A stretch of DNA of 64,000 nucleotides from a virus: IMG/VR virus record IMGVR_UViG_3300025840_000011; one strand, 5' to 3'. Under the pieces are notes generated by a model. It searched no databases. It was not told the origin of the DNA and worked only from the letters and a program-made list of their open reading frames with translations. A program made the position numbers and the translations under genes. Below are positions 1 through 64,000 of this stretch, piece after piece; within the stretch, counting starts at the first letter, position 1, and each line of letters starts with the position of its first letter.

Positions 1-1
1 T

Positions 2-325
2 GAAACGGTAATCAATTATGATGATGGATCGACATACACTCTATCCGAAGGCGAGAAAATTTACATCGCCAAACGTAAGTTGTTCACACAGAAAAACTAC
101 AATAACGGTAATGTGTATTTTACACTTCAGAAAGAACATACCAAGAGAGATTATGTTCCCGATCCAGACGGAACCGATGATATGGTAGTGGGTTCTCATG
201 AATGGTGCAAAGCATATGTACCGTGGCATGAAGGTCTAACTTTTGATATGATTGCGTGGCAACGTTTCTGTGACACCGATAATGATGGTGACTATGACGA
301 AGACGATGATCGTTGGAATGAGTAA
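2..325 (+). CDS. Hypothetical protein, 5'-truncated by the window edge; acidic DxDxDG-type C-terminus
   Basis: Frame is open from position 2 (ETVINYDDGSTY...) to TAA at 325; C-terminal DTDNDGDYDEDD. Confidence 0.7.
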   Translation, partial: ETVINYDDGSTYTLSEGEKIYIAKRKLFTQKNYNNGNVYFTLQKEHTKRDYVPDPDGTDDMVVGSHEWCKAYVPWHEGLTFDMIAWQRFCDTDNDGDYDEDDDRWNE

Positions 326-326
326 T

Positions 327-357
327 AAAAAGGGGACTTAACGTCCCCTCTTTTTTA
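327..357. terminator. Bidirectional intrinsic terminator
   Basis: AAAA-AGGGGAC-ttaac-GTCCCCT-CTTTTTT between convergent genes. Confidence 0.85.
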
Positions 358-375
358 ACCAACTGTTGGTTAAAT

Positions 376-1614
376 TTAACCAACTGTTAATTGTTGTTTC
401 TGATCTTGTAACAGTTTCAAACCAACTTCTTTGAATTCGAAACCAGACTTTTCAAAGAAGAACTCTATCATGTTACGGTCTGCAATATACTTTGGCGAAC
501 CGATCCATTGATCATGGTCAGAGATTTTTGGGTGATAGACGATACACACTGCCTTCGTGTATCCGTGTTCTTGGTGTGCCTCGAAAAAGTTAGACATGAA
601 GGTCTGAAGCGAACCACCAGAACCACTTGTGATAACTTCAACAAATGTCTTGCCGTCTTGGTAAGATGGAATGATCTCTTCGTAAAGTTTTTTCTTGTTG
701 GCACCCTCTCTCCACTTGATGTGCTTCTGGCCTAGCAAACTCAGTTCTTCGTTCTCGATTGCTTTCTTCGCCTTGTTGATAGCAGAGTTGATTTGACGTT
801 TGGTGATATTGAACTTCTCAAGTGCAAGGATCATTGCATCCGAATCAAGATCGATGTTGTGGTTATAGTAGAGACTCTGTGCAATCTTGGAGAAATCGTC
901 AGATTGGTTTACCTTTGGTTGAATCTTACCTTCCTGAACATTCAACATCATGCCCAAATATTCGATCTCTGAATCTGTCAGACCTTCCCACATTGACAGG
1001 GGAACACGAACTACCTCAAGAGTAACACCGTGTTTTGAGTCGTTGGTCGCACGGGTAGAGTGGTTACCACCAATACCAGCAGAACCATCAACACCAAAGT
1101 CTCGATCACCTTCTTCAAAATATCCTTCTAAAAGAACCGCCTGAAGTTTTAACTTCTCTGTGTTCCCGTGTTCCTCATCGATAGCGTTCTGGATATTCTG
1201 TTTGTGCGTCCAGTCATCTTCTGCACGTACTTGAATGAAGGTTGTCTTGACAACCTCAGACGCCATCTCCTGTTCACCCTTCATGTTCTTGATCTCTTCT
1301 GCGAGAGTCAGAACACGATCCATATCGAACTTCTTACTGGCGGGTGACCCGTTAGACTTATTAAAAAACATCACATTGGATTTTGCATTTGCTTCACTTA
1401 ACACTCTATATTCCTCATTTTGCATTGCACCCCAACTACCAGTACGTAGTATCTCGTAGTCAAAGTCATTATAACTCTCTCTCAAGAGTTGGTTAAATTC
1501 TTCACATTTGGAAGAATGGTTATACCCATCTGAGATCAGACCCTTATGGATGCCAACATACATACGTCCGGTTGGACGGTGCGTATATTGGTATAGGTAT
1601 GCTTCGTATTTCAT
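376..1614 (-). CDS. GIY-YIG (Seg-like) endonuclease domain fused to a large ParB/Srx-like C-terminal region
   Basis: N-terminal YLYQYT...GRMYVGIH...GYNHSS...EE...FFNKSNG; central QVR...IGGNHSTRA resembles the ParB GxHR motif. Confidence 0.65.
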   Translation of the reverse strand: MKYEAYLYQYTHRPTGRMYVGIHKGLISDGYNHSSKCEEFNQLLRESYNDFDYEILRTGSWGAMQNEEYRVLSEANAKSNVMFFNKSNGSPASKKFDMDRVLTLAEEIKNMKGEQEMASEVVKTTFIQVRAEDDWTHKQNIQNAIDEEHGNTEKLKLQAVLLEGYFEEGDRDFGVDGSAGIGGNHSTRATNDSKHGVTLEVVRVPLSMWEGLTDSEIEYLGMMLNVQEGKIQPKVNQSDDFSKIAQSLYYNHNIDLDSDAMILALEKFNITKRQINSAINKAKKAIENEELSLLGQKHIKWREGANKKKLYEEIIPSYQDGKTFVEVITSGSGGSLQTFMSNFFEAHQEHGYTKAVCIVYHPKISDHDQWIGSPKYIADRNMIEFFFEKSGFEFKEVGLKLLQDQKQQLTVG

Positions 1615-1620
1615 GTTTTA

Positions 1621-1649
1621 ATAATAACAAACTGGACACTATTTGTCAA
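1621..1649 (-). promoter_or_regulatory. Sigma70-type promoter for the GIY-YIG gene (predicted leaderless)
   Basis: Minus strand TTGACA-N17-TATTAT; ATG lies 7 nt after the -10. Confidence 0.7.
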
Positions 1650-2622
1650 GGGCTTTATCCATCTTTTTTGCGAATTCCTCGAAATACTGGTCTTCACTCA
1701 GAAGAACCTTGGAGTAGTTGTTGCGGTACTCTTCCAACTTGTTATCAAAGAAAGTAGGGTCTCGTAACTCTAGGATCTTTTCCTCAAGTTCCTCAAACGT
1801 CTGGACTCTCTGCCAAGGGTCTATGTTATACGTGTTGTCTATGTCATAGTCCTGCCACACAAAGGGGACGATACCAATAGACAACGCCTCTGGATATCGT
1901 GACGTAGTGGCGTGTGGGTCTAACCAGTTGAAACATAGAGTAGACCGTGCGGGTTCTAGTAGAGGATAGAGTTTTCTCCAGTCCTTGATCCACTTGGATT
2001 GTCTCTGCACACCCGAAGGGAATCCGCCGATCATGACGGTAGACAACTGAGACCTATAGATTTTACGGATGGTCTTCTCTCTATCGTTTCCATGTTTCAT
2101 CCTACCCCAATACCCAAAGTCCACAGACTTACCTTCGAACATCAAATCGGAGATGGGGTTCTTCAACCTCTGAATGAAGTGATACTTCATACCGTGAATA
2201 TTTCCACTGAAGTCTATCTCATCTATGGTCACAAACTTCTTGATGTTTGGCAGGAAACTGCGGTACAGTTCTTCGGTGTCTCCCCTGTCACTACGGAACA
2301 TCACTACAGTCTTGCCTTCGAAGTAGGGTGCAATCTTATCAATGTGAGACTGACTCTTCGCCAAGTCTTTGGGGTTCATCTGTAACTCACCGTGATACCG
2401 AAACTCACTGTCACTTGGTATGACAATAACATCTGCGGACTCAATGGTTTCGGGTGTACGTTTAGGGCGTGTCCCATCAAAGGAACAATTGTACGTATCG
2501 TAGTTGTGTTCGGGGTGCGCCTTCATCCACTTGACGTAGTTCTCGAAGAAACTGTCCAGTACGGTTTCGAGTGGTCCTTCATACTTAACAAAGGATCTCA
2601 GTCTTGCGATGGTAATGTTCAT
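1639..2622 (-). CDS. GT-B glycosyltransferase resembling T4 DNA beta-glucosyltransferase
   Basis: DFGYWGRMKHGNDRE and TSRYPEALSIGIVPFVWQDYD...RVQTFEELEEKILEL parallel the T4 BGT segments YGGSFRSGQRE and TLRVWETMAS...YVNNRAELIDRVNEL. Confidence 0.6.
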   Translation of the reverse strand: MNITIARLRSFVKYEGPLETVLDSFFENYVKWMKAHPEHNYDTYNCSFDGTRPKRTPETIESADVIVIPSDSEFRYHGELQMNPKDLAKSQSHIDKIAPYFEGKTVVMFRSDRGDTEELYRSFLPNIKKFVTIDEIDFSGNIHGMKYHFIQRLKNPISDLMFEGKSVDFGYWGRMKHGNDREKTIRKIYRSQLSTVMIGGFPSGVQRQSKWIKDWRKLYPLLEPARSTLCFNWLDPHATTSRYPEALSIGIVPFVWQDYDIDNTYNIDPWQRVQTFEELEEKILELRDPTFFDNKLEEYRNNYSKVLLSEDQYFEEFAKKMDKALDK

Positions 2623-3731
2623 CGTATAATATCAATCTCGTTCATGGTGTCCTGATTCCAGACCTCTAGTTCTGTACGGACACGATTTTCATTTTTCAAC
2701 TTGTCGTAACGTTTACTGGCGAGTTTCTTCCACCACGCGATCACGTTATCTAGTTCAAACCTATCAAAGTTTTCTGCCTTGATCAGGTTATCGGTCCTAC
2801 CCAATAGAACGTCCCGCACATTAGAGTAACCATACTCACCCATATAAAAACGTTTCTGTGTAGTCACATCACCCGCAGTCGATATCTTATCAACAAATTT
2901 GTTGTACGCCTCCGTGTCATGATGTTTCAGTGATGCCTTGACGATACTCACCATCTTGGTTTGCATCTTTAGTTTACGGGATGACGCACCCTTGTGCACT
3001 AACTCCTCACCACCGTTCTTCTCAGTAAACCAATCCCTCATCTCTGGATAGAAGTCATCCCCTAGAGTCAACAGGAACTTAGATTGTGTGTCGCCCTTGT
3101 ACCGTAGATAAGGACGCATACCATCATACATCGATGCACCCTTGAGGTTACCATACAACGAGGTGGTTTCAAAGAGACAGAACTCTGTATCATATTTGTC
3201 ATTCAACATTCTGCGACTATCATGGGAACAACAGATGGCGGCAAGTAACTTACCACCAAGATAGTTAAACCCAAAGGGTTGGGCGGGTACGATGTTGAAC
3301 CCCATGATTGCACGTTTGTTGAATATGTCAAGATCCGGTACACCCCCAAGATACTCGTTCCGTGGTTTGGAATTGATTAGAGGAGATCCAAACCGAATGA
3401 ACCCACATATGGTGTTGGTGGTTGTTTCTCTGACTACCATCTTTAATGTCTTGCCAGGCGACTCATCCGGAGAGAACGAGGCAGTCTTTTCAAGTAGGGT
3501 GTCAAACAACTCGTGTGGGATTTGTTGGATACGGAAGTCCATATCTTGGGGGTGCAAATCAAACTGTTGGAACAGGTCATCCTCAACGGACATGCCTGGC
3601 AACGGTGCGGGGATGTTCCTCACACGTTCGATCTTACGTGCACGGAAATAGTCATCGATACGTTCGAAGTCATCGAAGTAATCCATGAGTTTCCACGCTG
3701 CGTGAAATGCGTCTTTCTTTGATAAAATCAT
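2619..3731 (-). CDS. DUF4338 (DruA-like; GNAT/Mom-like fold suspected) protein
   Basis: SPGKTLK...GFIRFGSP...RN...IVPAQPFGFNYLGGKLLA...FETTSLYG...SMYDG; overlaps the glycosyltransferase start by 4 nt. Confidence 0.65.
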   Translation of the reverse strand: MILSKKDAFHAAWKLMDYFDDFERIDDYFRARKIERVRNIPAPLPGMSVEDDLFQQFDLHPQDMDFRIQQIPHELFDTLLEKTASFSPDESPGKTLKMVVRETTTNTICGFIRFGSPLINSKPRNEYLGGVPDLDIFNKRAIMGFNIVPAQPFGFNYLGGKLLAAICCSHDSRRMLNDKYDTEFCLFETTSLYGNLKGASMYDGMRPYLRYKGDTQSKFLLTLGDDFYPEMRDWFTEKNGGEELVHKGASSRKLKMQTKMVSIVKASLKHHDTEAYNKFVDKISTAGDVTTQKRFYMGEYGYSNVRDVLLGRTDNLIKAENFDRFELDNVIAWWKKLASKRYDKLKNENRVRTELEVWNQDTMNEIDIIR

Positions 3732-3753
3732 ATTGAACCTCTAATCATGTACC

Positions 3754-3782
3754 ATTATATAGCATCCAGACAAGTTTGTCAA
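3754..3782 (-). promoter_or_regulatory. Consensus sigma70 promoter driving the minus-strand operon
   Basis: Minus strand TTGACA-N17-TATAAT. Confidence 0.85.
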
Positions 3783-3785
3783 GTG

Positions 3786-3793
3786 TATAAATA
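3786..3793 (+). promoter_or_regulatory. T4-type late promoter
   Basis: TATAAATA just upstream of the gp3-like gene. Confidence 0.8.
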
Positions 3794-3815
3794 GAGGTGT
3801 ACATAGGAGTGACTC

Positions 3816-4337
3816 ATGGCGAAATCTACCTTAACCGCAAACAAAAACTTTTTACAACCCACAGGGTTTAGAGTAAGCATCGACAACACGTTGTTCGGTA
3901 ACGTGCAGTTCTTTGCACAATCCATATCACATCCGGGCGCTTCCACGAACGCAGTCGAGGTTGGTATACCTAGAGTTACTGGAATCCCATTTTCAGGATC
4001 TAAGATAACATATTCTGACCTTACTGTCAACCTTATTCTTGACGAAGACATGCAGTCCTACACAGAACTACAGAAGTGGATGGAGCGTCTGGTCAACGAG
4101 AAAGAGGTTAGGCCAGGCGATAGGTACAGAGGACAGGTCGAGAAGGATGAAACATATTCCGACATCACGGTTACCATCTTGACCAGTCAGAACAACTCAA
4201 ACTTGCGAATCAGATACAACGATGCGATCATCACTAATCTGGGCAGTTTTGAGTTGAACGCAAACGCAAACGATATTACTTACATTCAATTCCCCGCAAC
4301 CTTCCGGTTCAGGGACTTCGAGATCGTCAAACTATAA
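3816..4337 (+). CDS. gp3: Tail completion / tail-tube terminator protein, T4 gp3-like
   Basis: NFLQPTGFR...VQFFAQSISHPG...LILDEDMQSYTELQKWM...YSDITVTIL; lies before uvsY and after a late promoter. Confidence 0.8.
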   Translation: MAKSTLTANKNFLQPTGFRVSIDNTLFGNVQFFAQSISHPGASTNAVEVGIPRVTGIPFSGSKITYSDLTVNLILDEDMQSYTELQKWMERLVNEKEVRPGDRYRGQVEKDETYSDITVTILTSQNNSNLRIRYNDAIITNLGSFELNANANDITYIQFPATFRFRDFEIVKL

Positions 4338-4338
4338 C

Positions 4339-4367
4339 TTGACACAACACGACAAAACGGGTATAAT
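4339..4367 (+). promoter_or_regulatory. Consensus sigma70 promoter
   Basis: TTGACA-N17-TATAAT. Confidence 0.8.
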
Positions 4368-4370
4368 AAT

Positions 4371-4562
4371 ATGGAAATAAACCCAATAGAACCAGCGTCT
4401 ATGCCAATGAAGTCATGGTGGAACGAGGTACAGACACAAAAGGTTCAAAAGAAATTGGTAGAGGGTGGTACTGCAATGCAATACACCATCTATACATATA
4501 ACCGATATGGACAACTGATAGAGTCTGAGGTGAGGGTTCAACAACTTGATATGAGGGCATAG
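4371..4562 (+). CDS. Hypothetical protein
   Basis: 63-aa ORF abutting uvsY. Confidence 0.55.
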   Translation: MEINPIEPASMPMKSWWNEVQTQKVQKKLVEGGTAMQYTIYTYNRYGQLIESEVRVQQLDMRA

Positions 4563-5009
4563 ATGCTAGACCTTGATAATATTTTGAAAGAGTGGGCAGA
4601 AGACTGTAAGATCCCCCAACACCAACTAGATGAAACATCCCGTAACACACCTAGTCTACACGCAAAGTACTTGCAGTACCTATCTTTGACTAAATTGAAC
4701 CTGAAGAGGGCAGAACACTCTCAGAAGGATCTACTCAAAGACAAGTGGTTGTACTACAACGGTAAGATGGATGAGGAAACTCTTCAGTCTAAGAACTGGC
4801 ATCCGGACCCCTTTGACGGATTGAAGATTATGAAAGGTGACATGAACTATTACTATGACTCCGATCCTGAGATTCAGAAGTCCGAAGAAAAAATCGTTTA
4901 CCTTAAAACGATTATAGATACTCTGGTCGAGATAGTCGATAGTCTGAAGTGGAGACACCAGACCGTGAAGAACATTATTGAGTGGAGAAAGTTCGATGCC
5001 GGAGGTTAA
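4563..5009 (+). CDS. uvsY: Recombination mediator UvsY
   Basis: LDETSRNTPSLHAKYL...KWLYYNGK...DSDPEI...IKNIIEWRKF-type C-terminus; synteny. Confidence 0.9.
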   Translation: MLDLDNILKEWAEDCKIPQHQLDETSRNTPSLHAKYLQYLSLTKLNLKRAEHSQKDLLKDKWLYYNGKMDEETLQSKNWHPDPFDGLKIMKGDMNYYYDSDPEIQKSEEKIVYLKTIIDTLVEIVDSLKWRHQTVKNIIEWRKFDAGG

Positions 5010-5011
5010 TC

Positions 5012-5161
5012 GTGGCGAAGAATTCTAACGTCATTACCAAGAAGGTTATTAATGACGTACACCGCAAGGGTACGTCTATTGGTAATGGTAAAGTCAAGCG
5101 CAGTTCCATGAACAAGGATAAGAAACGTTCCTTCAAGAAGTATCGCGGTCAAGGACGATAG
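5012..5161 (+). CDS. Small basic protein (49 aa; ends KKYRGQGR), not in the ORF track
   Basis: GTG start after GGAGG; MAKNSNVITKKVINDVHRKGTSIGNGKVKRSSMNKDKKRSFKKYRGQGR fills the uvsY-uvsW gap. Confidence 0.7.
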   Translation: MAKNSNVITKKVINDVHRKGTSIGNGKVKRSSMNKDKKRSFKKYRGQGR

Positions 5162-5164
5162 TTC

Positions 5165-6643
5165 ATGGAAAGTACCATTCGTATTCGGATGTTAGATCAT
5201 TCGAGAATGGCGGTTGAGTCTAACCCCGCACAACAACAGGAACTAAGAGATTACTTCTCTTTCTTCGTTCCGGGCTATCGGTTCATGCCTGCATTTAAAC
5301 GCAAGGTGTGGGACGGTAAGGTGCGTCTATATAATCAAGTAAAACGAGAGATACATGTTGGTCTGTATCACCAACTCCGCAAATTTTGTGCAGACCGCAT
5401 GTACCCTCTCCAGATCGTAGAGAATAAAAAATACGGCATTCCCAATGCCAAGAATAAGATTGATCATCAAGGACTAGTCAAGTTTCTTGGGTCATTACAA
5501 ACCCCGTTCGAGCCCCGTGACTATCAGTACGATGCGATAACACACGCCATCGAAAACAAGCGGGCCATTCTTCTATCCCCCACAGGTTCGGGTAAGTCGT
5601 TCATCATCTATAATACGATGAGGTGGTTCCTTGACAATCACGAAGGCAAGGTTCTTATTGTTGTACCAACAACGTCTCTGGTAGAACAGATGCATCAGGA
5701 CTTTGCGGACTATGGTTATGAGTCAGATTTGATTCATAAAATATACAGTGGTAAAGATAAAGAAACAAATAAACGTATTATCATCTCAACATGGCAGTCT
5801 ATCTACAAGTTGGGTTCAGAATGGTTCGAACAGTTTCCTTGTATATTCGGAGATGAAGTCCATTTATTCAAGGCAAAATCCTTATCCACTCTCATGGACA
5901 AGTGCAGAAATGCGGAGTATCGTTTTGGGACAACAGGTACACTGGATGGTACTGAGACTAATAAGTTGGTACTAGAAGGATTGTTTGGTCCGGTCTTCAA
6001 GGTCACCACTACAGTACAGTTACAGGAAGACAACACACTTGCAGACCTAGACATCAAGGTCATACTCATGCGTTATCACAACGATGAGTGCCATAAGATG
6101 AAGGGTAAAACCTATCAGGAAGAAATTGAATATATAGTAACGAACGAGAAAAGAAATAAGTTCATCACGAAGTTGTCCCTTGATCAAGAGGGGAACACTC
6201 TGGTACTATTTCAATTCGTTGAAAAACATGGAAAGGTTTTGTATGACCTTATCCGTGACTCTGCCGACGAGAACCGAAAAGTATTCTATGTGTCCGGTGA
6301 AGTGGCAGCCAATGACCGTGAACAGATCCGTGGGATCGTCGAGAAACAGAAAGATGCAATCATCGTGGCAAGCCTTGGAACTTTTTCTACTGGGATTAAT
6401 ATTCGGAATCTGCATAATATTGTATTCGCTTCTCCAAGTAAATCTCAGATTAAGGTTCTTCAATCTATCGGAAGAGGGTTACGAAAAAGTGACAATGGGG
6501 TTGCTACTAAGCTTTATGATCTATCAGATGATCTACATTGTAGAGGCTACAAGAACTTTACTCTAAAACATTCCGCCGAAAGAATAAAGATATATACTAG
6601 AGAAGGGTTTAAATACAAAGTGTACCCGATTAGTTTGAGATGA
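5165..6643 (+). CDS. uvsW: SF2 DNA helicase UvsW
   Basis: SPTGSGKS Walker A, GDEVH, GTTGT, QSIGRGLR. Confidence 0.95.
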   Translation: MESTIRIRMLDHSRMAVESNPAQQQELRDYFSFFVPGYRFMPAFKRKVWDGKVRLYNQVKREIHVGLYHQLRKFCADRMYPLQIVENKKYGIPNAKNKIDHQGLVKFLGSLQTPFEPRDYQYDAITHAIENKRAILLSPTGSGKSFIIYNTMRWFLDNHEGKVLIVVPTTSLVEQMHQDFADYGYESDLIHKIYSGKDKETNKRIIISTWQSIYKLGSEWFEQFPCIFGDEVHLFKAKSLSTLMDKCRNAEYRFGTTGTLDGTETNKLVLEGLFGPVFKVTTTVQLQEDNTLADLDIKVILMRYHNDECHKMKGKTYQEEIEYIVTNEKRNKFITKLSLDQEGNTLVLFQFVEKHGKVLYDLIRDSADENRKVFYVSGEVAANDREQIRGIVEKQKDAIIVASLGTFSTGINIRNLHNIVFASPSKSQIKVLQSIGRGLRKSDNGVATKLYDLSDDLHCRGYKNFTLKHSAERIKIYTREGFKYKVYPISLR

Positions 6644-7017
6644 GAACAATGATAAGACAAGTAAAGTTGGTTTCTGGAGAGGAACTTGTTTGCGAGGTAC
6701 TTCATGATTCGGTGGATGAACAGTCCGACGAAATTATAATTCGTCACGCCTTAAAAATCGTGTCTAAAATTCATAATGGTTACAAGTATTACACCTTCAA
6801 ACCATTCATGGTTTTTTCCGATACTAAGGACTCTCTGACTATGTTGCGAGACGGTGCGATCATCTCGTACACAATTCCTCATGATACCCTTATCGCGGAA
6901 TACAGAGAAGCCTTGTCTCAGATTAACGACGAGGTAGAAGAGGATCTTTCGATGCCGAAGTTTTCGGGAGACTCAGACTCTAATGTTGTCGCATTCAAAA
7001 AACCTACCCATCACTAG
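6640..7017 (+). CDS. Conserved T4-like hypothetical protein downstream of uvsW
   Basis: VKLVSGEELVCEV N-terminus, acidic tail ending NVVAFKKPTHH; 4-nt overlap with uvsW. Confidence 0.7.
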   Translation: MRTMIRQVKLVSGEELVCEVLHDSVDEQSDEIIIRHALKIVSKIHNGYKYYTFKPFMVFSDTKDSLTMLRDGAIISYTIPHDTLIAEYREALSQINDEVEEDLSMPKFSGDSDSNVVAFKKPTHH

Positions 7018-7068
7018 GGTATATTCCCCCCGCACTTAGTGGCTTTAGTTTAACATGAGATACGTGAT

Positions 7069-7533
7069 TTGTCAAGAAGAATTATCAGAAATTTTATAAA
7101 AGAGGAAGACCTACCCGAAGTACTCGACTTCGCAAACTCTCTCCCTTACTATAGAGATCGTGATCTGCCTGGCGAAGCGGGTGAGGCGGTGCGTCAAGGT
7201 GTTTTTAAGTTTACGGGAAAACGGACAGAAAGCGTCCATACAATATGTGACATAGGAACGGACATATATAACGCAACGGGATTAAGACCAACACGTCTCT
7301 ACTTCCACTGGCATGATGCGGATCCTGAGTGGACACCGAAAATCCACGCAGACCTGTCAATGAGTGGAGTGATCTACCTTATAGGTGGTGAAGGATGTGG
7401 TACGGAAATCGATGGTGTGGTTGAAGAGTTCGAAGTTGGAAAGTTGGTTATGTACGATGGCAGAACCCCACATAGACCTCAAGGGTTTCCCGTCGATAGG
7501 TTGGTAATTACATTTTTTATAGGTGAAGAATAA
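7069..7533 (+). CDS. 2OG-Fe(II) oxygenase-like protein
   Basis: HxD (IHAD), SGVIYL, distal H (TPHRP), RLVITFF. Confidence 0.7.
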   Translation: MSRRIIRNFIKEEDLPEVLDFANSLPYYRDRDLPGEAGEAVRQGVFKFTGKRTESVHTICDIGTDIYNATGLRPTRLYFHWHDADPEWTPKIHADLSMSGVIYLIGGEGCGTEIDGVVEEFEVGKLVMYDGRTPHRPQGFPVDRLVITFFIGEE

Positions 7534-7976
7534 TGACAGTTGGATTTACTGCATCGACATTTGATCTCTTACATGCGGGTCACGTCTCCATGTTGAGAGA
7601 GGCGAAGGAACAGTGTGACTACTTGATCTGTGGTCTACAGGTTGATCCCTCTTTGGATAGACCTGAGAAGAACAAACCCGTTCAGACCTTGGTCGAGAGG
7701 TACACGCAACTGGCGGGTATCAAGTACGTCGATGAGATCATTCCCTACCAGACCGAAGAAGACCTTGAAGACATTCTTAAGATGGTCAACATCGATCTCC
7801 GCATCATAGGATCGGAGTACAAAGACAAGACCTTCACAGGAAGAGCCACGTGCGCCGCGCGAGGGATTGAAATCTATTTTAACAAGAGGGACCATAGGTT
7901 CTCCACTAGTGACTTAAGAAGAAGAGTCAGTGCGAGCGAATATGGTCTTGACAACCCACCCCTTGATGTAATATAA
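7533..7976 (+). CDS. tagD: Glycerol-3-phosphate cytidylyltransferase-like (TagD family)
   Basis: FTASTFDLLHAGH (HxGH), ERY..L...KYVDEI, RDHRFSTSDLR. Confidence 0.85.
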   Translation: MTVGFTASTFDLLHAGHVSMLREAKEQCDYLICGLQVDPSLDRPEKNKPVQTLVERYTQLAGIKYVDEIIPYQTEEDLEDILKMVNIDLRIIGSEYKDKTFTGRATCAARGIEIYFNKRDHRFSTSDLRRRVSASEYGLDNPPLDVI

Positions 7977-7977
7977 T
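7948..7977 (+). promoter_or_regulatory. Sigma70 promoter for gp55
   Basis: TTGACA-N18-TATAAT. Confidence 0.7.
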
Positions 7978-8003
7978 ACGTTAAATTGAATTAGGAGTAT
8001 TTA

Positions 8004-8606
8004 ATGGCAACCGCAAAAGTGAAACCCAAGGAAAGACCGCATTACGTGAACAACAAAGAGTTCTCTGCGGCAGTAGTCGAGTACTGTAAGGAGGTTGGAG
8101 TATGTAGGGAGAAGGGAGAAAAAGTTCCAATCGTTCCCAACTACATCGCTTCTTGTTTCCTGAAGATTGCGGAGGGGTTGTCACATAAGTCTAACTTCGT
8201 CCGTTACACCTATCGGGAAGAGATGGTTATGGACGCTGTGGAGAACTGTCTCAAGGCGATTGAGAACTACAACATTGAGACCGCAACTCGTACAGGTAAC
8301 CCGAACGCATTCGCATACTTCACACAGATTTCTTGGTATGCGTTTCTTCGTCGTATTGCACGTGAGAAGAAACAACAGGACATCAAACTAAAGTACATCT
8401 CCGAAGCGGGTGTCGAACAGTTCCTTGATCAACAGGAAGGTGACCCCGAATGGCAACACGTTGTACCTTTTATCGATGTGTTGCGTAATCGAATCGACGC
8501 CGTGAAGGAGTCGGATGCGGAGTTCAAAGAGTACGTTGAAGAAGAGAAGAAACGTAAGAGACGGACTGTCAAGGTCGATTCAGACCTGTCGGATTTCCTT
8601 GTATAA
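8004..8606 (+). CDS. gp55: Late-transcription sigma factor gp55
   Basis: HYVNNKEF...FLKIAEGLSHKSNF..YTYREEMVMDAVENC...NAFAYFTQI..YAFLRRI..EKKQ. Confidence 0.95.
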   Translation: MATAKVKPKERPHYVNNKEFSAAVVEYCKEVGVCREKGEKVPIVPNYIASCFLKIAEGLSHKSNFVRYTYREEMVMDAVENCLKAIENYNIETATRTGNPNAFAYFTQISWYAFLRRIAREKKQQDIKLKYISEAGVEQFLDQQEGDPEWQHVVPFIDVLRNRIDAVKESDAEFKEYVEEEKKRKRRTVKVDSDLSDFLV

Positions 8607-8611
8607 AACAC

Positions 8612-8640
8612 TTGACATCCTTTGCATATTCTGGTAATAT
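8612..8640 (+). promoter_or_regulatory. Sigma70-like promoter
   Basis: TTGACA-N17-TAATAT with TG extension. Confidence 0.6.
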
Positions 8641-8649
8641 AGGTTAATT

Positions 8650-8769
8650 ATGTGGACATATGAATGTAGCGCAGGGACATACAGAGAAGAGTCCCTGCAC
8701 AAATTACTGTGGATAATTTTTAAACATCGTCTTCATCATCTAGTGGAAGACGGGAGGTTCTCTGATTAG
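8650..8769 (+). CDS. Small hypothetical protein (39 aa)
   Basis: MWTYECSAGTYREESLHKLLWIIFKHRLHHLVEDGRFSD; stop overlaps the gp47 GTG start. Confidence 0.5.
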   Translation: MWTYECSAGTYREESLHKLLWIIFKHRLHHLVEDGRFSD

Positions 8770-9827
8770 TGAAGGTTGCCATCTTAAACGATACCCATGC
8801 GGGTATTCGTAACTCATCTGATATTTTTATGTCGTACCAAGAACGCTTCTACTCAGAAGTGTTCTTTCCATATCTGCTAGAAAATGACATCAAACAGATC
8901 CTACACCTTGGAGACTACTACGATAACCGTAAGACAGTCAACTTCAAGGCGTTGAACCATAACCGCAAAATCTTTCTAGAGAAATTGCGGGAGTATGGTA
9001 TCACTATGGATATCATTCCGGGCAACCATGACACCTACTACAAGAACACCAACGATCTGAATTCGTTGAAAGAGTTGTTGGGTCACTACATGAATGAAGT
9101 CAACGTTATCATGGAACCTACCGTGGTTAAATACGACACTTTAGATGTCGCATTAATCCCTTGGATTAACCCTGAGAATGAGGAAGCAACACTCAAGTTT
9201 CTTTCGAAGTGCAAGGCGCCTGTCGTAGGTGCACACCTAGAACTGGTCGGGTTCGATATGCAACGTGGTATGCCCTGTCACGATGGTATGTCACCTAAAC
9301 ACTTCGAGAACTTTGAGATGGTGTTGTCTGGTCACTTCCATGCAAAATCGTCACAGGGAAATGTTCACTATCTGGGTTCTCAGATGGAGTTCTTTTGGAA
9401 CGATTGCAATGACAAGAAGTACTTCCACATTCTTGATACTGAAACAAGAGAACTTACTCCGGTACACAATCCTATCACCATCTACGAGAAGGTGTATTAC
9501 GATGCCGACAAGATGCGTAAGTTCCAAGACCTACGATATCTTGATAATAAATTCGTTAAGTTGATCGTAGTGAAGAAGGGCGACACCTATGATTTCGAAC
9601 GGTTCGTAGACCGCATCCAGAATCAGAAGATACACGAACTCAAGATCGTTGAGGACTTCAAAGAGTTCATTGGTGAGAATGTGGGTGACCACAACATCAC
9701 TATTGACGATACCGAAACTTTGGTGTATAATTATATCGACAACGTGCAGACCGATCTGGACAAGTCGAGAATCAAAAGAGAGATATCTGTGTTGATGACA
9801 GAGGCACAATCAATGGAGGTAGTATAG
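8769..9827 (+). CDS. gp47: Recombination endonuclease subunit gp47 (Mre11/SbcD-like)
   Basis: DTH, LGDYYD, PGNHD, SGHFH metallophosphoesterase motifs. Confidence 0.95.
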   Translation: MKVAILNDTHAGIRNSSDIFMSYQERFYSEVFFPYLLENDIKQILHLGDYYDNRKTVNFKALNHNRKIFLEKLREYGITMDIIPGNHDTYYKNTNDLNSLKELLGHYMNEVNVIMEPTVVKYDTLDVALIPWINPENEEATLKFLSKCKAPVVGAHLELVGFDMQRGMPCHDGMSPKHFENFEMVLSGHFHAKSSQGNVHYLGSQMEFFWNDCNDKKYFHILDTETRELTPVHNPITIYEKVYYDADKMRKFQDLRYLDNKFVKLIVVKKGDTYDFERFVDRIQNQKIHELKIVEDFKEFIGENVGDHNITIDDTETLVYNYIDNVQTDLDKSRIKREISVLMTEAQSMEVV

Positions 9828-9976
9828 TGGGTAAGGGATCCAAACCAAGACCTATCAAAGATCGGAAACAGTTCAATGATAACTGGGACCGCATATTCAA
9901 AGGACAGACGCAACAACCCAAAGGCGTCGATCAAGAAAAACTCAAAGAACAGGCGCAAGATCCAAAAAACGGTTGA
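9827..9976 (+). CDS. Small hypothetical protein (49 aa, MGKGSKPRP...NWDRIF)
   Basis: GTG overlaps the gp47 stop, GGAGG upstream; fills the gp47-gp46 gap. Confidence 0.6.
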   Translation: MGKGSKPRPIKDRKQFNDNWDRIFKGQTQQPKGVDQEKLKEQAQDPKNG

Positions 9977-10001
9977 CAAGACCTGTTTGGGATAGTATAA
10001 T
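9973..10001 (+). promoter_or_regulatory. Consensus sigma70 promoter for gp46 (predicted leaderless)
   Basis: TTGACA-N17-TATAAT; ATG 7 nt downstream. Confidence 0.85.
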
Positions 10002-10007
10002 TGACCT

Positions 10008-11732
10008 ATGATTAAATTCGAAAAGATCCGGTGGAAAAATTTCCTTTCCACTGGGAATAACTTTACGGAAATAGATTTCCAATCTACCCCTACCACTCTA
10101 GTGGTGGGTCACAACGGCGCGGGTAAGTCAACACTACTCGACGCTCTCAGTTTTGGATTGTTCGGTAAACCACACCGTAAGATATCCAAGCCTCAACTTA
10201 TCAATTCCATCAACGGAAAGGGTACACTAGTTGAGGTCTTTTTCTCAGTCGGCTCTGTTAGGTATAAGGTACTCCGTGGTATCAAACCCAACAAGTTTGA
10301 GATATGGTGCAACGATAACATGTTGAACCAGAGTTCTCACGCCAAGGAATACCAACAGATCCTTGAGACGAATATCCTTAAACTGAACCACAAGTCGTTC
10401 CACCAGATCGTTGTACTGGGTTCGTCTTCGTTCGTACCGTTTATGCAACTTCCGGCAAACTCTCGTAGAGATGTAATCGAAGACCTACTTGACATCAACA
10501 TGTTCTCCAAGATGAACACAATTCTGAAAGAGAAGATGTCTATACTCAAGGAAAACATCCGTGAGAATGGACACGCCATTGAGGTGGTCAAGACTAAGAT
10601 CAACGCACAGAAGAAGTATCTGCGAGATTTGTCGGCGCTAAACACCGCACACCGTAAGGAGAAAGAAGAATCAATCTCAACCCTTCTTAAGGAGATTAGT
10701 GAACTCCAAGACTTTAACGATAAGAACATGCAAGATGCAATGGATCGTTCTATGTCAGTGGCTTCCAAATTGCAGAAGGTTCAGACATCACGTGAGAAGT
10801 TACTTGAGTATCAATCAACGTTCAAGTCTCAGATCAAGTCCGTAGTGAAGGAGGCGAAGTTCTTTGAAGACAACTCTGTCTGTCCTACGTGTGATCAAGA
10901 TATTGCGGATGATCTGCGTGAGACTAAAAAGAATGATGCGAACAAACGTGCAAAGGATCTCAGTGAGGCGATGGGTAAGTCTGACTCTCAGATGAAAGAG
11001 TTTGATGATCAACTCGTTGAACTGCAAAAGGAGTTGGAGTCTGCCCGTGTACTACAGAATGAGGTTAACAATAACAACCAGACCATCACCAGACTTAACC
11101 AACAGATAGAACGCATCCGTGCAGAGATCGATAACTTGGGAGATAACACTGGTGACCTCAAGGATGCAAACGATGAACTCCAAACTCTGAACAAGGACTT
11201 AGAGTCAAAACAAGATGAGAAGTATCGTATGCACGAGGACTACTCGTATCAACAGATCAACGCTGAACTTCTTAAGGATACGGGGATCAAAACCAAGATT
11301 ATCAAACAGTACCTTCCGGTCATTAACCAACTGACCAACCAGTACTTACAAATCTTAGACTTCTTTGTTCACTTCGATCTGGACGAGAGTTTCAACGAGA
11401 CTATCCGTTCGCGTTTTCGTGACAGTTTCTCTTATGACTCTTTCTCTGAGGGGGAGAAACAACGTATAGACTTGTCCCTACTATTTACGTGGAGACAAGT
11501 GGCGAAGATGAAAAACAGTGTTGCGACTAACCTACTCATCCTTGACGAGACTTTCGATTCTTCTTTGGACGATGATGGTGTAGACAACCTAATGAAGATC
11601 ATACACACTCTGGGTGAAGAGACCAACGTGTTTGTTATCTCACACAAGGCGGAACTGGAAGACGCTGCGTTTCAACGCAGGATTGAATTCGTCAAAGAGA
11701 AGAACTTCAGTAAGATGAAAGAAGCCGCATGA
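10008..11732 (+). CDS. gp46: Recombination ATPase gp46 (Rad50/SbcC-like)
   Basis: KNFLSTG, GHNGAGKST, CPTC zinc hook, FSEGEKQR, LLILDE, ISH. Confidence 0.95.
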   Translation: MIKFEKIRWKNFLSTGNNFTEIDFQSTPTTLVVGHNGAGKSTLLDALSFGLFGKPHRKISKPQLINSINGKGTLVEVFFSVGSVRYKVLRGIKPNKFEIWCNDNMLNQSSHAKEYQQILETNILKLNHKSFHQIVVLGSSSFVPFMQLPANSRRDVIEDLLDINMFSKMNTILKEKMSILKENIRENGHAIEVVKTKINAQKKYLRDLSALNTAHRKEKEESISTLLKEISELQDFNDKNMQDAMDRSMSVASKLQKVQTSREKLLEYQSTFKSQIKSVVKEAKFFEDNSVCPTCDQDIADDLRETKKNDANKRAKDLSEAMGKSDSQMKEFDDQLVELQKELESARVLQNEVNNNNQTITRLNQQIERIRAEIDNLGDNTGDLKDANDELQTLNKDLESKQDEKYRMHEDYSYQQINAELLKDTGIKTKIIKQYLPVINQLTNQYLQILDFFVHFDLDESFNETIRSRFRDSFSYDSFSEGEKQRIDLSLLFTWRQVAKMKNSVATNLLILDETFDSSLDDDGVDNLMKIIHTLGEETNVFVISHKAELEDAAFQRRIEFVKEKNFSKMKEAA

Positions 11733-12331
11733 GTGTTAACATAATCGATGACTTCTATGATCCGGAAACTCTGAACGAGATTTCCAGTTACCTCAATGGG
11801 ATCCTGTATTCAAAACAGGATGAAGTCCATCTGTTCTCGTGTAACATGGTTTTATGGGATGATGGACTATACAGACACCAGAACGGTAGTGATCTTGAAG
11901 CGCCTCCTTTAGTACTCATTCACTACCCCCAAGCACATGGTGAAAGAGGTAAAATAATCCATGACCTCATAAAAGAAAAGACTAATGAAAGGGTCAAAGA
12001 GTTTGGGTTGAGGTGTCAAGACGTAACAGGTCCAATGTTTCATATCTGGACCCCACAGTCTTACATCAACTGGCATAACGACTTTAGGCCTGGGGTTGAA
12101 TCAGAACAGAGACATGGGGCGGCAACAATTTATTTAAATCGTGAATGGGCCCTTGACAAAGGGGGTGAGTTTTTGTATAATGATGATGCAGCTGACTTGA
12201 ATAACGTTAAACGTGTCACGCCCGCAGAAAATCGTGCAGTTGTATTGGACGGTTGGGCGAGACACAAAACAACTCCGGTTGCACCGGAAAACATTAGGAA
12301 GTCATTACAAATTTGGTTAACCAAAATCTAA
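11729..12331 (+). CDS. 2OG-Fe(II) oxygenase (prolyl-hydroxylase-like)
   Basis: INWHND, ATIYLN..W...GGEF, HKTTPV, RKSLQIW. Confidence 0.85.
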   Translation: MSVNIIDDFYDPETLNEISSYLNGILYSKQDEVHLFSCNMVLWDDGLYRHQNGSDLEAPPLVLIHYPQAHGERGKIIHDLIKEKTNERVKEFGLRCQDVTGPMFHIWTPQSYINWHNDFRPGVESEQRHGAATIYLNREWALDKGGEFLYNDDAADLNNVKRVTPAENRAVVLDGWARHKTTPVAPENIRKSLQIWLTKI

Positions 12332-12343
12332 GCGGAGTATATA

Positions 12344-13021
12344 ATGGAACTAACTGATCGTACTATGCAAGTACTTAAAAATTATGCAAACATCAACCCG
12401 AACATTGTGATCAGTGCGGGTAAACAATTGAAGACTGTTTCTATTGCAAGGAACGTCTTCTCTAAGACTACCCTTGAGGAAGAGTTTCCCCAAGAGTTTG
12501 GTATCTACGATTTGAATGAGTTTCTTGGTGTTCTCTCTCTGGTAGAGAAACCCAACATCAAGTTCGAGAAGGATTACCTTGTCGTGGGCGATCACACTGG
12601 TCGTTCTCGTATCAAGTATTTTCTTTCCGATCCGGATCTATTGACTACTCCTTCCAAGGACATCATTATGCCCGAAGCGGAAGTTAAGTTTTCACTAGAT
12701 AATGACACGTTGAATCGAATCAAACGTGCTGCTGCGACATTGGGTCACAATGAGATTTCTATCACACCACAGAGTGGTTCAGTACAAATCTCTGTTGTTG
12801 ATTCTAAGGACGCAACCTCGAATGCGTTTTCGATTGACGTGGAAGGTTCGTATCAAGAAGGAGTTGATTTCAACTTTATTCTGAATGTGAACAACCTCAA
12901 GATTGTTAGTGAGGACTATGATGTCAGTATCTCTTCGAAACTGATCTCACGGTTCGCATCAAAACAGTCAGAGATTGAGTACTATATTGCACTTGAAAAA
13001 TCATCTAACTACGGAGCTTAA
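12344..13021 (+). CDS. gp45: Sliding clamp gp45
   Basis: LKNYANINPNI...FGIYDLNEFL...YYIALEK; synteny. Confidence 0.95.
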   Translation: MELTDRTMQVLKNYANINPNIVISAGKQLKTVSIARNVFSKTTLEEEFPQEFGIYDLNEFLGVLSLVEKPNIKFEKDYLVVGDHTGRSRIKYFLSDPDLLTTPSKDIIMPEAEVKFSLDNDTLNRIKRAAATLGHNEISITPQSGSVQISVVDSKDATSNAFSIDVEGSYQEGVDFNFILNVNNLKIVSEDYDVSISSKLISRFASKQSEIEYYIALEKSSNYGA

Positions 13022-13024
13022 AAG

Positions 13025-13249
13025 ATGGCAAAGACAGAGACCGCCGCACCGGCACAAGACCACTCTCAGGTCTATGAATTGAGTAATCGGGTCGCACGAT
13101 CCACTATCGCAGTGATTGATACTGTGGTTCAACGTGGGGGTTTTAAGGGTGAAGAACTCTCAACCATTGGTCAGTTGCGTGACCAAGCGGTTCAGGTTAT
13201 TCAACTTGCAGAGGCGTTTCAGTCAGAAGAGACTGGTGAAACGAAGTAA
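13025..13249 (+). CDS. Hypothetical protein
   Basis: 74-aa ORF with SD; VIDTVVQRGGFKGEELSTIGQLRD. Confidence 0.75.
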   Translation: MAKTETAAPAQDHSQVYELSNRVARSTIAVIDTVVQRGGFKGEELSTIGQLRDQAVQVIQLAEAFQSEETGETK

Positions 13250-13255
13250 CCCTCT

Positions 13256-13332
13256 GGGATCGTAGCTCAACTGGATAGAGCGACGGCCTTCTAAGCCGTA
13301 GGTTAAAGGTTCGAGTCCTTTCGGTCCCGCCA
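13256..13332 (+). tRNA. tRNA-Arg (anticodon TCT)
   Basis: GGGATCG/CGGTCCC acceptor stem, ACGGC-CTTCTAA-GCCGT anticodon arm, GGTTCGAGTCC, encoded CCA. Confidence 0.95.
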
Positions 13333-13345
13333 ATTTGAAAGGAAG

Positions 13346-14035
13346 ATGATGGACACGGTGATCTTTATTCCTGCAAGGCTGGGGAGTAAAAGACTCATCC
13401 ATAAACCACTTACCAAATTGGGGGGTGTACCTCTGGTAAGACGTGTTGCGGAGGCTTGCGAAAAGTCTGGATATCCGGTTGTGGTATTGACAGACAGTAA
13501 AAGAGTCGCGGATTGTGTAAAGGGTTTTGAGGTTGTAATTGATAGTCAACACTATCATAACGGTACGGAAAGATGTGCCTCCGCTTCATACTTTCCTATG
13601 TTGGAACCCTACAAGTACATCATCAATGTCCAAGGAGACATGCCTGATGTTACCACTAACATGATTGAGACTCTGGCGCATGGTCTTCGTAACGATGAGT
13701 GGGATGTCTGTACTCTTTACACCAAGATGACAGAAGAGGAACAGTCGAACCGTAACAATGTGAAGATGGTACATAACCAAGAACTCGCACACTGGTTCGC
13801 TCGTGACATAACTTACGGTGTACGTCACCTTGGTGTATATGGATACTCTCAACCAACCTTAAGAGAGTATGGAAACTGGGATGTTAGTCTGTATGAAGAA
13901 ATTGAGAGTTTGGAACAACTTCGATGGATTGAAAATGAAGTTGAGATTGGTGTATACGAAACTCAGTTTGATGGTATGGAGATTAACACAGTGGGTGACG
14001 TACATTCTTGGCATATGAGGAATAAGTTGGTATGA
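13346..14035 (+). CDS. kdsB: CMP-Kdo synthetase (3-deoxy-manno-octulosonate cytidylyltransferase)
   Basis: IPARLGSKRL..KPL, NGTERC, INVQGDMP, HLGVYGY, ESLEQLRW. Confidence 0.9.
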   Translation: MMDTVIFIPARLGSKRLIHKPLTKLGGVPLVRRVAEACEKSGYPVVVLTDSKRVADCVKGFEVVIDSQHYHNGTERCASASYFPMLEPYKYIINVQGDMPDVTTNMIETLAHGLRNDEWDVCTLYTKMTEEEQSNRNNVKMVHNQELAHWFARDITYGVRHLGVYGYSQPTLREYGNWDVSLYEEIESLEQLRWIENEVEIGVYETQFDGMEINTVGDVHSWHMRNKLV

Positions 14036-14814
14036 GAATTATTGCAGGCCCATGCCAGTTCGAGTCGTTCGATATGGCACGTGAAGTTGCAGAACACTGC
14101 AAAGGTATCTGTGACGAATATGGTATTGAGTACTACTTCAAGGCGTCCTTTGACAAAGCGAACCGTAGTAAAGGGACGAGTGCAAGGGGTGTAGGACTGA
14201 AACAATGTATGGATCATTTCTGGAGATTGAAGGCAGAAATTCCTGAGTTGAAGACACTAACCGATGTACATGAGACTCATCAAGTCTATAACATCGCGTC
14301 AGAACATGATGAATGTGTGGATGTCCTACAGATCCCTGCCCTCTTATCAAGACAGACGGATTTGATCAAAGCCGCATCTCTCAGTGGTAAGATCGTTAAT
14401 ATCAAGAAGGGTCAGTTCATGTCTCCCTATGATTGTCAAGATGTCTTGGACAAGGCGTCCGGTGCAAGGGAAGTTTGGTTGACAGAACGGGGAACTTCTT
14501 TTGGTTACAACAGATTGGTGGTGGACTTCGTGGGTCTCAACTACATGATCAATAACTACCCCGATGTGGTGTTTGACGTGACTCACTCTATCCAAAACCC
14601 CGCAAAGGTGGAGACTTCGGATAGGTCCGCCATCACCCCTCTCGCCTGCGCGGCCGCCGCAATGGGGGTCCAGAACTTCTTTTTTGAGGTACATCCGGAC
14701 CCCGATAACGCAAAATCTGATGGACCCAACTCTCTCCATCTATCTGATTTTAAACAACTTGTCTGTTCTCTTGAAAAAATTTCAAAAAAACGCTTGACTT
14801 TTCTTGCGGAGTAG
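14032..14814 (+). CDS. kdsA: Kdo-8-phosphate synthase
   Basis: IAGPC, KASFDKANRS, TDVHE, LQIPA, NIKKGQF, ERGTSFGY, FDVTHS, EVHPDP..AKSDGPN. Confidence 0.95.
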   Translation: MRIIAGPCQFESFDMAREVAEHCKGICDEYGIEYYFKASFDKANRSKGTSARGVGLKQCMDHFWRLKAEIPELKTLTDVHETHQVYNIASEHDECVDVLQIPALLSRQTDLIKAASLSGKIVNIKKGQFMSPYDCQDVLDKASGAREVWLTERGTSFGYNRLVVDFVGLNYMINNYPDVVFDVTHSIQNPAKVETSDRSAITPLACAAAAMGVQNFFFEVHPDPDNAKSDGPNSLHLSDFKQLVCSLEKISKKRLTFLAE

Positions 14815-14822
14815 GTTATAGT
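14772..14822 (+). promoter_or_regulatory. Early-type sigma70 promoter with A-tract UP element
   Basis: A-tracts, then TTGACT-N17-TATAGT; spacer TTTCTTGCGGAG is shared with the 43845 promoter. Confidence 0.75.
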
Positions 14823-14853
14823 GTATATGTAATTTGGTGAGAGAGGACTGGTT

Positions 14854-15021
14854 ATGAAACCGATGCACATGGTGAAGTCAATATCTGAGAAGGAGCTCGC
14901 GATGCTCCAACGGATCTGGACTCAGAATGAGAAGAAGATCAACGAACTTCTTAATCATCAACAAGAGATCGATAAGTTGTTTGACAAGATCGATCAAGGT
15001 AAAGTGTTAATCGGAGGCTAA
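14854..15021 (+). CDS. Small hypothetical coiled-coil protein (55 aa)
   Basis: GAGAGGA SD; MKPMHMVKSISEKEL...KVLIGG. Confidence 0.65.
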   Translation: MKPMHMVKSISEKELAMLQRIWTQNEKKINELLNHQQEIDKLFDKIDQGKVLIGG

Positions 15022-15023
15022 TT

Positions 15024-15515
15024 ATGAAACTTGTAATCTTCACCCAAATCAAAGAGAACTACGGCGCCCATGCATGGGACGGTAAGGGCGAATGCCCGCA
15101 GCGCTGGAAGTTCAAGGGTGGTAACACCATTATAGTCCGTGATATCACTGTAGATCAGGCGATGAAATTGAGAACGGGTATCCCTACTCTGACGGCTCTC
15201 ATCGAAGAGAACAATGAGTACTTCGAAGAGTACATCTTGGACTGGGATATCATGGACGATTGCGTGGGAGATCCAATCGAAGATTGGGATTCACCCATCG
15301 AATACTCGTGGGGTGGTGACCGTTGGTTGGCCCAGCGGGTAGTTGATAACACCAAAGACGGTGGTTACTATCGTTATGAGATTGCGTCCGCAAAAGAGAC
15401 GTGGATCCCAATGGAAGGTGGCGAAAAGTCCGACTTCAAGGTCGAGTACACCATGCGTAATGGTGATGTTCTAAACTACGAGGAGTTGCAACAGTTTTTT
15501 AGTGAGGCATCGTGA
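15024..15515 (+). CDS. Hypothetical early protein
   Basis: TQIKENYGAHAWDGKGECPQRWKFKGG; GGAGG SD. Confidence 0.8.
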   Translation: MKLVIFTQIKENYGAHAWDGKGECPQRWKFKGGNTIIVRDITVDQAMKLRTGIPTLTALIEENNEYFEEYILDWDIMDDCVGDPIEDWDSPIEYSWGGDRWLAQRVVDNTKDGGYYRYEIASAKETWIPMEGGEKSDFKVEYTMRNGDVLNYEELQQFFSEAS

Positions 15516-15526
15516 AGGTTTGAAGT

Positions 15527-16150
15527 ATGCGAACTGGTTATCAAGTAGCTACCGTGGGTGCACTATTTGCATCTATACTGAGTTTTGAATATTATTTAAT
15601 AGATTCGGTTTCGACTAGACTGGATAGTCTGGAAGAAGTCATCTCCACTAATGCGGCTTCCGCATCCTCACTCTCTCTCGAAACGGAGGCGATTGGTGGA
15701 GATGACATTTATTCTGAACGAGACCTTGAGTGTCTCGCACTCAACGCTTACTTTGAGTCGTTGAATGAACCCACCGCTGGTAAGATTGGAGTGACACACG
15801 TTGTCTTAAATCGTGTAGAGAGTGCACGGTTCCCCAACACAGTTTGTGGTGTGATCTATCAAGGTCAGACATATACGACACCGGACGGGAGACGTATGCC
15901 TCTCCGCAACAGGTGTCAATTCAGTTGGTATTGTGACGGTAGATCCGACATACCAAGGGCATGGAAAAGGTACACTGAAATATACCAACTTGTCGCAAAG
16001 GTCGCAACAGATCGTGCACAAGGTGTTGGTAACGACATCACGAAGGGTAGTTTATTCTACCATGCTGATTACGTTGATCCCCACTGGAACAGACGTATGA
16101 ACCGTGAGGTCCAATTGGGTAGACATATATTCTACACAATGGACAGTTAA
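15527..16150 (+). CDS. Cell wall hydrolase, SleB/Hydrolase_2 family, N-terminal membrane anchor
   Basis: CLALNAYFES, VVLNRV...FPNTVCGVIYQ, CQFSWYCDG, FYHADYV.P.W, GRHIFY. Confidence 0.9.
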   Translation: MRTGYQVATVGALFASILSFEYYLIDSVSTRLDSLEEVISTNAASASSLSLETEAIGGDDIYSERDLECLALNAYFESLNEPTAGKIGVTHVVLNRVESARFPNTVCGVIYQGQTYTTPDGRRMPLRNRCQFSWYCDGRSDIPRAWKRYTEIYQLVAKVATDRAQGVGNDITKGSLFYHADYVDPHWNRRMNREVQLGRHIFYTMDS

Positions 16151-16189
16151 CCCAAGACTATATACACACACAAACTAAGGAGGTTTGAT

Positions 16190-16453
16190 ATGGAACTAAA
16201 TGCTCTCGGCATTATCGCAATCGTGTTTGTTGCAGTCGTATTTGTCCTTGTTACGAAAGCCGCAAATAATGCGGAAGATCGACTTGAAGAGGTAGATGGT
16301 GAACCAGCTTTTGATTTACCACCTAAACCCTTAGAAGATATGACGAAGGCCGAACTTCTGGAGGTTGCAGATGAATGCAACATCGCAGGAGTCAGATCCC
16401 GAATGCGAAAAGCAGAAGTATTCGAACTCGTTCGCAAAAATTTTGGTGTTTAA
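16190..16453 (+). CDS. Membrane-anchored protein with Rho-N/HeH-like C-terminal domain
   Basis: N-terminal TM; LEDMTKAELLEVA...GVRSRMRKAEV. Confidence 0.7.
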   Translation: MELNALGIIAIVFVAVVFVLVTKAANNAEDRLEEVDGEPAFDLPPKPLEDMTKAELLEVADECNIAGVRSRMRKAEVFELVRKNFGV

Positions 16454-16481
16454 GAAAGGGGGCGAATGCCCCCTTCTTTTT
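16453..16481 (+). terminator. Intrinsic terminator
   Basis: AAGGGGGC-gaat-GCCCCCTT-CTTTTT. Confidence 0.85.
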
Positions 16482-16482
16482 C

Positions 16483-16511
16483 TTGACAGATTGTACCGTA
16501 TGGTGTACAAT
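16483..16511 (+). promoter_or_regulatory. Sigma70 promoter for gp44
   Basis: TTGACA-N17-TACAAT. Confidence 0.8.
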
Positions 16512-16537
16512 GTGATTTTTATTATGGAGAAACCTAT

Positions 16538-17476
16538 ATGCGTGATGAATTCCTCTGGGTTGAGAAGTATCGTCCTCGAACTGTCTCTGACACGATCCTT
16601 CCGTCTGAACTCAAACAAGTATTTACCAAGGTAGTTGCGGGCGGTGAAATTCCTAACATGTTGTTCTCTGGCACTGCTGGTACTGGTAAGACCACTGTCG
16701 CACGTGCAATATGTGATGAACTTGGACTCGATTACATCGTCATCAATGGTAGCGAGGAGGGGAACATCGATACCCTTCGTGGGAAGATTAAACAGTTTGC
16801 ATCTTCCATATCTCTGAGTGGTGGGTACAAGGTTGTCATTCTAGACGAGGCAGATTACCTCAATCCTCAATCAACACAACCCGCACTCCGTGGGTTCATC
16901 GAAGAGTTCTCTTCTAACTGTCGGTTCATCCTGACCTGTAACTTCAAGAACCGTGTCATCGAACCCCTACACTCTCGTTGTTCTAATTACGAGTTTAACT
17001 TCAACAAGAAGGTTCAGGCGCAACTCTGTTCGGAGTTCATGAGACGTGCGGATGATATCCTCAAGACTGAGGGTGTCGCCTATAACAAGGATACTCTCGC
17101 ACAAGTTATCATGCGTCACTCTCCAGACTGGAGACGTGTACTCAATGAGTTGCAACGTCACTCTATCTCTGGTCAACTGGAAACTACAGTTATCATTAAT
17201 GACGCAAATGAGAACTACAGTCTCTTGTTCCGTTCCCTCAAAGAGAAGAACTTCAAGACCATGCGGTCATGGGTGGTCAACAACATGGACGTAGAACCCG
17301 CCGCAGTGTTTCGTGGGATCTATGACTTGATGAACGAATATGTTGCACCACAGTCTATTCCACAACTCGTATTGATCCTCGCTGATTATCAATACAAGAA
17401 TGCGTTCGTGGCAGATCATGAACTTAACCTAGTCGCCTGTATGACTGAGATCATGGCAAACGTGGAGATTAAATGA
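16538..17476 (+). CDS. gp44: Clamp loader large subunit gp44
   Basis: LWVEKYRP, GTAGTGKTT, ILDEAD, PLHSRC. Confidence 0.95.
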   Translation: MRDEFLWVEKYRPRTVSDTILPSELKQVFTKVVAGGEIPNMLFSGTAGTGKTTVARAICDELGLDYIVINGSEEGNIDTLRGKIKQFASSISLSGGYKVVILDEADYLNPQSTQPALRGFIEEFSSNCRFILTCNFKNRVIEPLHSRCSNYEFNFNKKVQAQLCSEFMRRADDILKTEGVAYNKDTLAQVIMRHSPDWRRVLNELQRHSISGQLETTVIINDANENYSLLFRSLKEKNFKTMRSWVVNNMDVEPAAVFRGIYDLMNEYVAPQSIPQLVLILADYQYKNAFVADHELNLVACMTEIMANVEIK

Positions 17477-17733
17477 TGAGTAAAGATCGATTTGATTTAG
17501 AACAATCTATCATGGAATGTTGGAATGTCACCGAAGATATTAATATGGTGACCGAACATTTTATGGACAGTCCTAAGTGGGAACATATACCACCTGATGT
17601 TGCGGATGCTATGTGTAACAAGTATCTTGGTATCAAGGAACTTTATGAGATTCGTTTTCAAAGGTTGTGGGATACCTTTACAGAATGTTTCGATCTAGAT
17701 AGGAATTCTAGAGGAGAGAATCTACGTGAGTAA
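17473..17733 (+). CDS. Hypothetical protein
   Basis: DRFDLEQSIMECW; coupled to gp44. Confidence 0.7.
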   Translation: MMSKDRFDLEQSIMECWNVTEDINMVTEHFMDSPKWEHIPPDVADAMCNKYLGIKELYEIRFQRLWDTFTECFDLDRNSRGENLRE

Positions 17734-18148
17734 GTTTGATAGAAATTTGCACTGGACAACGGAGTGGAGTGAGAAAGTCTTATTGGGTATTATAGGTACA
17801 CTCACCTTTGGCGCTGCAATACAATACCTGTATGGTATGTACATGAACCTGTCAATTGAACTGTCAGATCTGTTCATGTTGTTTATCTACGCAGAGGTTC
17901 TAGGTATGGTTGGTGCGTTCTATAGTACTACACGTATTCCCGTAACCCTACCTATCATTATTGCGATTACCGCACTGTGTCGATTAATCATCCTACATAG
18001 TAAGGAGATGCAGGAGATGCAACTACTCGCTGAGGGTGGGGCGATTCTAATTCTATCTGCTGCGGCATACTTGATGTCACTAAAGGACAAACTCAGTTTA
18101 GAAAAGATGAGGATTCGTGATGGACAAGATGAAGAGAATTTGGTTTAA
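17726..18148 (+). CDS. psiE: Phosphate-starvation-inducible PsiE family membrane protein
   Basis: Four TM segments; DLFMLFIYAEVLGMV...RIPVTLPIIIAITALCRLIIL. Confidence 0.8.
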   Translation: MSKFDRNLHWTTEWSEKVLLGIIGTLTFGAAIQYLYGMYMNLSIELSDLFMLFIYAEVLGMVGAFYSTTRIPVTLPIIIAITALCRLIILHSKEMQEMQLLAEGGAILILSAAAYLMSLKDKLSLEKMRIRDGQDEENLV

Positions 18149-18278
18149 GGCTCTTGGAGAAAAGTCTGGGAGTACAGACGAAGAATCGGATGCAGTCGCT
18201 TGGGTGAGAACCATCCTAATACTGCAAGCCGTTGCGACTAACTGTTTCATTATAAGTGGAGTGTTAAGACATTGGTAG
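18129..18278 (+). CDS. Small membrane protein (49 aa), not in the ORF track
   Basis: MKRIWFKALGEKSGSTDEESDAVAWVRTILILQAVATNCFIISGVLRHW. Confidence 0.6.
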   Translation: MKRIWFKALGEKSGSTDEESDAVAWVRTILILQAVATNCFIISGVLRHW

Positions 18279-18700
18279 AAGATAAGAAAGGGTTTAGTCC
18301 CCAAGAAGACGTTGATGTCTTCATGATGGCGGCAGAACAACCCATGCGGTATGAGTTACCCCAAAACCCTGAGATGATGTTCGAAGAGGATCAGTCTAGA
18401 CTCTACATGGATCTGGTTGAAGAAGAGTTCAATGAAATCAAAGAAGCGTTTGCGAATCAAGACATCGTTGAGGTTGCGGATGGTATCGCAGATACGGTGT
18501 GGGTATTGATGGGTTTATCCAGTACTCTGGGTATAGATTTCTATAAAGTGTGGGAGGCGGTATTCCAATCCAACATGAGTAAAGTGGTCGAAGGTAAGTT
18601 GATTAAAAATCCCGAAACTGGTAAAGTCATGAAACCGGATAGTTACTTCCCCCCGAAGATAAGGGAGGCGTTGGGTCTTGAAGAAGAGACACCTGACTAA
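18272..18700 (+). CDS. MazG-like/PRA-PH nucleotide pyrophosphohydrolase
   Basis: LVEEEFNE...EVADGIAD...SNMSK...GKVMKP. Confidence 0.85.
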   Translation: MVEDKKGFSPQEDVDVFMMAAEQPMRYELPQNPEMMFEEDQSRLYMDLVEEEFNEIKEAFANQDIVEVADGIADTVWVLMGLSSTLGIDFYKVWEAVFQSNMSKVVEGKLIKNPETGKVMKPDSYFPPKIREALGLEEETPD

Positions 18701-18881
18701 GGCAGTAACTTGGAGGATAATCGCTAGTACTACAACCGCATTGATTGCATGGATGTTCGGTCTACCCCCGTCCGCAATCGGAGCGGTATTCTTTGTAGAC
18801 CTAGTATTAAAATTCGGATTGTACTACGGACACGAACGTGTTTGGTATAAGTACATAAGATATGGAGTGGAAGAAAAATGA
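18678..18881 (+). CDS. DUF2061-like small membrane protein
   Basis: RHLTKAVTWRI...LYYGHERVW. Confidence 0.75.
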   Translation: MKKRHLTKAVTWRIIASTTTALIAWMFGLPPSAIGAVFFVDLVLKFGLYYGHERVWYKYIRYGVEEK

Positions 18882-19300
18882 ATAAGTGGGATGCTGCTCA
18901 TATGACCTCTGCGGAAGTCTACGCAAACCTTTCGTCTGCAAGACGGGCGAAGGTTGGTTGTGTTATTGTGAAGGACAACCGCATCGTGTCTATCGGGTAT
19001 AATGGTATGCCTAGTGGTTGGGATAATAACTGTGAGTATGGTCTTGATGCAGAACCGACGATCCTGAGAACCAAACCCGAAGTGTTACATGCAGAGACCA
19101 ATGCAATTGCAAAGGTCGCCCGTAGTAACGAGTCTTGTGAAAACGCATCCTTGTATACTACGGTTGCCCCCTGTTTGGACTGTGCAAAACTTATCTACCA
19201 GTCTGGAATATCGAAAGTGTTTTGGAGAAACGAGTATCCACGTGGAGAACTGGGTCTAAAGTTTCTTTCAAAGTGTGATATAGAAGTAACCCAAATATGA
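18878..19300 (+). CDS. cd: dCMP deaminase
   Basis: KVGCVIV, GYNG, HAETNAI, PCLDC. Confidence 0.9.
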   Translation: MNKWDAAHMTSAEVYANLSSARRAKVGCVIVKDNRIVSIGYNGMPSGWDNNCEYGLDAEPTILRTKPEVLHAETNAIAKVARSNESCENASLYTTVAPCLDCAKLIYQSGISKVFWRNEYPRGELGLKFLSKCDIEVTQI

Positions 19301-20058
19301 CAACCGCAGATGATTTATATGCAAAAGAACTGAGAAAGGTTCTGCGGCATCGCCTCAGGGGAACGATGACCCCCATAGAAAATGTCTTGTACTTCCCAAA
19401 CAACATCGATGTTAGGATATGTCCTAAGAATGGTATGAGTAGTTTGAAGTGGGCTATGTTGTATGTCTACGGTGTCCCACAAGATCAGTCTGATCGTGTG
19501 AGTCTGACTATGGGTACGAAAGTTTGGAGGATGGAAGATATTAAGAAACATGGACATAAACCAGACTTACCTTTTCGTAAGGACAGTTACAAAACTTGTG
19601 TTTCAAGAGATCCCATCAAAAGGTTCATGTCCGCATGTGAGTATATCAAGACTGAGTATGCGAGCTCGGCGGAGATGTTGTCAACTTCGAAGTCATTAAC
19701 TGTCGAACAACTAGAACGTTTGTCGAGACTCTCAGATGTAAACCCACTTCCAGATTCTTTGGATGATATTATAGACGGTGTGTGGACTGGTGAAATACAT
19801 AACTCACACTTCTTTACGCAGACATACTTTCACGGTAACCGTGGTCAGTATAACAAGATTTGGAGTATGAGTGATTTCAAACGGATGATGGAATGGCTCA
19901 GAACCGAAACCAAGTGCAGTAGAAAGATTGATAAGATACATTCGAACTATACATCCGGTCAATGGTTTGGAGGCGTTGAACTCTTGACACCAGACCAGAA
20001 AAAACGTATAATGCGTATTTACGAAGAGGATTATGATTATGGATGGACAGAAGATTAG
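19297..20058 (+). CDS. Sulfotransferase (Sulfotransfer_2-like)
   Basis: PKNGMSS (5'-PSB), RDPIKRFMS (3'-PB), HFFTQ, C-terminal IYEEDY. Confidence 0.75.
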   Translation: MTTADDLYAKELRKVLRHRLRGTMTPIENVLYFPNNIDVRICPKNGMSSLKWAMLYVYGVPQDQSDRVSLTMGTKVWRMEDIKKHGHKPDLPFRKDSYKTCVSRDPIKRFMSACEYIKTEYASSAEMLSTSKSLTVEQLERLSRLSDVNPLPDSLDDIIDGVWTGEIHNSHFFTQTYFHGNRGQYNKIWSMSDFKRMMEWLRTETKCSRKIDKIHSNYTSGQWFGGVELLTPDQKKRIMRIYEEDYDYGWTED

Positions 20059-20431
20059 TCCGTTTGATTTCTTGAATAGTATCAACACTACCAAGAAAAA
20101 CCTCATGATAGGAACAGACGAAGAGAAGCAGTACGTACCCTTCGTAGTAAACCGTACACTGTCGTACTTTCAAGACACGGTTGGTCTTGCGAATGCGATG
20201 AACATTCACCATCATATTGACAACCGTCTACAATATGACTTTTTTATAAATATCGTTAGGAAACGAAAACGTTTCTCTAAGTGGGTTAAACCAACCACTT
20301 ACAATGACGTGGAAGTAATCAAAGAGTATTATGGCTACAACGATGAGAAAGCCCGCCAAGTAATACCCTTACTGTCTTCCCAACAACTAGAGTTTATAAA
20401 AAATAAGGTGAATAAAGGTGGAAGAAAATAA
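20039..20431 (+). CDS. gp62: Clamp loader small subunit gp62
   Basis: SPFDFLNSIN...PFVVNRTLS...QYDFF...RKRKRFSKW...KEYYGY...KGG. Confidence 0.9.
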   Translation: MDGQKISPFDFLNSINTTKKNLMIGTDEEKQYVPFVVNRTLSYFQDTVGLANAMNIHHHIDNRLQYDFFINIVRKRKRFSKWVKPTTYNDVEVIKEYYGYNDEKARQVIPLLSSQQLEFIKNKVNKGGRK

Positions 20432-20828
20432 GTTAGTCGAATGGAATCCAACGAAAATGTTGGAAGTCACTCTGAGGGAACCAGATGACTTTTTGAAAGT
20501 GAGAGAAACCTTGACCCGCATTGGAGTAGCGTCTCGTAAAGAAAAGAGGTTGTTTCAGTCCTGCCACATTCTACACAAACAGGGTAGGTACTTTATCGTA
20601 CATTTCAAGGAACTGTTTATGTTAGACGGTAAGAAGTCTAATCTAGAGTTGACAGACGTGCAACGAAGAAACACAATCGCAACTCTATTGCAGGACTGGG
20701 GACTCGTAGATATTCACAACAGGGAAGTCGCACAAGATTGTGCACCAATGAGACAGATCAAAATTATTGGTTTTAAGGATAAGGACGAATGGGAGTTGTG
20801 TCCTAAGTACAATATCGGAAACAAGTAA
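20418..20828 (+). CDS. regA: Translational repressor RegA
   Basis: PDDFLKVRETLTRIGVAS...QSCHILHKQGRYFIVHFKELF...KYNIG. Confidence 0.95.
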   Translation: MEENKLVEWNPTKMLEVTLREPDDFLKVRETLTRIGVASRKEKRLFQSCHILHKQGRYFIVHFKELFMLDGKKSNLELTDVQRRNTIATLLQDWGLVDIHNREVAQDCAPMRQIKIIGFKDKDEWELCPKYNIGNK

Positions 20829-20941
20829 TGGGATTAGTTGGCCTGTTGGCGGTGTTCATGTGTCCTATGGTGTTTGGTGGAATAACCTTCTACTACTCAT
20901 GGAAGGTCGTACATGAAAGAGAGTATGGTAATGAAAGTTGA
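20828..20941 (+). CDS. Small membrane peptide (37 aa)
   Basis: MGLVGLLAVFMCPMVFGGITFYYSWK...; start overlaps the regA stop. Confidence 0.45.
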   Translation: MGLVGLLAVFMCPMVFGGITFYYSWKVVHEREYGNES

Positions 20942-21470
20942 TATATTTGAGGGTAAGGATGAGTACATTGCATCTAAAACCCCGTTCTTTGGTAAGTTGG
21001 ATGAGGGTCTCGCTGAGGCGTATGACTGGAACCAACATATGGATCTGTTAGACTGGCATCCTCAAGAAATGATAGATTCTAACAGTACGAAGTTCCGTAT
21101 TGGTCTTAACAGTTTTCATCTGAGACCTTCCGCTCCTGAATTTGCAAAAGAGATTGTCGATCAGATGACTGAGACTTTCTCTCTGCATGGAGACAAAAGA
21201 AAAATCACCAACATTGCGTTTACTGGATTCGGTCAAGAGTCGGATAGTTATCCTTGGCATAAGGATTCTATGGACGTGTTTTTAGTACAAGTTATTGGAA
21301 CCGTGGGACTTCGTGTCGAAGGACACAACAACGATGAGGAGTTCGACTTCTCGCCTGGCGATTACGTCTGGTTACCAAGAGGAACCCATCACCAAGTTCT
21401 TCCAAGAACAAGTCGTTGTACGTTCTCGTTCGGTGTAGAAGGGGATCCGGACCCAGCGATATACTTTTAG
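20913..21470 (+). CDS. JmjC/cupin-domain oxygenase
   Basis: YPWHKDSMDVFLVQVIG...PGDYVWLPRGTHHQV. Confidence 0.8.
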   Translation: MKESMVMKVDIFEGKDEYIASKTPFFGKLDEGLAEAYDWNQHMDLLDWHPQEMIDSNSTKFRIGLNSFHLRPSAPEFAKEIVDQMTETFSLHGDKRKITNIAFTGFGQESDSYPWHKDSMDVFLVQVIGTVGLRVEGHNNDEEFDFSPGDYVWLPRGTHHQVLPRTSRCTFSFGVEGDPDPAIYF

Positions 21471-22042
21471 TAATCCGATCCGTCTGGGTTTATCGTTTTG
21501 TGAACAAACGCGATAGACGGTACTACTACCCTATCTAGTACACGAAGTCTGACTGTATCCGTGTCGGTGTCCGAATCGTTGACGGGAGTTGTTGGTATAC
21601 TGTGTGTACTATCCGAATCGACTAATGTCAATAAGTGAGGCGCTCCAACAATAGTGAAGTCCGAATCGGTAGTAGTAATATAAACTGCACCGTCTACTAT
21701 ATTTGTCAAAGAATCATATCCACCACCCTGTAGAGTAAGCGTTCCACCATTCTCGTCTTTTGTTCCCGTTATAATGGTTCCTGTCTTACCACTAAAGGTT
21801 ATTGTATCGGATATCACCTGAACACCATTAATATCGACATTGACCCAACCCATTTGACGGGGTACTGCAACTTGGATGGGAGGATTTTGCCAAGACATAG
21901 TTCCCTTGTCAGAATCCCACATAAGAGACTTACCTTTACCAGTTGAGCCCGGACTACTGTCTAGTGCGTAAAGGGATGCACCACTATCCACTAGACCATG
22001 CATGTTATTGAATGTATATTTTTTCGGTTGGGGCATTGACAA
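21467..22042 (-). CDS. Orphan late protein, Thr/Gly-rich with many DS dipeptides
   Basis: Only long ORF in the gap; GAGGA SD and ACTAAATA upstream on the minus strand. Confidence 0.7.
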   Translation of the reverse strand: MSMPQPKKYTFNNMHGLVDSGASLYALDSSPGSTGKGKSLMWDSDKGTMSWQNPPIQVAVPRQMGWVNVDINGVQVISDTITFSGKTGTIITGTKDENGGTLTLQGGGYDSLTNIVDGAVYITTTDSDFTIVGAPHLLTLVDSDSTHSIPTTPVNDSDTDTDTVRLRVLDRVVVPSIAFVHKTINPDGSDY

Positions 22043-22074
22043 AAAATCCTCGTTGTGTTATAGTTTTGCAATAC

Positions 22075-22089
22075 TATTTAGTATATATA
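22075..22089. promoter_or_regulatory. Back-to-back late-promoter variants (ACTAAATA on -, TATATATA on +)
   Basis: TATTTAGT at 22075-22082 and TATATATA at 22082-22089 between divergent genes. Confidence 0.5.
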
Positions 22090-22091
22090 GC

Positions 22092-22151
22092 AGTGTACAT
22101 GCGGATAGTCCGGTGTACATTAGTCTTGCTTAAAAAAGGAGATACAACATG
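22092..22151 (+). ncRNA. ROSE-like RNA thermometer in the hsp20 5' UTR
   Basis: Upstream hairpin AGTGTACATGCGGA-TAG-TCCGGTGTACATT, then TCTTGCTT-AAAA-AAGGAGA pairing the UUGCU motif (bulged G) to the SD. Confidence 0.7.
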
Positions 22152-22565
22152 ACTAATCTTAAAGCGAATACGCTCTTCCCTCGTGCATCTTTTGTGGGGT
22201 TTGACCACCTGTTTCAAGAACTTGATTGGGTTGCCAAACACGCTACTGATACGTACCCACCTCACAATATAGTGAAGGTATCTGATGACGATTATCTAAT
22301 CGAAGTCGCATGTGCAGGGTTTACTTTGGACGATTTGGAGATCGAACAGGACGAACGGACATTGACCGTAACTGGTCAACAGGAAGTTCCTGCTGAACGT
22401 GAATACCTACATAAAGGTATCTCGCAGAAGAAGTTCAAGAGAGTGTTTAGACTGTCAGAATACGTCTTTGTTGACGGTGCTTCTTTGACGGACGGAATCC
22501 TGTCTATCCAGTTGAAGTTTGAACTTCCCGAAGAGAAGAGACCTCGTAAGATCGATATTTCATAA
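22149..22565 (+). CDS. hsp20: Small heat shock protein (Hsp20/IbpA family)
   Basis: GFDHLF, YPPHNI, EVACAGF, YLHKGISQKKFKRVF, ASLTDGIL, PEEKRPRKIDI. Confidence 0.95.
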   Translation: MTNLKANTLFPRASFVGFDHLFQELDWVAKHATDTYPPHNIVKVSDDDYLIEVACAGFTLDDLEIEQDERTLTVTGQQEVPAEREYLHKGISQKKFKRVFRLSEYVFVDGASLTDGILSIQLKFELPEEKRPRKIDIS

Positions 22566-22584
22566 ATCTAACGAGGAGAAAATT

Positions 22585-22677
22585 ATGAAAACTGACCTAG
22601 TAGAACGGGTCGGTGAGGCAGTGATGTGTTTGTGGGTAGTCGCAATCATGGTCACGGCTTTCCAGCCCCTAGTATAA
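22585..22677 (+). CDS. Small membrane peptide (30 aa)
   Basis: Strong GAGGAG SD; MKTDLVERVGEAVMCLWVVAIMVTAFQPLV. Confidence 0.55.
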   Translation: MKTDLVERVGEAVMCLWVVAIMVTAFQPLV

Positions 22678-22684
22678 AAAGACA

Positions 22685-22703
22685 GGGGGGTGAAAGTCCC
22701 CCC
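22685..22703 (+). terminator. GC hairpin, possible terminator or mRNA stabiliser
   Basis: GGGGGG-TGAAAGT-CCCCCC; no clear U-tract. Confidence 0.45.
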
Positions 22704-22714
22704 ACTCGTGAGGA

Positions 22715-23515
22715 ATGATGAAGGTATACCAAATTGTAATGAAGGGTGATGAGAGATCGGAGAAGTACGCCGAACTCAGTAAGTTATCTTTTCAGAACCT
22801 TATAGATGATGGCACGTTGGACTGGAACGTGTTTGATGCGATCACTCCAGAACACCCTGACTTCGAAGAACACGTTGCGAAGTACGATTGGAGACCATCC
22901 CTCGCCAGACTGGATGCGGGGAAACAACCTCAAGATCATTCCCCAACAGAGAAAGCGGGAATGTGTTCTCACTGGGAGTTGATGCGTCAACAAGGTGCAA
23001 CCGGAGAACGGTTCCTAGTTATGGAACATGATACGTATCTATGGCCTCAACATGAAAACGAATTCCGCAACCTACTCACGTACATTCACGCAAAAAATAT
23101 AATCTACGCAAACATAGGTTTGTTCATGGGGTGTTATACCTTCAAACCGTTTTGTGCAGCGTGGCAGTACAGACTACTAACCGAACAAAAGTTCTGGATT
23201 AACTGTGGTCCTTATGGTGTACTAGAGAGACTATTCAAGAACTACGTTGATCACTTCTTGTCAAAACAAGATAAGAGTCGTATACCTGAGAACTACATCA
23301 TCCACCCTTGGTCTAACGGAGACACCTTGTATTTTGGTAGAGACATACATTTACCATACAATCACCGTGACCCCGATCCAATGCAGTCAGTCAAAAACCC
23401 GACAACGCAGATGGTGTCTAAGTCTCTCGCCGTGACTCAGGACCATCATGGTTATCCAGACATACACATAGAACAACCTTGGACTCGTTCAGATCAATTT
23501 AAAGTTATCCCTTGA
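22715..23515 (+). CDS. Glycosyltransferase family 25-like
   Basis: FDAITP, EKAGMCSHWELM, FLVMEHD. Confidence 0.7.
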   Translation: MMKVYQIVMKGDERSEKYAELSKLSFQNLIDDGTLDWNVFDAITPEHPDFEEHVAKYDWRPSLARLDAGKQPQDHSPTEKAGMCSHWELMRQQGATGERFLVMEHDTYLWPQHENEFRNLLTYIHAKNIIYANIGLFMGCYTFKPFCAAWQYRLLTEQKFWINCGPYGVLERLFKNYVDHFLSKQDKSRIPENYIIHPWSNGDTLYFGRDIHLPYNHRDPDPMQSVKNPTTQMVSKSLAVTQDHHGYPDIHIEQPWTRSDQFKVIP

Positions 23516-23541
23516 CAGAAGACGCCCTACTGTTATATAAT
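23512..23541 (+). promoter_or_regulatory. Sigma70 promoter for gp43
   Basis: TTGACA-N18-TATAAT. Confidence 0.7.
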
Positions 23542-23567
23542 ACAACCCTACTGAAAAAAGGCGCACC

Positions 23568-26051
23568 ATGAATCAACCAATGTTTTACACTTCCGTGGTC
23601 CGGTACGGCAGTAACATCCTGTTCCGTGGGTTTGCGGAGAACGGAAAAAAACTTCAAACCAAAGTCCCCTACAAACCTACCCTGTACGTGCAGTCCGACA
23701 AGAGACAATCGGGGTGGAAGGCGATTGACGGTACTTCTGTCGAACCTCTCAAGTTTGACTCCATGAAGGAGGCGACTGAGTTCCAGAAACGTTACGAGGA
23801 CGTACCCAACTTCAAGGTCTACGGGATGAACAACTTCGTGTCTCAGTTCATTGCAGACATGTTCCCTACCCCTATCGAATTCAACCGTGACTGGATCGAT
23901 GTGTGCACCATCGACATTGAGGTCGCATCTGACGAAGGGTTCCCCGAACCCGACAAGGCAGATCATCCGGTCATCGCCATCACTATCAAGAACCCCAACG
24001 GTCCCTATCGCGTCTGGGGTCTGTATGACTACAATGCGGGTGAGGATGTGATCTACGAGAAGTGCGACTCCGAAGCGCAACTCCTCATGAAGTTCGTCGA
24101 TCACTGGTTCCGTAACCAACCCGACATCGTGACCGGATGGAACACACGATTCTTCGACATTCCCTATCTGGTCAACCGTATTGGTAAAACCATTGGCGCG
24201 GACATGGTGAAGAAACTTTCACCGTGGGGTCTGGTACGTGAAGGTAACGTAACCATCAACGGAAAGAAACAACAGGAGTACACCCTCGAAGGTATCCAAC
24301 ACCTCGACTATCTAGAAATCTTCAAGAAGTTCACCTACAACACTCTGGGTCAACAGGAGTCCTATCGACTGGACCACATCGCCCACGTAGTACTGGGTGA
24401 GGGTAAACTATCCTACGAAGAACACGGTACACTGTACTCCCTGTACAAGACTGACTTCCAGAAGTTCATTGACTACAACATCAAGGACGTGGAACTGGTC
24501 GAGAAACTCGACGAGAAACTTGACCTGATCTCTCTGGTCCTGACCATGGCGTATCGCGGTGGTGTGAACTACAACGACACGATGGGGACCACAAACATCT
24601 GGGACACCATCATCTACCGCATCTTGAACGAACAGAAAGTTGCAGTACCACCCAAGGTCGAGAAGGTCAAGACATCGTATCCAGGCGGATACGTCAAGGA
24701 ACCTCAAGTCGGTTCCCATGACTGGGTGACATCGTTCGACTTGAACTCACTGTACCCGAACATCATTGTCCAGTACAACATGTCACCTGAGACTGTCCTT
24801 GATGGTTTCTACAATGACGTGTCCGTGGACGCATTCCTTTCCGGCGACATCGATGTGTCCGGTAGTCCTTTCTCTGTCGCACCTACCGGAATTAAGTTTA
24901 CTCACGAACGTGAGGGTGTGATCCCCAACATCATTAAGAAATACTATGACGAACGCCGTGTGGTCAAGAAGGAGATGTTGCGACTACAACAAGAATACCA
25001 GAACAATCCCACACGGGAACTGGACAACAAGATCACGTCACTGAACAACCAACAGATGGCGATCAAGATTCTGATGAACTCACTCTACGGTGCGTTGGGT
25101 AATCGGTGGTTCCGATACTTTGACCAACGTGTTGCGGAGTCGATCACCCTTGCGGGACAACTCGCAATCAAGTGGGCGGAACGTGCGGTCAACGATGAGA
25201 TGCAAAAACTTCTCAAGACGGAAGAAGACTACGTTGTTGCAATTGACACCGACTCTGTTTACATTCGGATGGGTGATCTTGTTGACAAGTTCAACCCGAA
25301 GGATCCTGTAAAGTTCCTTGACAAGATTTGTTCCGAACACTTCGAGAAAGTATTGTCTAAATCCTATGCGGAGATGGCGAGAGTCACCAGTGCAATGGTC
25401 AACCGTATGGAGATGGGACGCGAGGTAATCGCAGACCGTGGTATCTGGATGGCGAAGAAACGTTACATCCTCAACGTGCACAACAACGAGGGTGTGCAGT
25501 ACGCACAACCCAAACTCAAGTTGATGGGTATCGAAGCGGTCAAGTCATCTACGCCTCAGGTTGTGCGTGACAAGTTTCAAGAAATCTTTCGGGTCATCAT
25601 AGAAGGTACTGAGTCAGACACACAGTCCTTTATTGGGAACTTTAAGACCCAATTTGGGACTCTTCCTCCCGAAGACGTGTCGTTCCCTCGTGGGGTTTCG
25701 GAGATCACCAAGTGGCAGGATCGACAGACCGTCTACAAGAAGGGTTGTCCTATCCACGTGCGTGGTGCACTGGTCTACAACGATACGGTTAAGAAGAACG
25801 CACTTGACAAGAGGTACGTCTACGTCCAGAACGGAGAGAAGATCAAGTTCGTCTACCTGAAGATGCCCAACCGTCTGGGTGAGAACGTGGTGTCGTTCCC
25901 CTTGAACCTACCCAAGGAGTTCGGGTTGCATGACTTCATCGACTATGACATGATGTTCCGGAAGACGTTCCTAGATCCTCTCGAACCAATCCTTGATGCA
26001 GTCGGGTGGGCGGCAGAACCACGTGCAACCCTAGAAGACTTTTTCTCTTGA
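23568..26051 (+). CDS. gp43: Family B DNA polymerase gp43
   Basis: DIEV (ExoI), [39 protein letters not shown]; uninterrupted. Confidence 0.97.
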
Positions 26052-26083
26052 CAGAAACCGCGAAGATTTGTTATGATGTGTCT

Positions 26084-27022
26084 ATGTTTGAACTAACACT
26101 ATTCCGCAATCAGTTTGATAACAAGACTCACAATCGGGTCCAGTTCGATTCGTGGGATAAATTTGTTAAGTGGTTGTATCGCATATCACAAGTGAAAGGA
26201 GAGAAGGGTGGAAATAATTCTAGTCCTCTTATTAGTCCTGCTGTTTTCGAAATGGGTTCGAAACGTTCTAATAAATCTACTAGTCATTGGGGTGGTTGGT
26301 GCGCTGTTGATGTTGATGATCACAATTTTGGTGTGGATCTTTCAACCCTTGAGCGAAGACTGCAAGATCAATTCGGAGGATACGACTATGTTGTGTACAA
26401 TACTGCGTCAAGTAGATCAGACAACCTCAAGTTTCGGATCGTCTTCCGACTCGACGAACCCGTCGAAAACGAAAGGATCAAATCCTTCTGGTATGCTCTG
26501 AATACAGAACTAGGTGAGATCGGAGATCCTCAGACAAAAGACCTTGCACGTATGTACTATGTGCCGGCGCAGTATCCTAACGCAACATCTTTCTTCTTTG
26601 CGAACTCTGGTTCTGCACTCAACGTATCTGAGTTGATTGCAAAACATCCTTACCACGAGAAGACAGGTAATTCTTTCCTAGATAGATTACCAGAAAGTTT
26701 ACAGAAGGCAGTGATAGAACATCGTAAGTCCCAACTGGACAACACTAACATAGTATGGACATCGTATCACGATTGTCCGTTCTGGCCTAAGTCGTTAGGT
26801 GCGGAATATATACAGATCAGTGGTACAGGTTGGTATCACAAAATGTATCAGATCATGGTCGCTGTTGCGGGCCGCGCAACAGAAAGTAACTATCCCATAA
26901 CTGCACAACAGATTGCGGATATGTGTAAACAGTTCGACGCTGAAACTGGTAACTGGTACGAGAACAGACCTCTCATTGTAGAGGCCGACAGAGCATTGGA
27001 GTACATTTACCGAAATGGATAA
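26084..27022 (+). CDS. Primase-like protein (AEP/prim-pol-type motifs)
   Basis: ISPAVF, AVDVDD, YNTASS...KFRIVFRL, DPQTKDLARMYYVP; promoter TTGACA-N18-TATGAT just upstream of ATG 26084. Confidence 0.6.
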   Translation: MFELTLFRNQFDNKTHNRVQFDSWDKFVKWLYRISQVKGEKGGNNSSPLISPAVFEMGSKRSNKSTSHWGGWCAVDVDDHNFGVDLSTLERRLQDQFGGYDYVVYNTASSRSDNLKFRIVFRLDEPVENERIKSFWYALNTELGEIGDPQTKDLARMYYVPAQYPNATSFFFANSGSALNVSELIAKHPYHEKTGNSFLDRLPESLQKAVIEHRKSQLDNTNIVWTSYHDCPFWPKSLGAEYIQISGTGWYHKMYQIMVAVAGRATESNYPITAQQIADMCKQFDAETGNWYENRPLIVEADRALEYIYRNG

Positions 27023-28013
27023 TAAAAGAATATTAGTCACCGGAGCTGCAGGGTTCATAGGATCTCAGTTGTGTCTAAGACTCACAGGAATGGGTCATGA
27101 TGTTATTGGATGCGATAACTGGAACAGTCATCTCTATGATCCTTGGTTGAAAGTTAAAAGACATACTAACTTTGGTATGCAGATCATGGACATGGACATA
27201 CGTGATGAACTGATGCTGGGTAACCTTTTAAACGATCAACGTTTGATACCGGATGTTGTGGGCGAACCCTTTGACTATGTTATACATCTCGCCGCACACG
27301 CAGGGGTGCGTGACTCGTTTGGGAAAGAATCAGAGTATCACTCAAACAACATTGATGGTACACAGAACCTAATTAATCTGTTCGAAAACTACAGTCCCCA
27401 AACAAAATTCATCTATGCATCTACCAGTTCTGTATATGGAGGAACTCCTATTTCAGAGAATGGGTGGAAGGAAGACTTTGTTCAGGCGCACCAACTTAAC
27501 GCCTATGCATATACCAAATACATCAACGAGTGTCAGTTCGGAATTTCCAAGTTGTTTAGTACAGGACTACGTTTCTTTACCGTGTACGGACCTTGGGGTA
27601 GACCAGACATGGCACTCTTCCAATTTACGAAATCAACCCTTGACGGAACGCCAATAAAGGTGTATAATTATGGGGATATGAAGCGGGACTTCACCTACAT
27701 CGATGATATCCTTGACGGGATCTGCATCGTTTTGGCGAACGTGGAATCTGGAGTCATTCCCAATAATGAGATATTTAATATTGGTAGAGGCGAACAGGTT
27801 CAACTGATGGACTTCATCTCAGAGATTGAGAAGAACGTTGGTAAGGAAGTTACGAAGGAGATGGTTGCGAAACATCCCGCCGATACAAAAGAGACGTGGA
27901 GTAACACAGACAAACTTCAAAAACTAGGATATACACCGAAGGTCAGTATTGCAGAAGGTGTTGCAAAATTCTATGAGTGGTACAAAAATTTTTATGACGT
28001 AGAGGAGACATAA
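27015..28013 (+). CDS. NAD-dependent epimerase, UDP-glucuronate 4-epimerase-like
   Basis: VTGAAGFIG, HLAAHAGVR, ASTSSVYG, YAYTK, LRFFTVYGPWGRPDMA, RDFTYIDD. Confidence 0.9.
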   Translation: MDNKRILVTGAAGFIGSQLCLRLTGMGHDVIGCDNWNSHLYDPWLKVKRHTNFGMQIMDMDIRDELMLGNLLNDQRLIPDVVGEPFDYVIHLAAHAGVRDSFGKESEYHSNNIDGTQNLINLFENYSPQTKFIYASTSSVYGGTPISENGWKEDFVQAHQLNAYAYTKYINECQFGISKLFSTGLRFFTVYGPWGRPDMALFQFTKSTLDGTPIKVYNYGDMKRDFTYIDDILDGICIVLANVESGVIPNNEIFNIGRGEQVQLMDFISEIEKNVGKEVTKEMVAKHPADTKETWSNTDKLQKLGYTPKVSIAEGVAKFYEWYKNFYDVEET

Positions 28014-28015
28014 TA

Positions 28016-29047
28016 ATGGCAGATAATTTTGATGACTTTGTTCCGAAGACTTCGGACGGTCCATCTCAGGCAGACAAACAGAAACCTATTAGTCCGGATA
28101 ACCCTTTCAAGTTGGGTATTGTCGGTCATGGGTTTGTAGGTAAGGCAGTAGAGTATGCATTCCTACATCCACTAGTGGACTTGCAGATTGCAGATCCAAA
28201 GTATGGTCCAGAGGCATCCATCGATGCGATGGTTGAGTTCGAACCACACTGTGTGTTTGTGTGTGCACCCACACCCATGAACCCCGACAGTGGATTTGTT
28301 GATGCATCTATCGTAGAGGATGCGGTACTCAAACTGATCGAACACACCGAGTCTCTTGTTGTTGTCAAATCAACAATCACTCCGGACGTTATTGATCGAC
28401 TCTACAACTCTATGTTTGAGGACGGTATTGATCGTTTCGTGTACAACCCTGAGTTCCTTACGGAGAAGTCGGCAGAGGAACAGTTTGTAAATGCAGAGTT
28501 CCACGTACTTGGTGGTAGTGAACGTGCAACTGCCGAACTGGTAGAAATCTATGACGTGTTCAGTCTGTGTAAGTCTAACGAGTACTTCCGCATGGCGGCC
28601 GCAGAGGCATCGTTCGTGAAGTATGCAATCAACACTTACCTTGCAACTAAGGTTACCTTCTTTAACCAACTGTATGACCTGATCAATGCGTGGGGTTGTT
28701 CTTACAACATCGTTACACGTGCGGTTGGCCGAGATCCTCGTGTTGGTGTTGGACACACCCGTGTGCCGGGTTATGACCGCAAACGTGGGTTTGGTGGTGC
28801 ATGTTTACCCAAGGATGCAACCGCATTCTTAAAGTTCTCTGAGGCAGAGGACCAAGAGGGTAACAAGATTAGTTTCGATTTAATCGAAAAAGTCCTTGAC
28901 ATAAACAGCCGATATCGTGCATACTATGAGCTAGATGAACGAGAGAAAGCGAACAATATTACTTTTGGAGATGTGAATAATGAGCGTGATGGACAAACTG
29001 AAGAAGAACTCGAAGATCAAGACAACGGAGGTACTGTCGGAGAGTAA
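28016..29047 (+). CDS. ugd: UDP-glucose/GDP-mannose 6-dehydrogenase family (short form)
   Basis: GIVGHGFVG, VCAPTP, KSTI, YNPEFL, KYAINTYLATKVTFFN, GFGGACLPKD. Confidence 0.85.
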   Translation: MADNFDDFVPKTSDGPSQADKQKPISPDNPFKLGIVGHGFVGKAVEYAFLHPLVDLQIADPKYGPEASIDAMVEFEPHCVFVCAPTPMNPDSGFVDASIVEDAVLKLIEHTESLVVVKSTITPDVIDRLYNSMFEDGIDRFVYNPEFLTEKSAEEQFVNAEFHVLGGSERATAELVEIYDVFSLCKSNEYFRMAAAEASFVKYAINTYLATKVTFFNQLYDLINAWGCSYNIVTRAVGRDPRVGVGHTRVPGYDRKRGFGGACLPKDATAFLKFSEAEDQEGNKISFDLIEKVLDINSRYRAYYELDEREKANNITFGDVNNERDGQTEEELEDQDNGGTVGE

Positions 29048-30035
29048 GTTCTTCACTGAGAAAGATATGGTCCCAACCAACGTTCCTATGGTGAACGTTG
29101 CACTATCCGGATCTGTCAACGGTGGAGTTACGCCAGGCCTTACGGTACTTGCGGGTCCATCCAAACACTTCAAGACCTCATTCGCCTTGTTGATGGCGGG
29201 TGCATATCTGGAGGCAAAGAAAGATGCGGTATTACTATTCTATGATAGTGAGTTCGGTTCCCCCCAATCTTATTTCCAACAGTTTGGAATTGACACTGAT
29301 CGGGTGCTTCACACTCCTATCACGAATGTAGAAGAACTCAAGTTTGACTTGATCAGTCAACTCGAAGAGTTGGATCGCAACGATGATGTAATCGTAGTGA
29401 TCGACTCAATCGGTAACCTTGCATCCAAGAAAGAACTTGAGGATGCAATCAACGAGAAGTCTGTTGCAGACATGTCACGTGCGAAGGCACTGAAGGGTCT
29501 GTTCCGTATGTGTACACCATACCTCGCAATGAAGAACATTCCTATGTTGGCGGTGAACCATACGTACAAAGAGATCGGTCTCTTCCCCAAAGATATTGTG
29601 GGTGGTGGTACTGGTATCTATTACAGTGCAGACAACATCTGGATCCTTGGACGCCAACAGGATAAAGTTGGTACAGAGATCAAGGGTTACCACTTTGTGA
29701 TCAATGTGGAGAAGAGTCGATATGTTAAAGAAAAGTCTAAGATTCCTATTTCTGTGTCTTGGGAAGGTGGTGTACAGCGTTATAGCGGTCTTCTGGATGC
29801 TGCTCTTGTTGGTGGTTATGTCACTAAGCCTAGTAATGGTTGGTATTGTCGCGTTGATAGAGAAACTGGAGAGTTACTTGACCCGAAGGTTCGTCTGACT
29901 CAAACTCTGGAAGAAGAGTTCTGGACTCCGATCTTTGAGTTCACAGACTTCGCAGACTTCCTAGAGAAACAGTACAAGATTGGACTACCTCAACAGGTTG
30001 ATATGGATGCGATAGTCGATGCCGAAGAAACTTAA
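28980..30035 (+). CDS. uvsX: RecA-like recombinase UvsX
   Basis: AGPSKHFKT, FYDSEFG, IDSIGNLASKKE, GGTGIYYSAD. Confidence 0.97.
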   Translation: MSVMDKLKKNSKIKTTEVLSESKFFTEKDMVPTNVPMVNVALSGSVNGGVTPGLTVLAGPSKHFKTSFALLMAGAYLEAKKDAVLLFYDSEFGSPQSYFQQFGIDTDRVLHTPITNVEELKFDLISQLEELDRNDDVIVVIDSIGNLASKKELEDAINEKSVADMSRAKALKGLFRMCTPYLAMKNIPMLAVNHTYKEIGLFPKDIVGGGTGIYYSADNIWILGRQQDKVGTEIKGYHFVINVEKSRYVKEKSKIPISVSWEGGVQRYSGLLDAALVGGYVTKPSNGWYCRVDRETGELLDPKVRLTQTLEEEFWTPIFEFTDFADFLEKQYKIGLPQQVDMDAIVDAEET

Positions 30036-30339
30036 TGTAGATAAGGTCTCTGAGGGGATTGATTATAAGTTGATCCCCGTCGAAGACTCTCCTAATGATC
30101 AGGCGTGGGACATACGTATTCTACGTGGTGATTTCACTGAAACCGTTATTCGTTATGGAAATGTTGCATTCAATGAAATTCAGGATTGCCTTACATTCAA
30201 TTATAAGGTGGTATTCTCACCTGATCCTTTATTGACATCTGATGACATTCAACTTCAGGAATATGCAGCAGACATTCTGGAGGACATTCTAGAAACCGCC
30301 TTCAATGAAGGGTGGGCAATCGCACAGCCGAGGACTTGA
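30019..30339 (+). CDS. Conserved hypothetical protein at the gp40 position
   Basis: Lies between uvsX and gp41, overlapping both. Confidence 0.65.
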   Translation: MPKKLNVDKVSEGIDYKLIPVEDSPNDQAWDIRILRGDFTETVIRYGNVAFNEIQDCLTFNYKVVFSPDPLLTSDDIQLQEYAADILEDILETAFNEGWAIAQPRT

Positions 30340-31730
30340 TGGATATAAACCTAGAACAAACTATACTTCGCAACTTAGTAACGAATGATGAGTATGCGAG
30401 GAAGGTTGCAGCATTCGTATCACCGGACTATTTCGAAGGGGTCTATCGTAATCTCTTCAAAGAGTTCACCAAGTTCATTGCCAAGTACAACAAACTTCCG
30501 ACTATGGAATCCTTCAAGATTGAGATCGATGAGGGTGACCGACTGTCGGATGAACAGTACCGACATGCAATGGAGATTTTGCCCAACATCTTTTCTTTTG
30601 AAGAGGTAGACGTAAATTGGTTGGTTGACCGTACAGAGAAGTGGTGTCAAGACCGTGCGGTATTCAATGCAGTCATGGAGTCTATATCCGTAATTGATGG
30701 TAAACACAAAACACTAAGTAAGAATGCGATACCGGAGATCCTGAGTAAGGCGCTCGCAGTTAGTTTCGATACCAATATTGGACACGACTATATTGAAAAC
30801 GTAGACCAACGATATGAGTTCTACCACCAGAAAGAAGAAAGACTTCCGTTCGATCTGGAATACTTTAATTCCATCACTAAGGGTGGTCTACCTAATAAGA
30901 CCCTCAACATTGCACTTGCAGGTACGGGTGTCGGTAAAAGTCTTTTCATGTGTCATTGTGCTGGAGCTTCCTTGTCTCAGGGAAAAAATGTCCTTTACAT
31001 CACTATGGAGATGGCTGAAGAACGAATCGCGGAACGTATCGATGCGAATCTACTCAACGTAGCGATTGACCAGTTAGAGAACATGTCGAAGGATATGTTC
31101 CGTGATCGGGTTGGAGAACTCGCACGTAAGACTCAGGGTAAGTTGATAATCAAGGAGTACCCTACCGGACAGGCGAACACTTCACACTTCCGTGCTTTGT
31201 TGAACGAACTGAAACTGAAGAAGAAGTTTACTCCGGATATTGTCTTCATCGATTACTTGAACATCTGCGCCTCTTCTCGTATGAAGGGTATGGGTGGTGC
31301 AATTAACTCTTACTCTTATATCAAGAGTATTGCAGAAGAGATCCGTGGACTGGCAGTGGAGTTCAATGTTCCTATCGTCTCTGCAACTCAGACTACACGA
31401 TCTGGTTACTCAAACGATGATGTGGGTCTCGAAGATACCTCTGAGTCTTTTGGTCTACCCGCAACCGCAGACTTCATGTTCGCTCTGATCTCTAACACTG
31501 AACTAAACTCTCAGGGTAAGATCCTCGTAAAACAGTTGAAGAACCGTTACAACGATCCCACAGTGAATCAGAAATTTGTTGTAGGGGTTGACAGATCGAA
31601 AATGAGACTGTATGATTGTGAACAGTCTTCGGAAGAAGAAGGTGAAGTAGTAGATGACCGTCCAGCGTTTGACAAGTCATCTGCGGGAGAACGTCTCAGT
31701 GCCGAGAGGTTCAATTTATTTAAGGTATAA
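30339..31730 (+). CDS. gp41: Replicative DnaB-like helicase gp41
   Basis: LAGTGVGKS, ITMEMAE, IDYLNIC, ATQTTR, SESFGLPATAD, QLKNRY. Confidence 0.97.
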   Translation: MDINLEQTILRNLVTNDEYARKVAAFVSPDYFEGVYRNLFKEFTKFIAKYNKLPTMESFKIEIDEGDRLSDEQYRHAMEILPNIFSFEEVDVNWLVDRTEKWCQDRAVFNAVMESISVIDGKHKTLSKNAIPEILSKALAVSFDTNIGHDYIENVDQRYEFYHQKEERLPFDLEYFNSITKGGLPNKTLNIALAGTGVGKSLFMCHCAGASLSQGKNVLYITMEMAEERIAERIDANLLNVAIDQLENMSKDMFRDRVGELARKTQGKLIIKEYPTGQANTSHFRALLNELKLKKKFTPDIVFIDYLNICASSRMKGMGGAINSYSYIKSIAEEIRGLAVEFNVPIVSATQTTRSGYSNDDVGLEDTSESFGLPATADFMFALISNTELNSQGKILVKQLKNRYNDPTVNQKFVVGVDRSKMRLYDCEQSSEEEGEVVDDRPAFDKSSAGERLSAERFNLFKV

Positions 31731-31733
31731 ATC

Positions 31734-31913
31734 ATGTTTGACAATTGGGAAATTGCAGTGGTCGCCACATTCTTGTTGTGGGCGAGTCACACTATAGGTT
31801 ACCGATCCGGAATCAAAGCCGGCACTCTCATTGGAATTGAGAACGCACTACAATGGTTGCACGATAATGACTGTCTCGACAAAGACAAGGTTGACTGGGA
31901 TGACCTCACTTAG
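31734..31913 (+). CDS. Small membrane protein (59 aa), not in the ORF track
   Basis: MFDNWEIAVVATFLLWASHTIGYRSGIKAG... Confidence 0.6.
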   Translation: MFDNWEIAVVATFLLWASHTIGYRSGIKAGTLIGIENALQWLHDNDCLDKDKVDWDDLT

Positions 31914-32451
31914 AGAACTTATCAAGGTATACGATAATGTTCTCAATGAAGATGTATGTGCACGTTACGTAAGAATTTTCAAGAACAATAAGAAATCGGT
32001 CACGTCTTACAAGACTGGTGGTTACCACTTTGACCAATTGGACCTGAACGAGAGCGTTCCTTCTGAGTGCCAGTACGTCTACACCAAACTGTTACCCATC
32101 TATAGAAGTTATATTCAAGAGTGTGGTGCGGAGAACTATCTAAAGGTGACAGCGATGGAGGCGTTGCGTATAAAGAAGTACGCAAAGAAATCCACTCAGG
32201 AGTTTCAAACCCACGTTGACGTTACGGATTATCCGACAGCTCGTAGAGCGGCTGTCGCAATCATATACCTTAACAACAACGATGGTTCAACTATGTTCCC
32301 CGCATTAGATGTTGACGGGGGTGATTTAGAAATCAGACCAAAGACCGGACGTGTCGTTGTCTTCCCACCCATGTGGATGTTTCCCCATGCAGGACTGACA
32401 CCTAATGATCACGATAAGTACATCATGATGACATGTCTACATTACCAATAA
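31900..32451 (+). CDS. 2OG-Fe(II) oxygenase
   Basis: FQTHVD, IIYLN, GRVVVFPPMWMFPHAG, KYIMMT. Confidence 0.85.
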   Translation: MTSLRELIKVYDNVLNEDVCARYVRIFKNNKKSVTSYKTGGYHFDQLDLNESVPSECQYVYTKLLPIYRSYIQECGAENYLKVTAMEALRIKKYAKKSTQEFQTHVDVTDYPTARRAAVAIIYLNNNDGSTMFPALDVDGGDLEIRPKTGRVVVFPPMWMFPHAGLTPNDHDKYIMMTCLHYQ

Positions 32452-32461
32452 GGAGAGTAAA

Positions 32462-33151
32462 ATGAGTGAGGTTAACCTTGTGGGTCTCACTACTCCTAGT
32501 GCTAGCACTGGGTGTCACACGGCGGAGGAGTTGGTTGCATACGCCGCAAGAGTTTCAAACCCGATCAATCAGAACAACGCATTGACCGCACCGAAACTTC
32601 TGAAGTATCTGATCAAACATAAACACTGGTCTCCCTTCGAGATGGTGTCAGTAACGATGGAGATCAAGACAACACGTGACATTTCACGTCAGATTGTTCG
32701 ACACCGTTCGTTTTCATTCCAAGAGTTCTCTCAACGGTATGCGGAGAGTGACACCTTTAATCTACGAGAGGCGAGGTTGCAAGATCCTAAGAACCGACAG
32801 AACTCTATCGAACTGGATGACATTGATGATTTTGGAAAGGGTGGTAACAAGACCCCTAATGAACGACTCTACGAACAGTGGAACATGAAACAGTCCGAAG
32901 TTATCAACAAGGCGAGACAGGCGTATGAGTGGGCCCTGAACCAAGGTATTGCAAAGGAACAGGCCCGTGCGGTATTACCGGAGGGTAACACTAAGACAAC
33001 TTTGTACATGTCCGGTACTCTGAGGTCTTGGATCCATTACTGTGATCTACGCATGGCGAATGGTACTCAGAAAGAACACATCGATATTGCGAAAAAGGCA
33101 TGGGCGGTAATCGGTGCACACTTTCCATCTGTAGTGGAGGCGTTAGACTAA
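32462..33151 (+). CDS. thyX: Flavin-dependent thymidylate synthase
   Basis: HWSPFE, RQIVRHRSFSFQEFSQRY, ARAVLP, LRSWIHY..LR. Confidence 0.97.
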   Translation: MSEVNLVGLTTPSASTGCHTAEELVAYAARVSNPINQNNALTAPKLLKYLIKHKHWSPFEMVSVTMEIKTTRDISRQIVRHRSFSFQEFSQRYAESDTFNLREARLQDPKNRQNSIELDDIDDFGKGGNKTPNERLYEQWNMKQSEVINKARQAYEWALNQGIAKEQARAVLPEGNTKTTLYMSGTLRSWIHYCDLRMANGTQKEHIDIAKKAWAVIGAHFPSVVEALD

Positions 33152-33288
33152 TGGAACAATTTGCCGGTTGGATGTTTTTGATTACGTTGGCGATTGTCAA
33201 TACTGTTGTGTACATGTTGATAGATGGTTATTTCAAAGGTGACATCGAAGGAGTTAAGGACGATGATATATACGACGAAAGTATTTGA
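33151..33288 (+). CDS. Small membrane protein
   Basis: MEQFAGWMFLITLAIVNTVVYML; GGAGG SD. Confidence 0.5.
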   Translation: MEQFAGWMFLITLAIVNTVVYMLIDGYFKGDIEGVKDDDIYDESI

Positions 33289-33439
33289 AGACAGCGATGG
33301 ATATCAATGTTTGGAATTTTCTGATGAGATGATGGAAGCGCTCGATTTGAAAGTTGGTGACCAGATCGTTTGGGAACAAAATAAGATTACTGGTCAGTGG
33401 AGTTTTAGGAAACAAGATGGAAGTTCAGATACGGAATAA
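33263..33439 (+). CDS. AbrB/MazE-like small DNA-binding protein
   Basis: LEFSDEMMEALDLKVGDQIVW. Confidence 0.6.
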   Translation: MIYTTKVFEDSDGYQCLEFSDEMMEALDLKVGDQIVWEQNKITGQWSFRKQDGSSDTE

Positions 33440-34082
33440 AGACTTTCTCGCAACCCTCAACCATTTCAAAGATGAGTTCTTTAAGGTTGACGGGTACGAG
33501 GATCCAAAGTACTTCATGTACTCTTCTGAAGAGGACAGACAAAACGGACAGTACCTTACAAGCGAAGAGTTCTTGAGAGAGGTTTCTCTTAAGGGTGATC
33601 CTGTAGGTCCGCCAGATAGACACTATGCACAACCGATTGCGTCTATGGTACGAAGGGATCCGGAAGTCTGGAGTTCGTACATGAATATGGTCAAGTACGA
33701 GTTCGCATCTGAGATAGGGGCGCACACCAGTGCACTGTTGTCGTATTACCCGCCAGGCGGTTTCGTAGGTTGGCATACCAACTGGGACGCTACCGCATAT
33801 CAAGTTCTGTTCACTTGGTCTGAGGGTGATGGTTACTTCACTTATTATGATATCAAGAAAGATGAAGTGGTGACCATACCAGACGTACCAGGCTGGCAGT
33901 GCAGACACTATTACTTTGGACCCAAAGAGGAACCTGATAATTTGTGTTGGCACGCCGCATATGCAGGGGGTAAACGGATTACCCTCGCATATAAATTCTG
34001 TGGGTATGGTGAAAATGATCCTCGTGATGAGAAGGCGAGACAGTTACGTGACATGTTAATTGAGGAGATTGAGAGTGATTAA
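33417..34082 (+). CDS. Cupin/2OG-oxygenase-like protein
   Basis: YYPPGGFVGWHTN...CWHAA...RITLAY. Confidence 0.65.
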   Translation: MEVQIRNKDFLATLNHFKDEFFKVDGYEDPKYFMYSSEEDRQNGQYLTSEEFLREVSLKGDPVGPPDRHYAQPIASMVRRDPEVWSSYMNMVKYEFASEIGAHTSALLSYYPPGGFVGWHTNWDATAYQVLFTWSEGDGYFTYYDIKKDEVVTIPDVPGWQCRHYYFGPKEEPDNLCWHAAYAGGKRITLAYKFCGYGENDPRDEKARQLRDMLIEEIESD

Positions 34083-35529
34083 TCGGAGTTTACTTCGAGA
34101 ACAACTTCTGGTTAGAAACGTCCATAGGGGACGTGCTAGTGAACACAACAAAGAAGAGTTTGTCGAACTAATTGATAAGTGGAAGTGCTATCTCCATAAC
34201 GAGGTGGGTATCCAGAAGGGTGACATATGTGCGATTGGTTGTGTCACCAACAAAACAAATTTTCACGCCTTTGTTTTTGCACTTGCAGAACTGGGTGTTG
34301 TTATGTTTCCGGGCCACCTGCCTTGGAACAGAGACATCCTAGTTGATGGTGCAATCCCTCTTCTCAAACCTGAACTACTTGTGATAGATGAAGAGGCTTC
34401 TCGCATGTGTGAGGGTATCATACCTGACTACCTTGTACATGAAATGGAGAGTTACGGTAACACTGGGTGTCTGATTAACATCGATGATGTTGACCTAGAC
34501 TCTTATGAAGGGGGTGAAGTGCCTGGCATCTTATCCGGACCCCATGATCTTCTATACATCTCGTATGATGACGGACTGGAAGATGACAGTTTCAATTTCA
34601 GGTACTACACACATAAAGAGGTCGCCGCACTCTCTGCACGTAACGGTGCAATATTTAATCTAAAAGACACTCGTGCAATCCACACCTTCAATTTCATTCA
34701 CGCAGAATCTTTCATGACGTATTTCCTACCGGCTTACATCTACTGTACGGAACATCTGTTAATGAATTTCTGGGACAGGTTGTCCATGTGGAACCCCGTG
34801 TTCACAAACTTTGTTGTGTCTGTCATGGAGGAAGAGGGTAAGAAACAAGTCATGATCAAGAACGAGGAGACCCTTGAAAACATGGTCGCTCGTATGTCTA
34901 AAAAATCTAGGAGAGATGTGACATTCATTTACCCCTATGGTGAGTTCACGGAGAACCTACACCGTATTATAAAGAAGTGGGATCTAAGAGTTGCGATCCT
35001 AAGTGGAGAAAAGAGGGCGCAGGCGTTTAATCTGTTCTGCAAGGTGGTTGACAAAAAGACACCGTTCGAAGAGGGTAACGTAGGAAAACCCCTTGACAAC
35101 TTCTATAATATTTTGTATAATGAAAGGGAAAAGGTCGCACTGGTTCGTGCAAAACCGTGTAGAGAATTCGTGCAACTTTCTCATTTTTATGACAAGAACG
35201 AGGCGGGTGAGTACATTCGGTTACATAGAGTGTTCAAGAACCCGTACTCAAGACCAGTGAAGGAGATTCTGGGTCATGAGAACTTCGACATACTATCCAA
35301 GTACGGTAGAAACTACTTGGTTGTATACGAAGACTTTACCGCCGAAGAGAACGAGAAACTCTCTGACCTTCGGTATTTTAAGGATATCGTACACCAGTCT
35401 AGGGAAGCGTTTTGTCTCGACAATCTAAGATGTCGATACTGGCACAACCTGAAGAGTCAACTGGAGTATGGTTTCGATGATTATGAAACTGATAGATTGA
35501 GGTATAGAGATGTCGAAAAAGAAGGATAG
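34075..35529 (+). CDS. Degenerate adenylate-forming (ANL/AMP-binding-like) protein
   Basis: GIQKGDICAI...FALAELG, DLLYISY...YTHKEV, VGKPL; P-loop SGTTG is absent. Confidence 0.45.
   Translation: MINRSLLREQLLVRNVHRGRASEHNKEEFVELIDKWKCYLHNEVGIQKGDICAIGCVTNKTNFHAFVFALAELGVVMFPGHLPWNRDILVDGAIPLLKPELLVIDEEASRMCEGIIPDYLVHEMESYGNTGCLINIDDVDLDSYEGGEVPGILSGPHDLLYISYDDGLEDDSFNFRYYTHKEVAALSARNGAIFNLKDTRAIHTFNFIHAESFMTYFLPAYIYCTEHLLMNFWDRLSMWNPVFTNFVVSVMEEEGKKQVMIKNEETLENMVARMSKKSRRDVTFIYPYGEFTENLHRIIKKWDLRVAILSGEKRAQAFNLFCKVVDKKTPFEEGNVGKPLDNFYNILYNEREKVALVRAKPCREFVQLSHFYDKNEAGEYIRLHRVFKNPYSRPVKEILGHENFDILSKYGRNYLVVYEDFTAEENEKLSDLRYFKDIVHQSREAFCLDNLRCRYWHNLKSQLEYGFDDYETDRLRYRDVEKEG
35093..35121 (+). 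promoter_or_regulatory. Intragenic consensus sigma70 promoter
   Basis: TTGACA-N17-TATAAT inside the 489-aa ORF. Confidence 0.6.
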
Positions 35530-36043
35530 AAGTGGTAGGGGTAGTATTGATGACATCACTCCAGAAGAGTGGAACGAGATGGCCCGTAAACATAGGGAAG
35601 AGAAGTTTGGAAAGAAGGAGGACACTATTAAAGTAGATGGTATAACTGTTGATACTGTGCCCCTAGACTTTACAACTAGTATCGGAAATCCCTACACACT
35701 TGACTATGGGGACGCCACTACAGTAACCCTGACTGTTACTGATGATGACTATGGCAGCGTTGAACATCGTCCGGACTATAAGTTCCGTGAGGATGAGTTG
35801 ATCAAGGAATTTAAAGAGTACATCGATAGTACGTACAGCGCCCACTATTGTCAGTCCGGTATCCAGTCAAGTGAGGTTATCATTGACAGGGGAAGAGGTA
35901 TGGGTTTCTTTCTAGGTAACGTGGATAAATACAACAGTCGCTACGGTAATAAGGGTGATGTATCTGATCACCGCAAAGACCTAATGAAAGTATTGCACTA
36001 CGCACTACTGGCGTTGTATGTTCACGATCTAGAAAATGGATAA
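35510..36043 (+). CDS. DUF3310-like (T7 gp1.7-type nucleotide kinase family) domain protein
   Basis: HY..SGIQ...GFFLGNVDKY.SRYG.K...DLMK.LHY. Confidence 0.7.
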   Translation: MSKKKDRSGRGSIDDITPEEWNEMARKHREEKFGKKEDTIKVDGITVDTVPLDFTTSIGNPYTLDYGDATTVTLTVTDDDYGSVEHRPDYKFREDELIKEFKEYIDSTYSAHYCQSGIQSSEVIIDRGRGMGFFLGNVDKYNSRYGNKGDVSDHRKDLMKVLHYALLALYVHDLENG

Positions 36044-36046
36044 TTT

Positions 36047-36814
36047 ATGTTACTAGTCAATGGTTGCAGTTTTACATATGGGGATGAGTTGGAGGGTTGT
36101 AATGATGACCCCCCTACTCACTGGCCTAGAAACTGGGCAAGTAAGTTAAGTAATCATCTTGGTTTTGAGGAACCACCAGTAAATCTTGCAACCTGTGGCG
36201 GAGGTAACGAAAAGATTTTCCGTGATCTCACAGTGTACCTTGCGGATGCACAGGCGGGAAAGAGAACCATGCCCACTCACATTGTGGTTATGTGGTCTGG
36301 GTTTACTCGACATGAGGTCGCTGAGTCCAGAGAGGTTCACAACGAAAAGTGGTTGAACATAAAACGATATGATGACATGACCCAATATTCTCCGGAGAGA
36401 ATCGATATTCTTGACGAGAGTAAGTGGGGTGCGATGTACATGTATATCCATAAGGGTCATGAACCAAGAACCGATATTCTACACACCCTTACTTTCATGT
36501 TAAGTCTACAAAACACATGTGATACTCTTGGTATTAAATTGATTCAAGGCGCTTTCCATAAGATGATGTATGATATGATGATCTACATGACTCAGGAAAA
36601 TGGACGAGATAAAATTTTTCGCAATTGGCAGAAACAGTGTAATGAACATCTGGGTAGACTAAAGAAAGAGTCTAGGATTGGAATGGGACATTGGAAAGAC
36701 CTCTACACTCTCGCCAAAGAGAACTATACGATCCACGAACACAATCATCCAGACGAAGACGCACATACAGAGTATTCGACTCTTTTATATCACATCTTCG
36801 AACAAATGGAATAA
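36047..36814 (+). CDS. SGNH-hydrolase-like protein
   Basis: NGCSFTYG, NLATCGGGN, VVMWS, C-terminal HP. Confidence 0.7.
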   Translation: MLLVNGCSFTYGDELEGCNDDPPTHWPRNWASKLSNHLGFEEPPVNLATCGGGNEKIFRDLTVYLADAQAGKRTMPTHIVVMWSGFTRHEVAESREVHNEKWLNIKRYDDMTQYSPERIDILDESKWGAMYMYIHKGHEPRTDILHTLTFMLSLQNTCDTLGIKLIQGAFHKMMYDMMIYMTQENGRDKIFRNWQKQCNEHLGRLKKESRIGMGHWKDLYTLAKENYTIHEHNHPDEDAHTEYSTLLYHIFEQME

Positions 36815-36840
36815 TCGTTCAAATTTAAAAATCTCAAAAG

Positions 36841-36885
36841 ACTAAATACAGGCATACTATGGGGGTGTCAATTAAATGACACCCC
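36841..36885 (+). promoter_or_regulatory. Late-promoter variant ACTAAATA followed by an inverted repeat
   Basis: ACTAAATA at 36841-36848; GGGGTGTCA-ATTAAA-TGACACCCC at 36862-36885. Confidence 0.55.
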
Positions 36886-36909
36886 AACTAATTGGAAAAG
36901 GAATATGGT

Positions 36910-37485
36910 ATGCGCTTAGTAATTAGCAGCGTGGTGTTACTTACATCATTAATTTTTGGAGTCGCAGTCAATGCACAGGACGCTGACGAAACTCCGACTC
37001 AAACAGTTGAACCTATCATAACTGAGAGTACCGTTACTACCAACGGTAAAACGACTACTATTCTCAGATCACCCCCTGCCTCTGCGATCACCCCGACAAT
37101 CAACACGTCGAACTCAGACTTGTGTACCTTTGGAGTTGCGGGTGCAATTCAAACTCAGATTCTTGGTGTCTCTACAGGTACTCAGGTAACGGATGAAAAT
37201 TGTGAGAGGTTAAAGAATGCAAAGACGCTCTATGATATGGGAATGAAAGTGGCCGCCGTGTCGGTTATGTGCCAAGACGAAAGAGTCTTTGATGCAATGA
37301 TGCACGCCGGAACACCGTGTCCATATGATGGTCTAATAGGTCCAGCGGCAAAGGCGGCGTGGGAAATCAACGAAGAGGAACAACCCAATGCAGAAGACTA
37401 CGACAAAGGGTTTACAAATGACAAGAAAACCTTACTGGGCGCTGGTGGTGTCCTTAGTATTCTTCTCATGCTTCTGGTCATCTAA
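36910..37485 (+). CDS. Cassette A gene 1: secreted Cys-containing protein with C-terminal Gly-Gly + hydrophobic anchor
   Basis: Signal peptide (..VAVNA), SPPASAI...CERLK...MCQD...PCP, tail GAGGVLSILLMLLVI; paralog of 51012..51617. Confidence 0.8.
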   Translation: MRLVISSVVLLTSLIFGVAVNAQDADETPTQTVEPIITESTVTTNGKTTTILRSPPASAITPTINTSNSDLCTFGVAGAIQTQILGVSTGTQVTDENCERLKNAKTLYDMGMKVAAVSVMCQDERVFDAMMHAGTPCPYDGLIGPAAKAAWEINEEEQPNAEDYDKGFTNDKKTLLGAGGVLSILLMLLVI

Positions 37486-38314
37486 CGTACATGCACAAAC
37501 CGTTTTCGGGACAACCGGAAATGCGGCGCAAGATGGTCTTACATGGGTAATGACCAACGTCCTGCCTCAACAGACAGGACTTACAGTTAATGGTGTTGTG
37601 TACAGATACACAACCATAAAGAACCCCGAAGACGATATGATCGTCTACGTGCAGAACGAGGATGCGGAGAACGAAGGTCAATACATTTTTCGATCCGCAG
37701 ACGATTGGTCTGGATTGCCAGGCAGTTCGATAAGGAGATTGGTTCCTGTCTCTAACATACCTCGAAGTAGGTGGGGAGACGGATCTATTGTTGTGGAAGG
37801 TGAAGGTAAAGTAACGGATCCTACTGTCCTCTACAACTATCAGTACGATCCTTGTTTTGGTGTAACTGATAGACCGGAGTGCCCGAATTATATTCCGTCC
37901 ACTCCAACCGTACCGGAAATTGTAGCGTATGATCCAATGGACGATCAGTTCGTACAAGAAGAACTGGAAAAAGAAACTGAAACTAAAGATGAGGAGGAAG
38001 AAGAGAGAGATAGAGAACAGATTGAGGAGGGTGGTGAATCAAAACCAAACCTGAGAAGGAAATCCCTCGAAGAGATGTTAGGTATTGTTGAGAGGTCACT
38101 TATCGCGTCCGCTGACCAACAGATACACAACCAACTACTCTTACTAAACTTCGTACCAACTTTTTATTATGATACACTCCCCGACACTAAATACGAGGAG
38201 ACCATAACTCTACAGGATGCGAATTTACCTGACAATACTAACGGGTATCGTGTAAACTTTGCCCAAGACCAACTACATCAAGAGATGGTCAATCTACAGT
38301 ATGAACAACCATAA
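37418..38314 (+). CDS. Cassette A gene 2: secreted beta-rich protein with Cys pair and acidic linker
   Basis: Signal peptide (..NVHA); paralog of 51544..52428. Confidence 0.8.
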   Translation: MTRKPYWALVVSLVFFSCFWSSNVHAQTVFGTTGNAAQDGLTWVMTNVLPQQTGLTVNGVVYRYTTIKNPEDDMIVYVQNEDAENEGQYIFRSADDWSGLPGSSIRRLVPVSNIPRSRWGDGSIVVEGEGKVTDPTVLYNYQYDPCFGVTDRPECPNYIPSTPTVPEIVAYDPMDDQFVQEELEKETETKDEEEEERDREQIEEGGESKPNLRRKSLEEMLGIVERSLIASADQQIHNQLLLLNFVPTFYYDTLPDTKYEETITLQDANLPDNTNGYRVNFAQDQLHQEMVNLQYEQP

Positions 38315-38327
38315 AAAGGAACATTAA

Positions 38328-38831
38328 ATGTTAAAGAAAGTACTACCATTAACGGCGTTGTCTCTTGTTCTCGCAACAAGTGCGAATGCAACTAATGTCG
38401 ATATCACGGGTACTGTAGATTCTAAGTGTGTGGTGACAACAGACACTCTAGGTGTCTTTGGAAACCCGACACCAAGTACACTCAGTACTGACGCAGTTGA
38501 CGGGGGTGTTGAACCCATCGTTCGCTACGATGTTATTCAGGCTGATTATTACAAGGCGACAATAACAACTCCAGACCAATTCGTTGAGAGTCCTGCTTTG
38601 GACGATGTTGTGACTTGGAGTGGAACAGTTTCGGTCAGTGAAGTTTCGGATCCCGCGATGGCGGCATACGACACTGAGAAGAGACTCTACAACAACGTAA
38701 CAGAAATCGATCTAACGGTTGCAGGAAGTACTTGGTTCAAAGTATCTTCAGAAGCCGACTATGGATTTGACAAGGCATTACCCGCTGGTATCTATCGTGC
38801 GACAGTACAGGCGGAGTGTATCGCAATCTAA
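38328..38831 (+). CDS. Cassette A gene 3: fimbrial/pilin-subunit-like secreted protein
   Basis: Signal peptide (..SANA), ITGTVDSKCVV N-terminus, G.Y.ATV..EC C-terminal strand; about 146 aa mature. Confidence 0.65.
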   Translation: MLKKVLPLTALSLVLATSANATNVDITGTVDSKCVVTTDTLGVFGNPTPSTLSTDAVDGGVEPIVRYDVIQADYYKATITTPDQFVESPALDDVVTWSGTVSVSEVSDPAMAAYDTEKRLYNNVTEIDLTVAGSTWFKVSSEADYGFDKALPAGIYRATVQAECIAI

Positions 38832-39209
38832 ATGATACGTTTTATTATGTTATTGACAGGATTGTTCTTGAGTGGGTCAGCGATGGCCCACTCTTGGACA
38901 CCAACATATCCAAAACTCGAAAGAAGTTTTGTTGAGAATGTGATGCAGACTGAGATGTTACTGATCAATCGAAGAAGTGATGTTGAGTTCTTCGAGATTA
39001 GTGTTTACGACTCTGAGTGGAACCCCGTGAAATTCGCCACGAGCGAAAAGATAATTAGGGTTCCTTACTTAGAGAGAAGAGAAGTAATGGTGTATATCCG
39101 ACAACAAGATGTTGGTATTGCAGATTACATATGTACAAAAACTAAAATTGTCAGACAAAGGACTACCGGAACGTCCGTGTCTTCTAGGATATGTTCGAGA
39201 TTGAAATGA
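38832..39209 (+). CDS. Cassette A gene 4: secreted Ig-like, PapD-N-chaperone-like protein
   Basis: Signal peptide (..SAMA), HSWTPTY, alternating beta strands, YIC...RICS. Confidence 0.5.
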   Translation: MIRFIMLLTGLFLSGSAMAHSWTPTYPKLERSFVENVMQTEMLLINRRSDVEFFEISVYDSEWNPVKFATSEKIIRVPYLERREVMVYIRQQDVGIADYICTKTKIVRQRTTGTSVSSRICSRLK

Positions 39210-39703
39210 AAAAATTACTCGTTATTGTAGCGTTATTGTTTTCTGCTGAGACCGCAGCGCAGGATTCTATACCCGCAACAACCACTACAACAATAATTGA
39301 GAGAGCGCCCACTAGTAACAGCGCGAGTTCTCTCAATCTTAATATGCCCAACTCTCCCCAAAGTTTTCAACAGGACCGTGTACGTGCAGGAGACTTCGAG
39401 TGTTCTGCCGCGATTGGTTCTGCAACAAATCTAGAGTTTGGTGTGGTGGGTATCCTCAATCAGGATGACCCTTACTACGGAACTTACTATGGTACGGACA
39501 TAGGTCCACCCACGAGATTTGGAAATCAAGCGTTCACACGAGACGTGGGTGTTTACGCACGGATCAATATTCCTATCGGTGCACCAAAAGAGAGACCCAA
39601 CTGTAACTTGTTATACAAACTAGAGTTGGAGAAGAAACGACTAGAGGTCTTAAGACTACAACAGGAACTACAAAACTTACGCAACTTGCAATTCGAAGAA
39701 TAA
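39206..39703 (+). CDS. Cassette A gene 5: secreted protein with amphipathic beta-hairpin and C-terminal coiled coil
   Basis: Signal peptide; DRVRAGD.ECS..IG, LEFGVVG, GVYARINIPIG, NC..LY.LELEKKRLE. Confidence 0.75.
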   Translation: MKKLLVIVALLFSAETAAQDSIPATTTTTIIERAPTSNSASSLNLNMPNSPQSFQQDRVRAGDFECSAAIGSATNLEFGVVGILNQDDPYYGTYYGTDIGPPTRFGNQAFTRDVGVYARINIPIGAPKERPNCNLLYKLELEKKRLEVLRLQQELQNLRNLQFEE

Positions 39704-39743
39704 TAAATACAGTTAAACTAACTACCAAAAAGAGAATAATAAT

Positions 39744-40211
39744 ATGGTAGAACTAGCTGTCGCGGTGCAAGTCGCTGGTGCCGCATATAATGCAATTAAG
39801 GGAGCAGTGGAAAAGGGTAGGGAAGCCCAAGATATGATTGGCGCGTTCGGAAAGTTTTTCGATTCTATGGACGCAGTGAGTGAAGCAAACATCAAGAACC
39901 AATCTACCGCAGGAGTTCAGAAACTTTTTAGTGGTAACAGTGTAGAGGCGCAGGCGTTGGAGATCACCGCCGCGAAACACAAGATTGCATGGATGGAAAA
40001 AGAACTCAGAGAGTACCTGATCTATTCCGGACAAGGCGCCTTCTACGAAGACATGATGGAAGAACGCAAAAGGATACGAAGGTATCGTCAGAACGAAATG
40101 CGTAGGAAGGCGCAGGCCAAGGCGTTCTGGATTGATGTTGCGGCGCTTGTTTTTGGTATAGGAATAAGTATATTTGTGATCACAGGACTCATCACAGTAA
40201 TCGTAAGTTAA
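39744..40211 (+). CDS. Cassette A gene 6: helical protein with C-terminal TM
   Basis: Paralog of 53784..54245 (SVEAQAL..TAA.HKI...EKEL.EYL.Y.GQ..FY.DMM.ER). Confidence 0.8.
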   Translation: MVELAVAVQVAGAAYNAIKGAVEKGREAQDMIGAFGKFFDSMDAVSEANIKNQSTAGVQKLFSGNSVEAQALEITAAKHKIAWMEKELREYLIYSGQGAFYEDMMEERKRIRRYRQNEMRRKAQAKAFWIDVAALVFGIGISIFVITGLITVIVS

Positions 40212-40220
40212 GGATAACAG

Positions 40221-40700
40221 ATGGCAGAATTTGAATTCGCGGGAATGACCTTCAGAGGTGGTAGGATAATGGTTATCCTCACCGCCCTGTCAACCTTGGG
40301 TGGTGCATCTTGGGGTGCATTTGAGTTCTATAAAGACTACATGGATATGAAAGAGATCATTGCGAACATCGATACCACAGAGATTGAGAACCGCAATAGA
40401 CTAATCGAGCAGAAGTTAGACGATGCGTTGATTCAAGTTGACGCCGCAGTAGACTATTCCAGAACTATCAAGAACGACTTACGAGACGATTTCAATCGCA
40501 TGGAACGCAACGTTGACCGTGTGGAGGATCAAGGGAGAACTCTAGAAACCGTAGTTGAAGATATGATAGATAGGGCTGACGAACGATTTGATACCAAACG
40601 AGATGCACTCGTTGTGGATACTGATCGTAAACTTCAACAGGTAGAGGAAAGACTCGACGCAAAAATACAGGCGTTTTTAGATAATCCTTTATCAAATTAG
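40221..40700 (+). CDS. Cassette A gene 7: N-terminal TM plus coiled coil, ending LDNPL
   Basis: MAEFEFAGMTFRGG...TALSTLGG..WGAFEFY.DY; paralog of 54538..55017. Confidence 0.8.
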   Translation: MAEFEFAGMTFRGGRIMVILTALSTLGGASWGAFEFYKDYMDMKEIIANIDTTEIENRNRLIEQKLDDALIQVDAAVDYSRTIKNDLRDDFNRMERNVDRVEDQGRTLETVVEDMIDRADERFDTKRDALVVDTDRKLQQVEERLDAKIQAFLDNPLSN

Positions 40701-40712
40701 GTCTTGACAAAA

Positions 40713-41087
40713 ATGAAAAATCGTGTTATAATCTTAGCTAGCTTGCTGGGGATGAGTATACTCAGCGGTTGTGCATCACTCTACGACGATAATGAGTCGT
40801 ATCAAGCGGTAGAACTCTACCACAACATCAATAATCTAGAATGTAGTGACGAAGGTCTCGCAATAGAACAAGCGGCGATTATCGATGATAACGTTGACTG
40901 GTTGATTGCGTACTCCGAACTCAAAGGATCCCGTGATGTTAATAACCTTTTACTACTTATGAAAACCACAACGGAACCCCTCGCGGCGCGAGAATCGATG
41001 TCACCTACATATTGTGGACTGAAGAAAACTTTATTGCAGGAACAGAGTCGTGACGTTGGAACGGCGATCCTACGGAGAAACAAATGA
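40713..41087 (+). CDS. Lipoprotein
   Basis: MKNRVIILASLLGMSILSG-C lipobox. Confidence 0.7.
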   Translation: MKNRVIILASLLGMSILSGCASLYDDNESYQAVELYHNINNLECSDEGLAIEQAAIIDDNVDWLIAYSELKGSRDVNNLLLLMKTTTEPLAARESMSPTYCGLKKTLLQEQSRDVGTAILRRNK

Positions 41088-41320
41088 GTCCAGAACTACA
41101 AGAAATTAAACGGCAAGCAGAAGACCAAGACATGTCTAGACTGGCCCTGTTAGTCCAGTCCACCACAGTCGAGTACGAGTCGGGTAACCTGACCAAGGAA
41201 GAGTTCTTTGAGATCCTCGAAGACATCAAGACCACTCAGGAGATTGCAGAACAGTCCAACTCCATGATCTGGAGAAACCGACTGATTTTGGCGATCTCAA
41301 CCCTCATGTCCTTGTACTGA
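41084..41320 (+). CDS. Hypothetical protein
   Basis: 78-aa ORF with GGAG SD and 4-nt overlap. Confidence 0.65.
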   Translation: MSPELQEIKRQAEDQDMSRLALLVQSTTVEYESGNLTKEEFFEILEDIKTTQEIAEQSNSMIWRNRLILAISTLMSLY

Positions 41321-41380
41321 AAATAAATTTAACTTTTTTTCGAAAAAAGTATTGACAATCTCTGCCTAGTGTAGTATTAT
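41320..41380 (+). promoter_or_regulatory. Strong early-type sigma70 promoter with UP element
   Basis: AT tracts, then TTGACA-N17-TATTAT. Confidence 0.8.
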
Positions 41381-41430
41381 ACATACATAACTGAGGAGAT
41401 AGTCTTCTCAGAACTTTGGAGAAATATATT

Positions 41431-42405
41431 ATGTCGCATGAAGTCGAAACTATGGCATACGCAGGTGCAGTCCCTTGGCATGGTCTTGGTGTACCAGTAT
41501 CTAACGATCTCACTCCCGCACAGATGATGCAGAAGGCTGGTCTTGACTGGACAGTCGAGAAGGTTCCTACCTATGCACGTGTGGGTGACACGGTTCTGTC
41601 GCAAATTGAAATCCCGACAGGTGTCGAGGCTCTTGTTCGTTCTTCGGACAACAAGGTTCTGACTCAGGTTGGTGAGAACTGGAACCCCGTCCAGAACGAA
41701 GAAGCGTTTGAATTCTTCTCTGAGTACGTTCTTGCTGGTGACATGGAAATGCACACCGCTGGTTCACTGAAGGGTGGACAGATGGTTTGGGCACTCGCCA
41801 AGATCAAGGAGTCGTTCGATATCCTTGGTGGTGATCAGGTTGACTCCTACCTTCTCTTCTCTAACCCTCACCAGTACGGTAAGTCGATTGACGTTCGGTT
41901 CACTCCGATTCGTGTGGTCTGCAACAACACTCTTACCATGTCGCTGGGTCAGCAGGTTGCAAACTCCTGCAAGATGAACCACCGTTCTGAGTTTAACCCT
42001 CAGAAGGTTAAGGAAGCTCTGGGTATCGCCCACGAGAAGTTTGATCAGTACAAAGAGATGGCAGAGTTCCTCGCAAAGAGGCGGTTCACTATGGACTCTC
42101 TGATCCAGTACTACAACGAAGTCTTCCCACGTACTTACACTGGTAAGAAGTCTCCGGACAATGTACAACAGTTCGAAGACCTAACTACGAACGCGAAGAA
42201 GGCGTTTGAGGTTCTAGAGACTCAGCCTGGTGCGGAGTTCGCGGAAGGTTCATGGTGGCAGGCACTTAACAGTGTCACCTACTTGACCGATCACATTATG
42301 GGTCGAGAGGCAGACTCACGTTTGACCTCTGCATGGTTTGGTTCTAACCAGACTCGTAAACAACGTGCGGTTGAAAAGGCGGTGGAGTTCGCAGTAGCCG
42401 CTTAA
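41431..42405 (+). CDS. DUF932/DUF945 family phage/plasmid protein
   Basis: MAYAGAVPWHGLG, AGLDWTVEK, PVQNEEAF, TAGSLKGG, TPIRVVCNNTL. Confidence 0.85.
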   Translation: MSHEVETMAYAGAVPWHGLGVPVSNDLTPAQMMQKAGLDWTVEKVPTYARVGDTVLSQIEIPTGVEALVRSSDNKVLTQVGENWNPVQNEEAFEFFSEYVLAGDMEMHTAGSLKGGQMVWALAKIKESFDILGGDQVDSYLLFSNPHQYGKSIDVRFTPIRVVCNNTLTMSLGQQVANSCKMNHRSEFNPQKVKEALGIAHEKFDQYKEMAEFLAKRRFTMDSLIQYYNEVFPRTYTGKKSPDNVQQFEDLTTNAKKAFEVLETQPGAEFAEGSWWQALNSVTYLTDHIMGREADSRLTSAWFGSNQTRKQRAVEKAVEFAVAA

Positions 42406-42411
42406 CAGTTT

Positions 42412-42490
42412 GTGGGTACGGCCCTCTGGTAACAGGGGGCCTCAACCGGACGCTTGGGACATGCAAACCCTGTCACCCTACCCACTTTTT
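42412..42490 (+). ncRNA. Candidate structured RNA (multi-stem) upstream of tRNA-Thr
   Basis: GTGGGTA/TACCCAC closing stem around a GGCCCTCTG-GTAA-CAGGGGGCC hairpin and a GACA/TGTC stem, followed by TTTTT. Confidence 0.5.
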
Positions 42491-42494
42491 ATTC

Positions 42495-42569
42495 GCCGGA
42501 GTAGCACAACGGTAGTGCAACTGATTTGTAATCAGTAGGTTGAGGGTTCGATTCCTTTCTCCGGCACCA
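42495..42569 (+). tRNA. tRNA-Thr (anticodon TGT)
   Basis: GCCGGAG/CTCCGGC acceptor stem, ACTGA-TTTGTAA-TCAGT anticodon arm, GGTTCGATTCC, encoded CCA. Confidence 0.95.
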
Positions 42570-42584
42570 TATGAGATTGATGTG

Positions 42585-42869
42585 ATGAACCAAGACATAC
42601 TATCACAAGCAAGGCGTTTTTATCATCATGTGGTCAATGGCGGTAAGTTGAAACCTGAAGATGTTTCTTACATGGTATCTGCTCTTGAGGAAGCCTACGA
42701 AGACCACGCACTGACATTTGAAGAATGGTTAGATGAAATAGAATGCTACTCGACACGTCGAGAACGCCTAGGTGAAGAACTGCCTGTATCAGATGCATTG
42801 ATAAAATGGCTACGAGCCGCCTATGAAGTAGGATACGAACAAGGAAAGAAAGATGACCTTACCAACTGA
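42585..42869 (+). CDS. Hypothetical protein
   Basis: Start moved downstream of the tRNA; TFEEWLDEIECYSTRRERL. Confidence 0.65.
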   Translation: MNQDILSQARRFYHHVVNGGKLKPEDVSYMVSALEEAYEDHALTFEEWLDEIECYSTRRERLGEELPVSDALIKWLRAAYEVGYEQGKKDDLTN

Positions 42870-43041
42870 AAGAACCAATGCAGTATTGAGAACAGAGAAG
42901 TTCCTATTAGACCTCTGCAATCCCAAGGCTACACCTAGAGTTCCACGAGCAGTGAGGCAAGAGGCAGGCAGACTGCTAAAACACTATCCCAGCAAATATG
43001 ATATGGAAGAAATGGAGGGACGTTTTGAATATAAAACATGA
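42853..43041 (+). CDS. BPSL0761-like small protein
   Basis: MTLPTERTNAV...FLLDL...VPRAVRQEA..LLKHYP. Confidence 0.65.
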   Translation: MTLPTERTNAVLRTEKFLLDLCNPKATPRVPRAVRQEAGRLLKHYPSKYDMEEMEGRFEYKT

Positions 43042-43642
43042 ACCTATTTTTAACACTGATGCTATGGCAGAACACTATTCTAAAAAAGACGGTGTAGCTG
43101 TTAAGTATGTTTGCACAAGTGCACTGGGCGGTGAAGCACAGGCTATGGATATTTTCTATCGTGATACTCCTCATCCTCAATTTGGTAATCGCTACTTTGG
43201 TATGTTTATTGACACAGAGGATCGTGTGATGATCACCAATGCAGATCGTATCGAGGGTGCAGAGTTTGCCATGATCGAGGATGGCGAAGGTAACCTACAT
43301 TACAGTGCTCATCGACATGACTGCAAAATGATCGGTGACAACATGATTGATGGTGGCAGAGCATACATTCGCTCAAGCGGTGATGTTGTATTGTACAAAA
43401 TTCGTGATGGTGAGATTGTAAAAATGGAAGATCGGACCAGTTCTAAGTTACCGACAATCATTGCGGTGAACGATAGATTGAATGAGGTCATGGTCGAGGA
43501 ACTTGATGGATCTTACAATAGATACAAAAAAGTCTTGACAATGTGGTCTCACTTCTGTATCATAGAAAAATGTGAGATGGAAGTTGAATCGGGGTCGCCC
43601 TGTAACTGGTGTGGTCTCACAGAGAATCAACAATACGATTAA
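43025..43642 (+). CDS. Hypothetical protein
   Basis: DIFYRDTPHPQFGNRYFG, YSAHRHD, IDGGRAYIR; C-terminal Cys cluster. Confidence 0.7.
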   Translation: MNIKHEPIFNTDAMAEHYSKKDGVAVKYVCTSALGGEAQAMDIFYRDTPHPQFGNRYFGMFIDTEDRVMITNADRIEGAEFAMIEDGEGNLHYSAHRHDCKMIGDNMIDGGRAYIRSSGDVVLYKIRDGEIVKMEDRTSSKLPTIIAVNDRLNEVMVEELDGSYNRYKKVLTMWSHFCIIEKCEMEVESGSPCNWCGLTENQQYD

Positions 43643-43659
43643 CACTCTAGTACGGAGAT

Positions 43660-43848
43660 ATGAAAATGAGTGAAGTACGTACCGTTCGTGACATCGAAAT
43701 CGATATCGCATGGGCTCAGAATGAGTTGGACGATATCCAGAACGGAGACCTTCTGGGTCTGGGGATGGTTCGGAAGCGCCGTAAGGAGCTCCAAAATCTG
43801 GTCAAATCCTTGTTCAAGGAGCGAAATGTTTTGAAAAAAAGTTCTTGA
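43660..43848 (+). CDS. Hypothetical protein
   Basis: 62-aa ORF with GGAG SD. Confidence 0.55.
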   Translation: MKMSEVRTVRDIEIDIAWAQNELDDIQNGDLLGLGMVRKRRKELQNLVKSLFKERNVLKKSS

Positions 43849-43873
43849 CATTTCTTGCGGAGGCTGGTATTAT
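43830..43873 (+). promoter_or_regulatory. Early-type sigma70 promoter with A-tract
   Basis: TTGACA-N17-TATTAT; spacer begins TTTCTTGCGGAG as at 14800. Confidence 0.8.
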
Positions 43874-43905
43874 AGGTACTGAAATGGTGATTCGAGAGGA
43901 ATCTA

Positions 43906-44493
43906 ATGTCACAAATCGAGTACAAAACCTACCTTCTCAAATTCAAAAAGAAACAGAACAAGGGTGCACGGGGTACTAGAGACTCCGAACGTGCCAAGAC
44001 TTATGAGTCTGAGTGGGCGTTCCAACGTCAATTCAATGTCCCCAAATTCAATGACATTAAAGAGGCGCAGAAGTACGCTAAGAAAATCTACAAGTCTAAG
44101 ACTTGGCAGAAACTCTGGTCCACGCATATCAATGAGGATGTGACTCGACTGTTCGCCTCTAACCCTCCGGTTGTTGCGAAACTCCGTAGTTCGGGTCGGG
44201 GTACTTCTGGTTGGACTAACGGACATACCGTTACCCTAGATACCAAATGCGGTTTGGACGTTTACGTCTTGTTACACGAGTTGACTCACTGTCTGGGTAA
44301 CATGCATCACGGACGATCTTTCCGGAAAGACTTACTCTCTCTGGTTTCTAGGTTCCTTGGTAGAGACGCCGCGAAGATCCTGAAGGGTGAGTTCAGGAAA
44401 CGTAAACTCGCTTGTGGTGAGGAACGTAAACCCCTCAGTTACGAACAGTGGATGTCTGCAAGACAACGTATGGAGAAAATACGTAATGGATGA
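43906..44493 (+). CDS. HEXXH zinc-metallopeptidase-like basic protein
   Basis: VLLHELTHCL..MHHGRSF. Confidence 0.7.
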   Translation: MSQIEYKTYLLKFKKKQNKGARGTRDSERAKTYESEWAFQRQFNVPKFNDIKEAQKYAKKIYKSKTWQKLWSTHINEDVTRLFASNPPVVAKLRSSGRGTSGWTNGHTVTLDTKCGLDVYVLLHELTHCLGNMHHGRSFRKDLLSLVSRFLGRDAAKILKGEFRKRKLACGEERKPLSYEQWMSARQRMEKIRNG

Positions 44494-44791
44494 GAAGGAA
44501 TTCGCGCCAGAAGAACTGGCGAATTCAAAAAGAATATTTAAGTCCGCTACACCGAAGGGTGGATTTGACTGGTACATTAAATGGTTCGCAACCGTAATGA
44601 TACTCTCAGCGGTCACTATCAGATCGACTGGTATACCGGAGTTGCAGATTTACGATATGGCGTTCTCTTGGGTTGGTGCAATTGGGTGGTTTGTAGTTTC
44701 CTACATATGGCAGGATAGGGCACTTATACTACTCAACGGAGTGATGGGTGTCCTGTTGTTCTCTGGACTGATACGTTACTTCGTAAATTAG
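44486..44791 (+). CDS. Three-TM membrane protein
   Basis: DWYIKWFAT...WQDRALILLNG. Confidence 0.7.
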   Translation: MDEKEFAPEELANSKRIFKSATPKGGFDWYIKWFATVMILSAVTIRSTGIPELQIYDMAFSWVGAIGWFVVSYIWQDRALILLNGVMGVLLFSGLIRYFVN

Positions 44792-44797
44792 GAAAAA

Positions 44798-45070
44798 ATG
44801 GTAATGAATGTTGAACTGAACGTTGAAGTGACACCTTGGTTTGATGAAAAGGGTGTTCTTACTAGTCTCTATATTGGAGACGCATGTGAACCTGCCTATG
44901 AGGGACACACTCCATACAAAGATCTTGTCAAACAGAATCTATTCTGTTATACTGTGTTAGGAAAGATTCCCCCTGAACATTTTGATGAGGTCGAAGAGTT
45001 CGTGCGGGAACTGGAGAAGGCGGCCAAGTACGCACGTAAACAAATGGAAAAGATGAAAGAAGATGTTTGA
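44798..45070 (+). CDS. Hypothetical protein
   Basis: 90-aa ORF within the operon. Confidence 0.6.
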   Translation: MVMNVELNVEVTPWFDEKGVLTSLYIGDACEPAYEGHTPYKDLVKQNLFCYTVLGKIPPEHFDEVEEFVRELEKAAKYARKQMEKMKEDV

Positions 45071-45737
45071 ACACGTATCAGTTGAATTGAAAGAGATGGA
45101 AGCGGTCACTACCGAAGAGGGTCGTAAGTATCAGACTCCCGAAGGTATTAACCTCCCATCCATTACTACCGTCCTGAGTATTCTCTCACGGGACGGTATT
45201 GCCGCATGGCGTAAACGTGTAGGTGAGGAAGAGGCTAATCGAATCTCTCGTGTTGCTTCTACTCGTGGTACTAAGGTACACGAAATCATAGAGAAGTACA
45301 TTAACAACGAGGAGGATTTTAAAGATGGATACACACCAGATATTATTTCCAGTTTTCTTGACCTTAAGTCCATTCTTGATGATCGTATTGGCAGAGTATT
45401 TGCACAGGAAGCACCTCTTTACTCCAATCATCTTGGCGTTGCTGGTAGGGTTGACTGTGTGGCTGAGTTTGACGGTACAATTTCTATTATAGACTTCAAG
45501 ACTTCTCGTAAGAAGAAGTTCCCGTCCATGATCAAGAACTACTTCATGCAAGAATCTGCCTACGCAATCATGTGGGAAGAACGTACTGGTCAACCCATCA
45601 CTCAGTTGGTCACCATTATTGCAGTAGATGATAATCCGCCTCAGGTGTTTATCGAACACCGTGACAACTGGGTACGCCCTCTCAAAGAAACCATTGAACA
45701 GTGGAACGAGGAAAATTCGACTTTACAATTCTTATAA
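45063..45737 (+). CDS. PD-(D/E)xK exonuclease (T4-like phage exonuclease)
   Basis: LPSITTVLS, RGTKVH, E..L, AGRVD, IIDFKTS, YFMQESAYA. Confidence 0.85.
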   Translation: MFEHVSVELKEMEAVTTEEGRKYQTPEGINLPSITTVLSILSRDGIAAWRKRVGEEEANRISRVASTRGTKVHEIIEKYINNEEDFKDGYTPDIISSFLDLKSILDDRIGRVFAQEAPLYSNHLGVAGRVDCVAEFDGTISIIDFKTSRKKKFPSMIKNYFMQESAYAIMWEERTGQPITQLVTIIAVDDNPPQVFIEHRDNWVRPLKETIEQWNEENSTLQFL

Positions 45738-45740
45738 ATA
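45733..45740 (+). promoter_or_regulatory. T4-type late promoter
   Basis: TATAAATA. Confidence 0.75.
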
Positions 45741-45779
45741 GTGTTATAGTTTTTGTTAAACACTAACGGAATAAGTCGT

Positions 45780-47093
45780 ATGTTAAGATTTTCTAGTTTC
45801 GAAGAACTCTCAGAGTCGAAGTTGACCTTCGGCGAAATCGTGCGGGACGATAGGGCGTTTCGTCTAGAATTGTTTTTGCGTAAGTACAAAGGTAACGAAC
45901 CTTTCGAACTGACCGATGGTAGTCAAGTCACTCTCCAGTATGATGCCGCAATTGAAAAGGCGTTGAGGGCGGGAGACGCAAAGACAGGTAACAAGATTGG
46001 TCTCATGACCAACACCGGACAGAAGATTGCGTTCGGTAGTCTCGCAAAGACTCAGGAGTTTGGTGGTGGTCGTGGTTCCGGCGGTGGATCAGACAATACC
46101 CGTGCAACCGAATCCGCACAGTGCGTTTACCTTCAGGCCATCTGGGATGATCCCTCAACCAAATTCTCTCCGGACGATATCCGCAACGCATACAAGAAAA
46201 CTTTCACAGACGCTACCTTGGAAGATGTTTTGTTGGGTGACAATAATTGGATTGGTTCATCGATTGAGATTGCGAGGATCCTCTACAGGGTTTTGAAGAG
46301 ACAAGGAACCTACAGTTTTCACCGTGGGTCCGACTGGGTTGATTCCCTTGAGAACAAGTTCAAGGCGTTGAACCGTCAAGAGAAATTATTTCAGAACGTC
46401 AATAAGTGGACTCCCGCCGACATCTGGTTGGTAAAAAAAGGTAAAGAAGGTGCGTATGACATAGACGGTTGTGATTCTATCAACGCACTCAACCAAGTAC
46501 TTCTACAGGCGTTCAAAGAACGTGACATTATTGGGGTGTCACTCAAAACCACCGCTGGTGGTAAACCTAGACTTGCACAAGTCAACTACAAGAAACCATT
46601 CAAACCACCCGTCTTCCAGTCTGTCTCTTATAACAAGCGCGGAGACTTCTTCAAGTCAAAGGACGGATATCTGTTCGGACAGGGTGGTGTTGAGATTCAG
46701 TTCCGCACCTTCCCCACGTTCCAGTGTGAGGTCATCGGTAAGAAAGCAAAACACGGTAAGGTATCCCACGGTGGGATTGACTCCGCACTCTATGCAACTA
46801 CACGTAATAAGACTGAGGCTCGAAAGACTCTAGAGGCAGAGATTAAGAAAGACCGTGAGGGGTTCTTGGATAAGTTCTACGGATTCTATTCCGGTGAGGT
46901 AACCAACCCCGTTGACCGACAGGAGTTCTCGAAGAAACTGGCCAGTAAGAATGTCGAATGGTTGGTTTCTAAATATTACGTAACAACGATTTTTACCATG
47001 ATCAAAGGACGTGAACAAGACTTTATGTCGAGTCTATATCGTGTTGCCAAATCAGAATCAGCAGATTCTGCCGTCCACTTAAAGGTAATGTAA
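45780..47093 (+). CDS. Restriction-endonuclease-fold (PD-(D/E)xK-like) late protein with capsid-targeting-like N-terminus
   Basis: MLRFSSFEELSE; TESAQC, NKWTPADIW, IIGVSLK. Confidence 0.55.
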   Translation: MLRFSSFEELSESKLTFGEIVRDDRAFRLELFLRKYKGNEPFELTDGSQVTLQYDAAIEKALRAGDAKTGNKIGLMTNTGQKIAFGSLAKTQEFGGGRGSGGGSDNTRATESAQCVYLQAIWDDPSTKFSPDDIRNAYKKTFTDATLEDVLLGDNNWIGSSIEIARILYRVLKRQGTYSFHRGSDWVDSLENKFKALNRQEKLFQNVNKWTPADIWLVKKGKEGAYDIDGCDSINALNQVLLQAFKERDIIGVSLKTTAGGKPRLAQVNYKKPFKPPVFQSVSYNKRGDFFKSKDGYLFGQGGVEIQFRTFPTFQCEVIGKKAKHGKVSHGGIDSALYATTRNKTEARKTLEAEIKKDREGFLDKFYGFYSGEVTNPVDRQEFSKKLASKNVEWLVSKYYVTTIFTMIKGREQDFMSSLYRVAKSESADSAVHLKVM

Positions 47094-47094
47094 C

Positions 47095-47943
47095 ATGGCA
47101 CAATACTCAGTAAACAGAAACACACATCACAACACATCAAACAGTGACTTACATGAAATCATGTTGTTGGCTGATCAGGACGGCAACATTATCAATACGT
47201 TTGGTGTTGCATCGAATATTCCTATTGCAGGTGGACTCGTTGATGGGTATAGTGCAATACATAAGTTTGGTAGAAATCCAAATGTAGGAAACATACCAGA
47301 AACTATTTGGATGCACGGAGGACTTTATAGTTATCTTGATGTTGGTTCTGATAGTACAATTTATGCATATAGCGCAAGCTCTGACGATGGTCCTGGCAAT
47401 CCTGGTGCTCACACGATTACTGTTCAAGGTTTAGATAATGATTTCAATCTAATTGAAGAAACGATTACTGTAAATGGTGCAGCTTCTACTGCTTCATTCC
47501 TAAGAGTTTATAGAGCATTTGTTGCGACTGCTGGGGCGTTAAGGGCAAATGATGGTAATGTTCTTATATCCACCGCCGCGGCTGGAGGTGGTACAGTTCT
47601 TGCTGATATTGGCGTTATTGGTACAGGAACAACTACTGGTTTGGGTCAAACTCAACTTGCACTTTATACAATACCAGCTGGAAAAACTGGTTATCTCACT
47701 ACTTGGAACATCGGTGTAGCACCAATGAATAATGCTGTCACAGTGACTTTAAAAGCAAGAGAACTAGATGGTGATGCACCATTTAGATCAAAGGATATTG
47801 TTGATATCGTAGGTGGATATACTACTCAGAATTATTCAATTCCCTTGCGTTTTCCAGAAAAAACTGATATTGAAGTGAGAGGAACTGGTGACACTGGTTC
47901 AGTTATTTCATCTTCTTTTGATGTTATACTAGTAGATAACTAA
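47095..47943 (+). CDS. Hypothetical beta-rich protein, probably structural
   Basis: HKFGRNP.VG..ETIW, GQTQLALYTIPAGKTGYL, EKTDIEVR; A/T-ending codons. Confidence 0.7.
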   Translation: MAQYSVNRNTHHNTSNSDLHEIMLLADQDGNIINTFGVASNIPIAGGLVDGYSAIHKFGRNPNVGNIPETIWMHGGLYSYLDVGSDSTIYAYSASSDDGPGNPGAHTITVQGLDNDFNLIEETITVNGAASTASFLRVYRAFVATAGALRANDGNVLISTAAAGGGTVLADIGVIGTGTTTGLGQTQLALYTIPAGKTGYLTTWNIGVAPMNNAVTVTLKARELDGDAPFRSKDIVDIVGGYTTQNYSIPLRFPEKTDIEVRGTGDTGSVISSSFDVILVDN

Positions 47944-48006
47944 ATGTTATATGCATATAGCCAAACAATCCTTTACTTTTGTGTTCAGATATAGTACAAT
48001 GCGCGT

Positions 48007-49242
48007 ATGAAATCGTTTATGACACATCAAATGCTCTCTGAGGCGAAGAACACTCACATGACTCACATCGAGGATAAAGTCCTCTATGGGGGAGTTGAGG
48101 GAACTCGTCAGGCGATCAACGCACTTCGTTCCCTGCGCGATATGCTTGCTGGCAAACATAAGGGCGATATCTCCGTCAAGTGGGACGGTGCTCCTGCTAT
48201 CTTCGCAGGCATTGATCCTCGGGACGGTAAGTTCTTCGTGGCGAAGAAGGGTATCTTCAACAAAAACCCCAAAGTATACAAGACGAAAGCAGATGTAGAC
48301 GCTGACACTTCCGGTGACTTGAATGTAAAACTCAACGCTGCACTTGAGGAACTCCCTGCTCTTGGCATCAAGGGTGTCATACAGGGCGACTTCTTGTTTG
48401 GTCCTGGAGATGTAGCGACCAAGAATATTGGTGGCGATGCTTATGTTACGTTCCACCCCAACACGATCGTGTATGCCTTGCCTACTGGTAGTGCTGCGGC
48501 GAAAGAAGTGAAGACTGCTCGTATCGGTATTGTATGGCATACAACATACACTGGTGATACGTTTGAAAGTATGCGAGCATCATTCGGCGTCAACGTTGGT
48601 GCTCTGAAGAACAGTCGTAAGGTTTGGAGTCAAGATGCTATGCTTCGTGACGTGACGACTGCTACTTTGACTGCTGCCAAAACTAAAGAAGTGACCGAAT
48701 ACCTTTCAACTGCTGGTAAAATATTCCAGAAGATTGCTGGCAGCACCCTTCGGCAACTTGAGGCGAACCAAGAACTCGCTCAGTTGATTGAACAGTTTAA
48801 CAACACGTTCGTCCGTAAGGGTATGGTGATACAAGACTCGCGGCGACACGTGATTGCACTACAACGTTGGTTGCGCACGAAGTACAAAGCAGAGATGGAT
48901 AAGCGATCCACGGAGCGTGGTAAGAAGGCACAAAAAGAAAAACTCAACAAAATTATGGCGTTCTTCTCGAAGCAAAACACCGCATCATTAATCGCTATGT
49001 TCGAATTGCAAAAGAATATTGTATTGGCGAAACTGATCCTTATAAATAAACTCAATGCCCTTGCGAATATAAGCACTTTTGTTAAAACGCGGAAGGGTTA
49101 CAAGGTAACAGGTCAAGAAGGATTTGTTGCTATCGACAAACTTGGTGGTGATGCGGTGAAGTTAGTTGATCGTATGGAATTTTCATATAACAACTTTTCA
49201 CCAGATATATTAAAAGGATGGGATAAACCTAGTAGGAATTAA
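48007..49242 (+). CDS. Ligase/capping-enzyme-superfamily nucleotidyltransferase-like protein (DUF6267-like)
   Basis: SVKWDG (motif I KxDG), IQGDF (III), EGFVAI (IV), VKLV (V). Confidence 0.6.
   Translation: MKSFMTHQMLSEAKNTHMTHIEDKVLYGGVEGTRQAINALRSLRDMLAGKHKGDISVKWDGAPAIFAGIDPRDGKFFVAKKGIFNKNPKVYKTKADVDADTSGDLNVKLNAALEELPALGIKGVIQGDFLFGPGDVATKNIGGDAYVTFHPNTIVYALPTGSAAAKEVKTARIGIVWHTTYTGDTFESMRASFGVNVGALKNSRKVWSQDAMLRDVTTATLTAAKTKEVTEYLSTAGKIFQKIAGSTLRQLEANQELAQLIEQFNNTFVRKGMVIQDSRRHVIALQRWLRTKYKAEMDKRSTERGKKAQKEKLNKIMAFFSKQNTASLIAMFELQKNIVLAKLILINKLNALANISTFVKTRKGYKVTGQEGFVAIDKLGGDAVKLVDRMEFSYNNFSPDILKGWDKPSRN
49041..49048 (+). promoter_or_regulatory. T4-type late promoter (intragenic)
   Basis: TATAAATA. 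Confidence 0.55.
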
Positions 49243-49244
49243 AC

Positions 49245-49739
49245 GTGCCTAAACCACTTTCATTTAAAGATTTTCTCGTGGTCGACTATGCTCCAGGAAT
49301 GGGTGAGTATATCAACTATCAAGCGGCCAAACGCAAAAAGCAGCAAGGTGCTGGCAGCAATGCCGAGTATGCTTCTTACCAACCTGAAGGTGAGAAGATA
49401 GAAGAAGCACTGACTCATGCTCAGCGTATTAAGAAACGTCAGATGATGAAGAAGATGAAGGGACGTATTAAAATTGGAAGACTTCGTGCACTAAAAAGAA
49501 CTCCAACAATGGACGTTATCAAGAGACGTGCAAAGAAGAAAGCGAGATTGCTCATGCTCAAGAAATTGACTAGGGGCAAGTCGAAGCAAGATATGAGTTT
49601 CGCTATGCGCCAGTCATACGAAAAGAAACTTGACAAGATGAAACCTCGCTTAGATCGTATTGCCAGAAGGTTAATCCCCGACGTTAGAAAAGCAGATCGT
49701 GAGAGAAAGAAGGCAGCATCTGCTGCTAAAAATAAATAA
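49245..49739 (+). CDS. Highly basic protein, probable internal head protein
   Basis: LSFKDFL N-terminus, IEEAL followed by a K/R-rich helix. Confidence 0.7.
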   Translation: MPKPLSFKDFLVVDYAPGMGEYINYQAAKRKKQQGAGSNAEYASYQPEGEKIEEALTHAQRIKKRQMMKKMKGRIKIGRLRALKRTPTMDVIKRRAKKKARLLMLKKLTRGKSKQDMSFAMRQSYEKKLDKMKPRLDRIARRLIPDVRKADRERKKAASAAKNK

Positions 49740-49759
49740 TGTAGTCGTAGGGAGACGAC

Positions 49760-50887
49760 ATGATTAAGTCGTTTAATGACTATCTGGTAGAAGAAGCAAA
49801 GGTCGCTTATTTTACCTTCGGTCGTATGAATCCTCCAACCTCTGGTCATCAGAAGTTGTTAGACATGCTCGCAAAAAATGCGGGCAAAAATCCTTATTTC
49901 GTTTTCCTATCTCAGTCACAAGACGCCAAGAAAAATCCACTCGACTACAGCGCGAAGGTAAAGCATGTTCGTAAGATGTTTCCTCGTCACGCTCGTCGAG
50001 TTTTGATCAACAAGAAAGTCCGCACTGCCTTTGATGCAGCATCATACCTGTATGAGCAAGGTTTTAAAAACTTGGTCATGGTTGTTGGTTCTGACCGTGT
50101 TCGAGAGTTTACGACATTGCTAGAAAAGTATAATGGTGTGAAGGGTAAGCATGGATTTTACAACTTCAAAAACATCCAAGTAGTTTCTGCTGGAGCACGC
50201 GATCCTGACGCCGAAGGTGTAGAGGGTATGTCTGCTTCTAAACTCCGTGCGTTCGCAGCGGATAATGACTTCGCAGGTTTCTCTCAGGGTCTAGGATCTA
50301 TGAGTAACAAAGACGCGAAGAAGTTGTTTGTTGATGTACGCAACGGTATGGGCATCAAAGAAGAAACTGTGTTCAAACGCCACGTAGAACTTGACCCTGT
50401 GTCGGAGACTCGTGAGAAGTTTGTAAAGGGTGAGTTGTTTGAAGTTGGTGATCAGGTTGTAGTAAAAGAATCTGAAGAAGTTGGCACCATCACTCATCTA
50501 GGCAGCAACTATGTTATCGTCCAACTGGGCGAGGATAAAGTTGTGCGCAAATGGTTAGACGCCATTGAAAAGTTAGATGAATATGTGTCCAGCGCAGAGT
50601 TTGTTCCGTCACCCACTGGTGGCAAGAAATATGCGACACTCAACATGCGCGAAGAACCTAAAACTCCTCAAGACCCTGACATTAAAGATCGCAAGGGTTC
50701 CCAACCAAAAGCATACCATAAAGGTTTAAGCAAGTCGATGAAACGTCGTCGTGATGCTCAATTTAAGAAGCAGACTAAAATGTCAGACTCAGATCCAAAG
50801 GCATACAAACCTGCTCCTGGCGACAAAACAACTAAAACTAAACCGTCAAAATACACGAAAGCGTTTTCTAAGATGTACGGCGACTAA
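49760..50887 (+). CDS. HxGH-class cytidylyl/nucleotidyltransferase-like protein with basic C-terminal extension
   Basis: FTFGRMNPPTSGH, KNPL, VVGSDR, SAGARDPD, MSASKLR. Confidence 0.8.
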   Translation: MIKSFNDYLVEEAKVAYFTFGRMNPPTSGHQKLLDMLAKNAGKNPYFVFLSQSQDAKKNPLDYSAKVKHVRKMFPRHARRVLINKKVRTAFDAASYLYEQGFKNLVMVVGSDRVREFTTLLEKYNGVKGKHGFYNFKNIQVVSAGARDPDAEGVEGMSASKLRAFAADNDFAGFSQGLGSMSNKDAKKLFVDVRNGMGIKEETVFKRHVELDPVSETREKFVKGELFEVGDQVVVKESEEVGTITHLGSNYVIVQLGEDKVVRKWLDAIEKLDEYVSSAEFVPSPTGGKKYATLNMREEPKTPQDPDIKDRKGSQPKAYHKGLSKSMKRRRDAQFKKQTKMSDSDPKAYKPAPGDKTTKTKPSKYTKAFSKMYGD

Positions 50888-50890
50888 ATA
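50883..50890 (+). promoter_or_regulatory. Late-promoter variant ACTAAATA upstream of cassette B
   Basis: Same octamer as upstream of cassette A. Confidence 0.5.
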
Positions 50891-51011
50891 TTCGTGGTCT
50901 CCGTTATGTGCTTGACCTGACGTTCCTGTTTTATTTCCTTTTGTAATTACGAATAATACTATGCAAATCTGATTTGATTTGTTGGACAAAACTACATTAG
51001 GAAATGGTAAA

Positions 51012-51617
51012 ATGGATAAACTGGACGCAAGTCTATGGCGCATTATCTGTGCCGCCATATTAGTAGTAACATTAGCAGTTGTTGCATCAGAGGCGATATC
51101 GCAAGATGAAAACCAACCGCTTGATGATGTTATTAGAACCGAGTCGGTCACTAACAGTACAGTGACTACGAACGGCAACACAACCACAACACTGAAGTCT
51201 CCACCTGCTTCAGCAATCACTCCTACTATAAACACTTCCAACTCCGACCTCTGTACGTTCGGAGTTGCTGGTGCAGTACAAACGCAGATTCTTGGTATCT
51301 CTACTGGTACACAGTTTACTGATGAAAACTGTGAACGTCTCAAGAACGCAAAGACCTTGTACGATATGGGTATGAAAGTTGCAGCAGTATCAATGATGTG
51401 TCAGGATGAAAGAGTGTTTAAGGCAATGATGAATGCTGGAACACCTTGTCCTTATGACGGACTTATTGGTGATCAGGCAAGAGCAGCGTGGTTAGCAGAA
51501 GGTAACACAGTAGAAGAAAACGTAAAACCAGAGGAAGGATTGGATGAAACGGATAAGACTGTCGCAGCTGCTAGTGGCGGCATTGCTAGTTTGCTTGCCC
51601 TCTTACTCTTACTCTGA
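51012..51617 (+). CDS. Cassette B gene 1 (paralog of 36910..37485)
   Basis: Core differs at 6 of 91 aa from copy A by manual alignment; tail SGGIASLLALLLLL. Confidence 0.8.
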   Translation: MDKLDASLWRIICAAILVVTLAVVASEAISQDENQPLDDVIRTESVTNSTVTTNGNTTTTLKSPPASAITPTINTSNSDLCTFGVAGAVQTQILGISTGTQFTDENCERLKNAKTLYDMGMKVAAVSMMCQDERVFKAMMNAGTPCPYDGLIGDQARAAWLAEGNTVEENVKPEEGLDETDKTVAAASGGIASLLALLLLL

Positions 51618-52428
51618 GCAAGTATTCGGCACCACAACCAATGCGGCGAGTTCTGGATATAACTGGGTTATGTCCAATGTCTTGCCTCAGGCGACAGGGT
51701 TGACTGTCAGTAATGTGATATACAGATACACTACAGTGAAAGATCCTGATGATCCTATGTTGGTGCACGTTTCTAACGAAAATCCTATAGACGGTGGATA
51801 TACATTTAGAAGTACTGATGACTGGACTGGAATACCAGGAAATACAATAAACAGAGTTATACCGATATCGCAAATACCTATCGAGTATTGGGGGGATGGA
51901 AGTATTGAGTGGGAAGGCAAAGGGAGAGTTGATGACCCTTTTGTGGTATACACTTATCAATATGACACCTGCTATGATCCACAAGCAGATCCGGATTGCC
52001 CAGGATACAAACCCGAGATACCTGATATACCACCCGTCCCAGATGTTGCTGATCCTCTTAATGACCAGTTTGTACAAGATGAGTTAGATCGCGAAATGAT
52101 GCTTCGCGATGAAGACGAAGAAGAAAAACAAAGAGCAAAACTTGCAGATGCTGAAGAGGAAGAAGAAGACGTAGACCTAGAAACTGTGCTGGGTATAGTT
52201 GGGCGTTCGCTACAAGGCGCAGAGGATACTGCTAAGCACAATCAGGTCATGGCGTTAAGTCAGTTTTCTCAACAATATTTCCAACAGTTGCCTGATGGTG
52301 TTATAGAGGACACTGTTGTGTTAAAAGATTCTAGACTCCCGAGGAATAATCGGGGTCGTAGACTACAGTTTGCGCAAGACTTACTTCATGATAAATTAGT
52401 AAAATCTCAATATAGAGGAGAACAGTAA
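51544..52428 (+). CDS. Cassette B gene 2 (paralog of 37418..38314)
   Basis: VFGTT.NAA, WVM.NVLPQ.TGLTV, FRS.DDW.G.PG, YQYD.C, FAQD.LH. Confidence 0.8.
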   Translation: MKRIRLSQLLVAALLVCLPSYSYSEQVFGTTTNAASSGYNWVMSNVLPQATGLTVSNVIYRYTTVKDPDDPMLVHVSNENPIDGGYTFRSTDDWTGIPGNTINRVIPISQIPIEYWGDGSIEWEGKGRVDDPFVVYTYQYDTCYDPQADPDCPGYKPEIPDIPPVPDVADPLNDQFVQDELDREMMLRDEDEEEKQRAKLADAEEEEEDVDLETVLGIVGRSLQGAEDTAKHNQVMALSQFSQQYFQQLPDGVIEDTVVLKDSRLPRNNRGRRLQFAQDLLHDKLVKSQYRGEQ

Positions 52429-52925
52429 TGTTCAAAAAGACGTTGGCATTGTGTGTATCGCTCGCAGCGATGAATGCATATGCTGTAGACACACCGATCA
52501 TTGGGCAGGTAGAGTCTAAGTGTGTGGTGACAACTGATAAGCAGGGTGTTTATGGAAACCCGAGTGCTAGCATTCTCAGTACTGATGCAGCAGACGGTGG
52601 AGTAGAACCTGTTGTGCGATTCGATGTTGTCCTCGCTGAAGCATACAAGGCAGTGATTGCTCATCCGATTTCATTCTCACAAAGTCCACAGTTGAACGAC
52701 GTTGTCAACTGGACTGGATCAACTTCTGTAGAAGCAGTCTCTGACGCTGGTATGTCAGCATACGACACTTCTAAAGTTGAATACGATAATGTGACAGAAG
52801 TCGATCTTGATATCGCTGGCAGCACTTGGTTCAAGGTAAGTTCTGAAGCAGATTACGGTTTTAATAAGGCACTCCCAGGAGGCACTTATACTGCAATCGT
52901 AGAAGCGAACTGCATAGCACTATAA
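52428..52925 (+). CDS. Cassette B gene 3: pilin-like (paralog of 38328..38831)
   Basis: SKCVVTTD..GV.GNP, DGGVEP, AGSTWFKVSSEADYGF.KALP.G.Y, CIA. Confidence 0.7.
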   Translation: MFKKTLALCVSLAAMNAYAVDTPIIGQVESKCVVTTDKQGVYGNPSASILSTDAADGGVEPVVRFDVVLAEAYKAVIAHPISFSQSPQLNDVVNWTGSTSVEAVSDAGMSAYDTSKVEYDNVTEVDLDIAGSTWFKVSSEADYGFNKALPGGTYTAIVEANCIAL

Positions 52926-52928
52926 ACT

Positions 52929-53303
52929 ATGCGCTTCGTTATGGCGGTAATCGGGTGTCTGCTGTGTGCGCAAGTTTATGCTCACCAGTGGACGCCCACA
53001 TATCCCAAGGTAACTGGTTCATTTGTTCCTGGGATCTATCAAGCAAAGATGTACTTGTGGAATAGTCGAAAGGATGTTTCATATTATACATTTGAAGTGT
53101 TTGATGAAGATTTTCTACCTGTACCATTCGCAACAGCAGATAGGACGGTACAGTTAGATTATTTGAAAAAGAAAGAAGTGGTAATTTATTTTAGAGAGGC
53201 AGACTACCTTCGTTCAGTTTATATTTGTAGTCGGTCTATGATTTTACAGGGGGACGTAAGTAGAACGGTTGTGTCCTCGAGGATATGTTCGAAAATACGA
53301 TGA
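52929..53303 (+). CDS. Cassette B gene 4: chaperone-like (paralog of 38832..39209)
   Basis: AH.WTPTYPK, FAT, YIC, VSSRICS. Confidence 0.65.
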   Translation: MRFVMAVIGCLLCAQVYAHQWTPTYPKVTGSFVPGIYQAKMYLWNSRKDVSYYTFEVFDEDFLPVPFATADRTVQLDYLKKKEVVIYFREADYLRSVYICSRSMILQGDVSRTVVSSRICSKIR

Positions 53304-53782
53304 AAAGATTATTGTTGTTTTTATTTTTAGTTTCTGGTTCGGCATATGGACAGAGCAACGGGATAAACCTTGCGATACCGCAAAGTCCCCAGTCCTTCCA
53401 ATCAGATAGAGTTAGAGCAGGTGACGTCGAATGCTCAGCGGCGATCGGGTCATCTACAAACGTAGAGTTTGGGGTTGTTGGTATATTAAACCAAGAAGAT
53501 CCAATTTACAACCTTGCTTCGCAAGATCCATATATGATGAACCGATATAATACAGGTGAGTTCTTGCGAGACATTGGTGTGTATGGGAAGATTACTATCC
53601 CTATCGGCGCACCTAAGCAAAGGTTGAATTGTAATGCGTTATATCAGTTAGAGTTAGAAAAGAAGCGATTGGAAGTTATGAAACTACAGCAGGAAATAGT
53701 AAACCTGCGTCAGTTAAAGTTTGAAGGGTCTGGAATACCGACAGCACCGAACTTGATGGCAGGACCACCAAGAGAGGAATAA
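53300..53782 (+). CDS. Cassette B gene 5 (paralog of 39206..39703)
   Basis: SPQSFQ.DRVRAGD.ECSAAIGS, EFGVVGILNQ, IPIGAPK, LELEKKRLEV. Confidence 0.8.
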   Translation: MKRLLLFLFLVSGSAYGQSNGINLAIPQSPQSFQSDRVRAGDVECSAAIGSSTNVEFGVVGILNQEDPIYNLASQDPYMMNRYNTGEFLRDIGVYGKITIPIGAPKQRLNCNALYQLELEKKRLEVMKLQQEIVNLRQLKFEGSGIPTAPNLMAGPPREE

Positions 53783-53783
53783 A

Positions 53784-54245
53784 ATGATAGAAGTAGCAGC
53801 AGCGTTGTCAATGGCAGGCTCTGCTTTTAAAATGCTAAAAGGGGCAATTGAACAGGGACGTGAAGTACAAGATATGTACGCGCAGTTTGCTCAGTTTTTT
53901 GACGCGAAGGAATCGCTCGCAGAGGCAGATCAACATGCAAAGAATCCATCGATGGTGGGTTCACTTTTTGGTGGCAGCAGTGTTGAAGCGCAGGCACTAC
54001 AGGTTACTGCTGCTCGTCATAAAATTAAACAACTAGAAAAAGAGTTGTACGAATATTTGTTGTACACTGGTCAACAACAATTCTACGATGATATGATGAA
54101 AGAAAGGCGAGTTATTCGTCAGCGTAGAATAGAGGCAGCACAAGCAGCTGCTCGGAAAAAAGCAAACATAATAGACGGCATCGCAATAGTTTTGTTTTTA
54201 TGTTTTTCTGGTGCTATGATTGCCGGATTCGTGAGTGTCTTATGA
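53784..54245 (+). CDS. Cassette B gene 6 (paralog of 39744..40211)
   Basis: Shared motifs and C-terminal TM. Confidence 0.8.
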   Translation: MIEVAAALSMAGSAFKMLKGAIEQGREVQDMYAQFAQFFDAKESLAEADQHAKNPSMVGSLFGGSSVEAQALQVTAARHKIKQLEKELYEYLLYTGQQQFYDDMMKERRVIRQRRIEAAQAAARKKANIIDGIAIVLFLCFSGAMIAGFVSVL

Positions 54246-54376
54246 TAAAGACTGAGATCACACAGAATGGCATCAGATATATTGTATATGATAATAATGA
54301 TCGTATCGTCGTTATTACGTCTGATAGAAAACTCGCTCAAAAATTATGGGAGAAGAAAAGGGATGCGCAGAGGTAA
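54242..54376 (+). CDS. Small hypothetical protein (44 aa), cassette B only
   Basis: MIKTEITQNGIRYIVYDNNDRIVVITSDRKLAQKLWEKKRDAQR; ATGA overlap. Confidence 0.5.
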   Translation: MIKTEITQNGIRYIVYDNNDRIVVITSDRKLAQKLWEKKRDAQR

Positions 54377-54551
54377 GAAAACTGATATAATTGATTATAT
54401 CGACATTCGTATTTCACAACTCGCTTCTGATATGCACAAAGCGAAAGACGAATACGACAAGCAATGGTATAATCGTATCATTCAAGAACTCAGTTGGGCA
54501 AGGTCGCAAGATCACAACTGTTACATGGGAGAAAACAATGGCGGAGTTTGA
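54363..54551 (+). CDS. Small hypothetical protein (62 aa), cassette B only
   Basis: MRRGKK...YIDIRISQL...WYNRIIQELSW...NCYM. Confidence 0.6.
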   Translation: MRRGKKTDIIDYIDIRISQLASDMHKAKDEYDKQWYNRIIQELSWARSQDHNCYMGENNGGV

Positions 54552-55017
54552 ATTCGCTGGCATGACGTTCCGTGGTGGTAAGATAGTGGTGCTGATCACT
54601 GCTCTATCTACACTCGGCGGTGGCGCATGGGGTGCGTTTGAATTTTATAACGACTACCGTAACATGAAAGCACAGATAACAAGTTACGTTGCTCCTGATC
54701 TTTCTCATATTGATCAAGAGTTGGCAGTACAGAAAGAAACTATGGCATCTGTAGAGGCGAGTTTATCTGCCCTCGCTCTAAAGATTGATGCCTTGAAATC
54801 AGATTTGAGTAATGACATGGATAAGGTTGAAGCACTTGCTCGTCGCGTAGACGATTCAACTGCAACTACCCAACGCGAATTACGAGATGACGTTTATGAG
54901 ATTGAGATTCGAGTAAACGAAAGGATGAGGACTTTGGATAAAGACCTGCGAGATGCGCGCAAAGATCTCGAAGAGAAGATTCAGATTATCCTCGACAATC
55001 CACTCAATAATCCGTAG
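54538..55017 (+). CDS. Cassette B gene 7 (paralog of 40221..40700)
   Basis: MAEFEFAGMTFRGG...LDNPL. Confidence 0.8.
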   Translation: MAEFEFAGMTFRGGKIVVLITALSTLGGGAWGAFEFYNDYRNMKAQITSYVAPDLSHIDQELAVQKETMASVEASLSALALKIDALKSDLSNDMDKVEALARRVDDSTATTQRELRDDVYEIEIRVNERMRTLDKDLRDARKDLEEKIQIILDNPLNNP

Positions 55018-55025
55018 GAGGGGGC

Positions 55026-55319
55026 ATGGAACCTGAAAAGAAAATAGTACAACTAGAACTTGAAGTTGATACTACCATGGTTGATAGTAGCAAGAATCCA
55101 TATCAAAACTGGATACACTTGGCACGAGCAGTAGATTCATGGCGAATCTTTCCTCGTTTGTTTTTATCAGTATACATATTCCTACTGTATAAAACGGTGC
55201 TCTGGTATATGGATCTAGCAGAACCAAGTATGGAGCAGTCTGGTTTAATATCAGTCATCGTAGGTGCAGGTGCAGCGTGGTTTGGTTTGTACGCTGGAAC
55301 GCACAAAGAAAATAAGTAA
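55026..55319 (+). CDS. Two-TM membrane protein, holin-like candidate
   Basis: VDSWRIFPRLF + TM, EQSGLISVIVGAGAAWFGLY. Confidence 0.55.
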   Translation: MEPEKKIVQLELEVDTTMVDSSKNPYQNWIHLARAVDSWRIFPRLFLSVYIFLLYKTVLWYMDLAEPSMEQSGLISVIVGAGAAWFGLYAGTHKENK

Positions 55320-55339
55320 AAATCTAAACTCCTCTGCGA

Positions 55340-55347
55340 TATAAATA
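55340..55347 (+). promoter_or_regulatory. T4-type late promoter
   Basis: TATAAATA. Confidence 0.75.
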
Positions 55348-55378
55348 ACAGTACTATAACCTAAACTGGTACTGTCAG

Positions 55379-55612
55379 ATGAAATTTTCAGACTATATCG
55401 CAGAGGACGTCTCCAAAGGTCTCGCTAAGAAAGCAGACAAATCAGGCATCTCCGTCGGCACGCTGCGAAAAGTTTATAATCGCGGTGTCGCCGCATGGAA
55501 GACAGGTCACCGACCAGGAACCACTCCTTCTCAGTGGGGCATGGCAAGAGTAAACGCATTCATTGTTAAAAAGAAAAAAGGTGGATTGAATCACGACAAG
55601 GATCTTGCGTGA
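55379..55612 (+). CDS. Basic protein with capsid-targeting-like N-terminus
   Basis: MKFSDYIAE; KVYNRGVAAWKTGHRPG.TPSQWGMARVNAF. Confidence 0.75.
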   Translation: MKFSDYIAEDVSKGLAKKADKSGISVGTLRKVYNRGVAAWKTGHRPGTTPSQWGMARVNAFIVKKKKGGLNHDKDLA

Positions 55613-55968
55613 AAGGTTACAATCCACAAAAACAAGAGTGGGGCACAGATGCTTCCGATAAACGCGCAAGGAAGATAACTCCGAACGAAGGGAAAAATAA
55701 AATGTTGCGGTTTAAACAGTTTTCTGAAGCAGAGTATCAAGGTAGGAAAGTTACTCTGAATAAACCAATGGCGGGTGACGTCAAGAAGTCCAAGGTCTAT
55801 GTAAAAGATCCGACGACTGGTAACGTCAAGAAAGTAAACTTCGGAGATAAGAACATGAAGATTAAGAAGAATATTCCTGGTCGTCGAAAGTCTTTCCGTG
55901 CTCGTCATAATTGTGACAGTCCAGGACCAAAGACTAAGGCACGTTACTGGTCTTGTAAGGCTTGGTAA
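55609..55968 (+). CDS. Basic protein (RRKSFRARHNC...YWSC family)
   Basis: KKVNFGD, RRKSFRARHNC, ARYWSCKAW; internal MLRFKQFSEAE. Confidence 0.75.
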   Translation: MKGYNPQKQEWGTDASDKRARKITPNEGKNKMLRFKQFSEAEYQGRKVTLNKPMAGDVKKSKVYVKDPTTGNVKKVNFGDKNMKIKKNIPGRRKSFRARHNCDSPGPKTKARYWSCKAW

Positions 55969-55969
55969 A

Positions 55970-56305
55970 GTGTCAGTAAAAACTTGGAAAACTCCAGCGA
56001 GAGGAACTGGTTGGCGTAGACTTTATATTGAATCAGATGGATCTGGCAATTTCGTATGGAAAGGCGATATGAAGCCAAGGAATATTATGTTGGACCATGA
56101 ATTAGGGACGGAAGGTTGGCAGTTTAAATCTTCCTCTGATGATGGTTTTACTAGGATGGATAAGAATATACCATACTTTTTAAGGGAAGGGGAAGATAGA
56201 ACTTTTATAAGAGATTCAGCAGGAAGGGGTACATTGCATCTTTTCGTTACTACTGTAAAGTTGCCTGACTCTCATCCGTTTCTCCAAGGACCAGATTCAG
56301 CATGA
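55970..56305 (+). CDS. Hypothetical protein, tandem paralog of 56302..56721
   Basis: SGNFVWKGD...LDHE..TEGWQF. Confidence 0.6.
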   Translation: MSVKTWKTPARGTGWRRLYIESDGSGNFVWKGDMKPRNIMLDHELGTEGWQFKSSSDDGFTRMDKNIPYFLREGEDRTFIRDSAGRGTLHLFVTTVKLPDSHPFLQGPDSA

Positions 56306-56721
56306 CACATTATTGGAAAAATCCATACGAAGAACATGACGGTCAAGTACATTCTAATAAGAAAGTACCTGAGCAAAGTGTTGAAGGCAACATACTGTGG
56401 AGGTTAGATTCAGAGAACAATGTTTCTTATTGGATCGCTGAATCTTCTGGCGAGTTTGTTTGGAAGAACGACCACAAAGATAGATTGGCAAGTTTAGATA
56501 GTGAGAACCATACTCCAGGATGGAGTTTTAGAACTCAAACAGATTCTGAATGGACTCCTATAGTTTTGGGAACCAAGTTTGTTTTACCAAAAACTAAAGG
56601 AAGGCACTTTCGTCCGGATTCTGATGGGGCAAGTTTTTTGTTATTTAAGGCAACCGTTATTCCTCAGGTTATACCTACGAACAGCGATGGAAAAATATTT
56701 GGGTTTAAGGTACAAGAATGA
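56302..56721 (+). CDS. Hypothetical protein, tandem paralog of 55970..56305
   Basis: SGEFVWKND...LDSE..TPGWSF. Confidence 0.65.
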   Translation: MTHYWKNPYEEHDGQVHSNKKVPEQSVEGNILWRLDSENNVSYWIAESSGEFVWKNDHKDRLASLDSENHTPGWSFRTQTDSEWTPIVLGTKFVLPKTKGRHFRPDSDGASFLLFKATVIPQVIPTNSDGKIFGFKVQE

Positions 56722-58157
56722 AAAATCCAGTAGCAAAACATGCCAGGAAGTTTAACAAGGGTGGTCCCATGCGCGACCGCAAAAAAGCAATGAAGAGGGG
56801 CGAAGTGAAACACAAGGGCAAACAACTAAACAGTGACAGGCAACAAACTGACACTAACAATCGCACCAACTCCTCCGCTAAAAAACCTCAAACCTATGTT
56901 GATAAAGACGGGAAGCAAAAGACACGTATGGTTCCTGCTCACCAAGATGTACAGAACGAAAAGTTAAATCCTTCTCAGGGTATCAAGGCATACATCGATG
57001 ACTTTAAAAAGTCAGACGCACCCCAGTTTAAAGGTAAGTCCGATGCTAAGAAAAAAGAAATGGCGATCGCTGCATACCTTGATGCCAAGAAAGGTGAAAA
57101 GAAAGAAGATTGTTGGGACGGATACAAGAGGGTAGGTATGAAAAAGAAAGGTGGTAAGATGGTGCCGAACTGTGTGCCAGAAGGTTACAACCCACGCGCT
57201 GCTCGCGCACAAAGTCATGCGGCGAATAAAATGTATGGTCGCACCTCTGACCCGATTGACAAGAAACCTTCCTCTGCTCCAAAGAAACCAATCTCTAAAG
57301 CAGATCTGTTTAGGGCACTTGATAAGAAGTATGGTAGTCCTAAGAAGAAAACAGGGATATATGCCCCAAAGAAAGAAGGTAGCGATAAGATGAACGGCAA
57401 CAAGTTCAATCCTCGAGATATGGTTACTTTCCAAAAGATGACTAAAGAAGATGCTGAAGCACGTGCACGTTTAAAGTTAAAGCACGCCAAAGAAAAAGAG
57501 AACCTTAAGAACCGTCACTCCAAGGAGCGCGAAGCAATGAAAGAAACAATGGATCCACGCGACTTCACTGACAAGCCAGGGCATGTTGTCGTCGTCAAGA
57601 AAAAAGACGGTACTAGGATGATCAAGCATTATCACCCCACTCCAGCGGGTGCGAAGAAGTATGCTGATCGCGTAAACAAAGTCAATAAGGTCGGCGACAA
57701 GGCAACTGTCCACAAGACTGATGGACGTAAGATCCACGAAGCATCGCAGAAACTTACTAATAAGAGAGCAGAACTTCGCAAGAAGATGTTTGGTGACACA
57801 AACTATCTGTCTCCTGCGCAGAGGAAAGAGTTAGATAAAGCAGCCAAAGCAGCACTTAAGAAAGACTCAGCAAGCAAGAAGGCAGCACCACCTAAACCTG
57901 TATCCAAAACTTCAAAGGGTAAGGTTCGCACTGGTTCCGCTGATCCAGCAGATCGTAATATTTTTATGCAGTTACGCAAGGCACAAGACCGTGGCGGCAA
58001 CCAAGCGATCACTGTATCCCCTACTGGTAAAAAGGTAACTCTGAACCCTAAGCAAATCGACATGCTTCTAAAGAGGCACGACAGTCTTCAGAAACCAGTG
58101 GACAAGCGCAAGTTTAAAATCATGTTGATCAAATCATTGAGGGCGAAAGCAAAATAA
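56718..58157 (+). CDS. Lys-rich modular protein, probable internal head protein
   Basis: YIDDFKKSDAPQFKGKS, CWDGYKRVGMKKKGGKMVPNCV; modules separated by Glu. Confidence 0.7.
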   Translation: MKNPVAKHARKFNKGGPMRDRKKAMKRGEVKHKGKQLNSDRQQTDTNNRTNSSAKKPQTYVDKDGKQKTRMVPAHQDVQNEKLNPSQGIKAYIDDFKKSDAPQFKGKSDAKKKEMAIAAYLDAKKGEKKEDCWDGYKRVGMKKKGGKMVPNCVPEGYNPRAARAQSHAANKMYGRTSDPIDKKPSSAPKKPISKADLFRALDKKYGSPKKKTGIYAPKKEGSDKMNGNKFNPRDMVTFQKMTKEDAEARARLKLKHAKEKENLKNRHSKEREAMKETMDPRDFTDKPGHVVVVKKKDGTRMIKHYHPTPAGAKKYADRVNKVNKVGDKATVHKTDGRKIHEASQKLTNKRAELRKKMFGDTNYLSPAQRKELDKAAKAALKKDSASKKAAPPKPVSKTSKGKVRTGSADPADRNIFMQLRKAQDRGGNQAITVSPTGKKVTLNPKQIDMLLKRHDSLQKPVDKRKFKIMLIKSLRAKAK

Positions 58158-58158
58158 A

Positions 58159-58551
58159 ATGCCAATCCTTTTAGTATTATTGTTGTTTGGTTCTATTGCT
58201 GGTGGTGGTTATTTTTATTACACCGATACGCAAAATACTATCCGACAACTTGAAGCGAACAATGCAACTCTGAAGATTGCTGTAGAGGATAATCAGCGGA
58301 CTATAGATACTATGAGAGAGAATGCTGAAAAGACAGCGGAGTTGACGGCAAAGTTAGAAGCGGATTTAGAAAAGTCCGAAGAAAGTAGAAACAGATTAAT
58401 TGAGGTGTTTGGTAATCACGACCTCACTAGACTTGCGTTGAAAAAACCAGGATTGATTGAAAAGAGAGTGAATAATGGAACTAAGAAAGCATTTGACGGG
58501 ATTGAAACTATTAGTGGCAAGCCTGCTCCTGCTGACGACAGCGGGATGTAG
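58159..58551 (+). CDS. Inner-membrane spanin (Rz-like)
   Basis: N-terminal TM plus coiled coil; KPGLIEKRVN; overlaps the next lipoprotein gene. Confidence 0.65.
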   Translation: MPILLVLLLFGSIAGGGYFYYTDTQNTIRQLEANNATLKIAVEDNQRTIDTMRENAEKTAELTAKLEADLEKSEESRNRLIEVFGNHDLTRLALKKPGLIEKRVNNGTKKAFDGIETISGKPAPADDSGM

Positions 58552-58891
58552 TACAACTCCTAAAGAAGTTGTCGTCACTCGAACAGTAGTACAGTATCCG
58601 GAGATCCCACTAAGGAACTCTCCTCGTCCAATCAATATGATTGATGTTAATTGGTATACCGTTACCACTGACAACATTCAAGAGTTTGAGAAAAGGTTTG
58701 AAAACGCCAACGGTGATTTAGTTTTCTTTGCGTTGTCTGTTCCGCACTATGAGAATCTGTCATTGAACCTTGCAGATATTCGTAGATATATTGAACAGCA
58801 GAAGGCAATCATCATTTATTATGAAGAACAGATTACAGCGCAAACTAAAAAGAATATAAATAACGATACTAACTCTACTGATCAGGAGTAA
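58475..58891 (+). CDS. Outer-membrane lipoprotein spanin (Rz1-like)
   Basis: LLLTTAG-C lipobox, Pro-rich segment; overlaps the i-spanin. Confidence 0.65.
   Translation: MELRKHLTGLKLLVASLLLLTTAGCSTTPKEVVVTRTVVQYPEIPLRNSPRPINMIDVNWYTVTTDNIQEFEKRFENANGDLVFFALSVPHYENLSLNLADIRRYIEQQKAIIIYYEEQITAQTKKNINNDTNSTDQE
58855..58862 (+). promoter_or_regulatory. T4-type late promoter
   Basis: TATAAATA upstream of 58897. Confidence 0.7.
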
Positions 58892-58896
58892 TAAAG

Positions 58897-59562
58897 ATGG
58901 ACTTAGAATCCATGAAGAAAGTTTGGGAGGCATATCTCGAAGTAACCGAGAAGAAACTGTCTCCTAAGCAAAAGAAACTTGACCACGACGGTGACGGGGA
59001 TATTGAAGGTGACGACCTTGCTGCTCTCCGTGCTAAGAAGGGTCAGAAAAACGAATCTTCTTGCGGCAAAGATCGTATGAAGAAAGAAAACGACAACGGC
59101 GACGACGACAAGGAAGAGTGCCCGAAGTGTAAGGGCAAAGGTTGCGACCACTGTGATAACAAAGGTTATCACATGAAGGAAGAAGCACCTGCTGATCCTA
59201 TCAAGGGCGCACCTGCGCGCAGGGGCGACAAGAAAAATGGCGATAAGTCAATGGCGAATGATTACCCAGAGTTGACTCGTGAGTTTGCTGAAGTTCTTGA
59301 ACGTGCTGTTGCTACGCCAGAGAAAAAGCACACTAAAGGTGCTACGAAACCAGAAGGACTTCTGGACAAAGAATCTCCAAAGTCAAAAGAGTTTGTCGAC
59401 ATGCATAAAGTCGATAACACTTACACTGATTTTGAAGAGAAAGGTCACGACGATGTAGCGAAGGCAGGAAGGGCAGTGAAGTCTCAAGCATCTTCTCGTC
59501 GCGGTGACAATCTCGGTGGCGGTGACTCAAAGAGTCCGGAGAAAGTAAAAGATAATTCATAA
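58897..59562 (+). CDS. Charged late protein with DxDxDG motif and CxxCxGxGCxxC knuckle
   Basis: LDHDGDGDIEGDDL; CPKCKGKGCDHC. Confidence 0.7.
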   Translation: MDLESMKKVWEAYLEVTEKKLSPKQKKLDHDGDGDIEGDDLAALRAKKGQKNESSCGKDRMKKENDNGDDDKEECPKCKGKGCDHCDNKGYHMKEEAPADPIKGAPARRGDKKNGDKSMANDYPELTREFAEVLERAVATPEKKHTKGATKPEGLLDKESPKSKEFVDMHKVDNTYTDFEEKGHDDVAKAGRAVKSQASSRRGDNLGGGDSKSPEKVKDNS

Positions 59563-59577
59563 TTGGAGTTTATTGTA

Positions 59578-59892
59578 ATGGAAGCATTATTTGTACTTGG
59601 TTTGGTTGTACTAGCAGGTGTTGTAGTCTGGTATGTAATGAGTGAGTCGAAAGACTTGTTCCCGAAGGTAGAAGAAACAATTGAAGAGATCGAAGAGAAG
59701 ATCGACGAAGTTGTTGACGATATCAAGGAGGAGGTAAAAGAAGCACTTGATTCATTACCGACTGCTGCTGAACTGAAAAAGTTGACGAAGGCAAAGTTGG
59801 AAGAACTTGGTCGCGATCTTGGCGTAGAGTTAGACAAGCGAAAGACCAAAGACAACATGATCAAAGAGTTACAAGAAAAGGTCGGCAAGTAG
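59578..59892 (+). CDS. Membrane-anchored protein with Rho-N/HeH-like C-terminus
   Basis: TM; LKKLTKAKLEELGRDLGVELDKRKTKDNMI. Confidence 0.7.
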   Translation: MEALFVLGLVVLAGVVVWYVMSESKDLFPKVEETIEEIEEKIDEVVDDIKEEVKEALDSLPTAAELKKLTKAKLEELGRDLGVELDKRKTKDNMIKELQEKVGK

Positions 59893-59919
59893 TTTTAAAA
59901 TCTCAACTATATAATCTAT

Positions 59920-60282
59920 ATGAATGTTGAGATAAACGAAGACAATTTCTTGATCTATGCTGCGAAGAATTACCATACTCCTCGCAGCATCGATGCTGAA
60001 GAATTTTATGAAGAACTAAATCGCTTTAAGTATATCAAGCGATTGTTCAACAGGTACACTCGTGGAGGAGACTTGTGTGAGAGACTAATACTCAATCACA
60101 TAATGATCCTCCTAAACGTATTTGGGCATGAATCAGGTGTCTTAATGTTGATGTTTAAAACAGGACCAAGAGATTTGCCCATACTAAAACCTTTCTTAGA
60201 ATATCTTCAAGCGTTGAAACCAGGAGACTTAGAAGGAATAGAATCGGATCCTTGGGTGGTCCAAAAATTGGAAAGTATCTAA
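59920..60282 (+). CDS. Conserved T4-like hypothetical protein
   Basis: NFLIYAAKNY..P...EF.E.L.RFKYIKRL...LILNH...NVFG. Confidence 0.8.
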   Translation: MNVEINEDNFLIYAAKNYHTPRSIDAEEFYEELNRFKYIKRLFNRYTRGGDLCERLILNHIMILLNVFGHESGVLMLMFKTGPRDLPILKPFLEYLQALKPGDLEGIESDPWVVQKLESI

Positions 60283-60863
60283 TGGGACTTTTATCCAGAA
60301 CAGGCGATCTAGTATACACCCTTCGGTTCTTGCGTCTACTCACAACCAAGTTTGAAGACACAACTGCCTTTAAACTTGGTCTTATCGACAAAGACGGTAA
60401 AAAACTCAAATCACCTGAAACCAGCGATGAAAGAAGCGCATATAATATGTTTCATCGTTTGGTGTTCAACCTTAAGAAGTTACTCGCTAAAGTTCCTGGT
60501 GGCAGTAGTAAACTTGCCTCGTATGCAGCAGCACTTTTCTTAATCAAGGAACAACTGAACCTATCCGACTCTTCTGTCGACAAAATAGTGCAGGCGTCCG
60601 GTGTGGATCCTCTGGAGGCACTTACAGAAGGTAATTCATGGTTCTGTACTAAAGATGGTATGCTGTCTCCAGGAATCTATAGACTCGCCAATGATAAGAT
60701 GCTCAATGTTACTTGTGAGGATGTTTGTCGGAAAGGTGATAAGGTTCGAGTCTTTGACAACACCTATTCTAAAGGAAACATACTTGGCGTAGACATCTTT
60801 GAAGTCACGCACGAACGAACAGCGAAGCAACTGTATGTTGCTGTAGGAGAACTCAGGAAATGA
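60282..60863 (+). CDS. Conserved T4-like hypothetical protein
   Basis: DLVYTLRFLRLL..KF..T.AFKLGLID..G...FHRLVFNLKKL...YAAALFLIKE. Confidence 0.8.
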   Translation: MGLLSRTGDLVYTLRFLRLLTTKFEDTTAFKLGLIDKDGKKLKSPETSDERSAYNMFHRLVFNLKKLLAKVPGGSSKLASYAAALFLIKEQLNLSDSSVDKIVQASGVDPLEALTEGNSWFCTKDGMLSPGIYRLANDKMLNVTCEDVCRKGDKVRVFDNTYSKGNILGVDIFEVTHERTAKQLYVAVGELRK

Positions 60864-61021
60864 AAAAGTTTAAGGAATTTGCCGCTGAGGACGCAATGAC
60901 TACTGCTGACGCTGGCATCCCTCAAGACACTGCTAATATGGGACCTCGTAAAAGAAACAGATACCCCATTACTAGGAGGTTCATTGAGATCGCAGGGAGG
61001 ATGCGAAAGATTCAAAAATAA
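60860..61021 (+). CDS. Small protein (53 aa) with T4 capsid-targeting-like N-terminus, not in the ORF track
   Basis: MKKFKEFAAEDAMTTADAGIPQDTANMGPRKR... Confidence 0.65.
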   Translation: MKKFKEFAAEDAMTTADAGIPQDTANMGPRKRNRYPITRRFIEIAGRMRKIQK

Positions 61022-61093
61022 CTTGCTTTGTTGACACATCTCATTATAATATATAAGTCTACCCTGTAAAATTAATTCGTTAAAGGATGCGAA

Positions 61094-62896
61094 ATGGCAA
61101 AGCAAGAATACCTTGGGATCGAGATCGATCTCTCCCGAGATGAACTCTTCGACAAACTTGGTCTTCAAAGATTACGCGAAAGTTACATGAGGGAAGACGA
61201 AGAGTCGCCTCAACATCGCTTCGCTTTCGTTTCTAAAAAGTTTTCCTCCAACCCTGAACATGCTCAACGTCTTTACGATTACGCATCTAAGCATTGGTTA
61301 TCCTACTCTACACCCATCCTCGCGTATGGGCGCACGGGAAAGGGTATGCCAATCTCATGCTTCCTGAACTATATCGAAGATACTGCTGAAGGTCTAGTCG
61401 CTAACCTGTCAGAAACCAATTGGTTGTCTATGATGGGTGGCGGTGTAGGTATCGGGTTTGGCATCCGTTCCTCAGACGAAAAGTCTACTGGCGTTATTCC
61501 TCACCTTAAAACTTATGACGCATCTTCCTTGGCGTATCGTCAGGGCAAGACTCGCCGTGGTTCCTATGCGGCATACCTTGACATCTCTCACCCAGATATT
61601 ACTGAGTTCCTTGAGATGCGCAAACCAACAGGTGATCAAAATCGTCGTTGCCTAAACCTGCATCATGGTATCAATATCAACGATCGCTTTATGGAATTAA
61701 TTGAGCGATGCATGCAGGATCCTGATGCAGACGATAGGTGGAACTTGACCGATCCGCACTCAGGCGAGATCCGCGATACCGTATCAGCGAAAGCACTCTG
61801 GCAAAAGATCCTAGAGTTGCGTATGGAGACGGGCGAACCGTACATTCATTTTATTGACACAAGTAATCGGATGATGCCAGAGTTTCAAAAAGAACTCGGT
61901 TTAAAAATTCATCAGTCCAACCTTTGCTCCGAGATCATCTTGCCAACTAACGAGGAGCGCACTGCTGTTTGTTGCTTGTCGTCAGTAAACCTTGAGAACT
62001 ATGATGCTTGGAGCAAGAACGATATGTTTCTGAGGGACATGGCAGAAATGCTTGATAACGTCCTTCAGTTCTTTATTGATAACGCACCCGACACCGTGTC
62101 CCGTGCTAAGTTTTCTGCTATGAGGGAACGAAGTATCGGCATCGGTGCCCTTGGGTTCCATGCTTATCTTCAAAAGAAAATGTTGCCTTTTGACTGCGCA
62201 ATGGCAAAGGTAACAAATAATCGAATCTTTTCTTTAATAAGGAGGAAACTCGATGAAGCAAATTTGGAACTGGGTAAAGAACGGGGAGAAGCACCTGACG
62301 CTGAACGCACTGGTAGACGCTTTTCTCACGTCATGGCTATTGCTCCTAATGCTAGCAGTAGCATCATCATGGGCAATACTTCTCCAAGTGTTGAACCATA
62401 TCGAGCAAATGCTTACAGACAGGATACCCTTTCTGGAGCGTATCTTAACAAGAATCGCTATCTAGATCAACTGATTAAATCTAAGATTGAGTCAGGTGAG
62501 ACCAAGCAGGACTATGATGAAATCTGGTCTAGCATTATTGCTAACGATGGTTCTGCGCAACATCTAAGGTTTTTAACTGAAGATGAACGTGACGTTTTTA
62601 AAACGTCAATGGAGATTGATCAACGTTGGGTTATTGAGCACGCTGCTGATCGACAAAACTTCATTGATCAATCTCAATCAATCAATTTATTTTTCCGTCC
62701 TGATACAAATATTGTATACTTGCACGCAGTACACTTTTTAGCATGGAAGAAAGGTATGAAAACTCTGTACTACTGTCGGTCTGAGAAACTTGGTAAGGCA
62801 GACAGAGTATCAAGGAGAATTGAGCGCGAAGTTATTAAGGAAATAGATATGAGCGCAATGATTAATGATGAAGAGTGTATCGCTTGTGAGGGATAA
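61094..62896 (+). CDS. nrdA: Ribonucleotide reductase class I alpha subunit (short, no ATP cone)
   Basis: STPIL, ISCF, GGGVG, SNLCSEI, VCCLSS, IAPNASSS, KTLYY, C-terminal ECIACEG. Confidence 0.95.
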   Translation: MAKQEYLGIEIDLSRDELFDKLGLQRLRESYMREDEESPQHRFAFVSKKFSSNPEHAQRLYDYASKHWLSYSTPILAYGRTGKGMPISCFLNYIEDTAEGLVANLSETNWLSMMGGGVGIGFGIRSSDEKSTGVIPHLKTYDASSLAYRQGKTRRGSYAAYLDISHPDITEFLEMRKPTGDQNRRCLNLHHGININDRFMELIERCMQDPDADDRWNLTDPHSGEIRDTVSAKALWQKILELRMETGEPYIHFIDTSNRMMPEFQKELGLKIHQSNLCSEIILPTNEERTAVCCLSSVNLENYDAWSKNDMFLRDMAEMLDNVLQFFIDNAPDTVSRAKFSAMRERSIGIGALGFHAYLQKKMLPFDCAMAKVTNNRIFSLIRRKLDEANLELGKERGEAPDAERTGRRFSHVMAIAPNASSSIIMGNTSPSVEPYRANAYRQDTLSGAYLNKNRYLDQLIKSKIESGETKQDYDEIWSSIIANDGSAQHLRFLTEDERDVFKTSMEIDQRWVIEHAADRQNFIDQSQSINLFFRPDTNIVYLHAVHFLAWKKGMKTLYYCRSEKLGKADRVSRRIEREVIKEIDMSAMINDEECIACEG

Positions 62897-63439
62897 ATGG
62901 CAGGTTATATAAGAGACAGTATCCTTTCTGAATCTACATTAAAATTCGCAAAAGATTATTGTACCGACAGTAAAGATTGGTATGATGTATTTCAATATTA
63001 TAATCTTTTTAATTTAAAGAGATTAGATGTTCCTAGTAAAGACTGGTATAAATTCGACGAAATAACAAAATATTCTAGAAGAAAAGATGTTATTGGATTT
63101 TATTTTCTAAAATATATTCCTGGTTCTTTCACTAGATTTCACGCCGACCACGATTCTGCGTTGACGATTGTTACTATGATAGATTCTGAAAATCTTGTTG
63201 GTGGCGATTGTCTTATTATGGATACATACAATGCTCCAGAACATGGTCGCCCAGAAAGAATGACTTGCGTCAGAACAATTGAAGAAGAAAAAAATCCTCC
63301 TTACGGTAGGACAATAATTCCTGAGGTTGTAACTTTGAAAGACGGAGAAAGTATGATTTATGGTAATGAATTAACTCATGGTGTTTCGAGAGTACATAAA
63401 GGACATAGATTAGTTTTAATTAGTTGGCACAAATCTTAA
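62897..63439 (+). CDS. 2OG-Fe(II) oxygenase, AT-rich insert between nrdA and nrdB
   Basis: FTRFHAD, GGD, HGVSRV..G.RLVLISW. Confidence 0.8.
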   Translation: MAGYIRDSILSESTLKFAKDYCTDSKDWYDVFQYYNLFNLKRLDVPSKDWYKFDEITKYSRRKDVIGFYFLKYIPGSFTRFHADHDSALTIVTMIDSENLVGGDCLIMDTYNAPEHGRPERMTCVRTIEEEKNPPYGRTIIPEVVTLKDGESMIYGNELTHGVSRVHKGHRLVLISWHKS

Positions 63440-63456
63440 TAACAAAGGGAATAAAG

Positions 63457-64000
63457 ATGAGGCAAACTCTAACACAAGAGAGAGAATACTTCAAACCATT
63501 CAATTATCCTTGGGCATACGAGTCATGGTTGAAGCACGAGCAATCACATTGGTTACATACGGAAGTGCCAATGGCAGAAGATGTCAAAGATTGGCAGCGT
63601 AAACTCACGCACGAAGAAAAAGCATTCCTCACTAATATTTTTAGATTCTTTACTCAAGGCGACATTGACGTTGCTGGCGGTTATGTTAATAACTATCTGC
63701 CATACTTTAAGCAACCTGAGATTAGGATGATGTTGTCTGGATTTGCGGCACGTGAGGCGCTGCACGTCGCTGCATACTCTCATCTCATCGAGACCTTGGG
63801 TATGCCCGAGTCCACATATAACGAGTTCCTGGAGTACGAGGCGATGCGCGAGAAGCACGAATACTTCCTCGACTTGTCAGGTAAGAATGGTACGACTCAG
63901 TCGGTTGCCACTAACATCGCTGCTTTCTCGGCGTTTACTGAAGGCATGCAATTGTTCTCATCTTTTATCATGCTACTCAACTTTCCTCGTCACGGAAAGA
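63457..64000 (+). CDS. nrdB: Ribonucleotide reductase beta subunit, 3'-truncated
   Basis: FKPFNYPWAY, HWLHTEVPM.EDVKDW, FRFFTQGDIDV, REALH..AYS, FTEGMQLFSSF. Confidence 0.95.
   Translation, partial: MRQTLTQEREYFKPFNYPWAYESWLKHEQSHWLHTEVPMAEDVKDWQRKLTHEEKAFLTNIFRFFTQGDIDVAGGYVNNYLPYFKQPEIRMMLSGFAAREALHVAAYSHLIETLGMPESTYNEFLEYEAMREKHEYFLDLSGKNGTTQSVATNIAAFSAFTEGMQLFSSFIMLLNFPRHGK

Follow-up and report, generated by a model that had tools for sequence, protein, structure and literature searches.

Results

Two diverged copies of a cassette in one phage genome

The window, i.e. the complete analysed stretch of 64,000 nucleotides (IMG/VR record IMGVR_UViG_3300025840_000011), belongs to a T4-like phage from a freshwater metagenome, not to the marine setting that the first-pass annotation had assumed. 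It contains two blocks, copy A (36910-40700) and copy B (51012-55017), which encode seven shared proteins in identical order with every frame intact, exactly where a duplicated seven-gene block had been described. All features discussed below are located on the plus strand.

In copy A, gene 1 (36910-37485, phrog_20531) encodes a leader, a Thr-rich linker, a domain with four Cys and a hydrophobic tail at the C-terminus (..TLLGAGGVLSILLMLLVI). The 5' end of gene 2 (37418-38314) overlaps gene 1 by 68 nt; its product consists of a leader, a beta-rich N-domain with a CX8C motif, an acidic linker and a C-terminal domain ending in ..LVxLQY. Gene 3 (38328-38831) codes for a pilin-like Ig subunit with a leader, an N-terminal extension (VDITGTVDSKC), a glycine at position -14 (Gly154) and the cysteines Cys34 and Cys164, and gene 4 (38832-39209) for a PapD-like, chaperone-like protein of one domain. 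The gene 5 protein (39206-39703) has a leader, a domain of about 100 aa with two Cys and a leucine-zipper-like helix at the C-terminus. Gene 6 (39744-40211) encodes a helical protein with a C-terminal TM, gene 7 (40221-40700) a protein with an N-terminal TM (MAEFEFAGMTF..), a periplasmic coiled coil and a C-terminal DNPL motif; the TM segments noted for both genes in the first-pass annotation were thus found. Directly 3' of gene 7, and in this copy only, lies gene 8 (40713-41087), encoding a lipoprotein with the lipobox LSGC. Copy B comprises genes 1 (51012-51617), 2 (51544-52428), 3 (52428-52925, pilin-like), 4 (52929-53303, PapD-like), 5 (53300-53782), 6 (53784-54245) and 7 (54538-55017). 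An extra ORF of 94 aa between genes 6 and 7 (54267-54551) is present in copy B only and has no family match.

The motif ACTAAATA, which resembles a T4 late promoter, is located 61 nt upstream of gene 1 in copy A (36841-36848) and again upstream of copy B (50883-50890). A motif with a TAAATA core, mostly TATAAATA, was found at most 200 nt upstream of gene 1 in 17 of 21 related loci. RNA-library contigs of four studies cover the cassette and match copy A without mismatch, with contaminating DNA as a possible source. Going by the promoter-like motifs, the cassette is probably expressed late.

Pairwise amino acid identities between the copies are 62, 50, 62, 40, 60, 46 and 41% for genes 1 to 7, and nucleotide identity is 50-64%. 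The comparison of dN and dS that the first-pass annotation had proposed gave dS values of at least 1.7 or incomputable ones, i.e. saturated synonymous sites, and dN values of 0.30-0.66. For the gene 1 core, the reported 6 differences in 91 aa were reproduced exactly. By these values the copies are old paralogues under purifying selection and not an assembly repeat, in agreement with the earlier statement. In a concatenated tree copy A clusters with loci L003/L004 with a support of 100, and copy B is placed on a deep branch with loci L033/L018. These positions exclude a recent tandem duplication, and by the same phylogeny the copies are two cassette lineages, co-diverged sets that perhaps have different specificities. 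No paper describing the cassette was found in the literature, and the presence of two diverged cassette copies within one genome is new.

Gene order and sub-modules

The gene order 1-2-3-4-5-(6)-7-(8) was found again in more than 100 uncultured phage contigs and is strict in 38 + 83 phage loci, so that the genes do co-occur as the first-pass annotation had expected. Its view of a seven-gene unit holds in that the seven shared genes are kept in order; the unit is, however, made up of two sub-modules, {3,4,5} and {1,2,7}, joined by the optional genes 6 and 8. Gene 6 is present in about one third of the related loci, which makes it an optional member, and the gene 8 lipoprotein is encoded in only about 15 of 83 loci. 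Four loci (L171, L172, L173 and L176) contain the trio {3,4,5} but lack genes 1, 2 and 7, and 181 records of cultured Vibrio phages (e.g. PS14A.1 p0043-45) have the trio by itself. The set {1,2,7} is also present in pelagiphages, and in one locus (L177) the order is 1-2-7-3-4-5. Homologues of gene 1 were detected in pelagiphages, roseophages, Ralstonia phage RSP15 and Achromobacter phage JWDelta/JWAlpha; the C-terminal domain of gene 2 is shared with HTVC115P gp53, and gene 7 is always accompanied by the exported genes 1 and 2.

Gene 5, present on at least 590 stretches in IMG/VR, invariably accompanies genes 3 and 4 as a third component. Its mature product of about 125 aa contains two conserved amphipathic beta segments and the zipper helix; it has no known relatives and matches none of the known pore families. 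In locus L172, two tandem gene 3 paralogues are present, one of which lacks the N-terminal extension, as expected of a tip subunit.

Export signals and search for an usher

In both copies the products of genes 1-5 start with a hydrophobic core preceded by one to three K/R and followed by an AXA-like site, and according to our own heuristic (not SignalP) these are the Sec-type leaders that the first-pass annotation had noticed. The mature proteins contain 4, 2, 2, 2 and 2 conserved Cys, respectively, and those of genes 6 and 7 contain none. At the sequence level, even counts in genes 1-5 and zero in genes 6 and 7 are a periplasmic signature.

Five related contigs (56-148 kb) gave no usher (PF00577) at E values up to 1, in a search that detected the E. 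coli control, and no ORF of usher size is located inside or near either cassette, confirming for the cassettes and these contigs the earlier remark that no classical usher is present. Searches of Pfam and NCBIfam at E values up to 1 gave no match for the cassette proteins, including none to PF00345 and PF00419.

Folds of the gene 3 and gene 4 proteins

The gene 4 protein of 125 aa (106 aa when mature, with a nearly invariant His at the mature N-terminus) was modelled with an AF2 pLDDT of 85. Its best fold matches are the N-domains of nine chaperone-usher chaperones (VIA Z 8.3-10.4, about 100 residues aligned), among them SafB (10.4; 105 aa aligned, 3.6 A), FimC (10.2), YadV (9.9), CfaA (9.6), PapD (9.4) and CsuC (9.0), and Foldseek gave E values of 6e-4 to 3e-3. 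The single Ig/PapD-N chaperone domain proposed earlier is therefore borne out by both programs, but MSP domains score on a par with the chaperones (Z 9.5), which means that the match is to the PapD-like superfold. A second chaperone Ig domain is absent from gene 4 and from all 164 clusters of its family, the members of which have about 160 aa or less and one matched domain each in an exhaustive profile search. An hhalign comparison with 11 E. coli PapD_N domains gave a P of 0.13.

For gene 3 the model is an Ig sandwich (AF2 pLDDT 87) that is confident already as a monomer. The best Foldseek matches are chaperone-usher pilins, namely CfaB (E 1e-3), the PapG pilin domain, CsuA/B, FimG and Caf1; the top Z score (7.8) belongs to generic Ig adhesin domains and is inside the background range. 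As pointed out in the first-pass annotation, gene 3 resembles a fimbrial subunit in size and at its termini: Gly at -14 was found in 25 of 25 gene 3 proteins (29/30 in E. coli K-12 pilins), as was the N-terminal motif [FILV]xGx[VIL]x3C (xGxV..C), and the last strand has alternating hydrophobic residues. The penultimate aromatic residue, present in 27 of 30 E. coli pilins, is missing, and a Cys at -4 occupies this region. Against 27 E. coli Fimbrial domains, hhalign gave a P of 0.07, covering just 17 N-terminal columns.

Predicted complex of the gene 3 and gene 4 proteins

The complex prediction suggested in the first-pass annotation was run three times, and the two proteins docked with ipSAE values of 0.70, 0.72 and 0.69, the best of three controls reaching 0.01. 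The runs have at least 92% of contacts in common, and the partners have a pLDDT of at least 87. When the tool was calibrated, 58 of 80 solved complexes passed this threshold, compared with 2 of 110 mismatched pairs; these counts apply only roughly here because the alignments were our own. In the model, residues 154-167 of gene 3 lie along the last strand of gene 4 (residues 109-123). Residue 159 is paired with 115/116/117, 161 with 116/117/119, 163 with 118/120/121 and 165 with 119/120/121, and since the paired residue numbers rise together the strands run parallel. The A strand of gene 3 (31-38) is predicted to contact gene 4 residues 20-23, with residues 35 and 36 touching residues 21, 118 and 120, while residues 22-30 stay free. 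The predicted geometry is that of donor-strand complementation, with the chaperone strand G1 parallel to strand F of the subunit. The docking pass may reflect, or be helped by, solved chaperone-pilin complexes known to the prediction model.

Discussion

We propose that the window contains two diverged, functional copies of a late phage envelope cassette, in which genes 3, 4 and 5 are an usher-less chaperone-subunit set and genes 1, 2 and 7 provide anchors; we assign this reading a probability of about 45%. The proteins would leave the cytoplasm by Sec, and the one-domain gene 4 protein would cap the pilin-like gene 3 protein, inserting its last strand, as predicted, beside the C-terminal strand of the subunit and leaving the N-terminal extension free. 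This extension, with its alternating hydrophobic residues and invariant Gly, could then displace gene 4 on the adjacent subunit, so that short strand-exchanged oligomers or fibres might arise in the periplasm; indirect hints at such an exchange are the conserved extension left free in the predicted complex and the L172 paralogue that lacks it. The gene 5 protein may nucleate or hold the oligomers via its C-terminal coiled coil, and the products of genes 1, 2 and 7, with the optional genes 6 and 8, would span the periplasm from an anchor in the inner membrane and thereby attach the assembly to the envelope. Because an outer-membrane pore is not encoded, the product most likely remains envelope-bound. 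It would act late in infection, at the cell surface or in the periplasm. Our leading guess is that it masks or blocks structures of the envelope (for superinfection exclusion or to shield progeny from debris), and our second that it aids envelope breakdown at lysis.

An unlikely alternative is that the gene 3 and gene 4 proteins are generic exported Ig-like proteins, which form a stable heterodimer or bind targets in the host periplasm but neither donate strands nor polymerise; they might, for instance, inhibit a host envelope machine. The lack of significant sequence homology of either protein to pilins or chaperones would fit this, as would the Z scores of gene 3 within background and its confident monomer model. 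However, the predicted interface has the exact chaperone-usher geometry, including parallel G1-F pairing and, in addition, A1-A pairing, the Gly at -14 and the N-terminal motif of gene 3 are invariant, the fold matches of gene 4 are dominated by chaperone-usher chaperones, and locus L172 has two subunit paralogues.

Less likely again is a lysis device, in which gene 7 would be an i-spanin-like protein, partnered on the outer side by gene 8 or by genes 1 and 2, and the whole block would contribute to disruption of the outer membrane when infection ends. The architecture of gene 7 and the lipoprotein gene 8 as well as the late-promoter-like motif are compatible with such a function. Furthermore, a gene 7 homologue adjoins an M15 peptidase in HTVC023P (gp48/gp49), and homologues in CRP-207 are located just 5' of the terminase; lysis genes are often located just upstream of the terminase. 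On the other hand, no spanin family match was obtained in PHROGs and Pfam, gene 8 is not Pro-rich and is absent from copy B and most related loci, and the trio {3,4,5} exists without gene 7. Neither an endolysin nor a holin was found beside copy A or B, and two complete copies would be odd for a role in lysis.

The least probable reading is a true surface pilus or fibre, in which gene 3 polymers would reach the surface of the infected cell via a host usher or an outer-membrane pore formed by oligomers of gene 5 (alternatively of gene 1 or gene 2): the fold, hallmark and docking evidence of genes 3 and 4, the constant partnership of gene 5 and its amphipathic segments with zipper helix speak for it, but the usher is absent from the cassette and the five related contigs, gene 5 is small and without a pore-family match, gene 4 lacks the second domain that, to our knowledge, all usher-docking chaperones have, and a late product has little time until lysis. 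A periplasmic, envelope-bound assembly is more likely than a surface pilus.

As a gene for an outer-membrane pore is lacking, it seems that these phages have taken over a part of the mechanism by which bacteria assemble pili, for use in the envelope of the infected cell. We suggest, tentatively and with some doubt, that several unrelated lytic phage types, among them T4-like phages and Vibrio siphophages, carry an usher-free, minimal form of the donor-strand system. Its components would be a single-domain chaperone, a subunit and a third factor of a new kind, and its product a polymer built by strand exchange within or on the dying cell's envelope; the present genome would carry the system in two orthogonal versions. 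If the docking is real, the donor-strand mechanism exists beyond bacterial chaperone-usher operons, as a half-chaperone without usher, and this minimal system is widespread in phages of aquatic habitats, with at least 590 stretches in IMG/VR and the 181 Vibrio phage records. This raises the question of the smallest machinery able to run strand complementation and exchange, and of what lytic phages construct in the envelope late in infection. If the polymer reading is true, this would be an unrecognised class of phage-made envelope structure. The trio in cultured Vibrio phages makes the reading testable, and the two co-diverged sets of this genome lend themselves to a natural test of how specific the chaperones are for their subunits.

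Comparison with known systems

The closest known systems are the chaperone-usher pili, i.e. the FGL-type (Caf1M-Caf1, SafB-SafA, DraB), class 5 (CFA/I CfaA-CfaB) and archaic (Csu CsuC-CsuA/B) pili. Similar to these, both partners carry Sec leaders, gene 4 has the fold of the chaperone N-domain, and the gene 3 product is an Ig subunit; it has about 145 aa, Gly at -14, hydrophobic residues at alternating positions of its C-terminal strand and a conserved Gly within the N-terminal extension; the last strand of the chaperone is likewise predicted to lie parallel to that of the subunit. In contrast to them, the cassette has no usher, gene 4 has one domain instead of two, sequence homology is undetectable, a disulfide in gene 3 links the first and last strands, gene 5 is a third partner without counterpart, and the cassette is encoded by lytic phages with probable late expression.

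Usher-less strand-exchange fibres of Ig-like subunits are represented by Bacillus TasA, the Pyrodictium CanA cannulae and the bundling pili of Pyrobaculum, which demonstrate that donor-strand exchange can build such fibres in the absence of a catalyst in the outer membrane. CanA and the bundling pili are among the weak fold matches of gene 3 (Z 6.1-6.6), but all three fibres have no dedicated PapD-like chaperone and are assembled outside the cell. Two-component spanins (lambda Rz/Rz1, T4 PseT.3/PseT.2) share with gene 7 the N-terminally anchored periplasmic coiled coil and the adjoining lipoprotein gene; they differ in that the cassette has no family match to them, gene 8 is inconsistent and not Pro-rich, and gene 7 is tied to genes 1 and 2. 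Finally, T5 Llp, T4 Imm/Sp and Cor are phage-encoded exported or lipidated exclusion proteins that act in the envelope of the infected cell. Although they are single, small, mostly early and structurally dissimilar to the cassette, they offer a functional parallel to the role that we propose.

Results

Family searches returned nothing but unnamed PHROGs for any cassette protein (Pfam, NCBIfam, PHROGs); genes 3 and 4 had no Pfam, NCBIfam or named PHROG match, and no PDB profile search with genes 3, 4 or 5 reached an E value under 0.3. Feature-based searches of the ESM Atlas led from gene 1 to unnamed viral clusters alone, and gene 5 found no usable match among the named clusters.

The likeness of gene 4 to the N-terminal domain of PapD, proposed in the first-pass annotation, was recovered at the level of the fold. 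The model (pLDDT 85) is a seven-stranded Ig domain of the PapD-like/MSP type, and a VIA-align search of 48,161 chains placed SafB at the top (Z 10.4, 105 residues, 3.6 A), with FimC (10.2), YadV (9.9), CfaA (9.6), PapD (9.4), FaeE and CsuC (9.0), CupB2 and EcpB behind it. All chaperones were aligned over their N-domain, MSP domains were interleaved among them, and Foldseek agreed with these results. The profile-profile comparison with PapD_N was not significant (P 0.13), and a BFVD fold search gave weak, unnamed matches. An exhaustive profile search of 1.84 billion representatives collected 164 clusters, whose members all have one domain and a length of at most about 160 aa, and not a single two-domain chaperone was among them. 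A copper-binding His-brace at the mature N-terminal His of gene 4 was considered and dropped, since Leu is the first residue in one full-length relative and a second conserved His is missing.

The gene 3 model (pLDDT 87) is an Ig sandwich, and its top Foldseek matches are pilins of chaperone-usher (CU) systems, with borderline E values (CfaB 1e-3, then the PapG pilin domain, CsuA/B, FimG and Caf1). Pilin-like termini had been claimed for this protein, and the motif [FILV]xGx[VIL]x3C indeed lies just behind the leader in 25/25 distinct gene 3 proteins, all of which also carry Gly at -14. This Gly is present in 29 of the 30 PF00419 proteins from E. coli K-12 that served as reference pilins. Relative to the FimA-type FxGxVxxxxC, the N-terminal motif has one residue less, and gene 3 lacks the penultimate aromatic residue seen in 27/30 of the reference proteins; instead, it has a Cys at -4, the partner of the N-terminal Cys. 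A comparison of profiles with Fimbrial covered the N-terminal motif region alone and was not significant (P 0.07), and the sole non-viral row in a shape search of the ESM Atlas was DUF4402 (TM 0.54).

Mature gene 3 and mature gene 4 were then modelled as a complex, with an own alignment for each protein. The ipSAE values were 0.70, 0.72 and 0.69, compared with 0.01 for the best of three controls; the runs had at least 92% of their contacts in common and the partner reached a pLDDT of at least 87. The pair passes a calibration mark that 58/80 solved complexes and 2/110 mismatched pairs reach, counts that are only rough here because we used our own alignments. Since complexes of this kind have already been solved, the pass speaks for likeness and is no proof of binding. 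In the predicted interface, residues 154-167 of gene 3 pair with residues 109-123 of gene 4, last strand on last strand, and the residue numbers rise together, thus the two strands are parallel. The first mature residues of gene 4 (20-23) contact the first strand of gene 3 (31-38), further contacts involve core residues in several strands of gene 3, and residues 22-30 of gene 3 are free. The modelled interface has the geometry of donor-strand complementation.

Classical leaders were predicted for genes 1-5 of both copies, as had been claimed, using a simple hydropathy and AXA script rather than SignalP. The mature parts of these five proteins contain 4, 2, 2, 2 and 2 conserved Cys, and genes 6 and 7 have no Cys outside the membrane segment. 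The C-terminus of gene 1 is a hydrophobic tail, and a transmembrane segment (TM) lies at the C-terminus of gene 6 and at the N-terminus of gene 7. A GlyGly-CTERM/sortase-type signal at the gene 1 tail was set aside, the basic cluster after the tail being missing. An hhalign comparison among the seven families detected similarity only in the leader peptides.

Scanning IMG/VR with gene 3 yielded 38 loci, with the order 1-2-3-4-5-7 in all that had enough flank, and the scan with gene 5 matched at least 590 stretches. The expected co-occurrence of the genes held throughout: 1-2-3-4-5-(6)-7-(8) was present in 83/83 loci annotated with family HMMs, these being the read loci from the gene 5 scan plus seven from MAGs; gene 6 occurs in roughly a third of them and gene 8 in about 15. 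The seven bacterial gene 3 homologues (L122-L128) lie on short MAG contigs assigned to Melainabacteria, Aquiluna, Pseudomonadales, Rhodobacteraceae and Saprospiraceae. Because the contigs come from five unrelated taxa and all carry the phage cassette, they most likely represent phage DNA that was mis-binned, and therefore give no clue to the host.

Parts of the cassette also occur separately. Family HMMs found gene 1 homologues in the pelagiphages HTVC115P, HTVC023P and Mosig, in roseophage CRP-207, in Ralstonia phage RSP15 and in Achromobacter phage JWDelta/JWAlpha. The gene following the homologue in HTVC115P encodes an acidic linker and the C-terminal ..LVxMQY domain common to gene 2, and gene 7-like proteins with N-terminal TM, coiled coil and C-terminal NPL motif are HTVC115P gp49, HTVC023P gp48, Mosig_200 and CRP-207 gp73. 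The last of these (L042:3292-3873) is labelled 'putative lysozyme', yet Pfam detected no lysozyme domain in it; its C-terminal motif is DNPL. The exhaustive search also led to divergent relatives of gene 4 on short contigs (L171, L173, L176) with gene 3-, 4- and 5-like genes alone, and the T4-like contig L177 has the order 1-2-7-3-4-5. In L173 (342-3800), on 4-kb contigs, the trio is flanked by an Xre-type HTH gene and a Sel1-repeat gene; this context is not T4-like, and the locus may be bacterial or belong to a temperate phage. The divergent gene 5 of L176 matched 181 cultured Vibrio phage records and was the sole query to reach Vibrio phages; Vibrio phage PS14A.1 encodes the trio as p0043-p0045, after two large genes. 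Cultured phages gave no match to copy A by megablast or to genes 3 and 5 of the window by tblastn. A metagenome scan with a single gene 4 protein gave no match either, and the alignment of divergent gene 4 proteins offered no usable pattern for such a scan. The contigs with the trio alone, the order in L177 and the Vibrio records thus identify genes 3, 4 and 5 as a mobile trio; genes 1, 2 and 7 form another unit, which accompanies the trio in T4-like phages.

ORF lists and translations confirmed seven genes in identical order in copies A (36910-40700) and B (51012-55017). Amino acid identities between the copies in global alignments are 62, 50, 62, 40, 60, 46 and 41% for genes 1-7, with 50-64% nucleotide identity. 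Exactly as stated earlier, 6/91 residues of the gene 1 core differ, and the reported synonymous divergence was borne out (dS at least 1.7 or saturated, dN 0.30-0.66). By these values the two copies are old, and purifying selection acts on both. A concatenated tree groups copy A with L003/L004 (support 100) and puts copy B on a deep branch with the related loci L033/L018; the second copy is another cassette lineage and no recent duplication. Two copies per genome are unusual, since five long relatives (56-148 kb) hold one gene 3 each. Copy B alone has an extra 94-aa ORF (54267-54551) between genes 6 and 7, without family match, whose 3' end overlaps the gene 7 start; directly after copy A lies gene 8, a lipoprotein with the lipobox LSGC. 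The gene 2 leader is encoded in another frame over the hydrophobic tail of gene 1 (37418-37485 and 51544-51617), an overlap of about 70 nt that is also present in related loci.

The window belongs to the genome of a T4-like myophage. Its T4-type DNA polymerase is 70.6% identical to that of Phage C48C1 and about 47% to those of cyanomyophages, and a DnaB-like helicase, RNR and thymidylate synthase are also encoded. The cassette is absent from Phage C48C1, the nearest complete genome. Among the matches listed, 14 freshwater metagenome runs contain the window DNA nearly word for word (at least 95% of sampled words); six metatranscriptome runs, also from fresh water, contain 72-83% of these words. 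A marine source had been assumed; for this copy the recurrence in freshwater runs shows it to be wrong.

Directly upstream, both copies lack the canonical T4 late motif TATAAATA; the late-promoter-like motif ACTAAATA is located at 36841 and 50883. A motif with a TAAATA core, mostly TATAAATA, occurs at most 200 nt upstream of gene 1 in 17/21 related loci, with about 5% expected by chance at the window's own density of this core. RNA-library contigs from four studies are identical to copy A over 1.6-1.9 kb, and cover of copy B is lower and patchy, contig depth being unable to rank expression. This is compatible with transcription, and DNA carry-over is also possible.

Several neighbouring sites were observed in addition. 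At 40704-40732 an extended sigma-70 promoter with a full set of matches (12/12; TTGACA, 17 nt, TGt TATAAT) overlaps the gene 8 start, with the ATG at 40713 inside the spacer; if active, it would give a transcript without the gene 8 leader and would serve downstream genes. A second site (11/12 matches) lies at 41352-41380. The deepest contig cover of the examined stretch in all four RNA libraries (24-111) is at 41976-42639, spanning the end of a DUF932 gene and the tRNA-Thr region (tRNA-Thr 42495-42569). The phrog_8198 gene (47260-47933) has several-fold the depth of its neighbours in the contigs of four studies, several of which end at 47190 and 47933. Per 550-630 bases these contigs carry 23-26 mismatches; a related phage, not the window's own, is the source of the signal.

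Discussion

The best-supported reading is that genes 3 and 4 encode an exported subunit and a half-chaperone, which would work like a CU pair. Gene 3 would polymerise, a step that we infer, as we do the role of gene 5 and the biological purpose of the cassette. We found no description of such a module in the literature.

We consider first an assembly that acts late in infection and stays periplasmic or bound to the envelope. The alternative of a true surface pilus would agree with the pilin-like subunit, but the absence of an usher was confirmed: no ORF of usher size lies near either copy, and PF00577 is absent from five related contigs, with a positive E. coli control. Because a pore is missing and the partners are membrane-anchored, we favour the periplasmic or envelope-bound assembly. 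A lysis device built around gene 7 is another alternative. That genes 3 and 4 are mere Ig-fold look-alikes would agree with the ranking of gene 3 by Z score, which puts generic adhesin Ig domains first at 7.8, within the background range, but the sequence hallmarks are more telling than these fold-search scores.

The proposed subunit and half-chaperone differ from a CU system: they do not belong to its families by sequence, they have no usher and the second chaperone domain is missing. A further likeness is seen in the divergent trio of contig L172 (1092-2422), which has two tandem gene 3 paralogues of 233 and 214 aa, one with a long N-terminal extension and the other with hardly any sequence before the first Cys; CU operons show this arrangement in their shaft and tip subunits.
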